A stretch of DNA of 64,000 nucleotides from Candidatus Latescibacterota bacterium (GTDB taxonomy: Bacteria; Latescibacterota; UBA2968; SICM01). A program made the position numbers and the translations under genes. The DNA lies in NCBI GenBank assembly GCA_965217865.1, contig CBDCJO010000002.1:3712001-3776000 (forward strand), written 5' to 3'. Shown here piece by piece: positions 1-64,000 of the stretch; the stretch's first letter is position 1, and each line of letters begins with the position of its first letter. Below the pieces are notes generated by a model. It ran no database searches. It saw nothing but the letters and a program-made list of their open reading frames with translations, and had not been told where the DNA came from.

Positions 1-294
1 CTGACACTGCCTGCCCAGCATCGCCTTCAGGTACTGAGCCACTGATGGGTGCGCCACCATCGGGTTGGCCAGCTCGGGCTCCTGTTCGAGCAGGTGGTTG
101 AAGTAGACATTGCCGACTTGGTTGAAACCATCCCATTCCTTTTCCTCGTACTTCCGCAGCAGGCATTCGCGCCAGGACAGCACGACATCCTCTTTCAGAG
201 CGTCTCGAACCAGCAAGAATCCGTGTCGGTCCAGGGCGTCGAGCTGATCCTCCAGCTCGACAATCTCGTCAGTATCGGCGATCATTTCCATCAT
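1..294 (-). CDS. Phytanoyl-CoA dioxygenase (PhyH)-family protein, N-terminal part (runs off window)
   Basis: Manual translation MMEMIADTDEIVELEDQLDALDRHGFLLVRDAL...LANPMVAHPSVAQYLKAMLG; GGGAGG RBS upstream; follows the heparinase gene on the same strand. Confidence 0.55.
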   Translation of the reverse strand, partial: MMEMIADTDEIVELEDQLDALDRHGFLLVRDALKEDVVLSWRECLLRKYEEKEWDGFNQVGNVYFNHLLEQEPELANPMVAHPSVAQYLKAMLGRQCQ

Positions 295-347
295 GTCCCC
301 TCCCTTTCGTTGCGCCCCCAAGCTATCACGCTGAGCGGACTGCTTCT

Positions 348-2606
348 TCACCCATACCTCCGGATGACTTCCTTCACCTGTGTCGTCCCCTCAGCGTCCT
401 TCCGCACCAAAAGTCCTAGTCCCTCGAAAGCCATCCCCTCCCATTCCCAGCACCCCTCCCTCGCCGGCGCGCAGTAGATGTCCTGCCTGCCATCCGGCAA
501 AATCACATGCATCCAGCCGCTACCAGGATGGCCCAGCGCTTCGACCTGGGGAATTGCCGTTTCATTGCTTCGCAGGGGCCAGATCACCGTCTGAATAAGA
601 GCAGGGGGTGCACCGAGCTGACGATAGACCACACAGGGAGCCGGTACCGGCCGCACACCCCCACCGCAGTACCAGCCCTGCAGTTCCGGTTCGGGCCGTC
701 CTTCGACGGCTTCCAATTCCAGCCCCTCGACCACCGCGGGGATGAGCGCCAGGTTGGGTTCTCCGAACGTGGTGGTACGCGCGGTCTTGGCAGCGGAGTC
801 CACCTCGATTTCCACCGGCACAAAGTGGAAAAGTGACTCGTAGGTGTGCCTTCCATTGCCGGTGAAGCGATCTGTTACCATCCAGTATGAGTAATCGCCG
901 GGTTCCCGAGCTTTGACGAAGAGGACGCTGCGGTGATGCTGCACCGAGTGGTTGATCTCCCCCTGCCACGGGTCCGGTGCGAATACCGACGACATCGGTT
1001 CGGCGTAGTGCCCGGTGCCGTAGCCCTCTTCGTATGAACCGGCCAGGTAGTCGCACACCGGCGTACTCCACCAGGGATTGTCCAGCGGTCCATCGGTGGT
1101 AGAGGGACCGGTAACCAGCCGCATCTGGCTGAGTCCATCTACGATGGCGCTGTTGTGGCCTACTGTGTGGCCGAAAAAGCGGTACCAGGGCAATTCGTGT
1201 GCCTCGCGGGAATAGCTGTGGATGCCCAGGTCCTCCATCAAGGAGCGGCCGTAGGCGACCACTTCGACGGCCAGCTTCCCTTCGTGGGCGTGTAGCACAC
1301 CCAAGGGTCCCACATCGAAAAACAGGTAATTGGCCTCCCGGCTCCAGTCGGAGCGCATCACCCCCACCCCGCCATAGGGGAAATAGACGGAGCATCGAGA
1401 GGGTGGGGTACCACGCTCCCCGCCGCTGGCGATGTACTCCATGTCCCGGCTTTTTTCGAGACCGGCCACGGAGCGGACGAAGTTGAACGGGAAACCCCGC
1501 TGACCGTCGCCCGTCCACACACAACTGCCGTCCGGCTTGGCGATGTAGGCAAGGAATTCGGCACGCTTGACAAGGGCGGGGCGGAGATGGTCGGGAACGG
1601 GATAGCCGTTTTCGCGCGCCAGGCGCAATCCTTTCGCCCCGTTGGTAGAGGCTCCGATGACGTAACCATACGAATTCTCCTTGGTGGAGCCGTCCGGATA
1701 GGCTGCCGCCTCTCCGAAATATTGGCCGATCTGGTTTAAGCCGCGTCGGCGCCAGTGGGAAGCGCGCTTACACTCCGGCATACCCACGCCCAGCCATAGA
1801 AATCCCAGACCGTTATAGAGCAATTGGTTGCCCTGTGCCCCTTCCACGGGCTCCATCGACGCGGCACAACCGTCGACGAGCCAGCCGTACATGGCGCAGA
1901 AGTCGTTGGCATCGAGGTTCTCCCAGGAGAGGATGAAGGGCAGCATCTGCAGGTAGTTGACGGTCAATTGCAAATCCGGTATCCAGATCCAATCGCTGCG
2001 GTGGTTTACGTAGCGCACGTAGTGGGCGGCTATTTGGACCAGCTTGGCTATGTATTTCTCCTCGCCCGTCAACCAGTAGGTCTGGACCAGCGCCCGAAAA
2101 TAGTACTGGTAGGGCAGGCTCAACGTCCACCTCCGCCCGGTACCCGAAGCGGGCGGCACGTGCTCCCAGTTCCAGTCCTGCCCCAGATCCTGGACGCCGT
2201 CTTCAGGCGAGTAGGGCAGGAAGACCTTGTTCTCCAGGACCAGGTCGGCCAGATCCACGACCGTGTAATCCGAGGCCATGAGCCCCTGGGTACGGGTGTG
2301 AGTATATCCCTTGGCGCGGCTGATCAATGGCTTGACCTTGCCGCGATCCTTCCAGGTGATAACTTTGGGATGCTCTGTGAGAAAATCGAACATCGACGTA
2401 TTGCGCTCGAAGTCCTCTCCTTCGCCGAAGTGCCAGTCCAATTTAGGCTGAATGCGGGCCCTGTGATAATCCAGATAGGCCACCTCGGCAGCGGCGATAT
2501 TTCCTGCCTCGACCGCGTCATTTACCTTTTCCAGGCCGGAATATTCCAGGTCCAATCGTTCGAATAGCGACTTATTGTCGTGACAGCGCTTTTCATTTAA
2601 TGACAT
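348..2606 (-). CDS. Heparinase II/III family polysaccharide lyase
   Basis: Motifs YPDGSTKENSYGY, GVMRSDW, FDVGPLGVLHAHEGKL, HNSAIVDG; likely start MSLNEK at 2606 because the upstream ORF extension lies inside the IS end. Confidence 0.85.
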   Translation of the reverse strand: MSLNEKRCHDNKSLFERLDLEYSGLEKVNDAVEAGNIAAAEVAYLDYHRARIQPKLDWHFGEGEDFERNTSMFDFLTEHPKVITWKDRGKVKPLISRAKGYTHTRTQGLMASDYTVVDLADLVLENKVFLPYSPEDGVQDLGQDWNWEHVPPASGTGRRWTLSLPYQYYFRALVQTYWLTGEEKYIAKLVQIAAHYVRYVNHRSDWIWIPDLQLTVNYLQMLPFILSWENLDANDFCAMYGWLVDGCAASMEPVEGAQGNQLLYNGLGFLWLGVGMPECKRASHWRRRGLNQIGQYFGEAAAYPDGSTKENSYGYVIGASTNGAKGLRLARENGYPVPDHLRPALVKRAEFLAYIAKPDGSCVWTGDGQRGFPFNFVRSVAGLEKSRDMEYIASGGERGTPPSRCSVYFPYGGVGVMRSDWSREANYLFFDVGPLGVLHAHEGKLAVEVVAYGRSLMEDLGIHSYSREAHELPWYRFFGHTVGHNSAIVDGLSQMRLVTGPSTTDGPLDNPWWSTPVCDYLAGSYEEGYGTGHYAEPMSSVFAPDPWQGEINHSVQHHRSVLFVKAREPGDYSYWMVTDRFTGNGRHTYESLFHFVPVEIEVDSAAKTARTTTFGEPNLALIPAVVEGLELEAVEGRPEPELQGWYCGGGVRPVPAPCVVYRQLGAPPALIQTVIWPLRSNETAIPQVEALGHPGSGWMHVILPDGRQDIYCAPAREGCWEWEGMAFEGLGLLVRKDAEGTTQVKEVIRRYG

Positions 2607-2678
2607 ATCATTCAATGGCAGCAGGCTGTATCTATTCTGAGATAACAAGAGAAAAGCAGATAAAGGTCCAAGCAAGAT

Positions 2679-3660
2679 TCAGGCAGCCTTGTGGATGGTC
2701 TGGGATGTTCTTTGCCGATTGATTTCTATGCGGCGCTGCCGAGCCTCCTCCTTTCGACCTTGTCGGTGGTGAAGAATCTTTTGATGCTGGCCTTTATGCC
2801 TCTGAAGAGGCGTGACATACTGTATTGCCCCGTGATAGCGTTCGGCGTTGTAGCTGTGAATGAAGGAATCAATCAGGCCTTCCAGTTGATGGAATGTGAA
2901 GATGTCCTGGAAGCGCAGCCAGTCGTATTTGAATGTCCGGAAAAAGGCTTCGATCCAGGCGTTGTCCGTGGGTGTTTGATATCGGGCAAACAGCTGCGAG
3001 ATGCCCAGGTCCTTGAAGAATTGGGCCATCGATTTGGCCTTCATCTGAGATCCGTGATCTGAGAGGGCTGTCAAGCTTATGGGCCCAGTGTCCAGCAGTC
3101 CTTCGTTGGCAAGGGCTTGATCCCAGGCCTGTTTGACCTGCTCCACGGTCGCGTTGAAGGAGAGCTTCCATCCTACGATCTTCCTGGAATACACGTCGAG
3201 AATGGCGGTAAAATACAGGAACAAACCGAAAAATGGGATGTAGGTCAGGTCCCAGCTCCAGACCTGATTAGGACCTTCAGGTTTGACCTGGGGCTTGCTC
3301 TGCTTGACCGGCGTCCTCACCTGTTTCCTGCGTGCCAGACGTTCTTTCCTGGCCTGTCGGTAGAAGCTGGAGGCCGAGGCCTGCACTACCCCCTTCTCTG
3401 AGGCTACCACCGCCAGCTGATGGGGAGGCAGATCGGCATAGGTCTCATCCGTGTGGGGCCTCATCAGGGGCGGGCCCGGGCTTCCCATCCAAAAGCGGGT
3501 CCGACACCCCATCCAGCTTCTCTTCTCGATCTCGCCGGCTCCAGGCACAATACCGCTGGAGGGGAAGCTGTAGGATCTCGCAAGAACGGGTGAGTTTCAC
3601 CCCTTTCTCCTTGGCCCGATGGACCATTAAGAGGATCTCGCGTTTGACCTCAGCTTGCAC
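2679..3660 (-). pseudogene. IS3 OrfB DDE integrase, frameshifted by a 44-bp deletion
   Basis: PNQVWSWDLTY, SDHGSQ, DNAWIEAFFRTFK; frame broken near 3450 relative to copy 2. Confidence 0.85.
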
Positions 3661-3683
3661 CCGGTGGCCCTTGATCGGGCCTG

Positions 3684-4019
3684 TCAGATCCCATTCACAC
3701 TTTTTTTTAGCAGGGAAAGTTCCACAGATTGCTCAATGATCGTTTGCTCCAGGCGTGCCCGCTCTTTGCGCAGCTGCTCCACCTCCTCAGCCGATACCAT
3801 CGGCTTGCGGCTCCGGCGACCCTTGAACTCCTTGAGGGCCCCGGACTTGACCGACTCACGAATACGCTTTAGATCCGAGGAATGAATGCCCCATTTCCGC
3901 AGCACCTGTGCAATGGGAACATCTCCCCGGCTGGCTTCAAGGAAAATCTCATACTTCTGTTCCGGGGACAAGCTCCTGCGCTTCTTGACCGGGTCACTGT
4001 TTGAGGACAGTTGCTCCAT
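3684..4019 (-). CDS. IS3 OrfA HTH protein
   Basis: HTH plus C-terminal coiled coil; identical protein at 27206-27541. Confidence 0.85.
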   Translation of the reverse strand: MEQLSSNSDPVKKRRSLSPEQKYEIFLEASRGDVPIAQVLRKWGIHSSDLKRIRESVKSGALKEFKGRRSRKPMVSAEEVEQLRKERARLEQTIIEQSVELSLLKKSVNGI

Positions 4020-4270
4020 CTTTACTCCTCCTGTGAGGTCAGGGATATCCCAAAATATGTATCCCTTCTCAACCCTACAGGCAACCAGGATCTTGCTTCG
4101 ACCTTGCCCCCATTTTTTCGGGCGATCTCAGACAAAAGATAGGATCCGTTCGTCCTCGCTGCCGCCTTCGCCCGTTCGTAGGCCCCCTTCAATGTGGTGC
4201 GATAAGCCTCTCCCCCCTTGCGCTCTTGCGCTTGATCCCTCAGGGTAGTTCACCGCGATGGATAAGAGCG

Positions 4271-5720
4271 TCATTCCTTCGGATAATCCAACGAATCTCC
4301 GCTTACATCGATTACACAGACCGATATCTTGCGCGCTTCATCTTCAGATAGTGTCGCCTTCAGTTGCTCCCGCAGCTTTTGGGGACTGTACGGGCGGGTG
4401 TCGCGAGGGGGTGGCTGGGTACAGTCTTTGCCGAACCAGAAGACCAGGTAGATCCCATATCCGCTCGTGGCAGGGCCGGTGGTGTACTGCTTGATCAGTT
4501 GGTTTTTGCATGCGCTCCATAGATCTCGGTGATTGTTCTTTTTGACTTCGACCGGCACCTGAAAATCCAGGCATGAAACGCGTATGTCGGCTCGTCTGTC
4601 TTTGGCGTAATGCCCCTCGGGTTGGGCGTCGACTCTTTCCGGAAGGAGTTGTCGCAGATCCGAAAGCATCGCATCCCGGCAGGAGTTCTCGTTTTTCGGG
4701 GAGCAAGGTTTTCCGTTGGAGTCCTCGTTCCAATACGGGCGCCAGTCGTCGGTATTGCCGGTCCGGATCCGGACGGCGGTCTCGCGCAGCCGATCCCTCA
4801 CGAGGGCCGCGAGGTCGCCAGCGTTAGCGGGCGAGCCGCCATTCAACGTCCGGCAGACCTGTCCAATATCGGGATGCCGATAGCCGGAGTCACGGCGAAT
4901 CACTCGTTGGTCATCCGACGCCCTGGACAGCACGTCGCGCCAGCACCGGATTGGCACGAAGGCTGTCCAGCGCGTCGCTCGCGTCTTTGGCGGGAGAAGC
5001 GGCGAGGCGTCGTATCAGTTCGTGGACAAGCCCAGAGGCTTGCATTGCAGGTGTGACCACCCCGTTCGTATCCAGCCACTGATCGGATTCGACGTAGCTT
5101 CCAACGAGGCGGAGGAGGAGTTCCAATACCGGAATCCCCAGCTCATCGAACGAGAACCACACGCGATCTTGAGTGCAAAAGAACGCCGCCAGTTGCAGAA
5201 TCCGGCGCTCACGGCCCTGCACGAAGTCATTCAGAAGGTCCCTGTACACCGCTGGTGAAACGATGACGCCCGCCGCCAACCAATGCACGCGCTGAGCGAC
5301 GTTCATGCTCGTCCGGGACAGTTTCCTTCCGATCACTTCCCGAAACAACGCTCTGTCGGCATGTTGAAGTGCAGCCTGGAGCAGATGATCCAGTGCGTCG
5401 ATATGCTTCAGCTTGCAACGAGTCGGAAAGGCGCGGAGCAACTGCAGGCTCGCGTGCCGAGCGACCTGAGAATGGGCTTGGTCGTGCGCGAGTTCCCAGA
5501 GCTTGTAGATAACCTCGCGGTCACCGCGGAACTCGGTAACGGCGAATTGTACCTGCACATCGGCTACGATCTCGGGACGCGCCTCAAGAAGTCGTCGATA
5601 CCATTCGGGCCGATATCCGCCGTGCGGCGTACAGTAATAGAACGCAATGGCCTTGCGAATCCGGCCGGCGTTCCATCGGGATGCGTCTTCCGGTGCCGTC
5701 CTTTCGACTTCAGCCAAGGT
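4271..5720 (-). pseudogene. C-terminal part of a large NACHT/STAND-type protein with nuclease-like tail; 5'-truncated and frameshifted near 4950
   Basis: YWNED..PKNENSCRDA..DAQPEGHY..RADIRV..VPVEVK..GIYLVFWFG (PD-(D/E)xK-like); fused at ~5720 to a recombinase N-terminus. Confidence 0.6.
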
Positions 5721-5828
5721 CTGCTCGAGTCCCTCATCGGTGGACTTGCGCGTGTAGATGGCGCAGCGGAGGGTCCCGGTTCCATTGGAGGACGATGCCG
5801 GGATGGCCTGAGGAGCGTTTCCGCTCAT
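5720..5828 (-). pseudogene. Large serine recombinase, N-terminal fragment
   Basis: LRCAIYTRKSTDEGLEQ catalytic-Ser motif; start overlaps the DUF2924 stop. Confidence 0.8.
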
Positions 5829-6285
5829 GCGTTTCCCTTTCCGGATCCACGGCTGTGGTTCCGCCTCTTTCCCCGGGTAAGCCCGAAGAAGGCAAAGCCG
5901 TTCCATTGGCTGCCGGTGACCTGCCGGGCGATGGCGGAGAGGGACCGGTAGCGGCGTCCCTCGAACGCGAAGCCGTCATCGAGCACCTGCACCACCAGGT
6001 CGCGGCCCTGGAAGGCGCGCACCAGCAGCGTCCCCGGCAGGGGCAGCCGCCGGTCCCGCGAGGGCGACAGGCGACCGGCCGTCGTCCGCGCCTGCTCCGC
6101 CGCCGTGCCCGGTCCGAGAGGCCGCCCTTGGCCAGGGCCTGCAGACGCCAGGCGATCCGCTTGCGCAGGAACGCCTTGTGGTACGAGCGGGTTTCCTCCC
6201 CGAAGACCTCGAGGTACTTCTCCCGCAGTTCACCCACCGTCATCCGGGAGAGCCCCTGAATCTGTTGAACCGTGCCGGCTTCCAT
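5825..6285 (-). pseudogene. DUF2924-domain protein with internal frameshift
   Basis: LREKYLEVFGEETRSYHKAFLRKRIAWRLQ, then in another frame GFAFEGRRYRSLSAIARQVTGSQWNGFAFFGL. Confidence 0.8.
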
Positions 6286-6524
6286 ACGGAATCCTCCCTT
6301 CCTTTGGGGATATAAAGCCGTTAACCTTTTCAATATGAACGACTTGTGTGGCCGGCATGTCAAGTCGTTTCTGCCCAAACGTCCCAGATTCTTCGGACGG
6401 CTACTCGTTATTGGGTGCTCCCGGAATCAGGGGCGAGACGGCGGCCGTTTCGGAAACGCGGGAAGCCCTGCGCCAGGAGCGAGGCGAGGGAGAGTCTCGT
6501 CGAGCGAGTCAGGAAGGGGGTCGA

Positions 6525-7111
6525 GGTCAGGCTCCAGGGGGATACTCGCCGGAGGAATTTCCGAAACGTCGAAACCGGCCGTCCGGATGCAACCGGGCTG
6601 TTAAACAAGGACGACAGAAAAAACAGAGAATCGGAGAATCCGGAGGAGATATCTCTGCTCAGCGGACGCAACCCCACGGTTGCGCTTGCAATCCCGGGGG
6701 GAGCGCTTCGAAACAGAGAATTTGCAGAGAGGGGGGAAGATGGCATAAGCGTTTGTGAATACGGCAGAAACGACAAGACCTCGAAGGGGTTGCCCCACGG
6801 GGTCTGGCGTTAACGGACGACCGCCGAAGTTGGCGGATGGGAATATGGCTCCCCATATGATCCTTTCCCCGGAACCATTCTCTGTTCGTCAGACGTAACC
6901 TGCTGTATTGAAAGGATATATCGTAATTACGCCCGCACCGTCGAGGCGGAAACCATGTCAAGACGTCAAGACCGATTCCCGTTTTTCCAGTCATATCAGT
7001 CGTTTCTTCCACATTGGGACCGGCTCCCCAACTGCACCCTTTTCCTGACCGCTCACCTTCACGCCAGAGAGAGAAACCTCTTGTATTTGAGGGAGTTGTG
7101 GAACATGGACG
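6525..7111 (+). repeat. Non-coding att-like repeat, copy A
   Basis: Aligns by eye with 11806-12395, 40628-40961, 42020-42458 and 63681-64000; GGCTCCCCA at 6847 and 7022. Confidence 0.9.
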
Positions 7112-7438
7112 CGAATGAAGGGCTCGCCGGTCCCCGCCCAAACGACGTTCGGGTCGGAAGGGGCAACCTCGACCTCGCCCACGGAGTGCACCGGCTGGTC
7201 GTCGAAGACCGGACGCCAGTTCACCCCTCCGTCCTCGGTTTTCCACAGGCCGCCGGAAGCCGCGCCCGCGTAGTAGGTGAATCGGTCGCCAGGAACCCCC
7301 GCCACCGAGGTGATGCGGTTTCCGAGCGGACCGATGTGACGGTACTGCATGGCGGCGAAGGCGGTGGTCGGGACCTGTTGGGCGACGCCCGGCGGGCGGA
7401 TGCGCGGCGAGGGTCAAACAAAGAACCGGGGAACGCAT
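7112..7438 (-). pseudogene. VPS10/sortilin-like glycosyl hydrolase, N-terminal fragment
   Basis: YRHIGPLGNRITSVAGVPGD..YAGAASGGLWKTEDGG..VWAGTGE; cut by repeat A. Confidence 0.8.
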
Positions 7439-7544
7439 TACGCACTTCTCCTTGTGGGGGCGCACACCTGCCTGCGGGGAGCCCGCATACCACGGGAAGA
7501 ATAATGCGAAGACCGGCGGCCCGGCTATCCGACGACCAGTAGGG

Positions 7545-8018
7545 TCAACGAACGTGCGCCGGCGCGGGCTGGGTGACGAAGTCGGGGTGTCCCGCACCGA
7601 CCGCACCGTGCATGAGGCTGAAGGCGACGCCCGTCTGACCCGCCATTTCGCCGTGCAGGTGCCCGCCGAACTCGCCCGGCGTGTCCTGTTCGAACTCGGC
7701 GATCGATTCGTCTTGCACCTCGACCTCTAGGTACAGGTCGTCGTCGATGGGGATCGGGTCTCCTTCATGGTCGACGAAGCGGACGGTGATATGTGGAGTC
7801 TCCTGTCCGACTTCGACCTCCATTTCGCCGGTCCACGTCTGTGTCTCTCCGTCATAGGAAGCGAACACGCTGCCACTCATGACCAGGTGCACTCCCTCGG
7901 GCTCGGCGTGTTCGTCCTCCACTTCCACTCCGGTCATCGTCTCGTTGCAGGCCCCGAGCAGCAGTGCAAAAGCGGCGAGAACGAAAAGCGGTGAGTTCCT
8001 GTAGATCCGTCTATTCAT
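7545..8018 (-). CDS. Acidic His-containing lipoprotein
   Basis: Lipobox LLGAC; DEHAEPEG motif; directly downstream of the TonB receptor. Confidence 0.75.
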   Translation of the reverse strand: MNRRIYRNSPLFVLAAFALLLGACNETMTGVEVEDEHAEPEGVHLVMSGSVFASYDGETQTWTGEMEVEVGQETPHITVRFVDHEGDPIPIDDDLYLEVEVQDESIAEFEQDTPGEFGGHLHGEMAGQTGVAFSLMHGAVGAGHPDFVTQPAPAHVR

Positions 8019-8069
8019 TTGTATTTCTCCTGTGTTGATTCAGCAGAGTCGCGCGCCGGGAGAACATCC

Positions 8070-10322
8070 CTAGAACACGACTCGGTATGTCATACTCAGA
8101 CCCCTCCCGGCCTCGGGCATGATCTCCTTGACCCGGGAGAGGTGGTTGCGGTATTCCGTGTCGGTGGCGTTGTCGAGGCTCACTGTCAGCACGTTCAAGC
8201 GGCCTCCCAGGGTGAGACGAGCGCCCGCCGAAAGATTGAGCACGGCGTACCCGTCGGTCGGTGTTTCGTACTCGCCGATCCGGTCCTGGCGGGCCGCCAC
8301 TTCGGCCTCTGTGCGGACGAACCACGTGGGCCGCTCCCATTTCAAAGCCGTGTGCCCCTTGAGCGGAGGAACAAGTGGGAGGGGTTGTTCGGTGTCCTCG
8401 AGGCTCCCTCTCACCGAGGACGCCACCGCCTCGAGGGCCAGGCCCCACCCAACGTCCACGTCCACCGTGGCTTCGAAGCCGCTGAACAGGGCATCGTTGC
8501 CCCGGTACTGGTAGATGGGAAGGAGCACGCGGCTGAGCCGACCCGTGTCCTCCCCGTAGACGTAGTCCCTGATATCGTTGTAGAAGCCGGTCACTTCGCC
8601 CCTCAGCCGGTCCGACTCGAAGCGGAGGAAGACGTCGAGCCCCCTCCCGATCTCACCCTCCAGAGACGGGTTTCCGACTTCGAAGGAGTAAGCCGCCAGG
8701 TGCGGCCCCCCCGAGTAGAGTTCATTGATGTCCGGCGCCCGGTAGGCGTGGACGAAGCTGGCGCCAAGCGTCAGCCCTGAAGCGGCTCTGTACAGTACGC
8801 CAAGCGATCCCGAAAGAGAGTGGAAGCCACGGTCCCGGATATTGCCGATGGCCGAATCCCGCTCGTCCTGCAGCGGATCGGCCCCCGTCCAGTCGTACCG
8901 CAATCCCCACTCGATCTGGGTGGAGCCGAGATCGACCTCTTCCATGAAGTACAGCGAAGCTCTGCTGCGACGTGTGTCCGGCGTGTACAGACCACTGCCG
9001 TACTCGAAGTCCTCCCACGACAGACGGGCTCCAAGCGCGCCCGCAGAGAAGGGTCCCCACCTCCCGTGCCGGCCAAGAACGTCGCCGCTGGCGGCTTGCA
9101 GGACGTAGAGAGTGCCCAGAATGTCAGGCGGCTCGATCTCCCTGTGCTCATACCATGTATGGGTTGCATCGACGCGGATATCCCGGAAGAAACCGGCAGG
9201 TTTCTCGACTACGGCTCGGAATTTCGAGGCGACGCGCTGCATCTCGATGCGCACCCCGTCCTCGTGCCCCCCGACGAAGCCACCGGGTATGCCGTAGTCA
9301 TTCCGATACCCACGGAAGGACGCCCCCAGATGACCCCAGTCCGCGACATAGGCCGACCCCGCTCCGCCGCTCCACATTTCACCGTCGGTGTTGAGCAGCG
9401 TTCCCACGGGCGTCTTCAGATGTCCCCCCGTCCGCGTGGCCACTTCCACGCGCAGCGGCACCTGCGCCGCCACCGGGAAGACCGCCGTCGCGCTGCCACC
9501 TAACGAACCCGTCACGGTCTGGCCCTGCAGGGTCGCCGATCCCGTCACATGGTGCGGCACCGCCGACGGGATCTCGTCGCGGATGACATTGATGACGCCT
9601 CCCAGCGCGTTGCCCCCGTAGAGCAGCGCACCCGGACCCCGCACCACTTCTATCCGCTGCGCCGACGCGGGGTCGAGGCCCGTCGTGTGATCGGTGCCCG
9701 AATTGGAGGCATCTCCCACCCGCGTCCCGTCTTCCAGCACGAGCACCCGGTCGCCACTCAGCCCACGTACCACCGGTTGCGAGACTGTCGGGCCCATGCT
9801 CGTGACGGCCATCCCCGGCATCGAAGCCAAGGTCGCCGCGATCGTCCCTGCCATTCGGCGCTGCAATTCATCACCGGCCATGACGCTCACCGGGCGCAGC
9901 GCTTCCCCGGCGCCCCGTTCGCTGAGGGTCGACGTGACCACCATGCCCTGAAGCGCGATCGGTGACGTGATCATTGCGATGACCACCACCGCGGACTCGT
10001 CGCCCACCGCGACTTCGGTGGTGGAGCTCCGGTAGCCGAGCCGTTCGACCCGCAGGGAGTAGCTCCCCGCGGCGATGCCGGTCAGGTGGAAGGTTCCGTC
10101 ACCGTGGGTGACCGCCATCGTTCCCCTGCCAACCACCGAGACCAACGCTCCGGCAAGAGGGTTGCCGCTCTCCGCGTCGCGCACCACGCCCTCGATTTCG
10201 CCTTCGTGCTCCGGCACCTGCGCTGACGCGGGCGCCGACAACACGGAGAGCCCGGCGACCGCCGCGACGATGCCGGTGCGGAAGAACGCAAGCAGGGTCT
10301 TTTTCACAGGATGCCGTTTCAC
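8070..10322 (-). CDS. TonB-dependent receptor with N-terminal carboxypeptidase-regulatory-like domain (ZnuD-like)
   Basis: Signal peptide, plug PVVRGLSGDRV..RIEVVRGPGALLYG, C-terminal F. Confidence 0.9.
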   Translation of the reverse strand: MKRHPVKKTLLAFFRTGIVAAVAGLSVLSAPASAQVPEHEGEIEGVVRDAESGNPLAGALVSVVGRGTMAVTHGDGTFHLTGIAAGSYSLRVERLGYRSSTTEVAVGDESAVVVIAMITSPIALQGMVVTSTLSERGAGEALRPVSVMAGDELQRRMAGTIAATLASMPGMAVTSMGPTVSQPVVRGLSGDRVLVLEDGTRVGDASNSGTDHTTGLDPASAQRIEVVRGPGALLYGGNALGGVINVIRDEIPSAVPHHVTGSATLQGQTVTGSLGGSATAVFPVAAQVPLRVEVATRTGGHLKTPVGTLLNTDGEMWSGGAGSAYVADWGHLGASFRGYRNDYGIPGGFVGGHEDGVRIEMQRVASKFRAVVEKPAGFFRDIRVDATHTWYEHREIEPPDILGTLYVLQAASGDVLGRHGRWGPFSAGALGARLSWEDFEYGSGLYTPDTRRSRASLYFMEEVDLGSTQIEWGLRYDWTGADPLQDERDSAIGNIRDRGFHSLSGSLGVLYRAASGLTLGASFVHAYRAPDINELYSGGPHLAAYSFEVGNPSLEGEIGRGLDVFLRFESDRLRGEVTGFYNDIRDYVYGEDTGRLSRVLLPIYQYRGNDALFSGFEATVDVDVGWGLALEAVASSVRGSLEDTEQPLPLVPPLKGHTALKWERPTWFVRTEAEVAARQDRIGEYETPTDGYAVLNLSAGARLTLGGRLNVLTVSLDNATDTEYRNHLSRVKEIMPEAGRGLSMTYRVVF

Positions 10323-10374
10323 TTAAGGACGCCGATACACGGGTACGCGCCACACAGAGGTCAGGGTGACGACC

Positions 10375-10515
10375 CGGAGCCTGAGTGACGGCACTATCTT
10401 CCGGTCCTTTTGATCGTGCGGGCCGAATGTCTCGACTCCGTTTGCAATTGCCTCGAGAAACTTTTCAAACGGCGGAACCAAATGCGCCTCGTCGAGCACG
10501 ACGAGCGCGTCCGGG
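10375..10515 (-). pseudogene. cas3: Type I-G (I-U) Cas3 helicase internal fragment
   Basis: DALVVLDEAHLVPPFEKFLEAI. Confidence 0.65.
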
Positions 10516-10597
10516 AGGTCAACAGTGGGACAAAAACATGGTTGACCTAAAATCGGACCCGCCAAATACAGGATAGTGGCAGACGGCTTTGTGGCAG

Positions 10598-10645
10598 GGT
10601 TGTCCACTACGTTTCGGAAAGCGGTACGAACTATTTCGATGCATG
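10598..10645 (+). repeat. 48-bp copy of the toxin gene 5' region (41728-41775, reverse), 1 mismatch
   Basis: GGTTGTCCACTACGTTTCGGAAAGCGGTACG(A/G)ACTATTTCGATGCATG. Confidence 0.9.
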
Positions 10646-10764
10646 AGTCTACTCCGAAAAGTCATTTCCGCCTAAGAATCGCGGAAATCGTCAACTTCGC
10701 CTGACGAAAAAACAACTACTTACATCGAGCGATTTGGGCGATTTTCGTGTCCATTTCCCAAGTC

Positions 10765-10876
10765 CGGGCGATACTTCAAGGTCTTGAACTGCGCCTCGGA
10801 GTAAGGGTTGTCGTTCGACACGTGCGGTCGTGAGTACGATTTGGTCAGCCCCAGATCGGCCAGCAGGAGTGCCACG
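10765..10876 (-). mobile_element. IS3-family integrase fragment (second IS3 type)
   Basis: VALLLADLGLTKSYSRPHVSNDNPYSEAQFKTLKYRP; paralogue at 55040-55235. Confidence 0.85.
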
Positions 10877-11029
10877 CCTCGGTCAGCGAGGCCTCGGAAA
10901 TCGAGCGCTTCGCTCCGTTGATCCTCCTCCCCGTCCAGCCCGGGCCTTGTAATTTCTGGAGAACTTCAGCCGCCGCCAAACGCGTATTGAACAGTGAATC
11001 GGAATAACGAAACAGAAGGAGAAACAACA

Positions 11030-11530
11030 ATGATAAGGAGAGTAATGCAGGCGCAAGTCTTGCCTGCGCATAGCATAACTATCGATGAACTCGGTGGAAT
11101 ATGTAAAACGCTTATTGAACGGTTTGGCAATGAAGAAGAAACTGAATGTGCAATAACATTGATAGCAAAAAATGGAGCGTTCGGATTCGTGAACGTGGAA
11201 GATATGATCAGAAATAAGAGCAACATAAAGTATGACATTCAGAAATATTCAGTAGAACTCGAAAGTCGTCAAAGTAAGAATGGACTACAGAAGGTTAAAA
11301 TAATTCCTGCTTTTTCAGACAATCCTCTTCAATTGAAATCAAGTATTACAGCATTCTCAGGAAATGAAGGATGGTGTGCAGACATTATAGCAACAGCATC
11401 AACTGAATTCGGTAGATATAAAGTTAAATTGAATTGGGTATATAGCCATTTTGTAGCTATTCCCGCAATATTTATTGCGGGAATTATTGCGGGTAGTTTG
11501 ACGGCAGAAAATGAAGTAGAAACATACATC
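11030..11530 (+). pseudogene. AT-rich hypothetical membrane protein, 3'-truncated
   Basis: RBS AGGAG, low GC, TM segment then abrupt switch to IS256 sequence. Confidence 0.55.
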
Positions 11531-11534
11531 ACAT

Positions 11535-11715
11535 GCACCGCCTTTGTCCATCCCTACCTGGGAGACCCTGGAAGGGTGGATTCGAGATGAGATCGAGGTT
11601 CGCATCCAGTCGATTGCCGAGGAGGAAGTGACCCAGTTCCTCGGCCGAGGGTGGTATGAGCGTAAAGGAGCCGTCGATACGCTTCCGGGTTATCGCAACG
11701 GCTATGGTAAGCCGC
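11535..11715 (+). mobile_element. IS256-family transposase N-terminal fragment
   Basis: EEEVTQFLGRGWYER..GYRNGYGKP. Confidence 0.8.
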
Positions 11716-11805
11716 CGGTAGTGGAACATGGCAATGTCGGAAGAGCCCAGGAAAGTCTTCGGGAGTGAACCGGCCCGACGGGAATGGTTCCGCCAACAGG
11801 TTGAT

Positions 11806-12395
11806 CGGTTGCGCTTGCAATCCCGGTGGGAGCGCTTCGAAACAGAGAATTTGCAGCGAGGGGAGAGGCGGCCCCAAGTGTTTGTGAACACGGCAGAAAC
11901 GACAAGACCCCGAAGGGGTTGCCCCACGGGGTCTTGCGTTAACGGACGACCGCCGAAGTTGGCGGATGGGAATATGGCTCCCCATATGATCCTCTCCCCG
12001 GAACCATTCTCTGTTCGTCAGTCATAACTTGCTGTATTGAAAGGCGCTATCGTAATTACGCCAGCACCGCAGAGGCGGAAACCATGTCAAGACGTCAAGA
12101 CCGACTCCCGTTTTTCCAGTCATATCAGTCGTTTCTTCCACATTGGGACCGAAGTTGTGGAACATGGACGCCTGGAGGGTGCGGGAATCAGTCGACTTTT
12201 TGTCACTGGCTTCAGGTCGGCGTGACGGCGAAGTCGGGGCGATTTCTGGAGTTTTTGGAGATCCTGAAAAGGCCGGGGCGAAGCTCAATGTCTCGAACCT
12301 GGCCGTCATCCAACGGGCCGCGACCGCTTCTGATCGCTTGGATCTGAAGCCTCCCTGGTTGACAGCTTCCGGCCAAACGGCTATATTACTGCATT
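11806..12395 (+). repeat. Non-coding att-like repeat, copy B
   Basis: Matches copy A including the 175-bp unit; second core deleted at ~12151; continues into sequence shared with copy C. Confidence 0.9.
12359..12387 (+). promoter_or_regulatory. Sigma70-like promoter inside the repeat
   Basis: TTGACA-17bp-TATATT; same element at 40643-40671 (minus). Confidence 0.65.
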
Positions 12396-12409
12396 CCGGG
12401 GGAGGGGGA

Positions 12410-12811
12410 GATGCGGTGCCAGGACGAGAAGCGGGATGCCGTGCCGGTCACCCGCGATGACGAACGGCCGTTGCCGGATGCACGGGGGAGCATCGCCCGG
12501 CGCACCGGTCGGTAACACGAACGCCTTCAAACACGGTCTTTTCACCGCCGCGGCGACCGCCGAGCGGCGGGAAGCGGCTGCGCTCATTCGTGGGATGAAG
12601 AGCCTTGTCGAGCAGGTCGACGGTCAAGACCGACCAGCCGTGCAGCCTGTGCGGTTCCTTTTCGCCCCTTCATACATTGGGGGGCAACTCCGGGGCCAGT
12701 TTGCCGCGGCCGGAGGAAGGCAGAGTTGCGCAAGCGTAGGGCAAATCAGCCGGACCCTGAAAGGAGTTTTTCATACCTCAAAGAATGTTGCGCCGGCGCG
12801 AAGTCGAAGCG
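12410..12811 (+). pseudogene. HGGxSTG-domain protein fragment plus downstream non-coding repeat
   Basis: CRSPAMTNGRCRMHGGASPGAP.GN.NAFKHG; 12499-12811 repeated at 51675-51989. Confidence 0.8.
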
Positions 12812-12899
12812 TGAACCACCTGTTCCCGGCGAAAGACCTGAAAGGTCGGAAGCTGCGCCAAGCCCCCCCTCGCCAAGCCACGCCGGGTGCTGGTCAACA

Positions 12900-13105
12900 G
12901 CCTCGGCGTTTTCTGGTCCGTTCCGGCAAGCGCGACGGTGATCGAATCTTTGTGTATGTCCAACGCGACAACTTTCGTAGATTTACGCATGGCCTCCTCC
13001 TTTTCGCTGGGGACAGGTCTTTGGTTGAACTCCGTTTTCCCAAAGATAACCCCCGATAACCGAGATCGGAGGGGGTCCTTCATAATACCCGTCAATACAT
13101 AAGGT
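12900..13105 (-). mobile_element. IS110-family left end plus transposase N-terminal fragment
   Basis: MRKSTKVVALDIHKDSITVALA with AGGAGG RBS. Confidence 0.75.
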
Positions 13106-15319
13106 CTAGCTTGATCGAGAGCCCGGTGCCTCCTCCGGATCTCGTCCCTCCTCGGTGCCGCCTATGATGGTGGAGGGGGGCGTCAAGGGTAGCTTGACTA
13201 CCATCTCGGTAAACTCGCCGGGTTGGGACTCGACCCGAATGGTTCCTCCGTGCTCGCGCACGATATCGTTGGAGAGCGCAAGGCCGAGCCCGGTGCCTTG
13301 GTCCGTAGGCTTGGTCGTGAAGAAGGGGTTAAAGATCTTGTCGATAACATCGGATGGAATCCCGCCTCCGTTGTCCTTGATGCGGATCTCGACCCGGTCC
13401 TCTCCACGCCGGGTGGAAAGCCACAGCGTTGGGGTGTAGACGGCGGCGTCTTTCCTTGTCTCCGTTGCGGCGCACCGTTTCTCGTTAGTCGCGTCGCAGG
13501 AGTTGCTCACCATGTTCAGAAAAACGCGGCCCAAGTCCTGCGGGATAACTTCGAGCCGACCCGCCTGCGGGTCTAGATTATGCTTCATGTCGAGTTGGAA
13601 ATTCGGATCGGCCGCCCGCACGCTGTGGTAGGCAAGCCGGGCGTGTTCGTCGAGCAAATTGTTGATGTCGGTGAGCCGCCATTCGCCCGAGCCCCGTCCC
13701 ATCATGAGCATGTCGTGAACAATCTGGTTGGCCCGTCCGCTGTGTTCACGGATGCGATCAAGGTTGTCGGTGAGGTCCTCGATGAGCTTATGAACGAGAT
13801 CGCGCTGGTCCGCACTCGCCTTCTCACCGCCTTCGCTGAGGGTCTCCCGAAGTTCTTCCAGAAGTTCCTCCGAGACCTCCGAGAAGTTTTTGACGAAGTT
13901 CAGTGGATTCTTGATCTCGTGGGCGACACCCGCGGTGAGTTCACCGAGCGCCGCCAGCTTCTCACGCATGACGATCTGATCCTGCGCCCGCCGTAAGTCG
14001 GCGAGCACGCTCTCCAGTTGCACGTTTTTCCCCCGCAATTCTTCCGCCAGTTTTTCCACTAGGTTCAGGCGCTGGACCTCCAAGGCGTGGCGGCGGAACA
14101 CCTCAAGGGCCGCGGCCATGTCCGCCACCTCGTCGCGTCCACCAATCTCGACCTTGCTCTCTAGGTCCCCTCCGGCCATTCGGCGCATCCGCTCCGACAA
14201 CAGCGCCAGACGGCGCAACAATACCCGGCCGACAAAAAGCCAAGCGATGAGCAAAGCGCCGCCGATGCTGAGCCCACTAATGGCCAGTAGGAGGGTGCGC
14301 CCTGTCAGGATGGCTTGGGTGGAAGCGCGAGTGACTTCCTCTGCGCTGGCACGGGACGCGTTCACCAGACCATCGACCTCGGCGACCAAGTCGATGGAGA
14401 TGTCGCGGTTTCGCGCGAGTAGATCACGTTGACGCCCGGCGAGTCTGAGTTCCCGGACCAGCAGATCGAAACCGCCTTGCTCTCCAGCCCCCAACTCGAA
14501 CAGCTTGGCGAAGATAGGGGAGACTTCGGCACGCAATTCTCCAAGCTTCGACAAGCTCCGCTCGATACGGCCGGCGGAGGCCTCGAAACGCTCCCGCAAC
14601 GGCTCGATCAAAGAGGCGTCTGAGAGAGTGAAAGCACTTGCCAGAAGCTGGGTTGCGATGTTGGTGTCCGTCTGTAGATCGGACAGATGGCGATAGCGGC
14701 CGATCTCATCCTCCGAGAAATGTTTCCAGCGAGGTGCCGGAGGTTCGCCAAGTTTACGGTAGCCCGTCATGGTGTAGAAGAATTGGTCATCAATGGCCGG
14801 AATGACGATATTATCCAGGCGGTCGCCCAATTCTGCAAGTTCTGTTCGCAAGGCTGCATTCCGCGCGGTCAGTTCAAAGAACTCAGACATCTCTCCCTGA
14901 ATAGCCTCAATGTTGAAAATCAGCGTGTCGGCATGGGCACGGATGCGCTTGAAACGTTCATCTCCCGGGTCTCTTCGCTCCAAGACGGCCAACTGGTCCT
15001 CAAGGGCTCTATGCACCTCGGAGATGCTGGAAGAGACCCGGAAAAAGTCCTCGGACGTTTCGGCCGTGGTCAAGCGCGGGGCGGCGGCCACTAGGATACC
15101 GCTAAACTGCGCAACTCCGAAAGCGGCCACCAACTCGGGGATACTGCCTTCATTGACACGACTCTGGATATTGCCCACGCGATCGAACGAAAACCAGCCG
15201 ACCAGACTCGCGGCCATGGTGAGGGTGACGGCTCCTCCGATGGCGAGGTAGAGTTGAATAGATATGCGGAAGCGGCTTTTCAGTAGGCTCTGGAGCAAGC
15301 GTCTCAGCTGGTCGATCAC
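13106..15319 (-). CDS. Membrane sensor histidine kinase (TorS-like periplasmic domain, HAMP, HisKA, HATPase)
   Basis: Two TM helices; GGRDEVADMAAALEVFR; LGELTAGVAHEIKNPLNF; FFTTKPTDQGTGLGL; likely GTG start overlapping the upstream TGA (ORF track extends to 15367). Confidence 0.9.
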   Translation of the reverse strand: MIDQLRRLLQSLLKSRFRISIQLYLAIGGAVTLTMAASLVGWFSFDRVGNIQSRVNEGSIPELVAAFGVAQFSGILVAAAPRLTTAETSEDFFRVSSSISEVHRALEDQLAVLERRDPGDERFKRIRAHADTLIFNIEAIQGEMSEFFELTARNAALRTELAELGDRLDNIVIPAIDDQFFYTMTGYRKLGEPPAPRWKHFSEDEIGRYRHLSDLQTDTNIATQLLASAFTLSDASLIEPLRERFEASAGRIERSLSKLGELRAEVSPIFAKLFELGAGEQGGFDLLVRELRLAGRQRDLLARNRDISIDLVAEVDGLVNASRASAEEVTRASTQAILTGRTLLLAISGLSIGGALLIAWLFVGRVLLRRLALLSERMRRMAGGDLESKVEIGGRDEVADMAAALEVFRRHALEVQRLNLVEKLAEELRGKNVQLESVLADLRRAQDQIVMREKLAALGELTAGVAHEIKNPLNFVKNFSEVSEELLEELRETLSEGGEKASADQRDLVHKLIEDLTDNLDRIREHSGRANQIVHDMLMMGRGSGEWRLTDINNLLDEHARLAYHSVRAADPNFQLDMKHNLDPQAGRLEVIPQDLGRVFLNMVSNSCDATNEKRCAATETRKDAAVYTPTLWLSTRRGEDRVEIRIKDNGGGIPSDVIDKIFNPFFTTKPTDQGTGLGLALSNDIVREHGGTIRVESQPGEFTEMVVKLPLTPPSTIIGGTEEGRDPEEAPGSRSS

Positions 15320-16500
15320 GGCTCCGTGTCCCGCAGTGAGTCGATGGGGTAATAACGGCCACCACAACCGATCATGGTTAGGAAGACGGCGTCCGAGCCC
15401 TGGTTGTCCCCTTCACCGTAACGGAGCTCGAACCCGCCGAGGTCGATGATATCGGTGCGGCGCAGACTGTCGAGAAAGCAGGTTCGATTGACCTCCCTGC
15501 CACAGTTTCTTAGGCCGGTAATGGCCAAGCGCCCGGCCAGATAGCCCTCGAAGGAGACAAAGCCGGGAACGGCATCGATCGCATAGGCCGACAGTGCGCG
15601 GCGGTAGGCGGCGGCGATGGGGAGGGAATTATCCGTTGGGAAGGGCACCACCTGAGTGACGAAGACTCCGGCGCCGTCGGGGCCGAGTTCCGTCGCCAAT
15701 GCGTTGCTGCCCACGAAGGAGATGGTCATGAAAACGGGGCTCAGACCCAGATACCGTGCCCAGACGATCAACGTTGCCAGCGGCTTGTAGGCTCCGATCA
15801 GAATCACGGCTTTGGGGGTTCCCTGGTACAGGTCGAGCAGAGCCGTCTTCACCGCCATGGTATTGCGCGGATATAATCCGATGGCCACCGGCGCCATCTT
15901 GCGCCGGTCGAGAGCGGCTCGTACTCCGCGGTAGCCGGCGCGACCGAAGGAATCGTCCTGATACAGCACGGCGATACGCTTGATGCCCAGGTCCCCCGTC
16001 AAGCGAGCGACCATTTCCTCGGTCTCCTGGTTGTAGGAGGCTCGTAGGTTGATCACGTTGCCCCACTTGTCTTCGCGCAGGAAGGCAGCGCCGGTGAACG
16101 GAGCGATGTAGGGAACATCCGCGGCCGCGGCGATGGGAATGGCGGAGCGCGCCGTCGGCGTACCGACGGCGCCGATGAGCGCGAAGACCTTGTGCTCATT
16201 AATCAGACGGAAGGTGTTGACGATGGCGGCTTCCGGTTCGTAGGCATCATCCCGAGACACGAGTTCCAACCGCCGGCCATGGACACCGCCGGCCAAGTTG
16301 CTCTCATGGAAGGCGGCCTCAATCCCGAGCCGCATGTTTCTGCCCAGTTCCCGCGCGGGACCGCTAAAGGCGGCGGACTGACCGAAGAGAATGCGCTGGT
16401 CGGAGATGCCGAGTTCCTGCGAAGGGATTGCCGTCGCTGTCGAGAGAGAAACACCCGCCAGACACAGCAGAGCCGTCGGCAGGCGGGATTTCCGCTTCAA
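15316..16500 (-). CDS. Periplasmic ligand-binding protein (LivJ-like type I fold)
   Basis: Signal peptide; GQSAAFSGPA, DDAYEP, GAVGTPT; overlaps neighbouring genes. Confidence 0.85.
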   Translation of the reverse strand: MKRKSRLPTALLCLAGVSLSTATAIPSQELGISDQRILFGQSAAFSGPARELGRNMRLGIEAAFHESNLAGGVHGRRLELVSRDDAYEPEAAIVNTFRLINEHKVFALIGAVGTPTARSAIPIAAAADVPYIAPFTGAAFLREDKWGNVINLRASYNQETEEMVARLTGDLGIKRIAVLYQDDSFGRAGYRGVRAALDRRKMAPVAIGLYPRNTMAVKTALLDLYQGTPKAVILIGAYKPLATLIVWARYLGLSPVFMTISFVGSNALATELGPDGAGVFVTQVVPFPTDNSLPIAAAYRRALSAYAIDAVPGFVSFEGYLAGRLAITGLRNCGREVNRTCFLDSLRRTDIIDLGGFELRYGEGDNQGSDAVFLTMIGCGGRYYPIDSLRDTEP

Positions 16501-16949
16501 TTATCTCTCCTCTTGACCAAGGTCAGATGGTTTCTGCTCTGCTCCCGCCGATAGTGCAACTCGTCCATCATGGTTCGCACCAGATGGAGGCCGAGACCAC
16601 CCACGGCCCGATCTTCGAGTACTGATTCCAGATCGGGCTGGGGAGCATCATTCAGCGGATCGAAGGGGCGGCCGTCGTCCGCGATCTCAATGGTGAGGAC
16701 ATCCGCTTCCGAGGTCAGCGTGATCTCGATTTCGTGGAGATTTTCGTCCTTTCCATGGTTCATGATATTGAGTCCCAACTCCTCAAGGACTAAGTTCACT
16801 CGGAAGACGAAGTCGGGAGGCCAATTCTCGGCCTCGCCGAAGTCTTCCACGGCGGCGGTGATGCTCTCCAATTCGTCGACTCTGGGTTCGACTTTCAGGG
16901 ACAGCTTCGCGCTCAATGACCCATCTCGCTGCGACAAAACGTCATGCAA
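16497..16949 (-). CDS. Anti-sigma factor Ser/Thr kinase (RsbW/SpoIIAB-like)
   Basis: LEELGLNIMNHG, DDGRPFDP, GGLGLHLV. Confidence 0.85.
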   Translation of the reverse strand: MHDVLSQRDGSLSAKLSLKVEPRVDELESITAAVEDFGEAENWPPDFVFRVNLVLEELGLNIMNHGKDENLHEIEITLTSEADVLTIEIADDGRPFDPLNDAPQPDLESVLEDRAVGGLGLHLVRTMMDELHYRREQSRNHLTLVKRRDN

Positions 16950-18082
16950 GTGATGTCGTCCGATTGCGGCATGTCACCCACGAAATTTCTCACGGCCTCG
17001 AAAACCGCTTGGTTGGCTTCCTGGGAGTCCCTGGGGAGAGCCGCCGCAAAGATCTCGCGCAGGCGCTCTGTCCCAAACTGTTCGCCGGCGCCGTCCATCG
17101 CCTCGGTTACGCCGTCCGTGTAGAAAACGACGGTGTCGCCAGGCGAGAGGACTACGGTGTTCTGCCGGTATTGAATGTCGGGCACCATGCCCAGAGCGAT
17201 TCCACCAGTCAGGGGGAGCAGAGCCGAGCTTCCGTCGGCATGGACGATGAGCGGGGAATTGTGCCCACCGTTGGCATAGGTGAGTTCCCCGTTGTCCGGA
17301 TCATACACCGCGTACAGGATGGTGACAAACATGGTGGCCTCATTGTCCTCGTGGAGCAGATTATTAACCTCGCGCAACACTTGGCCTGGATCGAGACTGC
17401 CGCGGGCCGCGCCCTTGAGCAGAGTTCGGCTGGACATCATAAAGAGAGCGGCGGGCACTCCCTTGTCCGACACGTCCGCGATGGCCAGACCTATCCGATC
17501 TTCCTCAAGATGGATGACATCGAAAAAATCGCCGCCCACGTTGCGCGCCGACTCCATGCTGGCAAACACTTGGTAGTCGAGGCTCTTGGGAAACTGGGTG
17601 GGAAGAATCGATAGCTGAATTTGGCTGGCGACGGCAAGTTCCTTCTGCAGCGCTACCAGCTTGTCGCGCGAGACGAGGGCCTCGCGCCACTCTACCAAGT
17701 GGCGTAGCGTCCGGTCAATGGTGATTTTCAGATCCTCGAAATCCAGCGGCTTGGTGACGAAGTCGAACGCTCCCCGATTCATCGCCGTGCGGATGTTTTT
17801 CATGTCGCCATACGCCGAAACGATGACGGAACGGATGTTGGGATCGACCGTGGGGATCTGCTGCAACAGCGTGAGGCCGTCCATCTGAGGCATGTTGATG
17901 TCCGAGAGCACCATGTCGATGTCCTCGTCCCGGTTCAGCCACTCAAGGGCCTCCACGCCGTTGTGGGCAAACACGAACTCATAGCGACCAGCGCGAATGG
18001 CGTGCCGCATGCGCTGCAGTATGAGCGGCTCAAGATCGGGCTCGTCGTCGACCACCAGGATCTTGTACGGCTGCTTTGTCAT
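16913..18082 (-). CDS. Response regulator-PP2C phosphatase (SpoIIE/RsbU-like)
   Basis: ILVVDDE..SDINMP receiver; VGGDFFD, IADVSDKG, YTDGVTEA, SDDIT. Confidence 0.9.
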   Translation of the reverse strand: MTKQPYKILVVDDEPDLEPLILQRMRHAIRAGRYEFVFAHNGVEALEWLNRDEDIDMVLSDINMPQMDGLTLLQQIPTVDPNIRSVIVSAYGDMKNIRTAMNRGAFDFVTKPLDFEDLKITIDRTLRHLVEWREALVSRDKLVALQKELAVASQIQLSILPTQFPKSLDYQVFASMESARNVGGDFFDVIHLEEDRIGLAIADVSDKGVPAALFMMSSRTLLKGAARGSLDPGQVLREVNNLLHEDNEATMFVTILYAVYDPDNGELTYANGGHNSPLIVHADGSSALLPLTGGIALGMVPDIQYRQNTVVLSPGDTVVFYTDGVTEAMDGAGEQFGTERLREIFAAALPRDSQEANQAVFEAVRNFVGDMPQSDDITCMTFCRSEMGH

Positions 18083-18418
18083 CCCCGTCCTTCTACGAAC
18101 CGTTTGCGTAGTCGTTCGACGGTGCTGGCATGGACGTCAAGGGCGTGCTGGATCTCTTCGTCGGTAAAGTGTTCGCCGTCCTGTCCCTGATCGGTCTTCA
18201 GAAGGGTCCGGGTGTGCCTCTGCTTCAGAGCTGCTGTTTTGCCTTTGCTGATCAGACCACGCAGATATGACCGCTCCTCAGCCGTCAGCGTCACGATGTA
18301 TCTCTTCTTCGGCACTTTGTTCTCCTTGTTCCTTTTCAGGGGAGATACGGAGAGCATACGACAAAACTGCTCAAAAATACAGACCTTTATCCCGCGTCTC
18401 TAACTTGACGGTCCACTA
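18079..18418 (-). mobile_element. IS630-family left end plus HTH fragment
   Basis: KRYIVTLTAEERSYL..TVERLRKRFVE; end TAGTGGACCGTCAAGTTAG. Confidence 0.75.
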
Positions 18419-18893
18419 TTACTTAGTGGCGAGAGTTGGCGTACGATCAATTGGACATTCATGGCAGGTTAAATTTATGCGAGTTAACAGATTTGTAATA
18501 ATGATGTCTACTTCTGCAATTAAGTACTAGACCGAGGTCGCTCCGCGACGAACCTAGGACAGGCGGTAGCCAACCCGCGAATATCAGTCGGATCAACCGT
18601 CGCTACAGTGTCCCTTCTGCTCCGGAAAAACCTGTGTAAAGATAACATCCGAAAATTTCTACCCCGGAGGGGTTGACAACGGCCAATACATATCAGTATT
18701 GTGTCCCCGGAAATTCCTTCAATAATTTCTCGGATAGCGGTCTGTGAACCCTGAACGGAGCGAAGGATCTCTATGTCCCGAACTATCAGACAGTTGGTGC
18801 GATCTTCGATCGCTGGCTCTCGATCAAAATGACAGCCACCGCTACGTTTTTGGAGACTTTCTTTTGTAAGGAACTTCCGGGACACGATACTAG

Positions 18894-20727
18894 CCCCTAT
18901 ACAAGCGTGAATTTTTCTTGGTTTTAGTAGAGAAAAGTTGAAATGCCCCAGTTTTCAGGCCTATAGTTGTAGTATGAAAGACAAAAAGAGGCCATCAAAA
19001 AGGGGCATTTCAGATGAGAGAATACAGGAAGATTCTTCGGAACAGGGAAGCACGAATTGTCCGTCGTTTGCGTCGGAAGCAGTGGTGCAGTCAGGTCAAG
19101 CCTATGATGTCTGGGGGAAACATCCACTACGAGATGAGTGGGAAGGCCGAGGCGATCACGTGTGGGGGGATCGGCGCGTTTCACCACATGGTCCGCAGGG
19201 TTGGGCTGGTGAAAGAGATTGACCGTCATCTTCATCTTTTGAAAGTGCATTTGCCCTATCACGAATCAGACCACGTTCTGAACATCGCCTACAATGCGCT
19301 GGTTGGTGGTCAACGCCTTGAAGACATTGAGCTGCGCCGGCAGGATGCCACGTTCCTGAACGCTTTGGGCGCTCAGCGTCTCCCGGATCCGACCACAGCA
19401 GGCGACTTTACACGTCGTTTCCGGCCATCGGATATCGAGACGTTGATGGATTGCATCAACCGGGTGCGCACCCGGATCTGGAAAAAGCGCGCCAGGGGCG
19501 AACTCAAAGAAGCCCTCATCGACATCGACGGCACCCTGGCCACCACTCTCGGAGAACGCAAGCAGGGCATGGCCCTGTCATACAACGGTATCTGGGGATA
19601 CCATCCTCTCGTGGTCTCTCTGGCGAACACCAGGGAGGTGTTGTTTCTTGTGAATCGACCCGGCAATGTGCCCAGCCACGACGGTGCCGTAAAGTGGATC
19701 GATCGCGCCATCGCGCTGGTCGCCCCTTTCGCCAAACGCATCTGCCTGCGCGGAGACACCGGCTTCTCACTCACCCGGCACTTCGATCGTTGGTCGGAAA
19801 AGGTCGACTTCGTCTTCGGCATGGATGCTTACAGAGGATTGGTCAAGATCGCCAAATCCCTGTCACAGAGCGATTGGGAGCCCTTTGAACGACAACCCAA
19901 ATACCAGGTCAAAACCTCCCAGAGACAGAAACGCGAGAACGTGAAAGCCCGGATCATCCGGGAGCGCGGCTTCAAAAACATCCGACTTGCCAGTGAACGT
20001 GTTGCCGGGGTTTCGTATCGTCCTGCTCGATGCAAGAAGACCTGTCGACTCGTGATCCTCGAAAAGAACCTGAGCGTCGAACGCGGCGAAAACGCCCTGT
20101 TCGATGACAAGCGCTGTTTCTTCTACATTACCACCCGAAAAGATCTTACGGCCGCGGAAATCGTGAGGCTGGCCAATCGACGGTGCGATCAGGAAAACGT
20201 GATTGAACAACTCAAGAACGGGGTCAACGCCATGCGGATGCCCGTCGACAACCTGATGAGCAACTGGGCTTACATGGTCATGACCGCCCTGGCGTGGAAC
20301 CTCAAAGCCTGGTTCGCGTTGATGATCCGAAAGCGTGAGCGTCGCGATCAACTTCTGAGAATGGAGTTTCGCGCCTTCCTCCAGAATCTGATCTGGATCC
20401 CTTGCCAGATCGTGACCCGGGGAAGACAGATCATCTATCGTGTCTTGGGCTACAACCGGTGGATGACTGACTTCTTCCCGGCCTGGAACAGAATCAGATG
20501 GCTCAAACCGGCCTGACTGCCATGTCAGCACCTGTCGTCGTAACATCACAGGGACAAGTCCGTCCACCCCGGCTAAAACACGTCCGCAAACTCAGTTAAT
20601 TAGACAATCGCATGCCGAAACAATCACAAAAACAGCCCAGACATCATCTCCACCAAGTCACAAGTCTGAAATGCTCCGAAATCTTGTATAACACACCGCT
20701 CAACAAGCCTATTCGCTTATTTTAGGA
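18894..20727 (+). mobile_element. IS1380-family element, complete, CTAG target duplication
   Basis: CTAG at 18890-18893 and 20728-20731; imperfect terminal IRs. Confidence 0.85.
19014..20516 (+). CDS. IS1380-family transposase
   Basis: YHESDHVLNIAYN, IDIDGT, GYHPL, LRGDTGF, RCDQENVIEQLK. Confidence 0.9.
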   Translation: MREYRKILRNREARIVRRLRRKQWCSQVKPMMSGGNIHYEMSGKAEAITCGGIGAFHHMVRRVGLVKEIDRHLHLLKVHLPYHESDHVLNIAYNALVGGQRLEDIELRRQDATFLNALGAQRLPDPTTAGDFTRRFRPSDIETLMDCINRVRTRIWKKRARGELKEALIDIDGTLATTLGERKQGMALSYNGIWGYHPLVVSLANTREVLFLVNRPGNVPSHDGAVKWIDRAIALVAPFAKRICLRGDTGFSLTRHFDRWSEKVDFVFGMDAYRGLVKIAKSLSQSDWEPFERQPKYQVKTSQRQKRENVKARIIRERGFKNIRLASERVAGVSYRPARCKKTCRLVILEKNLSVERGENALFDDKRCFFYITTRKDLTAAEIVRLANRRCDQENVIEQLKNGVNAMRMPVDNLMSNWAYMVMTALAWNLKAWFALMIRKRERRDQLLRMEFRAFLQNLIWIPCQIVTRGRQIIYRVLGYNRWMTDFFPAWNRIRWLKPA

Positions 20728-20894
20728 CTAGCGATGTCCCGGTTGACGCACCCGCGCCAAGCGGCCAAAATGACGCGGGCACGCAAAGCGAAACATTGCT
20801 GGAGCTTGCCAGCCCGCGTCCAGGCGCTCACAAAGCAGAGTTTCTACTCCGAAAGGCCGCTGTCATAAATCAAAGTGACCGCTCAGAATCAGCT

Positions 20895-21233
20895 CTAGAC
20901 GCCAAGGGCGGCGAGCGCTTCGGACCGGGACGTGTAGGTTGGGATGATCTTGTCGAAGCCACTAATCTCAAAAACCTCCTTGATGGAATCCGAAAGTGAG
21001 CAGACCATGCATTTCCCGCCCCGGCTCTGGAGCGTCTTGGCTACCAGAAGAATGACGCGAAGGCCCGCGCTGCTGATGTAGGAGAGAGCCTCGAAATCCA
21101 GGATCAAGACATGATCGTTCTCGCTGATTGTAGCTTGGAGCGCGTCTTCGAATTCACGAGCATTGGTGCCATCGACACGACCCTCCGCCCTAGCGATCAA
21201 GCTTCCACCTTCCCGATCGGCGTGAATCTCCAT
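20895..21233 (-). CDS. STAS anti-sigma-factor antagonist (RsbV-like)
   Basis: LDFEALSYISSAGLRVIL, VFEISGF. Confidence 0.9.
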   Translation of the reverse strand: MEIHADREGGSLIARAEGRVDGTNAREFEDALQATISENDHVLILDFEALSYISSAGLRVILLVAKTLQSRGGKCMVCSLSDSIKEVFEISGFDKIIPTYTSRSEALAALGV

Positions 21234-21289
21234 TGATCAGACTCCTTGGTCTTGCGGCCTGAACTCAAAGATTAGAGTCTTACAGTTAT

Positions 21290-21606
21290 GACTTCTACGC
21301 AAGAAGTTGTTTGTAGAAACGCTTTTCGCCGATGCCCGATTTGTCGCCAGCCACAAGCAGGATGGCCTTCCCCTTGAGGTCAAAGGCAGAAGGCGACCCG
21401 CCACACGCCGTCGGTGGCGTTAAAGCGAAGCTCTTTCATGTTGGCGTGGCGCGGACCCATTCAGAGTGTCCACCCGTGGACGGCCCAGAGACGGTCCGAA
21501 TGTCTCAAGAAGCTTTGCTTGAGCAAGTAGCTCATCCAGCACTGCGGGTGGGCAGGGCATCGAATTCCGAGTCGAAGGCCGGATCAAATCCGACTTCCCA
21601 GTTCAT
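21290..21606 (-). pseudogene. RelE/HigB (Gp49-like) toxin pseudogene
   Basis: Manual translation across frameshifts: MNWEVGFDPAF..LLETFGPSLGR..DTLNGS.HANMKELRF..WRVAF..AILLVAGDKSG. Confidence 0.75.
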
Positions 21607-21640
21607 GATTTAACAATATAGTCTAACCGTCATATACTAT

Positions 21641-21921
21641 CATACCTGTCCAAAATCGGTTTTTTCTTTGGACAGCATTTGGATCAGATAGGCGATTAAA
21701 GACCGTGCCCGAACCGCTAGGTCCTCTTCGAATCGCCTGAATCCCAGCTTTTCGGGATGTGTTGTGCAATGAAAGGCCCGATCTTTCGGACCATCCAGCT
21801 TTTGGACAGCATCTTTGGCCAGTGCAACCTGGATTTCAGTCTGCCAGAGGGCATTGTGTAAAAACAGTCACTTACTTGTCCAAAAAAGGCCAATTCTGAT
21901 TTATCTTGGACAGCAGTGATG
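21641..21921. mobile_element. 281-bp MITE, copy 1, 6-bp TSD TACTAT
   Basis: Ends CATACCTGTCCAAAAT / ATCTTGGACAGCAGTGATG; TACTAT on both sides; copy at 40212-40492. Confidence 0.85.
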
Positions 21922-22184
21922 TACTATCAAGGACATTTTTTCGACACTCCATCCTGGACCGGATCGTCTCCTGACCTCTTCTCCGGTAGGTATCCCAGCG
22001 ACAGAACCCTCGGTCCGTCCACGTGGGACCAGCCCGTGGGATGTTGGTCCCAACCGGCGCAAACCGGGTAGTCGCGACCACACCGGAGATTTGGATGGAG
22101 TTGTTTGCCAGCGACCGTGACTAGCTGGCGTTCCTGCCGGAGACCGATGCCGAGTTGGAATCTGGACTTCGAGGCGTTCGAAGT

Positions 22185-22443
22185 CCCAGGCTCGACGCAG
22201 AAGCTGTGTCGACTGGATCTGGAAGCACACGCCCGAAGGGGTGGCGTCAGTCCTCAACGCCTTCTCCGGCTCGGTGGTCGTGGCCTACATGTACAAGACC
22301 AGTGCCTCGGGGTCCTGGCCAACGACCGACTACGCTACTGCCACCACATCGCCCGGGCCATCATCGAAAACCGAAGCGTGTGCCTCGGTGACGAGGACCT
22401 GGAGACGCTCCTGGCCGACAACCCCAAGGCGGACACTTTCATT
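22185..22443 (+). pseudogene. DNA adenine methyltransferase fragment
   Basis: GSTQKL.DWIWKHTPEGVASVLNAFSGSVVVAYMYK..VLANDRLRYCHHIARAIIEN, frameshifted. Confidence 0.65.
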
Positions 22444-22444
22444 C

Positions 22445-22592
22445 GGCAGTACTCGGCTTTCAAACCGCTCTTCCAGACCCCGTACGCGAGGTCGCTTCAC
22501 CTCGATAGTGCCACCTGTCAGGTTCAGCTTTCGAGGCTTACCATACCCATTGCGATAACCAGAACGTCGTTCGTAAGGACATCGACCCAAAG
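22445..22592 (-). mobile_element. IS256 transposase fragment
   Basis: YERRSGYRNGYGKPRKL..GTIEVKRPRVR..FESRVLP. Confidence 0.8.
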
Positions 22593-22637
22593 TTGAGAGA
22601 TGCCAGCATCAGCAGAAAAGGCGGAGCTATCCACCCC

Positions 22638-23390
22638 TTAGAAGTGGGACTTCAGGTTCACGCTGATCCCGAACATTTCGATATCGCTGGTCTTGATTCT
22701 GCCCGACACGGGTTCACTTCCGTCGCGTCGCAGATTGGGAACGTGACCCCGCAGCGGGTCCCAGGTAACCCCGCTCATCACTGAAGAAACCGAAGTCGAC
22801 CCAGCGGGCCTTTCACACCAAGAGACATCGATTCCGTCAGCGCGTAATCAACACCAAATAGCACCTGATAGCCAACGGGCGTATCGCTGAGTTCGGTTTC
22901 TGCGACGCTGGCGGTTCCAGCCAGATTCTGGCGGATCTCGGATGCGTTAGGCAGACCGTCGCCCGTGGCGATCCCGTTCATATCGAAGTTCCTCGCACAG
23001 AGACCCCCATAGTCCATGTCGGTGAAACCGATCCCGCTACCGAACCCGAGATAGGGTGTGAAGCGGCTGTTGTTGACGAAGTCGAAATACAGATTTCCGA
23101 ACAAGTTATGCGCGGTGATGCTCCCGATCCAGTCCTGCGCTGTCACAATTTCTTGAACAAGTTTGTCGCCGCTCTCGCCCGATGCACTGGGGACATTGGA
23201 CCTCTGATCATACGCCGCGTTCCGGTAGAAGTACTCCAACTCCAGACGGAGCCGCCCCAGAACGTGGCCCGGGTATCTCTCCCGGAATCCATATCCCACC
23301 GCCGCTCTGGCCAGAACGCCCCAGGCCTGGCCCCGTCGAAATTGTTCGTCCAGTCTCCAGTCGACCCCCGATCCGGGCCCGTGCAGTTAT
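22638..23390 (-). pseudogene. Outer-membrane beta-barrel (opacity/OmpW-like) protein, truncated and frameshifted
   Basis: RLELEYFYR, NLYFDF..FTPYLGFG.G, GYQVLFGVDY; C-terminus GISVNLKSHF in a shifted frame. Confidence 0.7.
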
Positions 23391-23640
23391 AGTGCTCGTA
23401 TCCCGAGATTGTCGTGCGGCTTCTTACGTCGGACTTTAATGGAGATGGGATGGTTAATTTTGGAGACTATTTGCAGGCCCGTTCGGGGTAAGTCGTGGCG
23501 ATGGAAGGTCCGACAATCTCCATACCGAGTAAGGGCCAACTCACACTCGCCCGTTGCAAGCCAGCGGACAGTGGCTCCCCGGTTTCGTCCGAGTTCGGGT
23601 TTACCAAGTCGCCACGGGCTGCTGACCGCCGGACTTAGGT

Positions 23641-24894
23641 CTATAAATTGCAAGTCAAGTTCAACTCGATGAAGCTGTCGCGACGTGTCGCATAGGAAAA
23701 ATCCACTTTGTCGATACCGAGAAGGGCGACCGCCTCTAGGTGCAGAGACCACCGATCCGAGATGCGCCGGTTCAATTCAAAAGTCAGTACACGTGTAGCA
23801 GTGTCAGCGTCTTCCATAATACTGGTGAGAATTTCGGTGCTTTGGACATCGTTGACCGCGAAGCGCGCGGCAAGGAAGAGATCGTTCTGGAAGATATTGG
23901 TCGCATTTCGGCCCCGCCCATCGTAATTCCACTCGCTGAGCAGGCTGAGATCGACAGCCGAGCCCAATACAGAATAGAACGTGTATTCGCCACCAAAAGC
24001 GGAAGCAGCGTAATCCTCTTCCCAGCCGAGACGGTTTCGGGCTCTGGATCGCCGAATAGCCTCAAGCTTGAACAACCAGGAGCCAGCAGTCAGCTGGGCA
24101 TCCAGTCCAAACTGGTGGATCTGCTCATAGTACGGTACCAAGGCGGGCTCGCCATTACGGTCCCCGTCTATCAACAGAAAAGGATCCCGGCTGGTGCCAT
24201 CGAATACGCTTATACCCACATCGATGGGTCCGAAACTGCGGCTGTAGCGGGCGGCGAGATCCAGATGCCACTGCTCGGCATCACTCTCATATGAAACCTG
24301 CTCATTGTCCACCACGAGCGGGAGGCGAAGGCGGCCAAAGCGGCCGGGAAAGGTGCGAGCGCGGTGGTAGGTCAGACCAAATATTTCCGCCGCGCCCCAA
24401 TCTCCGGACCATGTGATCTGGGCCATGGGTTGGCCCAGCTTGGGCTCCTTGTATGGGTGTTCCACCAAGTCGATCTGGTTGATGATATTCACTAGGTGGC
24501 GTGATTCGGTAACTCCCCAGAACACCTGATCGACGCCCAGGTGTAGCTCCCATTCATTATTGCCGATTTCGCCGAACAGCAGAAGATAGGCTTCACGCAG
24601 ATCGGCATGGGTGCGGCGTGGGTCCCCGCCGTCGTAGCGAAAGAACGGCGCCAGAGTGAAACTTCTACCCTCGACGTCTTCAAGATAGAGTTTGGGTGCG
24701 GCGACAAAACCGCTCCCATGCGAGCGCTGGCCGGAATAAGCGCCGGTTTCGGGATGCCATCGGCTTTCGACACTCAAGCGCCCGGAAAACTCGTGTTTGA
24801 CGATCTCGGCACGAACCCCGACGGGAAAGACCGAGGCCAAAATCCAGACAGCGACGAGCGGCGCGTAGCGAAGAGCAACACGGAGCAGCATCAA
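23641..24894 (-). CDS. Predicted outer-membrane beta-barrel protein (partner of LolA-like gene)
   Basis: Signal peptide, DLREAY, VFWGVTES, WLFKLEA; overlaps the upstream gene. Confidence 0.7.
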   Translation of the reverse strand: MMLLRVALRYAPLVAVWILASVFPVGVRAEIVKHEFSGRLSVESRWHPETGAYSGQRSHGSGFVAAPKLYLEDVEGRSFTLAPFFRYDGGDPRRTHADLREAYLLLFGEIGNNEWELHLGVDQVFWGVTESRHLVNIINQIDLVEHPYKEPKLGQPMAQITWSGDWGAAEIFGLTYHRARTFPGRFGRLRLPLVVDNEQVSYESDAEQWHLDLAARYSRSFGPIDVGISVFDGTSRDPFLLIDGDRNGEPALVPYYEQIHQFGLDAQLTAGSWLFKLEAIRRSRARNRLGWEEDYAASAFGGEYTFYSVLGSAVDLSLLSEWNYDGRGRNATNIFQNDLFLAARFAVNDVQSTEILTSIMEDADTATRVLTFELNRRISDRWSLHLEAVALLGIDKVDFSYATRRDSFIELNLTCNL

Positions 24895-25526
24895 CGAACC
24901 CGTTTCAGCCCCGTTCGGGTGAAGTCACGGTCGTTGAGCTTGGTTCGGAATTGAAAATCCGTCCGGGTCAGAACGGTGCTTTTTCCGGTGAGATGATTGA
25001 TCATCATCATCTCGCCAGCCTGCCAGTAACGCTTCAGATACTGCTCGTAGCTCCCCAAGGTGAGCGTCTTCAGATGCGCGTCCTTACGGTCGTAGTACTC
25101 CACTTTCCAGACCCGTAGCTCGTCCCGGTCTTGCCATACCAGTTGGCGGCGGTACCCCGATCTCTTATCCGTCGGAACGCGTTCGGAGACCGTGCACATC
25201 AAATCGCCGCAAGGCTCGTCACGCAGGTACCGGTAGGTGAATTTCTCCACTTCCTGGGCGGTCAGGTCCTCATAAGCGAACTCACTACCCATGAAGGAGC
25301 CGGACCGGTTCGACGAACTGATGCGCTTGACTCGTTTCAGACCGGGTAGATAGAGCCACTGATCGTCCGCTTTGTCCCTGTGGGAATGGACGAGCAGCGC
25401 GGTCCCCTTGACATCGCGCGGCTGATCGAAGACGAACATGCTCTTGTCGCCGTCTCCGGCGACCTCGAGCACCCTCACGCGGAGTTGGCGCCGACTCTCC
25501 TGCCCCTGCTTGTTGCGCAGCACCAT
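24891..25526 (-). pseudogene. Outer-membrane lipoprotein-sorting (LolA-like) protein, 5'-truncated
   Basis: PRDVKGTALL, DDQWLYLPGLKRVKRISS, SFMGSEFAYEDL; no signal peptide left. Confidence 0.8.
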
Positions 25527-25569
25527 GACCAGGGCCTGCCAGAAACAACTGTGACCGACGCTTTAGGTT

Positions 25570-25940
25570 TGATGCAACGCTCCTGTCACGGCGCGAAGTG
25601 GTTTCGAGAGGGAGCCGACACGCCGTCATTTATGTATGAGGTTTGGGGAGAGCGCGAGCGGGAACACGGCCTACACCGCTATTTCGGAGGAATGGTCGTG
25701 TGCTCCGGCCGCCGATTGCTTGTCAGGAAAGAAGACTTGGCTGAGTTCCTCCACACGGAGGGGCGTGATTTAATTGCAGACATAGGAATAACGCGATGTG
25801 ACCAACGCGGATCAGGACCGTCATATGATACGGAAGACACAAAGAGGGCCGTCTTCGACCGGCTCCTCCTCCTCAAGCGCTCCGGAGCCGTCGAAGCTGC
25901 CGAGCGACGTTTTGACGCTGGGCGCTCGGATTGTTCGTGA
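25570..25940 (+). pseudogene. Avs3a-like STAND protein C-terminal fragment
   Basis: W..GRRLLV..L.EFL...DLI pattern, overlapping the start of an Avs3b-like ORF. Confidence 0.5.
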
Positions 25941-26098
25941 ACTCGGACTTGGGCCGAGTGGAGACACGCTCGGGTGCTGGATGGCCCATCACCTAGCCGA
26001 GGTGATGCAAGAGGCTGAGAGCGCTGAAGGAGGCAATAAAGAGTTGGCACGTGAGCGGGCGGTCGATCTGATCCTGAAGCTCTGGTCGCACAAGCGAA
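25798..26098 (+). pseudogene. Avs3b-like anti-phage protein N-terminal fragment, cut by IS3
   Basis: VLTLGARIVRELGL..DTLGCWMAHHLAE..LILKLW. Confidence 0.65.
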
Positions 26099-26150
26099 TG
26101 TATCTATTCTGAGATAACAAGAGAAAAGTAGATAAAGGTCCAAGCAAGAT

Positions 26151-27182
26151 TCAGGCAGCCTTGTGGATGGTCTGGGATGTTCTTTGCCGATTGATTTCTA
26201 TGCGGCGCTGCCGAGCCTCCTCCTTTCGACCTTGTCGGTGGTGAAGAATCTTTTGATGCTGGCCTTTATGCCTCTGAAGAGGCGTGACATACTGTATTGC
26301 CCCGTGATAGCGTTCGGCGTTGTAGCTGTGAATGAAGGAATCAATCAGGCCTTCCAGTTGATGGAATGTGAAGATGTCCTGGAAGCGCAGCCAGTCGTAT
26401 TTGAATGTCCGGAAAAAGGCTTCGATCCAGGCGTTGTCCGTGGGTGTTTGATATCGGGCAAACAGCTGCGAGATGCCCAGGTCCTTGAAGAATTGGGCCA
26501 TCGATTTGGCCTTCATCTGAGATCCGTGATCTGAGAGGGCTGTCAAGCTTATGGGCCCAGTGTCCAGGTCCAGCAGTCCTTCGTTGGCAAGGGCTTGATC
26601 CCAGGCCTGTTTGACCTGCTCCACGGTCGCGTTGAAGGAGAGCTTCCATCCTACGATTTTCCTGGAATACACGTCGAGAATGGCGGTAAAATACAGGAAC
26701 AAACCGAAAAATGGGATGTAGGTCAGGTCCCAGCTCCAGACCTGATTAGGACCTTCAGGTTTGACCTGGGGCTTGCTCTGCTTGACCGGCGTCCTCACCT
26801 GTTTCCTGCGTGCCAGACGTTCTTTCCTGGCCTGTCGGTAGAAGCTGGAGGCCGAGGCCTGCACTACCCCCTTCTCTGAGGCTACCACCGCCAGCTGATG
26901 GGGAGGCAGATCGGCATAGGTCTCATCCCTTAAGAGGGCCGGGATTTGCTCTTTCTCCTCCCTCAGCAATCCGTGTGGGGCCTTATCAGGGGCGGGCCCG
27001 GGCTTCCCATCCAAAAGCGGGTCCGACACCCCATCCAGCTTCTCTTCTCGATCTCGCCGGCTCCAGGCACAATACCGCTGGAGGGGAAGCTGTAGGATCT
27101 CGCAAGAACGGGTGAGTTTCACCCCTTTCTCCTTGGCCCGATGGACCATTAAGAGGATCTCGCGTTTGACCTCAGCTTGCAC
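26151..27182 (-). CDS. IS3 OrfB DDE integrase
   Basis: 343 aa with rve motifs. Confidence 0.9.
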   Translation of the reverse strand: MQAEVKREILLMVHRAKEKGVKLTRSCEILQLPLQRYCAWSRRDREEKLDGVSDPLLDGKPGPAPDKAPHGLLREEKEQIPALLRDETYADLPPHQLAVVASEKGVVQASASSFYRQARKERLARRKQVRTPVKQSKPQVKPEGPNQVWSWDLTYIPFFGLFLYFTAILDVYSRKIVGWKLSFNATVEQVKQAWDQALANEGLLDLDTGPISLTALSDHGSQMKAKSMAQFFKDLGISQLFARYQTPTDNAWIEAFFRTFKYDWLRFQDIFTFHQLEGLIDSFIHSYNAERYHGAIQYVTPLQRHKGQHQKILHHRQGRKEEARQRRIEINRQRTSQTIHKAA

Positions 27183-27205
27183 CCGGTGGCCCTTGATCGG
27201 GCCTG

Positions 27206-27541
27206 TCAGATCCCATTCACACTTTTTTTTAGCAGGGAAAGTTCCACAGATTGCTCAATGATCGTTTGCTCCAGGCGTGCCCGCTCTTTGCGCAGCTGCT
27301 CCACCTCCTCAGCCGATACCATCGGCTTGCGGCTCCGGCGACCCTTGAACTCCTTGAGGGCCCCGGACTTGACCGACTCACGAATACGCTTTAGATCCGA
27401 GGAATGAATGCCCCATTTCCGCAGCACCTGTGCAATGGGAACATCTCCCCGGCTGGCTTCAAGGAAAATCTCATACTTCTGTTCCGGGGACAAGCTCCTG
27501 CGCTTCTTGACCGGGTCACTGTTTGAGGACAGTTGCTCCAT
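27206..27541 (-). CDS. IS3 OrfA
   Basis: Identical to 3684-4019. Confidence 0.85.
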   Translation of the reverse strand: MEQLSSNSDPVKKRRSLSPEQKYEIFLEASRGDVPIAQVLRKWGIHSSDLKRIRESVKSGALKEFKGRRSRKPMVSAEEVEQLRKERARLEQTIIEQSVELSLLKKSVNGI

Positions 27542-27663
27542 CTTTACTCCTCCTGTGAGGTCAGGGATATCCCAAAATATGTATCCCTTCTCAACCCTAC
27601 AGGCAACCAGGATCTTGCTTCGACCTTGCCCCCGTTTTTTCGGGCGATCTCAGACAAAAGATA

Positions 27664-27812
27664 AACCGTCTTGCTTATCGACGAACCGGAGCGCCACCTC
27701 CACCGATCCATCATTGAGCCGTTTCTGTCGGCACTGTTCGATCGACGCCAGGATTGTGCGTTTATCGTATCGACACACGAGATCGCCTTGCCGGTTGCCA
27801 ACCCGAAGGCGC
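27664..27812 (+). pseudogene. AAA/ABC ATPase internal fragment (defence-type)
   Basis: VLLIDEPERHLH..FIVSTHE. Confidence 0.7.
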
Positions 27813-27848
27813 GCGGGACGATCCCCGGAAACTGGCCCGCCTACCGGC

Positions 27849-29117
27849 TCAGGGGCTGTATACGTAGACCACCGGCAGCTTGGAAACGTCGGTGACGCTC
27901 CTGTCCGTGTGGTGGTAGATGTTCATCCGTCCCGTGCCGCAGTCGCCGAACCGGTCGCAGGATAGCGTCCCGACCAGGCCGCTCATAGCGGTTGCCCCCA
28001 CCTGCTCGCGCAGTGCCGCCCGGTCTATGTGCAGCCTGTCACCGTCCTCCACGGCAACGGCCTCGATGGCAGAGAGGAGGATGGTGGTCGCATCGTAGGC
28101 GTGCGCCCAATAGGGTGACCCGGGGAACCCGCCGTGCCTGGCTTCGAACGCGGCGAGAACCTGCTCCCCGCTCCGTCCTGTCACCTCGTTGACGTTTGAG
28201 TGAAAGTCCGATTCCGGCCCCGCGAAATAGATCCCCTCCGACTGTGGCGTTTCCAGGAACGCGGAGACCAGCAGCGCGGCCGCTGAAATCAGGGTCGTCC
28301 CTTCAAGCCCGTCGAAGGCCCGGGCCTGCGCGGCAAAGGCCGATCCCTCCGTGATGAACAGCGGGAAGAAGATGGCGTCCGGGCCGGCGACCGCGAACTG
28401 CTCCAGAACCTCCGTCATGTCGGTGTCACCCTTCTCGATTTCTGCCTGGGCCGGCACTTTGCCCCCGAGGGCCGAAAACGCGTCGGCGAACGCCGCCACG
28501 AGGGCGGACGTGTAGGGGTCGCCGTCGTGAACGGTGGCCACGCTCTGCAGCTCCAGCTGGTTGTAGATGAAGTCCGAGAGGGCGCGTGCCTGGTGGAGAT
28601 CGTTGGACGCCACGCGAAAGTAACCGGCGTGATAGTCGGGGTTCGCGTTGCCGGCCAGGTCGGAGGTGAGCCGCGGCGAGGTGTTGCTCGGCGAAATCAT
28701 GACCAAGCCCGCGTCGCTGATGACGGGCGACGCCGCCACGGCCGCGGCCGAGCAGTTTGTTCCGATGACGCCGGCCACCTGCGGGTCCCCGATGATTCCA
28801 AGCGCACCTCCGCGGCCGCCTTCCGGCGAACAACTGGTGTCAATCGGATCGCCCATGTCGACTTGGCGCCCGTGAACGGGACCCATGTCCTCGACGGCGA
28901 ACTCGGCCCCGTGCCGGGACACGGCCCCCAGCGACGGCGCGACCGTGACCGAAAGCAGCATGCGGATCCGCACGGCCTCGCCTGCCTCCAAAGTGACCGC
29001 ACCCAGCGGCCCGGGCTCGAATTCCGGCGGTGGCGGTGTGGTTGGACTTCCTTTGCATCCCGGCGTCGCAAGAACGGCGATCAGCGCCGCGACGGAAAAA
29101 ACGATGCGCTTTTGCAT
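27849..29117 (-). CDS. Branched-chain amino-acid ABC substrate-binding lipoprotein
   Basis: Lipobox TPGC; IGTNCS, SPSNTSP, FRVASND, AHAYDA. Confidence 0.85.
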   Translation of the reverse strand: MQKRIVFSVAALIAVLATPGCKGSPTTPPPPEFEPGPLGAVTLEAGEAVRIRMLLSVTVAPSLGAVSRHGAEFAVEDMGPVHGRQVDMGDPIDTSCSPEGGRGGALGIIGDPQVAGVIGTNCSAAAVAASPVISDAGLVMISPSNTSPRLTSDLAGNANPDYHAGYFRVASNDLHQARALSDFIYNQLELQSVATVHDGDPYTSALVAAFADAFSALGGKVPAQAEIEKGDTDMTEVLEQFAVAGPDAIFFPLFITEGSAFAAQARAFDGLEGTTLISAAALLVSAFLETPQSEGIYFAGPESDFHSNVNEVTGRSGEQVLAAFEARHGGFPGSPYWAHAYDATTILLSAIEAVAVEDGDRLHIDRAALREQVGATAMSGLVGTLSCDRFGDCGTGRMNIYHHTDRSVTDVSKLPVVYVYSP

Positions 29118-29136
29118 GAGACCGACTCCTTCTTTT

Positions 29137-29392
29137 GGTAGTGTCTCAGTTTGAATTGCGGGGAGCGTAAGTTTTTGGACGGTTCGGCTTTGATGCTCTT
29201 GCGTCGATCAATCCTACAATCCACTTCATATCGCGAAGGGTACCGGTAAGCCCGGCCGACATGGCGGGAGTCATGCGAAGTGATTTGTGAATCCGAACGA
29301 AGTTGTAATATACGAAGTAAAGGCTCAGCATGTGAAGATGGTTCTCAAGCTTCTTGCTGAAGGCGTTGGTTAGTCTGGTAAACCTTCGCATT
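29137..29392 (-). mobile_element. IS1-family right end plus transposase C-terminus
   Basis: MRRFTRLTNAFSKKLENH..YYNFVRIH..TPAM; IR GGTAGTGTCTCAG. Confidence 0.85.
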
Positions 29393-29677
29393 TGTCCATC
29401 CCGCTTTTCCGACCCGCACTCGAGCCGTTTCCAGAATCTTCCCGTTGACATCCACGCCCACAACCTGACCTGCCGGACCAACCAGTTCAGTTGCGGCCAG
29501 CGCCACGTCTCCGGCACCACTTCCGATATCGAGGACCCTCATCCCGCTGACCAGGCCCGCCTCCTTGAGAAAACGCCGGGTCAGACCCTCATACAGCCGC
29601 GACTGCCGAATCAACCGGTCCGTCTCCTCCCGGCTGCGACCCATCGTATATTTCGGATCGTCGTCCGGATTATTCAT
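29392..29677 (-). pseudogene. Class I SAM methyltransferase N-terminal fragment
   Basis: GMRVLDIGSGAGDVA..VVGVD. Confidence 0.8.
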
Positions 29678-29696
29678 ATCACTCCCGGGTGGCCCC

Positions 29697-29820
29697 TCTA
29701 ACCGTCATATACTACCAAGGACATTTTTTCGACACTCCATCCTGGACCGGATCGTCTCCTGACCTCTTCTCCGACACTTTCAGACGGTCACCGGTAGGGT
29801 AGGTATCCCAGCGGCAGAAA
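29697..29820. repeat. Empty-site paralogue of the MITE insertion locus (21623-22003)
   Basis: CTAACCGTCATATACTAC-CAAGGACATTTTTTCG without the MITE. Confidence 0.85.
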
Positions 29821-30037
29821 GGCCCTCCATCTCACGAATGAGCGCAGCTGCTTCCCGCCGCTCGGCGATCGCCGCGGCGGTGAAAAGACCGTGTTTGAAG
29901 GCGTTCGTGTTACCGACCGGTGCGCCGGGCGATGCTCCCCCGTGCATCCGGCAACGACCGTTCGTCATCGCGGGTGACCGGCACGGCATCCCGCTTCTCG
30001 TCCTGGCGCCGCAACGCGGGCTCCGGTGCATGGGCAA
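29780..30037 (-). CDS. HGGxSTG-domain protein (C-terminus probably chimeric)
   Basis: RCGARTRSGMPCRSPAMTNGRCRMHGG. Confidence 0.75.
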   Translation of the reverse strand: MPMHRSPRCGARTRSGMPCRSPAMTNGRCRMHGGASPGAPVGNTNAFKHGLFTAAAIAERREAAALIREMEGLSAAGIPTLPVTV

Positions 30038-30040
30038 GTG

Positions 30041-30619
30041 CTATGCAGGGGGTTGTTCCTCCGATTTCGTGCGATCCCTCCCCTGTGTTTCGACCATGCC
30101 GACCACTGCCTGCCCACCCGCGTGGACGTACACATGCTCGACCGTCACCTTCTGCTGCCCCTTGCCGCGATGCTTGTCGAGGGCCCCCAGCAGGGCCGTC
30201 CACGTTCGGGATAGCCTGTTCGCCTGGTTCAGGTTCTCGTGCCGCCCCACGAAGGTCTGCTCGACGTGCATGGCGCGGCGATAGCACTCCATCGCGGCGT
30301 TGTGGGCGGCGATCAACTGCGCCGCCATCATGCCCTCCAACTCGTCCCTCGGACCGATGCTGGCCAGCGCGGCGCCGGTGGCACTGATCTGCTGTATGTG
30401 GGTCTCGGTCTCGGAGTTCCCGGTCCAGAAGGACTGCGCCGCCTGATTGAAGAGCAGGTTGTTCCAGTGATCGGAATGCGAGCCGCCGATGGTCTTCAAC
30501 ACGTCTTTACGGTCGTCCGGATCGTTGACGACGACGTTCATGACCTTATCTCCCCTGGCGGATATCCTTTTGGTTATGGGTGAATGCCCCTTTCCTTTGG
30601 CGGATTTCCTTTTAGTCAT
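30041..30619 (-). CDS. Conserved hypothetical protein upstream of the HGGxSTG gene
   Basis: PRDELEGMMAAQL.A.HNAAMECYRRA..RGKGQQKVTVEHV.VHAGGQAVVG. Confidence 0.75.
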   Translation of the reverse strand: MTKRKSAKGKGHSPITKRISARGDKVMNVVVNDPDDRKDVLKTIGGSHSDHWNNLLFNQAAQSFWTGNSETETHIQQISATGAALASIGPRDELEGMMAAQLIAAHNAAMECYRRAMHVEQTFVGRHENLNQANRLSRTWTALLGALDKHRGKGQQKVTVEHVYVHAGGQAVVGMVETQGRDRTKSEEQPPA

Positions 30620-30798
30620 GGGTGAATGCCCCTTTTCTCGATACCCATCGCCGACAGCACGGCGACGGCCTCGGCGGTTCGGACTGGGTGTGAACGGTTG
30701 TGCCCCGTTGTATTCCGGGTGGGCGGGGTTCGCTGGTGTGGCGGAGATACAAATGACGCGGGTCCTTCCCCGGCCTTCGCACTTGAAGGCGACCTCGA

Positions 30799-30827
30799 TA
30801 TATAGTGCACGGATATATATCTGTCAA
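30799..30827 (-). promoter_or_regulatory. Sigma70-like promoter upstream of 30619
   Basis: TTGACA-17bp-TATATA. Confidence 0.55.
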
Positions 30828-30849
30828 CCACAAGTCGGTTCGAGCCCAT

Positions 30850-31313
30850 GGAGCAGCATGTCGAAGGAACTGCGGCGAGAATGGAGATTGGTATCGAGAA
30901 AGGAACAAGCCAGACATGAGACGGAATACTATCCCCGCTTGAGGGGTCTTCTGCTCGAACGGCGCAACCAGGTAAGACGGAAGCAAGATCTAACCGTGTC
31001 GCTGTCGGCCATCTCACCACTCAGCGCTGTGAGTTTTGCATCGATGGACCTTGCTCGCACCGGAATCGTTCAGAAGGAGCAACTTGAAAACGCACTGGAC
31101 GCCTATCATTTATACCTGGGCCAATTTATGCGGGAAAAGCTCTCAGCGGATGAGGTGGTTCTGACGGATTTTTCCTTTTTCACCTATCGGGACACTGATA
31201 CACTGAGGGAGTGTCTGTCCAGGAACGTGTTTCACATCTTGAACCTGGGGCTGCTGGCTGTCCTTGGATTTGCCGGAGCGTATGTGTCGATTTTAGGGTA
31301 TGATGTAAGATAG
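30850..31313 (+). pseudogene. ABC-2 permease C-terminal fragment
   Basis: LSAISPLS..ASMDLARTG..FAGAYVSILGYDVR; paralogue of 56882-59913. Confidence 0.7.
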
Positions 31314-31464
31314 TCAAGAGCCAAAAAGTCAGAATTTCGGTGTCCAGGGCACCGAAGTGGGGGGGCAGGCCGTGGTTCTACAATAGAAGAAAACCAAATC
31401 AAACCTATTGAGAAGCGACAACAGGTAACAGAAGCCATTGCAGAACAATACCTCTGGCCTGCAA

Positions 31465-32622
31465 ATGCTGAGTGTCGCCGATGGGAGTTGTACCAGCCCT
31501 CGATGTATTGAAATACGGACATCCGGGCTTCGGCCTGTGTGCGGTAGTTTCGGCGATCCAGGCGTTCGCATTCGAGCGTGGCGAAGAAGCTCTCGCATAA
31601 CGCGTTGTCGTAGCAGTCACCGGTGGAGCCCATAGAGGGCCGGACACCGGCCTTGCGGCACCGTAGACCGAAGGCAATGGAGGTGTACTGACATCCCTGG
31701 TCGGAGTGATGGATGACGGCTTCCGGCTGTCGTTGCCAGAGCGCCATATTCAACGCCTCGAGCACCAGCTCGGCGCGCAGATGGGTCGCCATCGCCCAGC
31801 CAACGACGCGGCGGCTCCAGGCGTCCACAACGACCGCGAGATACAGGAAGCCGGCCCACGTACTGATGTAAGTGATGTCGGCTACCCAGAGCTGGTCTGG
31901 CCCGTTAGCCGTGAAATCTCGATTGACCAGGTCAGCAGCGACGCGCCCATCGCGATCACGGTAGGTGGTTCGATGCCGTTTGCGACGACTCACGCCCTCC
32001 AGACCTGCAGCACGCATCAACCGCGCAACGCGCTTGCGACCGATCCGCTCCCCCTCGGCTACAAGCTCCTCGTATATGCGCGGGACACCGTAGGTGCCAT
32101 CAGAACACTTGTGAATCTTCACGATCCGTTCCGTCAGAGCCACATCGGCCTGCGCTCGTGCCGACAGCGGCCGCTTGAGCCACGCGTAGTACCCACTGGT
32201 GGAGACTTCCAGGACCCGGCACATCGTGGCTACTTTATAGAAGGCCTGATTGGCTTTCACGAACTCGTAGACTCCCCTGGCACCGAGTTGGTCTCCCGAG
32301 CGAACCAGGCCGCGGCTTTTGCAAGGATCTCCCGCTCCTGTCGCAACTGCCTATTCTCGCGGCGCAGTCGTCTGATCTCCTCCCGCTCTTCGGTGGTCAG
32401 ACCATCACTGCGGCGGCCCGCATCCAGATCGGCCTGCCACATCCAGTTCCGGATCGCCTGGGCGGACGGCTCGAACTCACGGGACAACTCATGAGGCGTG
32501 CGACCCGCTCGCATAACATCTGCCGTTTGAACTCCGGCGGATACGGCGGATGTGTCCTCGGCATCGTGGCATCCTCCTTTTCTGCCAAGTAATAAGGTAT
32601 CCACGAAACCGGGTCAAGTCCA
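31465..32622 (-). mobile_element. IS3-family element (third type), 3'-truncated, OrfA damaged
   Basis: IRL TGGACTTGACCCGGTTTCGTGG; OrfB WVADITY, HHSDQG, DNALCESFF. Confidence 0.85.
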
Positions 32623-32733
32623 GTTTAGCGGACGGTTTATCAGTTTCGATTCATCGGCTGCAAGGGCGACATCGCTGTACTTCTTGACGGAACCTCGACG
32701 GTTTTGCTTCGGACGCAAGGTCGCTTTGTCCGG

Positions 32734-33105
32734 TTATACCGCAGTTGCCTTTGGACTTGGACCGTGCTGATTCTCCCCCGGTTGACTATCCTTTACCATG
32801 AAAACAAGCATAACAATGGCCCCGATGAGCGGAACCAGAACAATAAGCAGCCACCACCCACTGTGGTTAGTGTCGTGGAGCCTTCTAACTGTTACCGCTA
32901 TACCGGGAATCAGAACCGCTAAAGTATAGATTCCCCCCAACAAACCCATGCCTGCTTCGAGGCTAAGCGTACCGGTAAGACCATCAATGATCATCAGGAC
33001 GATACTGATGAGAATGTTGAATAGGAAAAAGTACCAATACTCTTTTCGTCTGGATCTTCCGCCAAACACAGCATACTTTTTTAGTACCTCAAGATACCAG
33101 TTCAT
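32734..33105 (-). CDS. DUF805 membrane protein
   Basis: YAVFGGRSRRKEYWYF, VRRLHDT, N.HGPSPK. Confidence 0.9.
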   Translation of the reverse strand: MNWYLEVLKKYAVFGGRSRRKEYWYFFLFNILISIVLMIIDGLTGTLSLEAGMGLLGGIYTLAVLIPGIAVTVRRLHDTNHSGWWLLIVLVPLIGAIVMLVFMVKDSQPGENQHGPSPKATAV

Positions 33106-33127
33106 GTTTCGCTCCTTTCTCGTCACT

Positions 33128-33390
33128 ACCAGACCTGGCAGGAACGACGCCTGGATGACCGCGAGTTGGTCTATGTTTGGGCCGACGGCATCTACGTCAA
33201 ACCTGGACTTGAGAAAGTGATATGACCCGGGAAAAGTGGACAGTGGTTTAAGCCGCTTTCTTCAGCGATAGCCGTTCAAAAAGGGCCGGGGACACATAGT
33301 CCAGGTAAGCGTGCAGCCGCTGATTGTTGTAAAACATTTCGATGTACTCGAAGAGTTCGCGCTCTGCATGATCGAGGTCGATCAAGTCGA
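33128..33390. mobile_element. Abutting IS256 fragment (+) and IS3 right-end fragment (-)
   Basis: ELVYVWADGIYVKPGLEK; LFEYIEMFYNNQRLH..YVSP..KAA plus IR starting TG at 33218. Confidence 0.75.
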
Positions 33391-33518
33391 CGTGATACAG
33401 CGCCGTGTGACCCCTGGGGGAAGAACGGGATCTGATCCCTTTCCAATTCTGAAACCCATATTGGTATATCACAAAACCGGTTTTAGGATATTTTAGGGCG
33501 TCGTCCATCCGAGGTAGT

Positions 33519-33760
33519 TTGAAAACGATTTTTACGACTGAGTACGAGGTTCTCCTGCGGCGGCTGATCTCGGCGCGAAAAGCGGACGGAGTGACTCAGC
33601 AGGAGATAGCCAGCCGTCTCGATAAGCCCCAGTCTTTCGTTTCCAAATATGAGCGTCGGGAACGCCGACTAGACGTCTTAGAATTCGTTGTGATCTGTAG
33701 GTCCTTGGGCGTTGACGCGTGCAGCGTCATTAGGGAGATCGAAGATCGCCTACCCGCAGG
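33519..33760 (+). CDS. XRE-family HTH regulator, C-terminus fused to an IS3 tail
   Basis: TQQEIASRLDKPQSFVSKYERRERRLDVLE. Confidence 0.8.
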
Positions 33761-33862
33761 ATATCTCTCTCCAATGAACTTCGAGAAGACCTCCAGCGAT
33801 GTCGCCCTTGCAGTCGACTGAATCGCAACTGATAAACCGTCCGCTAAACCGGGGTAACTCCA
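33757..33862 (+). mobile_element. IS3 right-end fragment (related copy at 32623-32685, minus)
   Basis: GYLSPMNFE..; CCGTCCGCTAAACCGGGGTAACTCCA. Confidence 0.7.
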
Positions 33863-33864
33863 GT

Positions 33865-34621
33865 CTGGAGTTTCTCGTTCAACGGGGCTGTCAATATCCG
33901 CAAGCTCGGACATGAAACCACGGACATCACGCATGTACGCCCGGTAAGCGTTCTGATGCTGGGCCCGGAACTGAAGAACTTCATCAAGAGGAATAGTAGC
34001 CAGATCAAACGTGACGGGCTCAAGATCCAAGGTAATGATCCTATCTCGCGATGGCATCGATTCTCTTGACAACGTTGCTGTTAGGTCCGCCACGGCTTCA
34101 TGGCAATTTGTTACAGGGTGAATAGTCATGCCGCGTCTCTTACCGGCAACTCGTGAAAGCTGTGCGAGAATGACAAGGATCGTGGTGCGCACGTCGGGAT
34201 GAAGCGGGATTGAAACCCCGTCCTCGCTCGGTCGCGCAAGTCCTTTTGTTTGAAGTTTCACGACTACGGATTTGGCTAGCTTCACGTCAGCACCGTAGCC
34301 GATTCGGGACTGCGACATCTCCGCGAAATACTCAGTCTCTGGAAGGTCATCGAACACACCATTTGCAAGCAACTCAATGATGGTTTCGGCTAGTTTGCCC
34401 GCAACTTCTTGGTCAACCCAGTCGTTGGGATCAAGCACCCGCAACAACCCGCGGTCTTCAAGAGGCTCCGCAAGCGTTGGATCCGCAGCCGTGTTCCGAC
34501 CGTGCATATAGTTCGGTAGCAGAATGGCGATGTCGTCGAAGAAGAGAAGAAGGGATTTTACCCAGTCACTCTCCTCGAAGACCCAATATGGTGCGGGATA
34601 GTAGTACGCAGTTTCGTTCAT
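33865..34621 (-). pseudogene. Hypothetical protein, 3'-truncated
   Basis: MNETAYYYPAPYW..KSLLLFFD..IPLDEVLQFR; ends at the IS3 IR. Confidence 0.6.
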
Positions 34622-34798
34622 TCCGGGAATATTCCTGAAACTCGCAGAGAACTGCCACTTACAAGTTTCGCGGCAAATGCCGCCATGCCGGTTGCAGCCC
34701 TGGCCACCGACATCAACGAAACCGATCCCAACCAATCGCGTCGCTCGGCTCTTCCTCGTGCAACACGACCACGACTCTCCTCCGCTTCCCTCAATGAA

Positions 34799-35770
34799 TC
34801 ACCCGAGTGTTGATGCCATACTGATAAATGATGAAATCGACTTTCCAAGCACTGCAACCCCGGCGTCATGTGGATCCGGTATGTTGAAGCGACTTCTCGC
34901 GGCCCCATTTAATGCAAAGGCGAAGCCCTCTATATTGACGATGTAAAAGATCTTGCCCCGACGCTCAACAATGACACGATCCGCTCGAAACGGCCAATCC
35001 CCTTCGAATTCCGCCTTTGTGACTGCTCGTATGGGATATTCTCCATTAACAATTTCCTGCTCCGATCGCTCAATCCAGTTCTCCTCATCCCGATCCCGCA
35101 GAATGTGCACAGAACGCCGATAATCGGTGGTTCCGAGTTCCTCGTCTCGGATGTTCCTGAATTCCGTATAGACGCCCGACAGCTGACTAATCGTCCCGTT
35201 CCTGTCGACGTGTCCACCGATAGTAAACTGCATCGCCACTGCCCTAACAAGGCGTTCCATTTTCGCAATCAAACGAGAATGAACACGTGGATAGTAGTCC
35301 CGATGAAGCGTCTCTTGATTCTCCAGGAAAGGCGTCGCATCTTCGACATCAGACTCAAGAGCTGTCCATTCATTCCTCGGGTCGATCGGTGGATTAGGAA
35401 CACCACTGACAACATCGAGATTGTAGTATCGCGCCTTTTGCCCAAAAAGAGAGAGGATTCGAATGCATTCTTGCAGGACAGGATCGGTGGTAATGAAGTC
35501 GAATTCTCGCTGAACCCAAGGCCGTTCGGTGCCGCCGTAAAAGTCGGTGCAAACTAGCTTGAGGAGTTTCTGGAGGTTATGGCTAAGGTGCCTTACGTAA
35601 GCGTTGTCTGGATATGAACCATGCTGTCCGTCGTAGACCAGCAGGATGTAGCATTTCATAAACCGCTCCAGCCCGCTCGCCATTAGCTGGTGAGGCAAAT
35701 GGTAAAACGAGTTGCTCATATCGATTTCTTGAAGGTGTCCAAAGCTATACTTGATCAGGTCACGGGACAA
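34799..35770 (-). CDS. Hypothetical protein (HEPN-like), start uncertain
   Basis: 323-aa ORF; SGLERFMK..SHNL..ARYYNLD. Confidence 0.55.
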   Translation of the reverse strand: MSRDLIKYSFGHLQEIDMSNSFYHLPHQLMASGLERFMKCYILLVYDGQHGSYPDNAYVRHLSHNLQKLLKLVCTDFYGGTERPWVQREFDFITTDPVLQECIRILSLFGQKARYYNLDVVSGVPNPPIDPRNEWTALESDVEDATPFLENQETLHRDYYPRVHSRLIAKMERLVRAVAMQFTIGGHVDRNGTISQLSGVYTEFRNIRDEELGTTDYRRSVHILRDRDEENWIERSEQEIVNGEYPIRAVTKAEFEGDWPFRADRVIVERRGKIFYIVNIEGFAFALNGAARSRFNIPDPHDAGVAVLGKSISSFISMASTLG

Positions 35771-35839
35771 TTCCAGTTCCTCTAAAAGACAAAAAAACTT
35801 CAGCTTCTTTTGGTTTTGTTCAGTCCTGCCTTCATGGGG

Positions 35840-36270
35840 CTACCTCGTGGTCTGAACGTTTCGCCGGTGCGGTTCCGGGCGTCGACGCGCGTCACGGTCT
35901 TGCACGTTCACTCTCAACTCTCCGGAGACCAGCTTCGGGAGCAGCGTGTCACGTAGGACGGCAAGAGTGCGGACCTCGGTTAGATTGCTCAGGAGGCGTT
36001 CCATGATCGGGGTCACGGTAGACTCAAATGCCTCTGCGACACTCACCGGCGGCAGGGCCAGATCGACAAGAGTGAAGGTCTGGCGCGTGATGGTGTCGAA
36101 AATCGTACCGTGCGTTCGGCTCCGCAGTTCCTCTATCGTGCGTCTGACGAGCCAATATATGAAGAACTCCTGATACCCGCTGGTGCCTCGTATGCCATAG
36201 CAGGTTTGGTTCATGGCCATCCGGCGTCCGAGACATGCAAGCCGCCCGAAGATCCGCACCAAAGGCAGTG
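35840..36270 (-). pseudogene. hsdS: Type I RM specificity subunit C-terminal fragment
   Basis: MAMNQTCYG..GTIFDTIT..LRDTLLPKLVSGELRV. Confidence 0.85.
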
Positions 36271-36306
36271 GGCTCAGATGCGCAATCGCCGTCGCACGTA
36301 ACGAAA

Positions 36307-36500
36307 TTATACCCGTCCCTCATCAGTAGCCAAAGTTGATCCAGATAGTAGCGTCCCAATCCTTCTCGCAGTATCCGTGAAATGCTGGACTTCCTCCGGC
36401 GTGAGCGGGCGGCCAAGAATATCGCATTCGCGATACGAGATACACGTCAAACGTGGTTGCACCAAGCACTGGCCGCGCGGCGTGAAGCGCCGCCATCTTG
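36307..36500 (-). pseudogene. Type ISP restriction-modification enzyme C-terminal fragment
   Basis: LGATTFDVYL / SYRE..LGRPLTPEEVQHFTDTARRI. Confidence 0.65.
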
Positions 36501-36517
36501 CCTTCCAAGCCCTCCCT

Positions 36518-37557
36518 TCACTGTGACCGGTATTCCCGAATGCGGGTCTGATCGATAAGGAGGTGCATTGTTGAGAGCGTGAACACCTTCCCATTGGTTG
36601 CCTGGAGGAGTCGCCGCATATCCCCGCGGCGCACTTTGAACCCACGCCCTGCGATACACGCGATCACGTCGTAGGTATGTCCGGTCTGGTCACGCAACGT
36701 CTGTAGGCGTTGAACACGCGCAACCTTATCGCGCGCCGTTCCGTCGTCTTCCGTAAGCTTCGCTTCGATCAGCGCGATCGGGTTGAATTCATCCGGGATG
36801 ATGAAATCTGGGGCTTGGTCGAAGCCAGTGATACGTTCCGCTCGTTTCGTCTCCCTGAAACTAATCTTGGAGGCCGTCAAAACATCCTTGATTGCTCCCT
36901 CAACCACTTCGCCGACCAGCTCGCTCACTGAATCCCGGTGAGACGCAAAAGGACGCCCAAGAAATCGCTCATAGAGCAATACAGGATATGGGATGCCGAG
37001 GTCAGCGACCGGTTGAAGGCTCTTGACTCCTTCCTTCGTGTCGGACTTGTCAAGCCGATGCAGGACTGTCTCGACTTCGGTGTTGGCACCCGTGGTAAGT
37101 ACTTCTACGCCTACCTCGATCATCGCGTGGACACGAGACGACGTTCCCTCAAAGGCTGCACCCGCATGTTCCGGTCTATCGACCGTGCAGCACCCTGATC
37201 GATAGTCACGCCAGTGATTTCCGACGTTACATAGGCCCACTCCGGCGGCGTAAAACCCAGAATCGCCCTAAACACGATAAAGGCTATCGGCGCAGCTTCC
37301 ACGGCAGCCACAACGGTCGCCGTCGTCACATTGCTGAAAGCGGCTGTCTCACGCTTCAACTCCTGATAGCCCTTCTCGAATGTCTCGTAATCGACAAACC
37401 CGTCGCCGCGCGGCATCTCCAGAAATGTGGACTTCAGCTCGCCGAACACTTCATCGACAAGAGGGTCAAACGAAAGCGCGGGATCGCCGTAGTCAGCATC
37501 AAAACGCAACGGCATCGGCCAGTTCCCTCTCTTCTTGTTCGGCAAAAAGACCGCCAA
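36518..37557 (-). pseudogene. PD-(D/E)xK restriction-endonuclease-like protein, frameshifted
   Basis: Two overlapping ORFs; QAPDFIIPD..IEAKLTEDDGTARDK. Confidence 0.7.
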
Positions 37558-37599
37558 TCATGGCGAATTGAGGGACCTTCATGCCTTCTAGCCGTGCGG

Positions 37600-39691
37600 C
37601 TACGTCATCCACAGTCGCGATGTGGCATCCATCTCTTCCCGGAAGGCAGATAGCTTTTTCTCCGCAGGCAGCGTCGCATCCCACGACGGCCGTAGTCGCC
37701 AGATCGTCATCCGCGTAATGTGCCCAAGCGCAGTGCACCGGATATCCCCCGCTGTCGGCTTCATGCCGGCCGCACGAAGATCCGCCAAGTCCTTTGCCAT
37801 GACGCCGGCGAGCCCGTCGGCATCTTCAAAGAGCCCCGCCCGCGACGCCGTCCCGCGGTCGCGGCAAACAAAAACCGTATCCACGATAGATGAAGCCGTC
37901 CCGTGGATATGGATCGAGCCGCCCATCTCCGCCGGGCATGGCAGCGATGCCGAGCACGTGAGGCCGGCATCGAGAATCGCCATTCCCACCGCCAGGTAAG
38001 CCTCCTGCTTGTTATGGTGATAAGTGAACACGAGAGGCGCGCCCGGTTTGAGCGCCCGTGCCATGCGCGTATACGCGACCGCGAGCCCTTCCGCAAAATG
38101 CGCCAGGTCCCGCTCCTCCGTCTCATTGCCAGTAAGCTCATCCGAGTGCTTTGTCGTCTCCTGTTCGAGCCCAGGGAAGTCTTTCCCCATGAGCTTTCGG
38201 GAGCCAGGCATAGCAGAAGTGCATGAGCTCGCCGTACTGGACCATGCCGTAATATGGCGGGTCAGTGAACACTCCATCGAGGCTTGACGGCTTAAGCTTC
38301 ACCGTCATCGCTGAGGCGCAACGGATGTCAATACGCCGCGCGTGCGCCTCCGGGTTATTCCCCCCGATCCACTCTCCCCGAATGGGAACCGTCACTTTAT
38401 TCTTTCCCTCAAAAGCGACCTCGAAAGGTGCCGTGCAATAGCGTTTCGCTTTCGTGTACTTCGCGATGATGTTGATCCAGCCACCGGAACCTACCGGGAG
38501 CGCGTTGGCGTTGCGGATACCGAGCAGATTCGATTCGACCTGCACGTACCCGACTGGAAAGCCGTGGATCGAGAACACGTCCAGTGACTTCAGCGCCATT
38601 TTGTCGTACCGGCACAGCATGTTCTGGTATCGCAGGAGATCCGATAGATTCGTTGCAAGTGCCCGGCGCAAGCGGAGGTCCTCCACTCTTGCGATTATCT
38701 GCGCGCTTGTTTCAAGGCCAAAAAGCTGACGTGCGTTGAAGAGCTCGCGGAACCGCTCGTAACCCCAGCGATGCAGCCGGGACGATTCATCACCCTCGGG
38801 AATTACATCATCCGGTACAAACCGCGCCGTTAAACCCTGCCATGCTGCTTCTGCTTCTTTGGCCCGCGCCAAGTCGTCCTTGTCAGGCTTCTTGAACAGG
38901 CGGCCAAGCCGGCCCTTGAGATCCGGATTATAGTATTCGATCGCGAACAAACGATGAGATGGTGGGCCGGCTCCGTGAAAAGGCGCACTGTTGACGTGCT
39001 CACAGCGTGGACATGCACATCTGTTACGGGAAACGGGCCCTTTCCTTGTCAACGCCCGTCCACACTGGCAGGCACCGGGATGGTCTGGATCATCAACCTC
39101 GTTGAGATCACCGCAGCACGGGCAGACGAGAACATAGGACGTATGCCGGGCATCCTCCGCCAGCACGTAGCCCGGAAAGAGATCAAAGGCTTTCCGGCAC
39201 ATCGCGCACGTTCCCGTCTTGACCCACAGGAAATACTTGACGTGGGCGGCCTTTCGGCCAGTGATAGGGCATCGCGTCTTGTAGAGGTGTCCGATTTCCT
39301 CCGAGAGGCGATCGAGCAACTCGCCCGCCTTTTTCGTATAAACCTTCAGATCGATCGTGTCGATTTCTTCCCGCACAATCCATGCCGCCATCGGGTTGAT
39401 ATCCGTCCCGATGATGTTGCAGCCGATTCTGTTGGCTTCGAGCAACGGCGTACCGCCGCCCATGAATGGATCGGCAATCGTGACACCTTCGAAGCTGTTG
39501 GCTCGATAGTAGGTATCTTCCACGGGATTGTTCCCAAACTCCGACAGCAGAAGACCGCGGAACAACGTCCCCGGCCGACGTGCGAACCATTTGTGCACTG
39601 CGATGATCGGACGGTAGTTCTGTTGAATCTGCTTTTCACGGAGTGCTAGCGACGCAATGAACCGAATGCTGTAGTTTTCTTCAATTGACAT
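37600..39691 (-). pseudogene. DUF1156-like adenine DNA methyltransferase with Cys clusters, frameshifted near 38190
   Basis: VHKWFARRP, DPFMGGGT, CxxC pairs, FTDPPY, LKPGAPLVFTYHH. Confidence 0.8.
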
Positions 39692-39789
39692 CCGGGGTCC
39701 TCACTCTTGCTTTCCGAACAGCGGCCACTTGTCCGCGATGTACTTTTCCGCTGCCTTCGGTTGATCTGGCAACCGTTATCGGGCTGTTC

Positions 39790-39950
39790 GATTGATTGCG
39801 AATCTTGCTTGCTACGAGCTGCGGGCCAAGCGCAGACAGTACCAGGATTCGTCGGACAGACGGAACTGCGCCTGCCGCAAGAAGACGTTCTTCGTGTTCA
39901 GTCCGGACGTTACACCGTAGAACCAGCCCCCTTGGGAGAAGTAGCAGAGA
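39790..39950 (-). pseudogene. cas1: Type I-G Cas4-Cas1 fusion internal fragment
   Basis: LCYFSQGGWFYGVTSGLNTKNVFLRQAQF..CLRLARS / VASKIRNQ. Confidence 0.65.
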
Positions 39951-40211
39951 ACTCTTCGAGCGGTGGTATTCCGCCTGCGATGGCGGGGGCAATAGCGAAG
40001 CCCCAGAAGGTCAGTTGACGCCGGAAGGGGGTGACCTGCCCCCACCTATGTATCCACATCCAGAGTTAGGATGCGGTCGCGATTAGCGGCCCTGAGACCG
40101 CTTCGGCCGCAGGTGGCGATTCGTTGCACCTCGTACATATGAGACGGACGATAAATTTTCATTTAACATGCTGGGAACATGCTGGCATGGTCAGAATCCA
40201 TGATAAGATAC

Positions 40212-40492
40212 CATACCTGTCCAAAATCGGTTTTTTCTTTGGACAGCATTTGGATCAGATAGACGATTAAAGACCGTGCCCGAACCGCTAGGTCCTCTTC
40301 GAATCGCCTGAATCCCAGCTTTTCGGGATGTGTTGTGCAATGAAAGGCCCGATCTTCCGGATCATCCAGCTTTTGGACAGCATCTTTGGCCAGTGCAACC
40401 TGGATTTCAGTCTGCCAGAGGGCATTGTGTAAAAACAGTCACTTACTTGTCCAAAAAAGGCCCATTCTGATTTATCTTGGACAACAGTGAGA
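40212..40492. mobile_element. MITE copy 2
   Basis: Near-identical to 21641-21921; right end and TSD degenerate. Confidence 0.8.
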
Positions 40493-40521
40493 TGATACAA
40501 GAAATTGGTGCTCAAAAAAGA

Positions 40522-40961
40522 GGTGGCCGGCACGGCGTCCCGCTTCTCGTCCGGGCCCCGCATCGCGGGCTCCGGTGCATGGGCAATCTGCTTTGCGCAG
40601 GGTTGTTCTTCTAATTTCGATCGATTCCCACCCGGGTGCAGGAATATAGCCGTTTGGCCGGAAGCTGTCAACCAGAGAGACTTCAGATCCGAGCGATCAG
40701 AAGCGGCGCCAGCATCTACATGGTGTGTCTTATTCCTGTTGACACACGTTCCGGTCGCGGCCCGTTGGATGACGGCGAGGTTCGAAGGCCTTGAGATCCG
40801 CATTAGCTTTTTTCAGGGACTGCACAAACTGCATGAATTTCCGGACTTCGCCGTCACGCCGACCTGAAGCCAGTGACAAAAAGTCGACTGATTCCCGCAC
40901 CCTCCAGGCGTCCATGTTCCACAACTTCCTCAAACACAAGAGGTTTCTCTCTCTGGCGTGT
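40522..40961 (-). repeat. Att-like repeat copy C (distal arm, promoter, HGGxSTG start)
   Basis: Reverse complement matches 7060-7111 and 12152-12450. Confidence 0.85.
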
Positions 40962-41179
40962 GTCGAAGGTTGTTCCGAATCAGTTTGATATTGTCGATCC
41001 GCTCGTATTCTTCAAGCATACATACGACTCCGTGGGTGACTCGATGACACCAAGCCGTCTCGTTTACCCAGACTCCGATGGGCATTTTGTAGGTGAGGCA
41101 GACCCTTCCCCGTGCGGCAGGAAATCCATGTGGATCGGCCCAGTTTGACGAACCCTCATATGACTTCTGATAATTAGCC

Positions 41180-41464
41180 TTACGCCGAGAAACGGAGTTT
41201 TATACCGCAAGCGGCGGACACTTTCGCGAGCGTATCGAGTCGTGGATTTCGTCGGCCAGACAGAGCCCGGGAGAGGGCCACTCGATCCAGCTTGGCTTGG
41301 CGCGCAAGCGCGGACACGCCACCCCGCGCTTCGGCAACGTTGCGAAACGCCTTCATGAGCAAGCGCGGATCGTCGCCCATTTCCTCGACCGCCGCGTTCA
41401 GATAGGCGGCGGCGTCCTCGGGCGTTCTGAGGTAGTCGCTGACCTTATGTTCTCTTACGGGCAT
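41180..41464 (-). CDS. Addiction-module antidote (HTH antitoxin)
   Basis: DYLRTPEDAAAYL..VAEARGGVSALA..RALS..NPRLDT. Confidence 0.9.
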   Translation of the reverse strand: MPVREHKVSDYLRTPEDAAAYLNAAVEEMGDDPRLLMKAFRNVAEARGGVSALARQAKLDRVALSRALSGRRNPRLDTLAKVSAACGIKLRFSA

Positions 41465-41783
41465 TTCGTTTCTCCTGTTTGTACGCTTTCCAGCAGGTCC
41501 GGGCCTTTGCGATGTCGTGGGCTTGACGTTTCTTCGTCCCGCCGCCACACAAAATCACGAGATCTTCACCATCGCGACCATAGTAGACCCGATACCCGGG
41601 GCCGAAGTCGATCCGAAGCTCGTAGACGCCTTCGCCAACGCCCTCGTGATCACCGAAGTTACCCAGTTCTACTCGATCGATGCGTGTCTGGACGCGGGCG
41701 CGGGTCTCGGGACTTTGTGTCTGGAGCCATGCATCGAAATAGTCCGTACCGCTTTCCGAAACGTAGTGGACAACCTTAATCAT
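41445..41783 (-). CDS. Addiction-module killer toxin (RelE/HigB family)
   Basis: GNFGD..VGEGVYELRIDFGPGYRVYY..LCGGGTK..Q..DI. Confidence 0.9.
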   Translation of the reverse strand: MIKVVHYVSESGTDYFDAWLQTQSPETRARVQTRIDRVELGNFGDHEGVGEGVYELRIDFGPGYRVYYGRDGEDLVILCGGGTKKRQAHDIAKARTCWKAYKQEKRNARKRT

Positions 41784-42019
41784 TGAGAATGATTGTAGCC
41801 AAATGACCACAGAATGTCAAGTGCTTTCAAATCACCCACTCACCTGACGGATGAAATGGCGGTCCTTTCGTCCTCCCCAAGCGACGTGAAGCACCCCGAG
41901 TCCCTCTCCGATGGCTCCCCCACCAACGTCCCGCCTCGAAGTCCGTGAACGTGCCCCAGGTCCAGCCTGGAGTTGCCCTTGTCGCCCCATCGCCACTTCT
42001 GCCCCGCTGATCCGACTCT

Positions 42020-42458
42020 ACCTCCCGGCCTTTTTCAATGACTGGCAAAACTCCCGAAACAACTTCCCGGGCTTCGCCATCGTGCCACACTGGAGCCAAC
42101 GATAAAAAGCCGTCTCGCTGATTCTTGCACCCGGCAGGCGTCCTTGTTCCACAACTTCCTCAAATACAAGGGGTTCTCTCTCTGGCGTGACGGTGAGCGG
42201 TTAGGAAAAGGGTGCGGTTGGGGAGCCATATTCCCATCCGCCAATTTCGGCGGTCGTCCGTTAACGCAAGACTCCGTGGGGCAACCCCTTCGGGGTCTTG
42301 TCGTTTCTATCGTATTCACAAATACTTGTGCCACCTCCCCCCCTTCTCTGCCGATTCTTTGTTTCGAAGCGTTTCCCCCGGTGTCCGAGCACAACCGTGG
42401 GGTTGCTGTCCGCTGAGCAGAGATATCTCCTCCGGATTCTCTGATTCTCTGTTTTTCA
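42020..42458 (-). repeat. Att-like repeat copy D (lacks the 175-bp unit)
   Basis: Single GGCTCCCCA joins the two arms directly. Confidence 0.9.
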
Positions 42459-42832
42459 CTGGCGGATTACCAGCAATACGACCGATTGGCAAAGAGTCTG
42501 ATCTCCGCTCCACACTCGATTTTCGTGCTTACCGACGATGTGCACTTCCCCCGCTTGGCACAGGCGATGCAGCCCGCGAATGCAAGACGGGGTGTATACG
42601 AGGCTATCGCTTCGCCCGCTGAACCTGCGCACTCGGCGCGGTTAGCTGACGGGCCAATCGTTGGGCTTCGGTAAGCGCCTCCTGAGAAAAGTGTGGCTGA
42701 TACTTGGGCTCGGGTTCTGGACATCTGGCGCCTCCACGATCTGGAGGGGAGATACCAAATCATAAGACACTTTACGTCAAAACAGAACGCTACACGCTAT
42801 TCTAAAATCGACCTCTAGACCGCCCGCAGGCT

Positions 42833-42958
42833 CATAAGCTTGTCCGATGGGGTGGACGCCTCCTCCCGACGGTATCGCAATGTGCCAAGGTGATGGTGTC
42901 TTTCACGACCTGAAGAAGGAGTCATCCGTGAAACAGGTTGGCATCATCGGTATCGATC
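42833..42958 (+). mobile_element. IS110/IS1111 left end plus first codons
   Basis: GTGGACGCCTCC subterminal motif; AAGGAG RBS; VKQVGIIGID. Confidence 0.7.
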
Positions 42959-43019
42959 CGAGGTATCGGTCCGAGAGAGCCGATGCGGTGATGAGCATCG
43001 GAACTGTGGCAATGAGTAT

Positions 43020-43844
43020 TTACCTCTTGAATGCCTGCTTCGCGATTTTTCGCTCGTCGATGCACTTCCGGTTTTTCCAGGCGCGTCCGAGCGTTCTCCA
43101 CAGGCCGCCTTCCTCAAACGGGTTCAGGGTCGCCGCGAGCCCCAGCCTCTTGGGCGCTGGGGGGCTTGTCTTCCACACGCGGGCGGGGATCCGTAACGAG
43201 GGACCCTTCAGCTCGATCTCTTCCCCGCTCCTCTGATCGCTCACGACCAGGGCGAGCGCGATCTGCAAGTCGGGACTGTCCACGCCGAGATCTGCCGCAG
43301 GTATGCTCAGGATCGGAGCGAAGCGATAGGTGTGATCGGAAGTCGTGCGTCTCTCTTCTGGTTCCACGAAGCTGATCCAGCTGGCCTCTCCTCTCGACGT
43401 TGTCGTGAAGCGCCGGGGCGAAGGCGGCTCGCCCGGCTCACTCGCCTGGTAGGTCGCCACCTCATGTCCTTGGACGCGCCTCTCTCTCGTACGGGCCTTC
43501 ATCTTCAGCATGTAGGAGGTCGCGCCCCAGTTCGTCCCGGCATGGAGCTCGAGTGCCACGAGCTCTACTCCGACCACGACTCGGGTTCCCGTGCTTGGCA
43601 GGTATCCGGCGATTACCGTGACTAGCGCGCTTGCGCGTCCATCCCCCGAGTCCATCAGCGTGTACGCTCGCGTGGTATACGGCTCCTCGTCCGCACAACT
43701 CCGATTGAACTCGATGTGTCCGCCCGCCAAGTGCACGATCGGCTCGATCTCTTGGCCCTCGGGCAACTGGCATCCACTGCAGGCGCTGGTGGCGAGGACG
43801 GAGGTGAGCAGTGCCATCGCCGCCATTGCTCTCGTCGTCTTCAT
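43020..43844 (-). CDS. Hypothetical lipoprotein
   Basis: AGGAG RBS, signal peptide with Cys (ATSAC). Confidence 0.55.
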   Translation of the reverse strand: MKTTRAMAAMALLTSVLATSACSGCQLPEGQEIEPIVHLAGGHIEFNRSCADEEPYTTRAYTLMDSGDGRASALVTVIAGYLPSTGTRVVVGVELVALELHAGTNWGATSYMLKMKARTRERRVQGHEVATYQASEPGEPPSPRRFTTTSRGEASWISFVEPEERRTTSDHTYRFAPILSIPAADLGVDSPDLQIALALVVSDQRSGEEIELKGPSLRIPARVWKTSPPAPKRLGLAATLNPFEEGGLWRTLGRAWKNRKCIDERKIAKQAFKR

Positions 43845-44034
43845 TCTCCGTTCTCCTGCCTTTATACCGTGCTCGGCTGTTCCCGTTACCTGCTGCCGTT
43901 GCAGAAACGATCCATTCTTCGCAAAACGAAGGTTCTCGTTTTGTGTTCACCTGTCAACGGACAGATTGAAACGAACACACCGAGGTCACCAAGGCCCAGT
44001 TGCCAGTCGTCCCACGCCGCTCCCCACGCTGGAC

Positions 44035-44340
44035 CGGAAGGCATCAGGTGCTCGGCCATGTAGTCCACGAACAGCACCTCACTCCGCTTGGATTGCACCG
44101 AGAACCGGTTGTGGGGCCGGATGCCACCCTTCGGAGACATGAACGGCGGATTGGCGAGAATCACGTCGGCGTACTCGTTCCAACGCTCCTCACTGGTGAG
44201 CGTGTCGTATTCAAAGATATGCGGATCGTTGAAGCCGTGCAGGTACAGGTTCACAAGCGACAGGCGCACCATGTCGGGCGAGATGTCGTAGCCCTTGAAG
44301 TTCGCCGCCAGCCGTCCCTTGTCATCCGGCGTCAGCGTGC
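44035..44340 (-). pseudogene. hsdM: Type I RM methyltransferase internal fragment
   Basis: GYDISPDMVRLSLVNLYLHG..ILANPPF..SEVLFVDYMAEHL. Confidence 0.85.
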
Positions 44341-44383
44341 TGTTGCCTTGCGGGTCGGGTCTCGACGGACAGGAGGTCACGCG

Positions 44384-44854
44384 ATGAGCGGTCGCGCATC
44401 CGATGCAACCCGGGCCGGACCCGGCCCCCTGGAAGTGTCCTTCACGTTCCAGCCCGGGAACGGCCGGAACAACGGCTGCCCCCACACGGATCAGGACCGG
44501 AATGTCGAGCCGGGGAATATACCTCGCATATCGAGACTGACGGCCCTGGCGATACGGTTCGAGGGGCTGGTCCGGGAGGGCGAGGTGCGGGACTATGCGG
44601 ACCTGGCGCGCCTCGGCTGCATGACCCGGGCGAGGATCACGCAGATCATGAACCTGCTCCATCTGGCGCCCGACATTCAGGAAGCGCTGCTGTTCCTGCC
44701 GCGCACCCTCCGGGGCCGCGACCCGATCTGCGAGAAGGACGTCCGTCCCATCGCCGCCGTCCCCCACTGGCCCCATCAGCGCAAGATGTGGGCCACGCTC
44801 GCCGAAGAACGCTTGCCCTTCAGTATTCTGACGGCAATCACCACAAAGGAATAG
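44384..44854 (+). CDS. HTH protein that typically follows DUF2924-serine recombinase pairs
   Basis: PRISRL.ALAIRF..DYADLARLG.MTRARITQIMNLLHLAPDIQEALL. Confidence 0.7.
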   Translation: MSGRASDATRAGPGPLEVSFTFQPGNGRNNGCPHTDQDRNVEPGNIPRISRLTALAIRFEGLVREGEVRDYADLARLGCMTRARITQIMNLLHLAPDIQEALLFLPRTLRGRDPICEKDVRPIAAVPHWPHQRKMWATLAEERLPFSILTAITTKE

Positions 44855-44889
44855 CCGGGCCTGTGCAAGTGCGTCTCCGAGGATCCGGA

Positions 44890-45712
44890 TGCATGAGCAG
44901 GCAGGGCAGGTTTTCAACAAGGCCGAGCACCGACGTACGCTCCGCTTCTCATGGAAACCATTGATCGTTCCGAGAGATCGATCGCAAGCACATGAATATC
45001 AGTACGGTCATGGCCTGTACCAGGCCTTCCTTACATAGACGGTTACAAGCCTTACAGGAATTACCAGAAGGCGCTGTTCGAGGCGGTTGAAGCCCGCCTC
45101 GGCAAGGACCGCGGTACTTTACACGCTCCTGACCGGCGAAGCCATAGCGGCGGAGCGCGAATCTCTGAAAACCCCGGCCGGGCTTCGACGATGCACCGCC
45201 GCCACGCGAAACGTCCGAGCAGGATTTCCCGGGGGACATTCGCCGCATTGTCCGCAGGTTCGAACCGCCGGACGAGAGGGATACCCGGGATCGGCATCTC
45301 GGAAAGGAGGGAGAAGCGCTCGACTTCGAGGTGGAAGGCACCGCTTTGAGGAACTTGGCCGGAAGGACCTGCCCGACCGCGTCCGATGGGTCGCCAGGGA
45401 CGATGGCGACGGTTACGGCTACGACGTCCTGCCTTCGACGGAACCGGCGATGAGGCCTGCCGAGAGCGTTGGCTGGAGATCAAGACGACGAATGGTCCCA
45501 GGACAAATCCTTTTTTCATCACCAAGAACGAGTTGTGCGTTTCCAAGGAGCGCCCCGACATCTTCAGGATCGTCAGGCTATACGATTTCCGGCGGCAGGC
45601 GCGCGCTTACCGCATCGAGCCGCCTCTGGAGGAACACGTCTGGCTTTCGCCGATGATCTACAGGGCCTCCCTGACCGCCTCCTCATCTTTGCCGACAGTT
45701 GAGAGTCAATAG
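44890..45712 (+). pseudogene. DUF3883 (NOV C-terminal) nuclease protein, multiply frameshifted
   Basis: RKHMNIS..YIDGYKPYRNYQ; DGDGYGYDV; LEIKTTNG..PFFITKNE. Confidence 0.75.
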
Positions 45713-45782
45713 CCTCTTGCCCAGAAATGCTGTCCGGTGAAGTTCGACCGACGACCGGGATAGTTCCGGGCGATCAGGTGGT
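45711..45782 (-). mobile_element. IS200/IS605 TnpA fragment
   Basis: IARNYPGRRSNFTGQHFWARGY. Confidence 0.7.
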
Positions 45783-45849
45783 CCGCCTTGACGGACGCTT
45801 AAGACTTGACCTTTCTCCTGATTTGTTATATGCTCTTCTATTATTGTTT

Positions 45850-46010
45850 CTCACTCGGTTCGTTTCCGTGGATGCTGTAGCCCATCCAAACGACAATCGG
45901 AAGTGAAGTGACATGCATTGTCTCTGGTCGTGAGGGATCCGACCGATCCGCATGGTCTTCCTTGATCGTCGCCAGCTTCCGTTGGTTCCTTTCAGAGGTG
46001 AGCGCGACCA
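45850..46010 (-). pseudogene. M14 zinc carboxypeptidase fragment
   Basis: PIVVWMGYSIHGNEPS. Confidence 0.75.
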
Positions 46011-46246
46011 GAGAGGAGGCGCAACTCGCGAGACCGGGCAGCGACCTCCAAGGAGGTGACCCGCGGCGAAAGATCAGCCAGGCGCCGCATGTACGAGACG
46101 ATCCGGCCACGTCTGAGGGGCCATTCCCCACTGCGAATCCCGGACGGAACCCCGGGGTGGGAATCGCAGGTGGTTGTCGCAGACGTAAACCGGATCCATG
46201 GCCGCGAGAAGGATCGCGCCAAAGACGAAATGGATGACGGGTTGAC

Positions 46247-46497
46247 TGTATCTATTCTGAGATAACAAGATATAGGTCCAAGCAAGATTCAGGCAGCCTT
46301 TGACTGGTCTGGGATGTTCTTTTCCGATTGATTTCTATGCGGCGCTGCCGAGCCTCCTCCTTTCGATCTTGTCGGTGGCAAAGAATCTTTTGATGCTGGA
46401 TTTTATGCCTCTGATGAGGCGTGACATACTGTATTGCCCCGTGATAGCGTTCGGCGTTGTAGCTGTGAATGAAGGAAGCAATCAGGCCTTCCAGTTG
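46247..46497 (-). mobile_element. Diverged right-end fragment of the IS3 at 2627/26099
   Basis: Same IR and OrfB tail with substitutions and deletions. Confidence 0.85.
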
Positions 46498-46760
46498 GCC
46501 GGGCGTCCGGACCGAGGCTGATCTTCCATGCCGGCCAGGCGGTCTTCAAAGAACCGCTTGCGCCACTTGCTTACGATCTGTCGGGGGATGTCCAGCCTTT
46601 CAGCGATGCGTTTGTTAGTAAGACCCTCAGCCGCCAACAGAATGATCTTGGACCTGATGACCTGGAAATATGATGACGTATATTGCCTCGCCATCCCTTC
46701 GAGGGTCTGTTTCTCATCCTCGGCTAAGATAATTGTGAAAGGGCTCCTCCTATCAGTGCG
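46482..46760 (-). mobile_element. IS630-type HTH ORF fragment
   Basis: RSKIILLAAEG.TNKRIA..VSKWRKRF..D.PRSGRP. Confidence 0.8.
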
Positions 46761-46796
46761 GACTTTCTTGCGTCTGATTATTGCTACGACATTGAG

Positions 46797-47335
46797 ATGA
46801 CTCAGACGGAACATAGTAGGGCCAACAGAGCGGCATGGTCCCATCGAGCCTATGAAGCGTGGCAACACGGCTATGGTTCACCTCCCGAGGCTGCTGCGAG
46901 TATTCGTGAAGATCCGGAGATTATACTGCGGGAGTACCGTGAACACCTGGGCGATGTGAGGGGGAAGGTCGTAGCAAACCTGCTCGGCTCACATGGGCGA
47001 AGAGCGGTAGCTTTGGCCATTCTCGGGGCCGAGGTCACTGTCGTCGATATCTCGGCAGAGAACCAGCGCTACGCTCTTGAGCTGGCACGAGCCGCCGGTG
47101 TTACCATCGAGTACATCGTATCGGATATACTCGAGTGGAAAACAGAATCCCTTGCCGATCATTTCGATACAGTCCTAATGGAGTATGGGATTCTCCACTA
47201 CTTCGTGCAATTAGATCCGCTTGTCAGGCTTCTAGAAAAGATCTTGAAGCCCGCCGGCAAGGTCGTTCTTCATGAATTCCATCCGATTGACAAGAAGTGC
47301 GGACTGATCGAGGAAGGAGGCCGACTGATCCTGCA
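46797..47335 (+). pseudogene. SAM methyltransferase, 3'-truncated, fused in frame to the next fragment
   Basis: GKVVANLLGSHG..VTVVDIS..GILHYF..LHEFHP. Confidence 0.75.
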
Positions 47336-47595
47336 AGACGTTCGGATTGTTCTGGTCTCAGCAGGCTTCTCGCGAGAACTGACCACGGCGGTATTGTGGC
47401 TTAATGAGAAGGGGCTGGATATACGCTGCGTGCGGATTCAGCCCTATGACTATGACGGACGCACGCTCGTCGATGTCCAGCAGGTGATCCCCTTGCCGGA
47501 GACGGTAGATTACCAAGTGCAAATCCGCGAAAAGAAACGGCGGGAACAGACTGCTCGAAAGAGCGGTCCTGACTTTACGCGGTACGATGTAACTA
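47335..47595 (+). pseudogene. NucS-like/DUF4268-associated endonuclease internal fragment
   Basis: RIVLVSAGFSRELTTAVLWL..DIRCVR..DVQQVIPLPE. Confidence 0.6.
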
Positions 47596-49492
47596 CATGC
47601 GGAAAGTCAAGAGCAAAGTTGACGATTTCGAGGTTGGATGAGATTTTTTATGCCGGTTTTCTCAGCGTCAAGGGGTGTAAAGTGGACATTCTTACTATGT
47701 TCGGAGCGCAGTTCGCCCTTATGGTGCAGGACCGGTCTTTGAAGAGGGGCGAAGCTCCCGTGTGGGGGGTGGTGTCTTCCGATACCAACTTACATCCGCG
47801 GCCGGCACTCTTGTTTGTGTGAGTAGGTGTGCCGGTCTTCGCGCATTTTCTAATCCGATCCAGGAAGACGGGGAGGCCTGCGGATCTGTTAGCCGAAGCG
47901 ACTCCTATCGGAGCCCTCCTCTCAAGCCAGTTCTGCAGGCCGCCCCTGGCCGCCTTGGAAGGCGGCAGCTTGTGTAACCGGTCCGGCAGGAGACTGCACC
48001 GGATGTGAATCGAGCAGCGATGTCAAAGAGCGAGTGTGACCGCGGCAGCGGTCAGGCGGCGGCGCGAGCGCGCCGTCGGGGATGCTGCTTTTTCTTGTAG
48101 CGCTTCATGTAGCGCCTCTCGAGCGTTTTGAGGGATGCCGCGGGGTGGTCTCTCTCCTCGTAGAGACGATTTTCTCTGAGCAGGGCTACGATGAGCCGTA
48201 GGAACTGGGACGAGGCGGCCACGATATTCTTGCGGTAGCACTTCTTCCTGAGCTCGCGTTCGAGGAAGCGGCGGCGGACCTGGGGCACGACCCGGGCGGT
48301 CTGTTCGGTCATCTGGTAGATGATTCGCCGCAGCCGGGGATTGCCGATCTTGCTCATCCGCCTTTTGCCTTTGTACTTTCCGGAGTCGGCGATGCGCACG
48401 TTCGTGCCGGCGAGCTTCTCGATCTGTTTGAAGTGGGTGAAGCGGGTGGCCCCTCGCGTCTCCGCGGTAAATTGGGCAGCCAGGTTTTTGTTGATGTTGG
48501 GGATCGAGTCGACGATTTGGAAAGTCGGATCCTGCTGAGTGCGGACGATCATCGCCTGCTCCACAGCTTTGAGTTGCGTCTCGGTCCGCCGGAGCGCCTC
48601 GATCCAGCCATTCAGGATGATGCGGAGGACATCTTCCTGGCCCTCGACCGGGATCCCGATGGAGGTCCGGGCCTCCTCCTTCAGCTTCTGCAGCGTCGCC
48701 ACCCCGTAACTGCCTCTTGAGATCCGATGGATCTGGCGGCCCTCCTCTTCGATGTCAATTTCCTCGAAGTGGCGGGGCAAGAAATATCGCTCCAACAGGT
48801 AGCGGGAGGTCTTCGTACGAATGTTGACCGCGTGGAGGAACTCCGGGAAGACGCGTTCCATCAGAGACCGGGTGCGGAGCAGGGACTTTGTGAGGTCCTT
48901 CCGGAGCTTGTCGTAGGCGATTGAGAGCTGGTGCGCGGCCTCCATGTGAGGCTCGAACGTCCTGAAGAGATCATAGCTTCCCTTCTGTGCGCTGTCGGCC
49001 ACCAGAAAGGCATCCCTGGGATCCGACTTGGAGAAATCGCGGTGCATCATCGGTCTTGCGTGATACGTCGTGAGGGGGCTCACCAGCAGCACGCGATACC
49101 CCTTCCCCTGGAGGTAGTGGGCCAGGGTAACCCACAGATTGCAGGACGTCTCGATGGCCACCACCATCCGATCCGGCCCGCAATCTTTGATGCGTCGCTC
49201 CAGATGCTGCCAGAGGGTATGGTCATATCCCGCTCGCGTCACGGGGAATGAGAAGGCCCCGCCTTGCTGAAGTCCGGAGGGATCGAGCACCGACCCGCTG
49301 TGTTTTTCCTTGCCCGGATCGATCCCGAGGACGAAATTCTGGGAGATGGCCTGTCGTTTAAGGTGGAAGATTTTCGACTTCATCGTATACCTCCAGCGTT
49401 GAGGGTTGAGTTTGCTTGCGCTTGCCGAATCTTAAGACACCTTGCCTTGCAAGGGAAGATTCAGCCCCTCAACGCTGTTTTTTCCTCCTTTA
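47595..49492 (-). mobile_element. IS110-family element with long 3' non-coding region (ends approximate)
   Basis: Intact transposase, ~450-nt downstream non-coding region ending near TTGACT, ~110-nt upstream region. Confidence 0.7.
48052..49383 (-). CDS. IS110-family transposase/recombinase
   Basis: LGIDPGK (DEDD), IETS, KSDPRDA, SIPNI, DSG..MSKIGNPRLR. Confidence 0.92.
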   Translation of the reverse strand: MKSKIFHLKRQAISQNFVLGIDPGKEKHSGSVLDPSGLQQGGAFSFPVTRAGYDHTLWQHLERRIKDCGPDRMVVAIETSCNLWVTLAHYLQGKGYRVLLVSPLTTYHARPMMHRDFSKSDPRDAFLVADSAQKGSYDLFRTFEPHMEAAHQLSIAYDKLRKDLTKSLLRTRSLMERVFPEFLHAVNIRTKTSRYLLERYFLPRHFEEIDIEEEGRQIHRISRGSYGVATLQKLKEEARTSIGIPVEGQEDVLRIILNGWIEALRRTETQLKAVEQAMIVRTQQDPTFQIVDSIPNINKNLAAQFTAETRGATRFTHFKQIEKLAGTNVRIADSGKYKGKRRMSKIGNPRLRRIIYQMTEQTARVVPQVRRRFLERELRKKCYRKNIVAASSQFLRLIVALLRENRLYEERDHPAASLKTLERRYMKRYKKKQHPRRRARAAA

Positions 49493-49611
49493 CTCGTTAG
49501 GCGCAAGTGCAGCTTCGCGAAAGCTCAAGACAGGGAGCGCTGATTGCCATGTCGTAGATCATTGAATTACCTTGGCGTTGATACCCCGCGCAAATTTTGG
49601 GCGTGTACTCG

Positions 49612-50010
49612 ATGAGCAAATCTAGTGGGAGCAGCAATTTCGAACTGATTGTGTGGACGACTATGCCCGGAAGCAAGTTGCGCCGGACGTGGCCTTTAGA
49701 TGGTGGGATGTCAGCGCAGATGGCAGCGATTGAGGTCGAAACTCCTATCGGTCAGACGGTGAAGCGAATTGTCCGCTGGCACAACGACTGGACTTACAGA
49801 TGCAATCCGCATGCCGTAGTGGAAGAATTCAAGACCTTGCAGTTGGCACATACCTTGGAGTTGGCAGCGCCGACACCTTATCATCTTGATGAATCGTGCT
49901 CGATCTTTTCAAAGCCATACATGGTCGTCGAGTACATCGAGGGGAATCCGAAGTTTACACTTCCTCCGGGATTTGATTTCACATTCAATCTCGCCAAACA
50001 CCTTGCTAGG
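49612..50010 (+). pseudogene. Aminoglycoside phosphotransferase-like protein, N-terminal fragment
   Basis: PLDGGMS..EFKTL..APTPY..PYMVVEYIEG..LAKHLARI; preceded by GTTAGGC at 49496. Confidence 0.7.
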
Positions 50011-50504
50011 ATCGGGCTGATAGAAAAAGCCAGGGCCATCCCCAAGGACGAGATCGTGTTCCGCGGAATACATTTGCTTGAGGACGAGGCTGAAAGCTTG
50101 ATGAAGACGGGCGTTATAGACCGAGTAAACCACCTCGCCCAAAGGGCGGGGCATTAACCACTCCCACCCCCAAAATCTTCTGCTATCCGATGAAACAGCT
50201 TGCCCACATACGCTCGAAGGTCACCTCGCAGAATCCATTTCCGGTACTTCGGTGCCCATACCAGAGGATACTGGCTATCATAGACTGCGTGACTGGTCCG
50301 TCGGAGTCCCATCGTATGCCTCCTGAGTCGATTTGTGTCTCAGTGGTCTGAACACGATAAGACACCCTTTTAGCACTGGCCTCCTCCAAGCGCCCGGGGA
50401 AGCGATACACGATCACCGAATCACGAGGTGATTATGCACTTGACTAAGGAACAATCCTCGCCTGTTCCACGATACGCTCCGCAGAATCATGAACACGGAC
50501 AATA

Positions 50505-51131
50505 TCACGTACCGGGAATTGGTAGCAGCTTGACTACCAGCACCATATCGGTATGGATCATCCATTTCTGGTTAGACCTCCACGCCTTGTAATCTTTGCC
50601 ATGGATACGGAGAGTGCCAATTTCCGTGAAAGCTGAAAATTGATTTAGACCTTGGTCGTCGGGGTCAACGTTGATAGGATCGGCCAGATATGCTGGTATG
50701 GCGAACGCTACGTATGCGTCCTCGTGCTTTGGAATGTGCGCTCTGTCTGATCTTGACGAAATGCTGGTACTCGGGTTCATAAAGTCAGAAGCACCGAATA
50801 CAGCGTCTTCTACTCTTAATGCCACATACCAAATTGGCTCAGGTGAATGGCCAATGGATACAGCGTTGTATGCTTCCTCCAGCTGCTCGGTTGATAATTC
50901 GCCCTTCTCCGGCTTAGATATCGGAGAAGGGCGGATGACAGACCATAACCAAGGTCCAAGGAGGACAATCGGCGCTGAAGCGAGCAACGCAACACTTACT
51001 CCTAGTTCCAGATTCAACATGGGCAACCACTCGTTTTTCCACACTTTGATATCATCGCTAACTCCAGCCAATCCAATGGCCCCAGAGCCGACGGCATACA
51101 ATGCCCGAAAAACGAAGAAGAACTTAGCCAT
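50505..51131 (-). CDS. Hypothetical membrane protein
   Basis: 208-aa ORF with two N-terminal hydrophobic segments and GAGG upstream. Confidence 0.5.
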   Translation of the reverse strand: MAKFFFVFRALYAVGSGAIGLAGVSDDIKVWKNEWLPMLNLELGVSVALLASAPIVLLGPWLWSVIRPSPISKPEKGELSTEQLEEAYNAVSIGHSPEPIWYVALRVEDAVFGASDFMNPSTSISSRSDRAHIPKHEDAYVAFAIPAYLADPINVDPDDQGLNQFSAFTEIGTLRIHGKDYKAWRSNQKWMIHTDMVLVVKLLPIPGT

Positions 51132-51196
51132 CTACCCATGATAACCTCTCTTTCTTGGCCCGTCAATATGAAATAGTAACTTAGTCAAGTGCATAA

Positions 51197-51394
51197 TTAC
51201 CAATCACGATGACTGTCGATGACATCCTGCATCTCGTTGATCATGCGAGCCAACCGCTCATGGGACAGGCGACACTCGAATACCGATAGCTGCACCCGTT
51301 GACCGTACTTCTCGCAGACTTCGGCGATACGCCTGAGTCGAGACGCTCCCAGGCCTTCCGTGTCGGCGATGTCGTAGGTGACCAGAAGGTCCAT
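51197..51394 (-). pseudogene. cas2: Cas2, 3'-truncated
   Basis: LLVTYDIA..RLRRIAEVCEKYGQRVQLSVFEC. Confidence 0.85.
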
Positions 51395-51397
51395 AGC

Positions 51398-51615
51398 TCA
51401 CGGCATGACGAAGGGTGGATAGGCCGGCAGATCACCGCGCAGATGTCGTGCGAGCAGCGTCGCCTGGACCGATGGCAATGCCCACCTGCCTATCTGTCGA
51501 TCGGAAATAGCATGATATATCTCCGCTTCCTTGTGGGCCTCCCATGCCTTGATCAGGCTCGTCCTCCCCTCATTGCTCAGGTAGACCCCGCCTCCCGGCA
51601 TCCGCACGAAACTGT
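51398..51615 (-). pseudogene. cas1: Cas1 C-terminal fragment (I-C-like)
   Basis: LPSVQATLLARHLRGDLPAYPPF directly upstream of cas2. Confidence 0.8.
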
Positions 51616-51678
51616 CCGCAAGGGGAGATTTGATCGCCTCCGACCGCTCGTGCGCGGCCTTGTGTTTCAATCCGCGGC
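51616..51678 (-). CRISPR. Possible CRISPR remnant: repeat 3' end, 36-nt spacer, repeat 5' start
   Basis: GCCGCGGATTGAAAC + 36 nt + CTCCCCTTGCGG next to cas1; no full repeat. Confidence 0.25.
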
Positions 51679-52050
51679 GCACCGGTCGGTAACACGAACG
51701 CCTTCAAACACGGTCTTTTCACCGCCGCGGCGACCGCCGAGCGGCGGGAAGTGGCTGCGCTCATTCGTGGGATGAAGAGTCTTGTCGAGCAGGTCGACGG
51801 TCAAGACTGACCAGCCGTGCAGCCTGTGCGGTTCCTTTTCGCCCCTTCATACATTGGGGGGCAACTCCGGGGCCAGTTTGCCGCGGCCGGAGGGAGGCAG
51901 AGTTGCGCAAGCGTAAGGGCAAATCAGCCGGACCCTGAAAGGAGTTTTTCATACCTCAAAGAATGTTGCGCCGGCGCGAAGTCGAAGCGAGAAAAGGGGC
52001 ATTCACCCATGACCAAAAGGAAATCCGCCAGGGGAGATAAGGTCATGACG
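51675..52050 (+). repeat. HGGxSTG-module fragments (copy of 12499-12811 joined to the start of the 30619 gene)
   Basis: Direct sequence match. Confidence 0.85.
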
Positions 52051-52169
52051 AAGCAATGTATAAGTGCGCTCTTAATCTTCGCTTCGCTACGATGAAGAGA
52101 GACACCGCGGCCCACACTTCGACAGCCTCCAATCTGATGTGTGGGTTATGGTAGACTTCCTTGCGTGGG

Positions 52170-52291
52170 TCTCAACGGACTCCAATTTGAACTGACGATC
52201 GTACCGCCTGCAACGACGTACCATAGAGGACACCTCCCTTAACTAATTTACTTCTCCCTTATCTGGGTGTCCACTAAATCGGGGCAAGACG
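52170..52291 (-). mobile_element. IS3 left end plus OrfA start
   Basis: TCTTGCCCCGATTTAGTGGACAC; GGAGG; MVRRCRRYDRQFKLESV. Confidence 0.65.
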
Positions 52292-52338
52292 AATTCGCTC
52301 ACTATTCACTGCTCACAATTCATCCCTCACCCTACGAT

Positions 52339-52373
52339 AAAAAAATGCCCCGATGGATTTCCCGCCGGGGCAT
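52339..52373 (-). terminator. Rho-independent terminator after the ABC ATPase
   Basis: ATGCCCCG/CGGGGCAT stem followed by a T run. Confidence 0.7.
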
Positions 52374-52394
52374 GGGATTCATCGTAACTCCCCT

Positions 52395-53141
52395 TCAATT
52401 CTCAATCGGAGCCTGTTCCGATCGGCCTTCCGCATTTGTTCCGTACATGTAGTCGAGATACATCTTCTCCAGGTCTTCCGTCTCCAGCTCCTTCTTCGTC
52501 CGCTCCATGATCAGCTTGCCGGCCTTCATGATCCCCACCCGGTCCGCCAGCGTGCGGGCCCGGAAGATGTCGTGCGTGGACATGAAGACCGCCTTCCCCT
52601 CCGACCTGAGTTCCTCCAGGAGATCAATAAACTCCGAGCCGGCCTGCGGATCCAGTCCGGCCGTCGGCTCGTCCAGAAGGATCGCCAAGGCATCCCGGAT
52701 GATCACGATGGCGATCCCGACCTTCTGCCGCATACCCTTGGAAAACTCCTTCACCCGCTGTTCATAAGCCTTCTCCTCCAGACCGACCCGCCTGAGAATC
52801 TTGTAATATCCCTCCCGGTCCGTCTGCTTGCCAGCCAGCCCCGCGAAAAAATCCAGATTCTGCCGTGCCGTGAAATTTCCGTAGAGCATGACGTTTTCCG
52901 ACAGATAGGCCAGGTGTTTCTTGGCCTCCAGCGGGTCCCGCGTAACGTCGATGCCGTTGATCTTGGCCGTTCCCTCCGTGGGTTCGATGAAGTTGAGCAT
53001 CAGGTTGATCGTCGTGGTCTTGCCCGCCCCGTTGGCCCCGAGCAGGCAGAAGATCTCCCCGGTGTCCACTTTCAGGTTGAGATTGTCCAGGGCAAGCACC
53101 CCGTCCTCGTAGCGTTTACTCAGACCGATGGCTTCAATCAT
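52395..53141 (-). CDS. ABC transporter ATP-binding protein
   Basis: GANGAGKTT, FSKGMRQK, LLDEP, STH. Confidence 0.95.
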   Translation of the reverse strand: MIEAIGLSKRYEDGVLALDNLNLKVDTGEIFCLLGANGAGKTTTINLMLNFIEPTEGTAKINGIDVTRDPLEAKKHLAYLSENVMLYGNFTARQNLDFFAGLAGKQTDREGYYKILRRVGLEEKAYEQRVKEFSKGMRQKVGIAIVIIRDALAILLDEPTAGLDPQAGSEFIDLLEELRSEGKAVFMSTHDIFRARTLADRVGIMKAGKLIMERTKKELETEDLEKMYLDYMYGTNAEGRSEQAPIEN

Positions 53142-53186
53142 TTCGTCTCTCCTTTGGTTTAAAACCCTTTGGTGTCTTCAAAAGGC

Positions 53187-54724
53187 CTACCTCCTCGTCA
53201 ATTTCACGCCATACCATACGATGCCGATCACGATGCCGATCACGCTGAAGACCAGTCCCGCGCTCAAAATCAGGTTCGTCCTGGCGCTCACGTGAATGCG
53301 CACCGTCTTGTCCTGGGTCTGAACGGGCCGGTTGTCCGCCAGGGCCTCGGTCTGGATCTGGATCTCATAGTCCCCACGTCCACCCCCGATGGCGGAAGGA
53401 ACTTCAGCTTTACGAGGGTCTCCTTATCCGGAATCAACGAAGATATCACATCCGGGTTGATCCTGGACTGCCAGTTGATCGGCATGTTTGTGCGGATCCG
53501 AATGTTGTCCAGACGCCGCGTGCCCCCATTGAGCACCCTGATGTCCATGTCCACGGTGTCATCCGTCTTGATCTCGTGGTAGAGGTTCACCGCCCGGACC
53601 TCGATGCGTCCCACACCCCGCGGCGTCATCTCCAGCTTGACTTTGCCTGTGTTGAGCTCGGCGATCTGTTCATCTGAAAACATTTTGTCGTCAAGGGGTT
53701 GAAGCTTCCGCCAGATCTCCTGGGGGACCACCAGTACGTAGAACGCCAGCGGCTTATCGATGGTCACGCGGTCGCTGGTACGGTCGGGCAGGAACACGTC
53801 CAGCTCCAGTTGCTTGCTGCTCACCCCTTGAGTGAAATTGACCTGGGAAAGCCTGCGGGATTGCGCGGAAGACGGGTCCATGAAGCTGTAGGAGATCTGC
53901 CGCGGCAGGTTGATCACACTCAGCTGAAATACGTCGTTGTCACTCGAAAATCGCTCCAGGTCCAGGGTGAAAGTGGCGCTTTCGCCCAGGTTGGCCTCCT
54001 GCGAGAAGTTCGGCGAGGTCACGATCACCCGGTCGGCCCCGGCGTCCTTCTGGAGATAGATGTGTCTCTGATCCGTCTTTCCCGCGTAGGTCATGCTGAC
54101 CGTGACGACCTCCACGTCCTTCAGCAGCAGGAAGTCGATCTCTGCCTTCTGGCCGAAGCGAATCGTCGCAATCTTGCCCTCATACGGCTGGCTGATAATC
54201 GGCCCCACCCCACCCGTCTCCGTGGCCTCGTGGAGGGAGATGAAGACATTGTTGATCTTGTCCGGTTGAAGGCTGGGGTCGAAAACGTCCGCGTCCGTCT
54301 CGACCAGCTTCGCATAGTCCGCCACCCCCCCTGTGGTGTTCTTCAAACTCAGACGCACCCGTTTTTTTCCGTCCTGGGCCTGGTACTTGACGGCCTTCTC
54401 GATCAGGATGTGGGGTTGGTCGAAGATGACCCGAAGCATCGCCTGCTGGTAGTTGATCTCATGGTTGATAAAGGACGCTTGTGTCTTTTCGAATTCCTCC
54501 CGGGAGATCAGCTCCCTTTTTACCAACTCGAGGGCAGACTGGTATTCCGACTTTGCCAAGTCATACGCGGCCTTCTGCTTCTTGAGCGCCAGGATCAGGA
54601 AAGTCTCGTCGTTCCGTTCCGAGTTTAAGCTCTGGGAATACCCCGGGATCCGGGAACACGGAATCGAAAACAATACCAAAACCAAAAATGTCGAGACTTT
54701 GATTTTCAACGGTTCGAATGTCAT
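53187..54724 (-). pseudogene. NEW3-domain membrane-anchored protein, frameshift near 53370
   Basis: Signal peptide, Ig-like domains; true C-terminus GDYEIQI..TM..KLTRR in a shifted frame. Confidence 0.7.
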
Positions 54725-55039
54725 GAAAGTATTTGAACTTGGATACCCCTTCCTTTGGAAGGGGAGGAAAAGTTTAGCTTGCTGAGGGTAAGCTAAAAGG
54801 CTGTTTTGTCCGTACCGTAGTCGAAAAGGTAACTTCTAAAGTGATCAGAGGATATATTCGGTTTCATCTTCAAGAGCAGAAAGGGCCCCTACAGTTGGAT
54901 CTGTTTGGGGAGGGGAGTGGTTAATGCCCCGCCCTTTGGGCGGGGTGATTTACTTACACGTTGAAATTTACGTACTTAAATTCATTCAACGGATAAGATT
55001 TAATGGTAGTTATATATCTTGATGTAGCAAGGCGTTGTG

Positions 55040-55235
55040 CCGGGCCAATTGACCCTACACGCTGACCGAGGCGCTTCGATGACCAGCAAAACCCGTGGCA
55101 CTCCTGCTGGCCGATCTGGGGCTGACCAAATCGCACTCACGACCGCACGTATCGAACGACAACCCATACTCCGAGGCGCAGTTCAAGACCTTGAAGTATC
55201 GCCCGGCCTTCCTGGAACGCTTTGGTGGGCTCGAA
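55040..55235 (+). mobile_element. IS3 integrase fragment
   Basis: LTLHADRGASM / SRPHVSNDNPYSEAQFKTLKY. Confidence 0.85.
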
Positions 55236-55453
55236 CACGCCAGTTCATTCGGGAATTATATACTTGACAAAGACTATCTTGATTTATCCCAAAGTGTTGA
55301 GTTTTTGCGAAAATCTCGCAGAATGCCCCGTCCCTTGGACTTTGATGTCCTGTTTCTATATTTGTCGGCATGAGACTGCCAACAGACTGTTTGAGTAGAC
55401 AGAGCCTTCATCACTACTGTCATGTCCCAGAAGTTCCTTACAAAAGAAGGTAA

Positions 55454-55740
55454 TTAGGAAGATATTGGTACCAGATTCACCAGATATGAAGCAATAATTG
55501 GGAAGAGATCCTCGTCTTCCTGGTTGAATCTGAACTCTGTTTCCTTCAGGTATAAATGGAAATGATGTCGAGGGATCCCTCTGTATTGATATAGCCAATT
55601 TTCAGAAAAACTCCAGAAGCCTTCGATGCCATTGATGTGATGTCGGCCTTTGCCTTTGGGCACCCCTTCTTCTTTTCGAACAACCACGTGGTCACCTTTG
55701 ACTGACACAGCCAAGTATAGGCGTGCCAGTCATCGGTATC
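55454..55740 (-). mobile_element. IS1595-family transposase C-terminal fragment
   Basis: TDDW..HINGIEGFWS..HFHLYLKETEFRFN. Confidence 0.85.
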
Positions 55741-55792
55741 TTTTAATTAGGTATCGCATGAATGGGCAACGAGTATTCTCGTTTCCCCCGAC

Positions 55793-56348
55793 TATGCCCG
55801 GGAGATTGCTAGCGTACAACGTGACGCAACCTTTCATTCCTGCCGATACTTGTCGCCCGCATGAGGGTTTCGATGGGTGTGTTGTCGGGGTTCAACATCT
55901 TGGTAGTCTTTGTGAAAGGCGGTGACGTGTCAGGGGATGTCGTATGAGATTGAGACCAGGAACCTAGGGTCACATCCTGAGGGGGGTAAATGGCACTCGG
56001 ATCGCGAGGGGCTTGAGAGGTAATGGACAGTAGGAGCAATGGAAGTACGCACCCCAGCATACCGAAACTGAGGGCGGATGACCGCAAGGGAGCAGGCTGT
56101 AGAAGCCGTCAGGTGGGGGAGGACGACCGGGTCATGAACCGTCGGATACCGCCCGCCATCGCGACGTGGCTGTTTGTTACTGCTTACGATAAATTTGATA
56201 GTTATATACTCGGTAGCATCCGGGCTGGGAAATTGAATCGTTGTGGGGACGGCTACAGCACTGCCAGGTGTAGCGCCAATTGAGGTAATCGCCATCCATT
56301 TTGCAGGACGCTTTTAGGACTTGCCCAGATCCGTGGGTCGGCGGAACA
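55793..56348 (+). ncRNA. Group II intron ribozyme domain I remnant
   Basis: No credible ORF; blocks such as ACAACGTGACG, GTGTCAGGGGATGTCGTATG, GAACCTAGGGTCACATCC, GGTAATCGCC recalled from group IIB introns; no RT or DV/DVI. Confidence 0.5.
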
Positions 56349-56735
56349 TGCCAACAATTTTGAGACACTGAAAGTTGGAATTCAGTGCAGTTTCCGGCCG
56401 TCTCCATAAGAGGTGTCATCGGCACCGTGGATCCCCGTGCAGGTATCGGGACCAAGTTCGATTTGGTATCACCTGGCGTAATAACGATTGGATCGTGCCG
56501 GTACTTATCCGAGATCCGGGGTGGATTGATCCAGACCTCGGAAGGCAGGTCGGTTGGCAGCGGGGGACCCTGCACAAAACGTTCGGGGTGGGCGATATAG
56601 GCACGCCACAGGGTCTGCTCACGGGCGGCAAGGATTTCCTTGGCGTAGCTATAGTGCACAGATTCCGGGGTCAGCAAGCCCAGGCCTGAGTGGCGATGCT
56701 CTGTGTTGTAGTAGGTGAAGAACTCATGGCAGAAT
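56342..56735 (-). mobile_element. IS3 right end plus OrfB C-terminus
   Basis: FFTYYNTEHRHSGLGLLTP..HPERFV..VWINPP; IR CGGAACATGCCAACAATTTTGAGACA. Confidence 0.8.
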
Positions 56736-56881
56736 TCTTGATGAACCAGATAACCCCGGAGGAACAGGCCGCAAACCATAAAGATTTTACAAGATCCTCT
56801 TCCTACTTCTTGAAATCCGCTCAATTAAAATTGCCAGGTATCAGAATGCTCACCCGATTGCCGTGTTAAGAATAAGTTCCC

Positions 56882-59800
56882 TTATCGTGGATCATATTTG
56901 AGGAAAGAGACATAAGCACCCACAAAAAAAACAACGGCTAAAACCGCCAACAGCATCAAATCTATGTTTACACGTCCCATTATATCGGAAAGACTCTCTT
57001 TTTGATATTTGAATATCGGCATATCACTGATATCCACTGTTTTCTGTTTTGTGGTTGGTCTGGAACGACCTTCCAAAATGGGGGAAAATACAACTCTTCC
57101 AAGAGTTTCTTCCTTTGATTTTAAATAAGATGTAAAAATATCTTTGTGTGCGCGGGCCAAATTAAGGAAGTGCTCCTGGCTTTCGATACCCGTACCAGCT
57201 ATGTTCATGGAGGCAAGGGTCATAATCGAGGTAGGAGAGATTCGTGATAGACCCAAGGCTAACTTGGCTAAACGCTCTTGTTTATTGTGATAATCCTTCT
57301 CCATTCTTGCACTTTCAACCTTCTTTTCAGCATCCATCCGAACTTTATACTCATCTAGCAAGGCTTGCTGCTTTGCCGTCCACTCGGAAAAGGTCTTTCT
57401 GTATTGGGCTATAATCTTTTCTCGCTTTCCACTTGGAGTACCTGGCTCTATTTTAGGGGATCGGGGTGCAGGGTTTTCCATATCAATTTGTTTTAGATAT
57501 GGAATAAAGTTTAGTTCAATATCTCTCTGAACCTGACTCGACTGCATGCGATACTGGTGAATTGAGGGCACCTGAATGAATTGGCTGGCAAGAATCACAC
57601 TTCCCTTTGGGATCACCAGTGTCCAAACAACCCATATTAACAATAGTACCAAAAATGAAATGTTCGACCGACTTGTGCTGGCGGAGACGAACATTCCGAG
57701 GTTAAAAAAAACCGCAAGGTATAGGACAAAAACACAAAAGATCAACAACAGTTGGATTATGTCTTGGCTGTCCGGTTGGAAATCAGGGGAGATCGTGAGC
57801 AACGCAAAACCTAGACAAACCGGGATACTCAAAGGTATCATCAAGCTAAGGAAACCACCGACCATCTTGCCCAGGATAAGAGTGTCTCGCGGCACTCGGT
57901 GAGACAGTATCAGCCCTATCAGCCTGTTGAAAAAGTGCATTTATGCCAAGATGACTGTTGTCTTTCCTTGTGGTTTGGTCCTATGATATATCAGGTTCAA
58001 ACTGAGAAGGGAGGACGAGCAAATGGCAATGGGAAAACGAGGACGACAGAGACAGGAAAACCTGTTCATCGCATCGAACACTTTGGTGAAATCTCCGGGT
58101 CATCCGTTCTACGAGAAGCTGAATCAGGTATTGGGGGCGAACGGCTTCGACGAGTTCGTCGAGGGGCTTTGCCAGCGGTATTACGCTCCTCATATGGGTC
58201 GCAAGGGCATTCCGCCCGGGGTTTATTTTCGGATGCTTTTGATTGGGTATTTCGAGGGACTTGATTCGGAACGTGGGATCGAATGGCGTGTATCTGACTC
58301 GCTGACGTTGCGCCGGTTTTTGGGGTATGCCCTTGACGAACAGACCCCGGATCATTCCAGCCTGTCTCGCATCCGGCATCGGCTTCCCTTGGAAGTTCAC
58401 GAAGCGGTTTTCAAGTGGATCCTGAGGGTCTTGTGCAAAGCGGGTCTGGTGAAGGGGAAGACGTTGGGCGTGGATGCTACGACACTGGAGGCCAACGCCG
58501 CGATGCGCAGCATTGTACGCCGTGACACGGGTGAAGGCTACCAGGCATTCCTTGAGAATCTGGCCAAGGCCTCGGGCATTGAAACGCCTACCCGCGAGGA
58601 CTTGTCCAAGATCGATAAGAAGCGACCGAAGAAGGGATCGAACCAGGACTGGGAGCACCCGCACGACCCGGATGCCAAGATCGCTAAGATGAAGGACGGT
58701 CGCACGCACATGGCGCACAAGGTGGAGCACGCGGTGGATCTGGACACCAATGCCATTGTGGCAGTGGCGTTGTCGGGAGCAGATGAAGGAGATACCGAGT
58801 CGTTGCCCTGGACGCTGCTCGAGGCGCAGCTCAATCTCAAGCAGGTCGCGAAGGACGAAAAAGCTGCCAAACGTTTGCACAGACAGCGTATACGGGAGGT
58901 GGTTGCGGACAAAGGATATCATAGCAACGATGTATTGACCAGTCTGAAGCAAGGCGGCATCCGGAGTTACATTTCAGAACCGGATCGGGGACGCCGCAAG
59001 TGGAACGGCCGACGAGATGAGCAGGCCGCGGTATATGCGAATCGACGCCGGATCAAGGGAGATCGCGGCAAGGCCTTGCGCCGAAGTCGTGCAGAACGGG
59101 TGGAAAGAACCATCGCTCACACATATGATACCGGTGGCATGCGCAGGTTGCACTTGAGAGACCGCGGCAATATCCTCAAGCGTTTGCTGATCCACATCGG
59201 GGGCTGCAACCTGCAGCTCTGCTCATGCGCAAAGTGATGGGCGTAGGTACTCCGAAGGCCCTCCAGGACCTGGCCAAGGCCTTGCAGCGTCTACTGCTCG
59301 TCCTACAATCACGTTTGCTGCCCTCGGTCACCTTTTTAACCTCTTATCAGCGTCTCCTGCTCAATCTCCTTACCTTGATTTATCTGACCCGCACTCCAGG
59401 CGTCTTTTCCGTTTATGTGCGTTGAAAGGTAGTTCTTCAACGGGCTGCTAGGGTGCCATCTTCCTTCTCACCGGAAATGAAGTTATAGGTAAACAGGATG
59501 GCCATCAGGCTAAAAACGACCTTAACAAGAAAAGCCATATCCAAGTCCCCGAAAATACCAAAGATCGGATTTCCTTCGATTTTTCCTCCTGTGGGCGTAG
59601 GATTTCTATAACTTTTTACCGATATATGACGCCCTAGACTGTTTTCTAAACCCGATACGATGATGCTGGGAACTCCCGGAGGCTTACTTAGTTGCACTCC
59701 TGTGTTTGAAATTGCCAAGTAACTGGTTTGCTCCTTTAAGATCTCTCGACTAAGTTCCTTGGTCGTCCTGTATTCGGCAACTTTATCGTTGTAGTTGCGC

Positions 59801-59913
59801 ATGCCTGTGTACAGGCTCAAGAGAATCAGGAAAAAGCAGAAGATTAAAGTTCCATAGAATTTGGGGCTGGAGAGATTGGCTAAAATCTCTTTGCTGAGAA
59901 TGTGTCCAAACAT
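56882..59913 (-). pseudogene. ABC-2 type permease interrupted by an IS
   Basis: Removing 57920-59447 plus one TSD restores GEKEDGTLGLILSHRVPR..LGK in frame. Confidence 0.85.
57920..59447 (+). mobile_element. IS1182/IS5-like (DUF772) element; transposase 58023-59425 with late frameshift
   Basis: IRs CAGCCTGTTGAA / TTCAACGGGCTG; flanks CTAT/CTAG; TPDHSSLSR, VDAT, ADKGY, VER. Confidence 0.85.
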
Positions 59914-60109
59914 GCCGTCCTTCAAAACTCCCCTGATTATGTGTTTGCGACTCAAAGACTTCGATAAAAATCTTTCTATTTAGATTTCCAGTGTACGATA
60001 CATTGTGGCGCTACATCCATCTTTCCTCTGTACCAAACGAAAATATAAGCAAGGTTCGTTTGATTTGACAATTTTCAATTATAACCCAGAAAAAGATAAC
60101 ACGAGTTCA

Positions 60110-60350
60110 ATAAGGAAGTGCAACACTTGGGATAGTTTTTGTTCTATCCTAAGTGTATGGGAAACAATTATAAACACCTTACGGCTGACGAGAGGGACCA
60201 TATTTGTGCGCTTCGAGCATCAGGTAAGTCTCTAGGCGATATTGCCAAGAGCCTCTGCCGGAACAAGAGCACCATTTCCAGAGAGCTCAAGCGCAACCGG
60301 TCCTCGGTTTACAACTACTACTGTTCAAACCAGGCTCAGCAACGGGCCGG
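60110..60350 (+). mobile_element. IS30-family left end plus HTH fragment
   Basis: YKHLTADER..IAKSLCRNKSTISRELKRN. Confidence 0.85.
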
Positions 60351-60504
60351 GCTGCAAGCCATCGTTTGACTTTAGAGTGCTTGTGCGTGCCAAGTTGTCC
60401 AGGATCAGGTGAATTATCGAGTGGAACCATAAGACAAATCCATTACTTTATCATGTTATTTATGGGACAAACACTTGTTGCCAGTTCCATAATTACTCAT
60501 AACG

Positions 60505-60531
60505 CATCACTGCTGTCCAAGATAAATCAGA
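60505..60531. repeat. Isolated MITE terminus
   Basis: CATCACTGCTGTCCAAGATAAATCAGA, the reverse complement of 21895-21921. Confidence 0.8.
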
Positions 60532-60534
60532 TTC

Positions 60535-60887
60535 GCGTAAGCGACGGGTGCGAAATCCTTACTCGCCTCGTACATACGATAACGGATGCCATCGGTAACG
60601 ACCACGTCACACGACACGCCGAGGGCGAACGGTGTACCGATAAATGCCTTCAGCCCAAGCTCTTTGGCGTCCGCCGCGAGTGTTTCCATGCCTTCCTGAA
60701 CTTTAGAATACCAACCCTCTTGTTGGAACAAACCATGTAGGTGGAAATCATACCCGACAACAGCCATCTCTGGGAATACTGCAAGGTCGGCCTGACTCTG
60801 CGCGGCAAGGGACAAGCAGCGCGAGATGGTAGAGACGTTGGATGAAACGTCAGCAGCCATTGGGATTTGGAAGGTGCAGATACGCAC
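60535..60887 (-). pseudogene. Carbon-nitrogen hydrolase (nitrilase-family) cassette gene, truncated
   Basis: GGAG RBS + GTG; ADLAVFPEMAVVGY; begins after GTTAGGT. Confidence 0.7.
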
Positions 60888-60944
60888 TCGAGAATCTCCA
60901 GCCTTTTTCAACGTGGCACCTAACGTTCGCCGGCTGCGAACCTG

Positions 60945-61691
60945 AGCGCCATGTGCCGGGCCGGACAGAGGTTTACCAAGCTTCATGAGTAGAAGCATCG
61001 GCCACCCCAGATCGAAATCGTCTCGGGACTCATTCCAATACTCCTTCGCTCTCGGAGACTTCTCCAGCAGGCATTCGTCAGCGAGATGCTCCTCGATGAG
61101 GTCTATCTGGAGATTGGCCTTCAGGGCAGCATTGACATAGTCCGCAATCAGGTGGCGATAGCTCTCGACGTTAACCTTCAGACCCGTCTTTGTATCCGTA
61201 AAGCGGGCCTGAACGCGGCGGAGGAACATCGCAGGATGAAGCTCGGAAATGAGCACGAAGCCACCCGGCCGACAGATCCTCGCCATCTCGCGAATCACTG
61301 GGTCGAGATCAGGGATGTGTTCTAAGACAAGACAGCAGAGAACGCGATCGAAGGCATCGCTATCGAAAGGGAAGCGTTCCGTCAGGTCGTGGGTAACGAA
61401 TCGCACTTCCTGGTCTTTCGTCTTCTCGATGGCTTGTGCCATCATCTCTGGTGCGAAGTCGATTGCGGTTACCCGAGCTCCCGCTTCTGACAGTTGGACC
61501 GTATGTCGCCCGGTGCCGCAGCCAATGTCGGCAACCTTGAGTCCCTGGACCTCTCCTTGAAGGGATCGCACGAGGGGCTCTTCTAGGATGATCAGCGGAT
61601 TGTCCTGCACATCGTATGTCTCAGACCAGCGAGCGTAGCCCTGCTGGACGGGTGCAACTTCAAGATTAGCCCTGGATTCGTCTTCGATCAC
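60945..61691 (-). CDS. Class I SAM methyltransferase (BioC-like) cassette gene; stop lost, reads through
   Basis: GYARWSETYD, ADIGCGTGRH, LVLEHI, ISELHP. Confidence 0.8.
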
Positions 61692-61744
61692 GTTGTTTGC
61701 TCCCGCGATACAGGTTAATGCCTACCCCCCAGGCCCGGCATGGC

Positions 61745-61907
61745 GCTTAACGAGTTTGGCATTGCCGACTCTTGCCTTCCCGGCGCAGCCGGAGTTGGCG
61801 CGGCAGTTGCCTCCAGTCCCGCCTTCGAGCAACTGCCGTGACAAAGGCAAGTGTGCCGAAGGCCGAGCGACGACTGAAGGGAGGAGCGAAGTGGCAATGC
61901 GTTGATA
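61745..61907 (-). other. Long attC-like integron recombination site
   Basis: Nested palindromes GCATTGCC/GGCAATGC, CTTGCCTT/AAGGCAAG, CGGCAGTTGC/GCAACTGCCG bounded by AAC and GTTAAGC. Confidence 0.6.
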
Positions 61908-62124
61908 TTAATCTATAGGCCCTCGTTGTCGGGAAAAGTTATTATTTGAGGTCCGGACAGAGATATTGTCAAATGTTGTGGATGAGGGCGAGCGTATCCG
62001 AATGGATCAGGCAGCCCTTTTCAGGTCACCATCTTCGAACAGGGCGCCATCAACGACCAGCTGTATCAGGTTTGAGCCTCGTAATCTGAGCCACGATTTC
62101 TCAGCTCCTAAGGAGAAAAACGAA

Positions 62125-62482
62125 ATGAACACCACGCTTTCATTACAGGAGCTTCAAGATGCGGTTGTCGGAAACGTAGCGGCGTTTCGTTGCCGGGGTC
62201 GGCTTGCAGCCGGGAGGTGGCGCTGGTGACAAGGTTTTCCCACCCACGTTTGCCGGGGCCGTATATGCGACCGAACAGCGACGGGTGCCTGGACAGGACG
62301 AAGCCGTCACCTGCGTACTGCTCGACAGCGTGCAGAGTCAAGCCAACCGGATGGAGTTGGCGCTCCAGGAAGCGGTTGATGCCGGTCGCATCAAGCTCCC
62401 GCTTCTGGAAGTCGATTTCACTGAACACGCCCCGACCGACGATGGCGAAGCCGACAAACAAGCCGGGCGACTGATTGACGCC
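62125..62482 (+). pseudogene. csb1: Type I-G Cas7 (Csb1) N-terminal fragment, frameshifted
   Basis: GDKVFPPTF..CVLLDSVQSQANRMELAL. Confidence 0.85.
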
Positions 62483-62523
62483 ATCGGCAGCAGACTGTCA
62501 GATGAAGTCTTGAGCCTTACACC

Positions 62524-63144
62524 CTATTCGACTTCGCCTTCGGGAACTCGCTCGAACTCCCAAACATGGGCTTGGCCATCGGTCTCGGCCTTCATCAACA
62601 CCCAAAGCTGTTTTTCGTCGTCGATCAACTGGATGGTGTGGTGGTTTAGCAAACGTTTGATCTTCTCCATCCATACTGGCACCGAATTCAGAAACGCATT
62701 GGGCTCTTGTTTCGTTGAGAAAGGGTTTGCTGCGTGGAGTATTCCGCTACAGGTGTCGTAAAGAACCTCAAAGTCGTCCTTTGTCAAAAAGCCTGACTTG
62801 ATGTCCTCCAGCAAAACGACCTTGCCGGTCTCGCCATCAACTACTTGTTTATTCGGTTTTGGATAGAACCTTAGATTTGCCTTTTCGAGGGTTTCGAGTA
62901 TGCGCTTCGCGTTCCAGTCTTTTTGAAAGTTCTTTCGGAGTTTCGCATATTCCGATCTGTTCGCCGCCAAGGATGCCAAGGCTATAAGTTCCAGAATCTT
63001 CCTAATCTGAAGGGATACTGATTCGGCTGTTGTTTGGACATACATCGCATGGCGTTTGCCGGTGAAAAAGCCGTTGACCACCTCAGTTCTCTTCTTGATC
63101 TCCTCCATGCAATCAGCGTACTTCGAGTATGGGTTTGCAACCAT
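62524..63144 (-). CDS. Hypothetical protein (HEPN-like)
   Basis: LQIRKILELIA.ASL.AN..Y..C..LHAANP. Confidence 0.65.
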   Translation of the reverse strand: MVANPYSKYADCMEEIKKRTEVVNGFFTGKRHAMYVQTTAESVSLQIRKILELIALASLAANRSEYAKLRKNFQKDWNAKRILETLEKANLRFYPKPNKQVVDGETGKVVLLEDIKSGFLTKDDFEVLYDTCSGILHAANPFSTKQEPNAFLNSVPVWMEKIKRLLNHHTIQLIDDEKQLWVLMKAETDGQAHVWEFERVPEGEVE

Positions 63145-63163
63145 TGCGTGGTCGGTGTCGGAC

Positions 63164-63590
63164 TGATATTGCCCAGGTATAGTAGACACAGAGTTAAGTG
63201 AATTTCTGTTCGAAGTCATCTGGGCTCATCTGGTTAATATAGGAGTGCCTGCGTATCTTGTTGTAAAATCCTTCGATGTATTCGAACAACGCCAACGCGG
63301 CTTGCTCTCGATCTGGATAGATCATTCCGTCGACTTCCTCTGTCTTGAGCCTTGCAAAGAAGGATTCAACAACGGCATTGTCATAACAATTTCCCTTTCT
63401 TGCCATGCTGGATCGGAAGCCGTTTTTGTCCAGCTCGGCTCTCAGGGCTTCACTGGTGAACTGGTTTCCCCTATCTGAGTGGAAGATGAGCCCGGTTGCG
63501 GCTTGCGTCGCCGACAGGCCATCCGAAATGCCCGTAAGACCAGATCCGCCGTCATAAGACAGCCTGTGGACCAGCCTACGACTTTGCGAG
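63164..63590 (-). mobile_element. IS3 right end plus OrfB C-terminal fragment
   Basis: RKVVGWS..HSDRG..GNCYDNAVVESFF..FYN..RRHS; IR starts TG at 63164. Confidence 0.85.
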
Positions 63591-63680
63591 CAAGGTTGCG
63601 CCGGCTACGATTCCGGGCTCCGGGCGCACGGCCGCTTCCGCTGTCCGGTGGGCTACCGTAAGCCGGTGACCGGACCGACC

Positions 63681-64000
63681 GGGTCCGACTTCCAGTGAAT
63701 ACTTGCCGGAGGACCTTCCGAAACGTTGAAACCGGCCGCCCGGACGCAACCGGGCTGTTAAACAAGGCCGACGGGAAAAACAGAGAATCAGAGAATCCGG
63801 AAGAGATATCTCTGCTCAACGGACGCAGTCCCCACGGTTGTGCTCGAACACCAGCGGGAGCGCTTCGAAACAGAGAACCGGCAGAGGGGGAGGGAGGTGG
63901 CACAAGCGTTTGTGAATACGGCAGAAACGGCAAGATCCCGAAGGAGTTGCCCCACGGGGTCTTGCGTTAACGGACGACCGCCGAAGTTGGCGGATTGGAA
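63681..64000 (+). repeat. Att-like repeat copy E (runs off window)
   Basis: Aligns with 6525-6843. Confidence 0.9.

Follow-up and report, generated by a model that had tools for sequence, protein, structure and literature searches.

A fragment mosaic in a Latescibacterota-like sponge bacterium is probably a displaced, eroded piece of a large tRNA-Asn island stack

How a bacterial chromosome comes to carry a run of gene stumps, insertion sequences and duplicated segments is the question raised by the window analyzed here, the whole 64-kb stretch from contig C2 of a Latescibacterota-like sponge bacterium (genome G000). The original prediction described roughly 70 unrelated fragments joined end to end. 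Self-BLAST of the window against its genome confirmed the mosaic, tiling it with 58 pieces that have copies elsewhere, 39 of them no longer than 500 bp, and with the unique stretches interspersed among them about 70 pieces is a fair estimate. Internal gene pieces were common, for example codons 310-359 from a 658-codon frame or residues 85-124 and 265-325 of one 351-aa protein, and the GC contrasts were as claimed (0.37 at 11001-11500 and 0.42-0.44 at 57001-58000 against 0.63-0.68 at 7001-10500). However, the pieces did not prove unrelated: with boundaries drawn by the analysts, ~15.0 kb of the window is IS DNA, a single island family accounts for 5.5 kb, other near-identical duplicates for 20.1 kb, and 23.3 kb is unique. 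Nor is 13106-29117 all fragments, being largely one gene cluster carrying insertions. It includes collinear minus-strand STAS, SpoIIE, anti-sigma kinase, binding protein and histidine kinase genes (13106-21233; ~70% identity in class relatives), interrupted by IS630 pieces and an IS1380 (18886-20733), and minus-strand DUF1302 and LolA-like genes (23641-26098) that form one cluster with the kinase operon in a relative (G013). A second genomic copy was found for 63% of the window compared with 17-24% per contig. The window is not unique: it ranked fifth among 100 windows in duplicated fraction, 12 windows exceeded 50%, and about a dozen look-alike zones are scattered in the genome.

The joins tested reflect real history rather than an MDA or assembly chimera, and contigs assembled from other sponge samples span a number of them. 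Within 40700-47700, nine joins (41997, 43704, 44892, 45669, 45793, 46025, 46248, 46750, and 47114) were bridged under a 31-letter rule applied to the best 32 of 874 matching pieces, with support from runs of two studies and four samples; in each of the four runs, the match at joins 42457 and 42710 reached 30 letters on one side, and join 40960 was not seen bridged among those 32 pieces. Within 4150-24100, the stretch 21956-22751 was bridged by contigs of other samples, and run X14 has the empty site of a 280-bp non-autonomous insertion flanked by a target duplication (21641-21920). A chimera of several strains or organisms produced by assembly or amplification could draw on a contamination estimate of 9.3%, on the absence of join 47333 from run X14 and of join 11517 from runs X12 and X16, and on the join of a Gemmatimonadota block, which was not seen bridged among the contigs listed. 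Yet we regard it as exceedingly improbable, because besides the nine bridged joins, target duplications, empty sites and reciprocal flank swaps were all found and the duplicates diverge by real insertions and substitutions. Both the duplications and the empty-site paralogues that had been predicted are present. A 775-bp minus-strand IS-like element (50427-51201) is surrounded by an 8-bp target duplication, as are three of three copies of this element, and has an empty-site paralogue; an IS1182/IS5-like element (57913-59451), which breaks a 6.9-kb minus-strand ABC-transporter segment (52207-60627) of 99.8-100% identity to C2:1070705-1077593, is missing from its twin at C2:1076414.

On the left, the mosaic is bounded by a minus-strand IS3-family copy (2627-4143; ~45 copies in the family) whose flanks share no common target duplication, and a minus-strand heparinase II/III-like gene (348-2626, by Pfam) with full-length homologues 55-56% identical in two class relatives lies on the backbone side. 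The C-terminal part of an EruA-like NACHT antiphage gene follows on the minus strand (4271-5715; profile 850-1318 of NCBIfam NF058535, in two frames), together with a minus-strand integration-module remnant (5716-6290) composed of the first 179 bp of a large serine recombinase (LSR) gene and an internally deleted DUF2924 gene. Four island-island joints are distributed over the window in the orientation +,+,-,+. The first (6540-7112) comprises the core, the att core (6846-6854), arm 1 (to 7021) and arm 2 (7022-7112). The second (11806-12898; att core 11975-11983) continues into the HGGxSTG gene of the opposite end and is preceded on the same plus strand by a 99.3% copy of C2:570154-571183 (10486-11517), where an AT-rich gene is cut after codon 175 of 247, and by a blunt-joined N-terminal fragment of an IS256-family transposase (11518-11715). 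The third (42037-42457; att core 42220-42228) has its core cut at 42457, and the fourth (63594-64000) has its att core just past the window end (C2:3776003-3776009). Minus-strand genes of the distal island end, HGGxSTG and a 192-aa unknown protein, occur at 29819-30619, and a 5.5-kb minus-strand segment (35455-40960), which includes remnants of island ends and a DUF1156-like antiphage gene disrupted by a frameshift, is 99.3% identical to C2:109883-115376 in the tRNA-proximal stack. The right half further holds a minus-strand RelE/ParE-type toxin-antitoxin pair (40959-41997), a 99.8% copy of C2:3316322-3317360; a minus-strand type I HsdM fragment joined to the small post-recombinase gene on the plus strand (43886-44892; the latter 44356-44892); a minus-strand IS110 truncated at one end (47591-49495); a blunt-joined minus-strand 99.6% copy of C2:104257-105739 (60628-62111); and a plus-strand type I-G Cas7 (Csb1) fragment (62204-62761).

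The 300-bp island end, or core, is common to the mosaic zones and occurs in 42 copies in the genome. Among 80 GTDB loci of the recombinase, DUF2924 was adjacent in 75 and the non-coding core was present in 14; the core ended at the tRNA-Asn 3′ end in 10 of the 12 core-bearing loci displayed (other phyla), and 28 of the 80, a set with many short contigs, had a tRNA-Asn upstream in the same orientation. In G000, the core at C1:620047-620308 abuts the sole tRNA-Asn (C1:619978-620053), and no tRNA gene was found inside the 64-kb window. The predicted hotspot, repeatedly loaded with foreign DNA and eroded by deletions, thus stands as to loading and erosion but not as to place, the target being tRNA-Asn on C1. 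The cores run into arm 1 in 28 cases, arm 2 in 8, tRNA-Asn in 1 and other DNA in 5, so that 36 of 42 read across the att core into the opposite end and look like island-to-island joints, although an att joint and attP are identical in sequence and indistinguishable in contigs. The exact att motif was present 25 times in G000 and in none of 131 other genomes of the class. One intact DUF2924-LSR module (C2:822349) abuts non-tRNA DNA, no distal attR joined to the original chromosome was found, and none of the arm-only sites could be matched with an empty site in a relative. Many units carry restriction-modification and other defence genes, most have lost the recombinase and kept the end, and related island segments recur at 94-100% identity. 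Low-copy duplicates made up 30% of the DNA within 25 kb of a core compared with 7.5% beyond 100 kb.

Three full modules with the catalytic motif, in the order DUF2924, LSR and small gene, were identified in G000, plus remnants, and pN/pS among the three full LSR copies was 0.28-0.48. All three, and every remnant spanning the position, showed a 59-aa in-frame gap directly after the stretch aligning to the 4KIS zinc-ribbon domain, and the gap covers the sole confidently predicted helical hairpin of a full-length relative. The corresponding coiled coil is kept in 134 of 135 relatives and lost in all local copies. In studied relatives the coiled coil keeps insertion one-way, and its engineered deletion in the Listeria LI/A118 integrase gave a promiscuous enzyme with lowered intermolecular integration, according to the parts of that work dealing with the deletion (PMC5499577). 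The local deletion falls likewise on the predicted hairpin after the zinc ribbon; unlike the engineered mutant, it is a natural allele present in all local copies. Loss of the coiled coil would likely relax directionality and keep the joints reactive. Lowered integration would slow accretion and counts against a stack of islands. As a natural version of a well-studied laboratory mutant, the deletion permits a direct test of the genome effects of lost directionality. A bolder reading, possible though doubtful, is that the coil-less LSR escaped directionality control and, through ~40 att joints, converted a tRNA-Asn island stack into a megabase, integron-like shuffling compartment in which defence islands are excised, reordered and re-duplicated, with breaks filled by Ku/LigD, sometimes with slices from sponge symbionts of other phyla.

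Our analyses suggested that the window, with its four joints, is probably a displaced, IS-scattered and eroded piece of a very large tRNA-Asn island stack. The core at the tRNA and the next nine cores are co-oriented, giving 10 head to tail behind tRNA-Asn; the next three sit in an inversion flanked by opposed IS3 copies with swapped target duplications, and undoing that one IS-bounded inversion gives 14 joints in a row. Eight further joints are co-oriented at 3.17-3.34 Mb. In such a stack, islands led by DUF2924 and the LSR would integrate at the terminal bases of tRNA-Asn, every new arrival would displace older islands outward and leave an attP-like joint behind, and units would decay by losing the recombinase while retaining the end and the defence cargo. 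Hundreds of IS copies appear to have entered, and IS-IS recombination, observed in two cases, may have inverted and moved blocks generally; an inversion of ~600 kb ties the right half of the window to the stack segment at 3.14-3.35 Mb. Deletions and joins whose two sides overlap by 0-2 bp or are separated by a few additional bases seem to have cut genes to 50-500-bp stumps. Against this reading, ~3.7 Mb of C2 separate the window from the contig end adjoining tRNA-Asn, the verified link to another stack segment concerns the right half of the window only, and that segment reaches the tRNA through a 7.3-kb repeat at a contig break. In addition, genome-wide co-orientation was just modestly significant (22 of 32 neighbor pairs; permutation p = 0.022), and the tRNA-adjacent unit has no recombinase, leaving no clean age gradient. 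Also unfavorable are the mixed orientation of the window's four joints, the intact module beside non-tRNA DNA, the failure to find a distal attR, and the quarter or more of low-copy duplicates that are remote from every core. If the stack reading holds, much of the accessory DNA appears to be defence islands of one target site, and their piling up and reshuffling offers a concrete origin for the two-speed genome of an uncultured sponge symbiont; if it fails, the window is an ordinary IS graveyard.

Several systems resemble parts of this arrangement. The ssrA-specific islands of Dehalococcoides (PMC3146451) share a CcrB-like LSR (DsiB), a tandem layout in which brief copies of the target 3′ end mark the islands, numerous units that lack integration genes, and a stack that makes up the strain-variable region. 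They differ in using tmRNA as target, in confining every repeat to a 100-kb span, with an alignment of 28 repeats covering all genomes together, and in having no island duplicated within a strain. In G000, by contrast, the target is tRNA-Asn, a single genome holds 36 joints in zones dispersed across more than 1 Mb, many segments are duplicated and the LSR has no coiled coil. Accretion of CIMEs and IMEs at tRNA ends likewise proceeds by integration, decay to att-bounded remnants and re-integration at the regenerated site; the tandems described contain small numbers of elements (at most 6 in SGI1 arrays), mostly with tyrosine integrases (PMC5704250). In G000, the recombinase lies beside the island end, the end abuts the target 3′ end, and the target-derived core is repeated at joints; head-to-tail order holds for the tRNA-proximal part but not for the window's own four joints, and contiguity of all units with the target gene would belong to the past. 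Work on ICESt1 reportedly bears on this type of accretion. SCC and SCCmec elements form tandem cassettes with restriction-modification genes, and CcrB, XisF and CcrC were the best NCBIfam families of the LSR, but at 110-154 bits against cut-offs of 375-900 and in a DUF2924-LSR-small gene module; an SCC element was rejected (CcrB score 154 bits against 900; target tRNA-Asn instead of rlmH). Also rejected was a MOB-Q integrative mobilizable element, as no intact relaxase was found in the genome, the sole MobA is truncated, and the oriT motifs compared do not track the element. What is new here is the scale, the scattering and the coiled-coil loss of a probable tRNA-Asn LSR stack, whose unit number is roughly ten times that in the studies compared here.

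Two alternatives dispense with one giant stack. Islands might excise as attP-keeping circles and re-enter through shared IS copies or segmental duplication, with joints travelling as passengers and mosaic zones growing independently. The joints do spread over at least eight separate zones, not all contiguous with tRNA-Asn, multi-kb duplicates (for example of 5.5 and 5.7 kb) lie in the window, some joints have long flanks in common (C2:7721, C2:2503147), and a coil-less enzyme would by analogy favor excision, going by the treatment of the deletion mutant (PMC5499577). We nevertheless consider this unlikely, because a run of ten co-oriented joints begins exactly at the tRNA (14 once an inversion defined on separate evidence is undone), the 3.17-3.34 Mb region holds another eight in one orientation, the best left and right partners of joints mostly differ, and all 28 core-plus-arm-1 haplotypes are distinct. 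Also in favor of the stack, linkage was minimal across the att site (mean r2 0.02-0.05 within 160 bp, from few short-range pairs: 2, 8, and 20) compared with 0.10-0.26 on one side; four-gamete violations were also frequent on one att side (43-82% of pairs), so that ordinary homologous recombination shuffles the ends too. Alternatively, generic IS-driven decay of a host-associated genome, with island ends as one more repeat family without a role in mosaic placement, would fit the several IS families at 20-90 copies, the IS-IS exchange, and the 45% of low-copy duplicates lying more than 50 kb from any core. It is very unlikely, as the most abundant IS, with 87 full copies, is found across core regions free of mosaic, whereas cores mark the mosaic zones and do not occur in C2:1.42-2.43 Mb or anywhere beyond 3.78 Mb, and defence cargo is concentrated behind the tRNA (PADLOC matches at E ≤ 1e-40 in 19 of 94 ORFs over 256 kb compared with 0 of 69 in 120 kb of control DNA). 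High IS copy numbers and IS-bounded inversions are shared with IS expansion in host-associated bacteria, and intact Ku-LigD, blunt joins and few extra bases with NHEJ capture as described in the relevant part of PMC6379672, but neither alone predicts 36 att joints or head-to-tail order behind a tRNA.

The original prediction also raised, more speculatively, a locus collecting short pieces of DNA of other community members. In a fuller form of this idea, a dedicated site would take up such DNA by transformation and string it together by end joining. The genome encodes ComEC and intact Ku and LigD, NHEJ can trap heterologous DNA in breaks in the cases that source presents (PMC6379672), 23 kb of the window has no second genomic copy and mostly no traced donor, and one block derives from the chromosome of another phylum. 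Even so, a dedicated trap is highly improbable, and the capture idea largely fails the test that accompanied it. For 46 of 47 internal gene fragments the donor lay in an accessory zone of this same genome, even though core-like DNA makes up 56% of it, which speaks against such a trap. Short pieces either are collinear remnants, as the radical-SAM pieces at 55736-56081, or flank split IS sites. In the second case, 153 bp at 27663 form the trimmed flank beside a recombinant minus-strand IS3 copy (26099-27815 with the flank); the other half of this target site is at C2:3140237, and both halves adjoin each other in the empty copy C2:3478784. Shuffling is also visible in the IS3 family, where for 25 of 45 left ends the right end of the same copy carries no matching duplication. 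Comparison of the joins revealed no common motif, and no tyrosine recombinase was found among the 98 window ORFs; for the latter reason, and because the pieces are cut inside genes, an integron was rejected. The proposed check of junction microhomology gave a homology-free pattern, with 0-2 bp overlap in 18 of 42 low-copy joins and 1-11 unmatched bases in 16, which may stem from copy divergence instead of LigD; the overlap spectrum fits Ku/LigD without singling out the enzyme, and Ku/LigD likely joined the ends, now and then fixing foreign chromosomal DNA. One element of the capture idea thus survived: 7106-10379 (minus strand), overlapping arm 2 of the first joint by 2 bp, is a 3.3-kb slice of a Gemmatimonadota chromosome cut in mid-gene, with a TonB-dependent receptor (8070-10322), a lipoprotein (7545-8018) and, from a larger gene, the initial ~300 bp, all on the minus strand. 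It may represent a recent and datable transfer of ordinary chromosomal DNA between phyla within a sponge.

The window was an extreme fragment mosaic, as the original prediction had described it. Self-BLAST identified 58 tiles with a second copy elsewhere in the host genome, 39 of them no longer than 500 bp, with unique stretches between them, and many of the tiles were internal parts of longer genes. Within boundaries that we drew ourselves, the window contained 15.0 kb of insertion sequences (IS), 5.5 kb of one island family, 20.1 kb of other duplicates and 23.3 kb of unique DNA, and the GC contrasts along it matched those reported before. No tRNA or tmRNA was found in the window, and no Rfam family reached its gathering score there. 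The host genome comprises 6.43 Mb in two contigs, here C1 and C2 (96% complete, 9.3% contamination); the closest RplB match with a name is Candidatus Latescibacteria, at 80%. DNA of the window is also present in sequencing runs including sponge metagenomes, of which those sharing few of its words (X2-X11) were left out of the comparison. With a repeat cover of 63% the window ranked fifth among 100 windows of this genome, 12 of which exceeded 50%; it is therefore part of a large accessory compartment rather than a singular locus, and the proposed repeated loading with foreign DNA and erosion were supported, but not a hotspot at this place. In addition, four short elements (18706-18894, 50122-50374, 54715-54955 and 55436-55737) are high-copy IS ends or non-autonomous elements of 13-30 copies, several themselves serving as insertion sites of the IS1380 and IS1182-like families. 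The frame 60507-61691 fuses a methyltransferase and a carbon-nitrogen hydrolase piece across 60627/60628, possibly a chimeric gene from shuffling.

The mosaic is genuine where tested and differs between strains. Counting a join as bridged by a 31-letter rule, nine joins in 40700-47700 were bridged by contigs from four runs of two studies, and two further joins there reached 30 letters on one side in each of the four runs; for the join at 40960, no bridging was seen among the listed contig pieces (32 of 874). In 4150-24100, 21956-22655 and 21956-22751 were bridged by two runs of other samples, X12 and X14. The earlier view that real history rather than misassembly made the mosaic thus holds for the joins tested. 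X14 lacks the join at 47333 (a 1,925-bp contig of this run crosses there with different letters on both sides) and contains the empty site of a 280-bp insertion, and the join at 11517 is missing in X12 and X16. At 6846-7030, two att cores (short segments shared by island ends) lie 175 bp apart, and the piece between them is missing from some genome copies and some X12 and X14 contigs, a possible minimal excision.

The island family is marked by a conserved non-coding end of ∼300 bp, the core, with four copies in the window and 42 in the genome, highly variable flanks and better folding than its shuffled versions (z -3.8). Read depth at the core was many times the single-copy level in four runs, a value that sums in other organisms and so gives no copy number. 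On one flank, DUF2924, a large serine recombinase (LSR) and a small gene survive as remnants; the genome has three full modules of this kind in other places. At least 573 LSR relatives were found in GTDB genomes, and the best 80 loci had DUF2924 adjacent in 75, the core in 14 and a co-oriented upstream tRNA-Asn in 28. Of the loci with a core, 12 were displayed. In 10 of them it ended at the tRNA-Asn 3' end, in one at a repeat of half a tRNA, the full tRNA following 2 kb further, and in the other at arm-like sequence, which identifies the core as the island end on the tRNA side. The single tRNA-Asn of the host (C1:619978-620053) adjoins one core. The other 41 cores include 36 that run on through a shared att core into either of two related arms, the opposite island end, often followed by an HGGxSTG gene, and five that do not. 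Such core-arm joints are the expected residue between neighbours after repeated insertion at one site. The exact att motif occurred 25 times in the host and in none of 131 other genomes of the class, and under a looser search 4 of 40 relatives had one to five weak matches each.

Taken together, the islands likely form an unusually large stack, since scattered and eroded, whose recombinase naturally lacks the coiled coil and which holds one chromosomal slice from another phylum. Ten cores are co-oriented from tRNA-Asn onward across the C1/C2 overlap. The next three are reversed, but they are enclosed by a pair of opposed IS3 elements (C2:231133 and 326236), and the swapped target duplications of this pair define an inversion independently of the cores; undoing it gave 14 cores in a row over ∼370 kb. 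Eight further co-oriented cores lie at 3.17-3.34 Mb, and genome-wide 22 of 32 neighbouring core pairs shared their orientation (p = 0.022). All 28 core-plus-arm-1 haplotypes were different; linkage was minimal across the att site, and recombination was frequent on each side too. Low-copy duplicates made up 30% of DNA less than 25 kb from a core vs. 7.5% beyond 100 kb. Furthermore, PADLOC matches were obtained for 19 of 94 low-copy ORFs of at least 220 aa in the 256 kb behind tRNA-Asn, among them type I, II and III restriction-modification, Avs2 and Cas3. None of 69 ORFs matched in three control regions, which we had picked for their low repeat content. On the other side, three observations speak against a stack: the first unit behind tRNA-Asn lacks a recombinase, non-tRNA DNA adjoins one intact module, and a distal end was looked for and not found. 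The original downstream neighbour of tRNA-Asn was not recoverable from the tRNA-Asn loci of relatives, and in a same-family genome the contig stops in an IS after tRNA-Asn.

The stack works similarly to Dehalococcoides ssrA island stacks (PMC3146451) and to CIME accretion (PMC5704250). Membership tests argued against SCC, an integron and a relaxase-bearing IME. A relaxase/oriT origin of the multi-copy core was dropped: the genome has only one truncated MobA, and MOB-Q motifs fail to follow the core distribution. A search of the open-access literature returned nothing on LSR integration at tRNA-Asn, and neither listings and abstracts nor passages of PMC9580842 described stacks of this kind in sponge symbionts; the papers listed for DUF2924 concerned Wolbachia.

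The three full host LSR copies keep the catalytic motif and lack 59 residues (418-476 of the relative L044), and host remnants spanning the region have the identical gap. Judged by the distance between motifs, full length was found in 59 of 60 GTDB relatives that could be measured and in all 75 relatives from viral contigs. The gap directly follows a stretch aligning to the LI/A118 zinc-ribbon domain and falls on a helical hairpin (388-454 and 459-493), the only confident feature of the single-sequence L044 model; the corresponding fold of the host recombinase had too low a quality for interpretation (mean pLDDT 35). LI integrase without its coiled coil is reported to be promiscuous, with attL x attR excision allowed and intermolecular integration lowered (PMC5499577). 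The coding sequences suggest that the LSR stayed under selection after coiled-coil loss, pN/pS among the three full copies being 0.28-0.48 on small counts. The wording 'lacks the coiled-coil' was not found among the papers listed.

Rearrangement appears to have brought the halves of the window together. The left part includes a gene cluster collinear at ∼70% in class relatives and now broken by IS pieces. No target duplication surrounds the IS3 at 26099-27663. An empty copy at C2:3478784 contains the right flank of this IS3 (a 153-bp piece) joined, with a short overlap, to what is the left flank of an opposed IS3 at C2:3140236. An exchange between the two IS3 copies, most simply an inversion of ∼600 kb, parted these flanks, and before it the right half would have lain next to the core run at 3.14-3.35 Mb; the next core in the right half (42220) is oriented as in that run. 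Matching duplications were lacking at 25 of 45 left ends of the IS3 family. The reading frame gave no confirmation of a 7-bp match of the heparinase flank to C2:2517111, since homologues begin only beyond the IS on its downstream side, and other 4-bp flank matches, at chance level, were set aside. Numerous sign changes of the GC skew along C2 fit with many inversions.

As to how pieces became short, 42 joins of low-copy segments with distant donors showed overlaps of 0-2 bp in 18, 1-11 unmatched bases in 16 and overlaps of at least 4 bp in 8, several of the last being IS targets, and no motif was shared among them. Ku and LigD are intact, neighbouring genes in the host and would be candidate makers of these joins. 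In Sinorhizobium, joins of this type arise by NHEJ, which can also incorporate foreign DNA (PMC6379672). Capture of short fragments from the community had been suggested as a source. Among fragments matching inside longer ORFs, some of which are IS-related or antisense frames, 46 of 47 donors lay in repeat-rich zones, although 56% of the host genome is repeat-poor. Random capture of host DNA would draw on the genome's core. The short pieces are mostly remnants of duplicated accessory DNA. By eye, no signal of rolling-circle (IS91-type) capture was seen in the junction flanks.

One block, 7106-10379, is probably community-derived. Its TonB receptor (8070-10322) is 97% identical to a relative encoded on a contig of 4.7 Mb; of its best 120 matches, all that carried a name were Gemmatimonadota or its orders, one label being incomplete. 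Among 150 further genomes of the host's phylum, none contained the block, which matched a 424-kb metagenome contig (68% GC) at 92.9%, the donor extending on both sides. It is cut inside a large gene and has a 2-bp overlap at its join with arm 2. This one block might instead be a misassembly, its own join being bridged in none of the listed contigs. Listed X12, X14 and X16 contigs over it carried many differing sites at a depth above host contigs, and X1 held near-identical pieces at host depth.

Several other loci were observed. An intact DUF2924-LSR module lies at C2:819045-822349, where the att core meets non-tRNA chromosome, possibly a secondary target site; behind the gene, both here and at C2:3487272, the LSR C-terminus is duplicated, including part of the coiled coil. 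Two more full-length LSRs with 537-aa frames and intact coiled coils (C2:1832000-1834600, directly behind the tmRNA gene, and C2:1882600-1885100) form a second, separate island pair. Diverged orphan island ends occur away from tRNA-Asn in sponge-type relatives (L040:10250-10400 in G036, L039 near 9600 in G007, L038 near 10000 in G011), and LSR relatives L105, L111 and L117 lie behind tRNA-Met instead of tRNA-Asn, a possible target switch. A tRNA-Thr (C2:499398-499472) is directed into the accessory zone near tRNA-Asn at its far side and may feed this zone from there. Finally, a short CRISPR-like repeat run lies at C2:373316-373465, and Cas1, Cas3 and Cas7 fragments are scattered in mosaic zones, the Cas7 fragment inside the window at 62204-62761.
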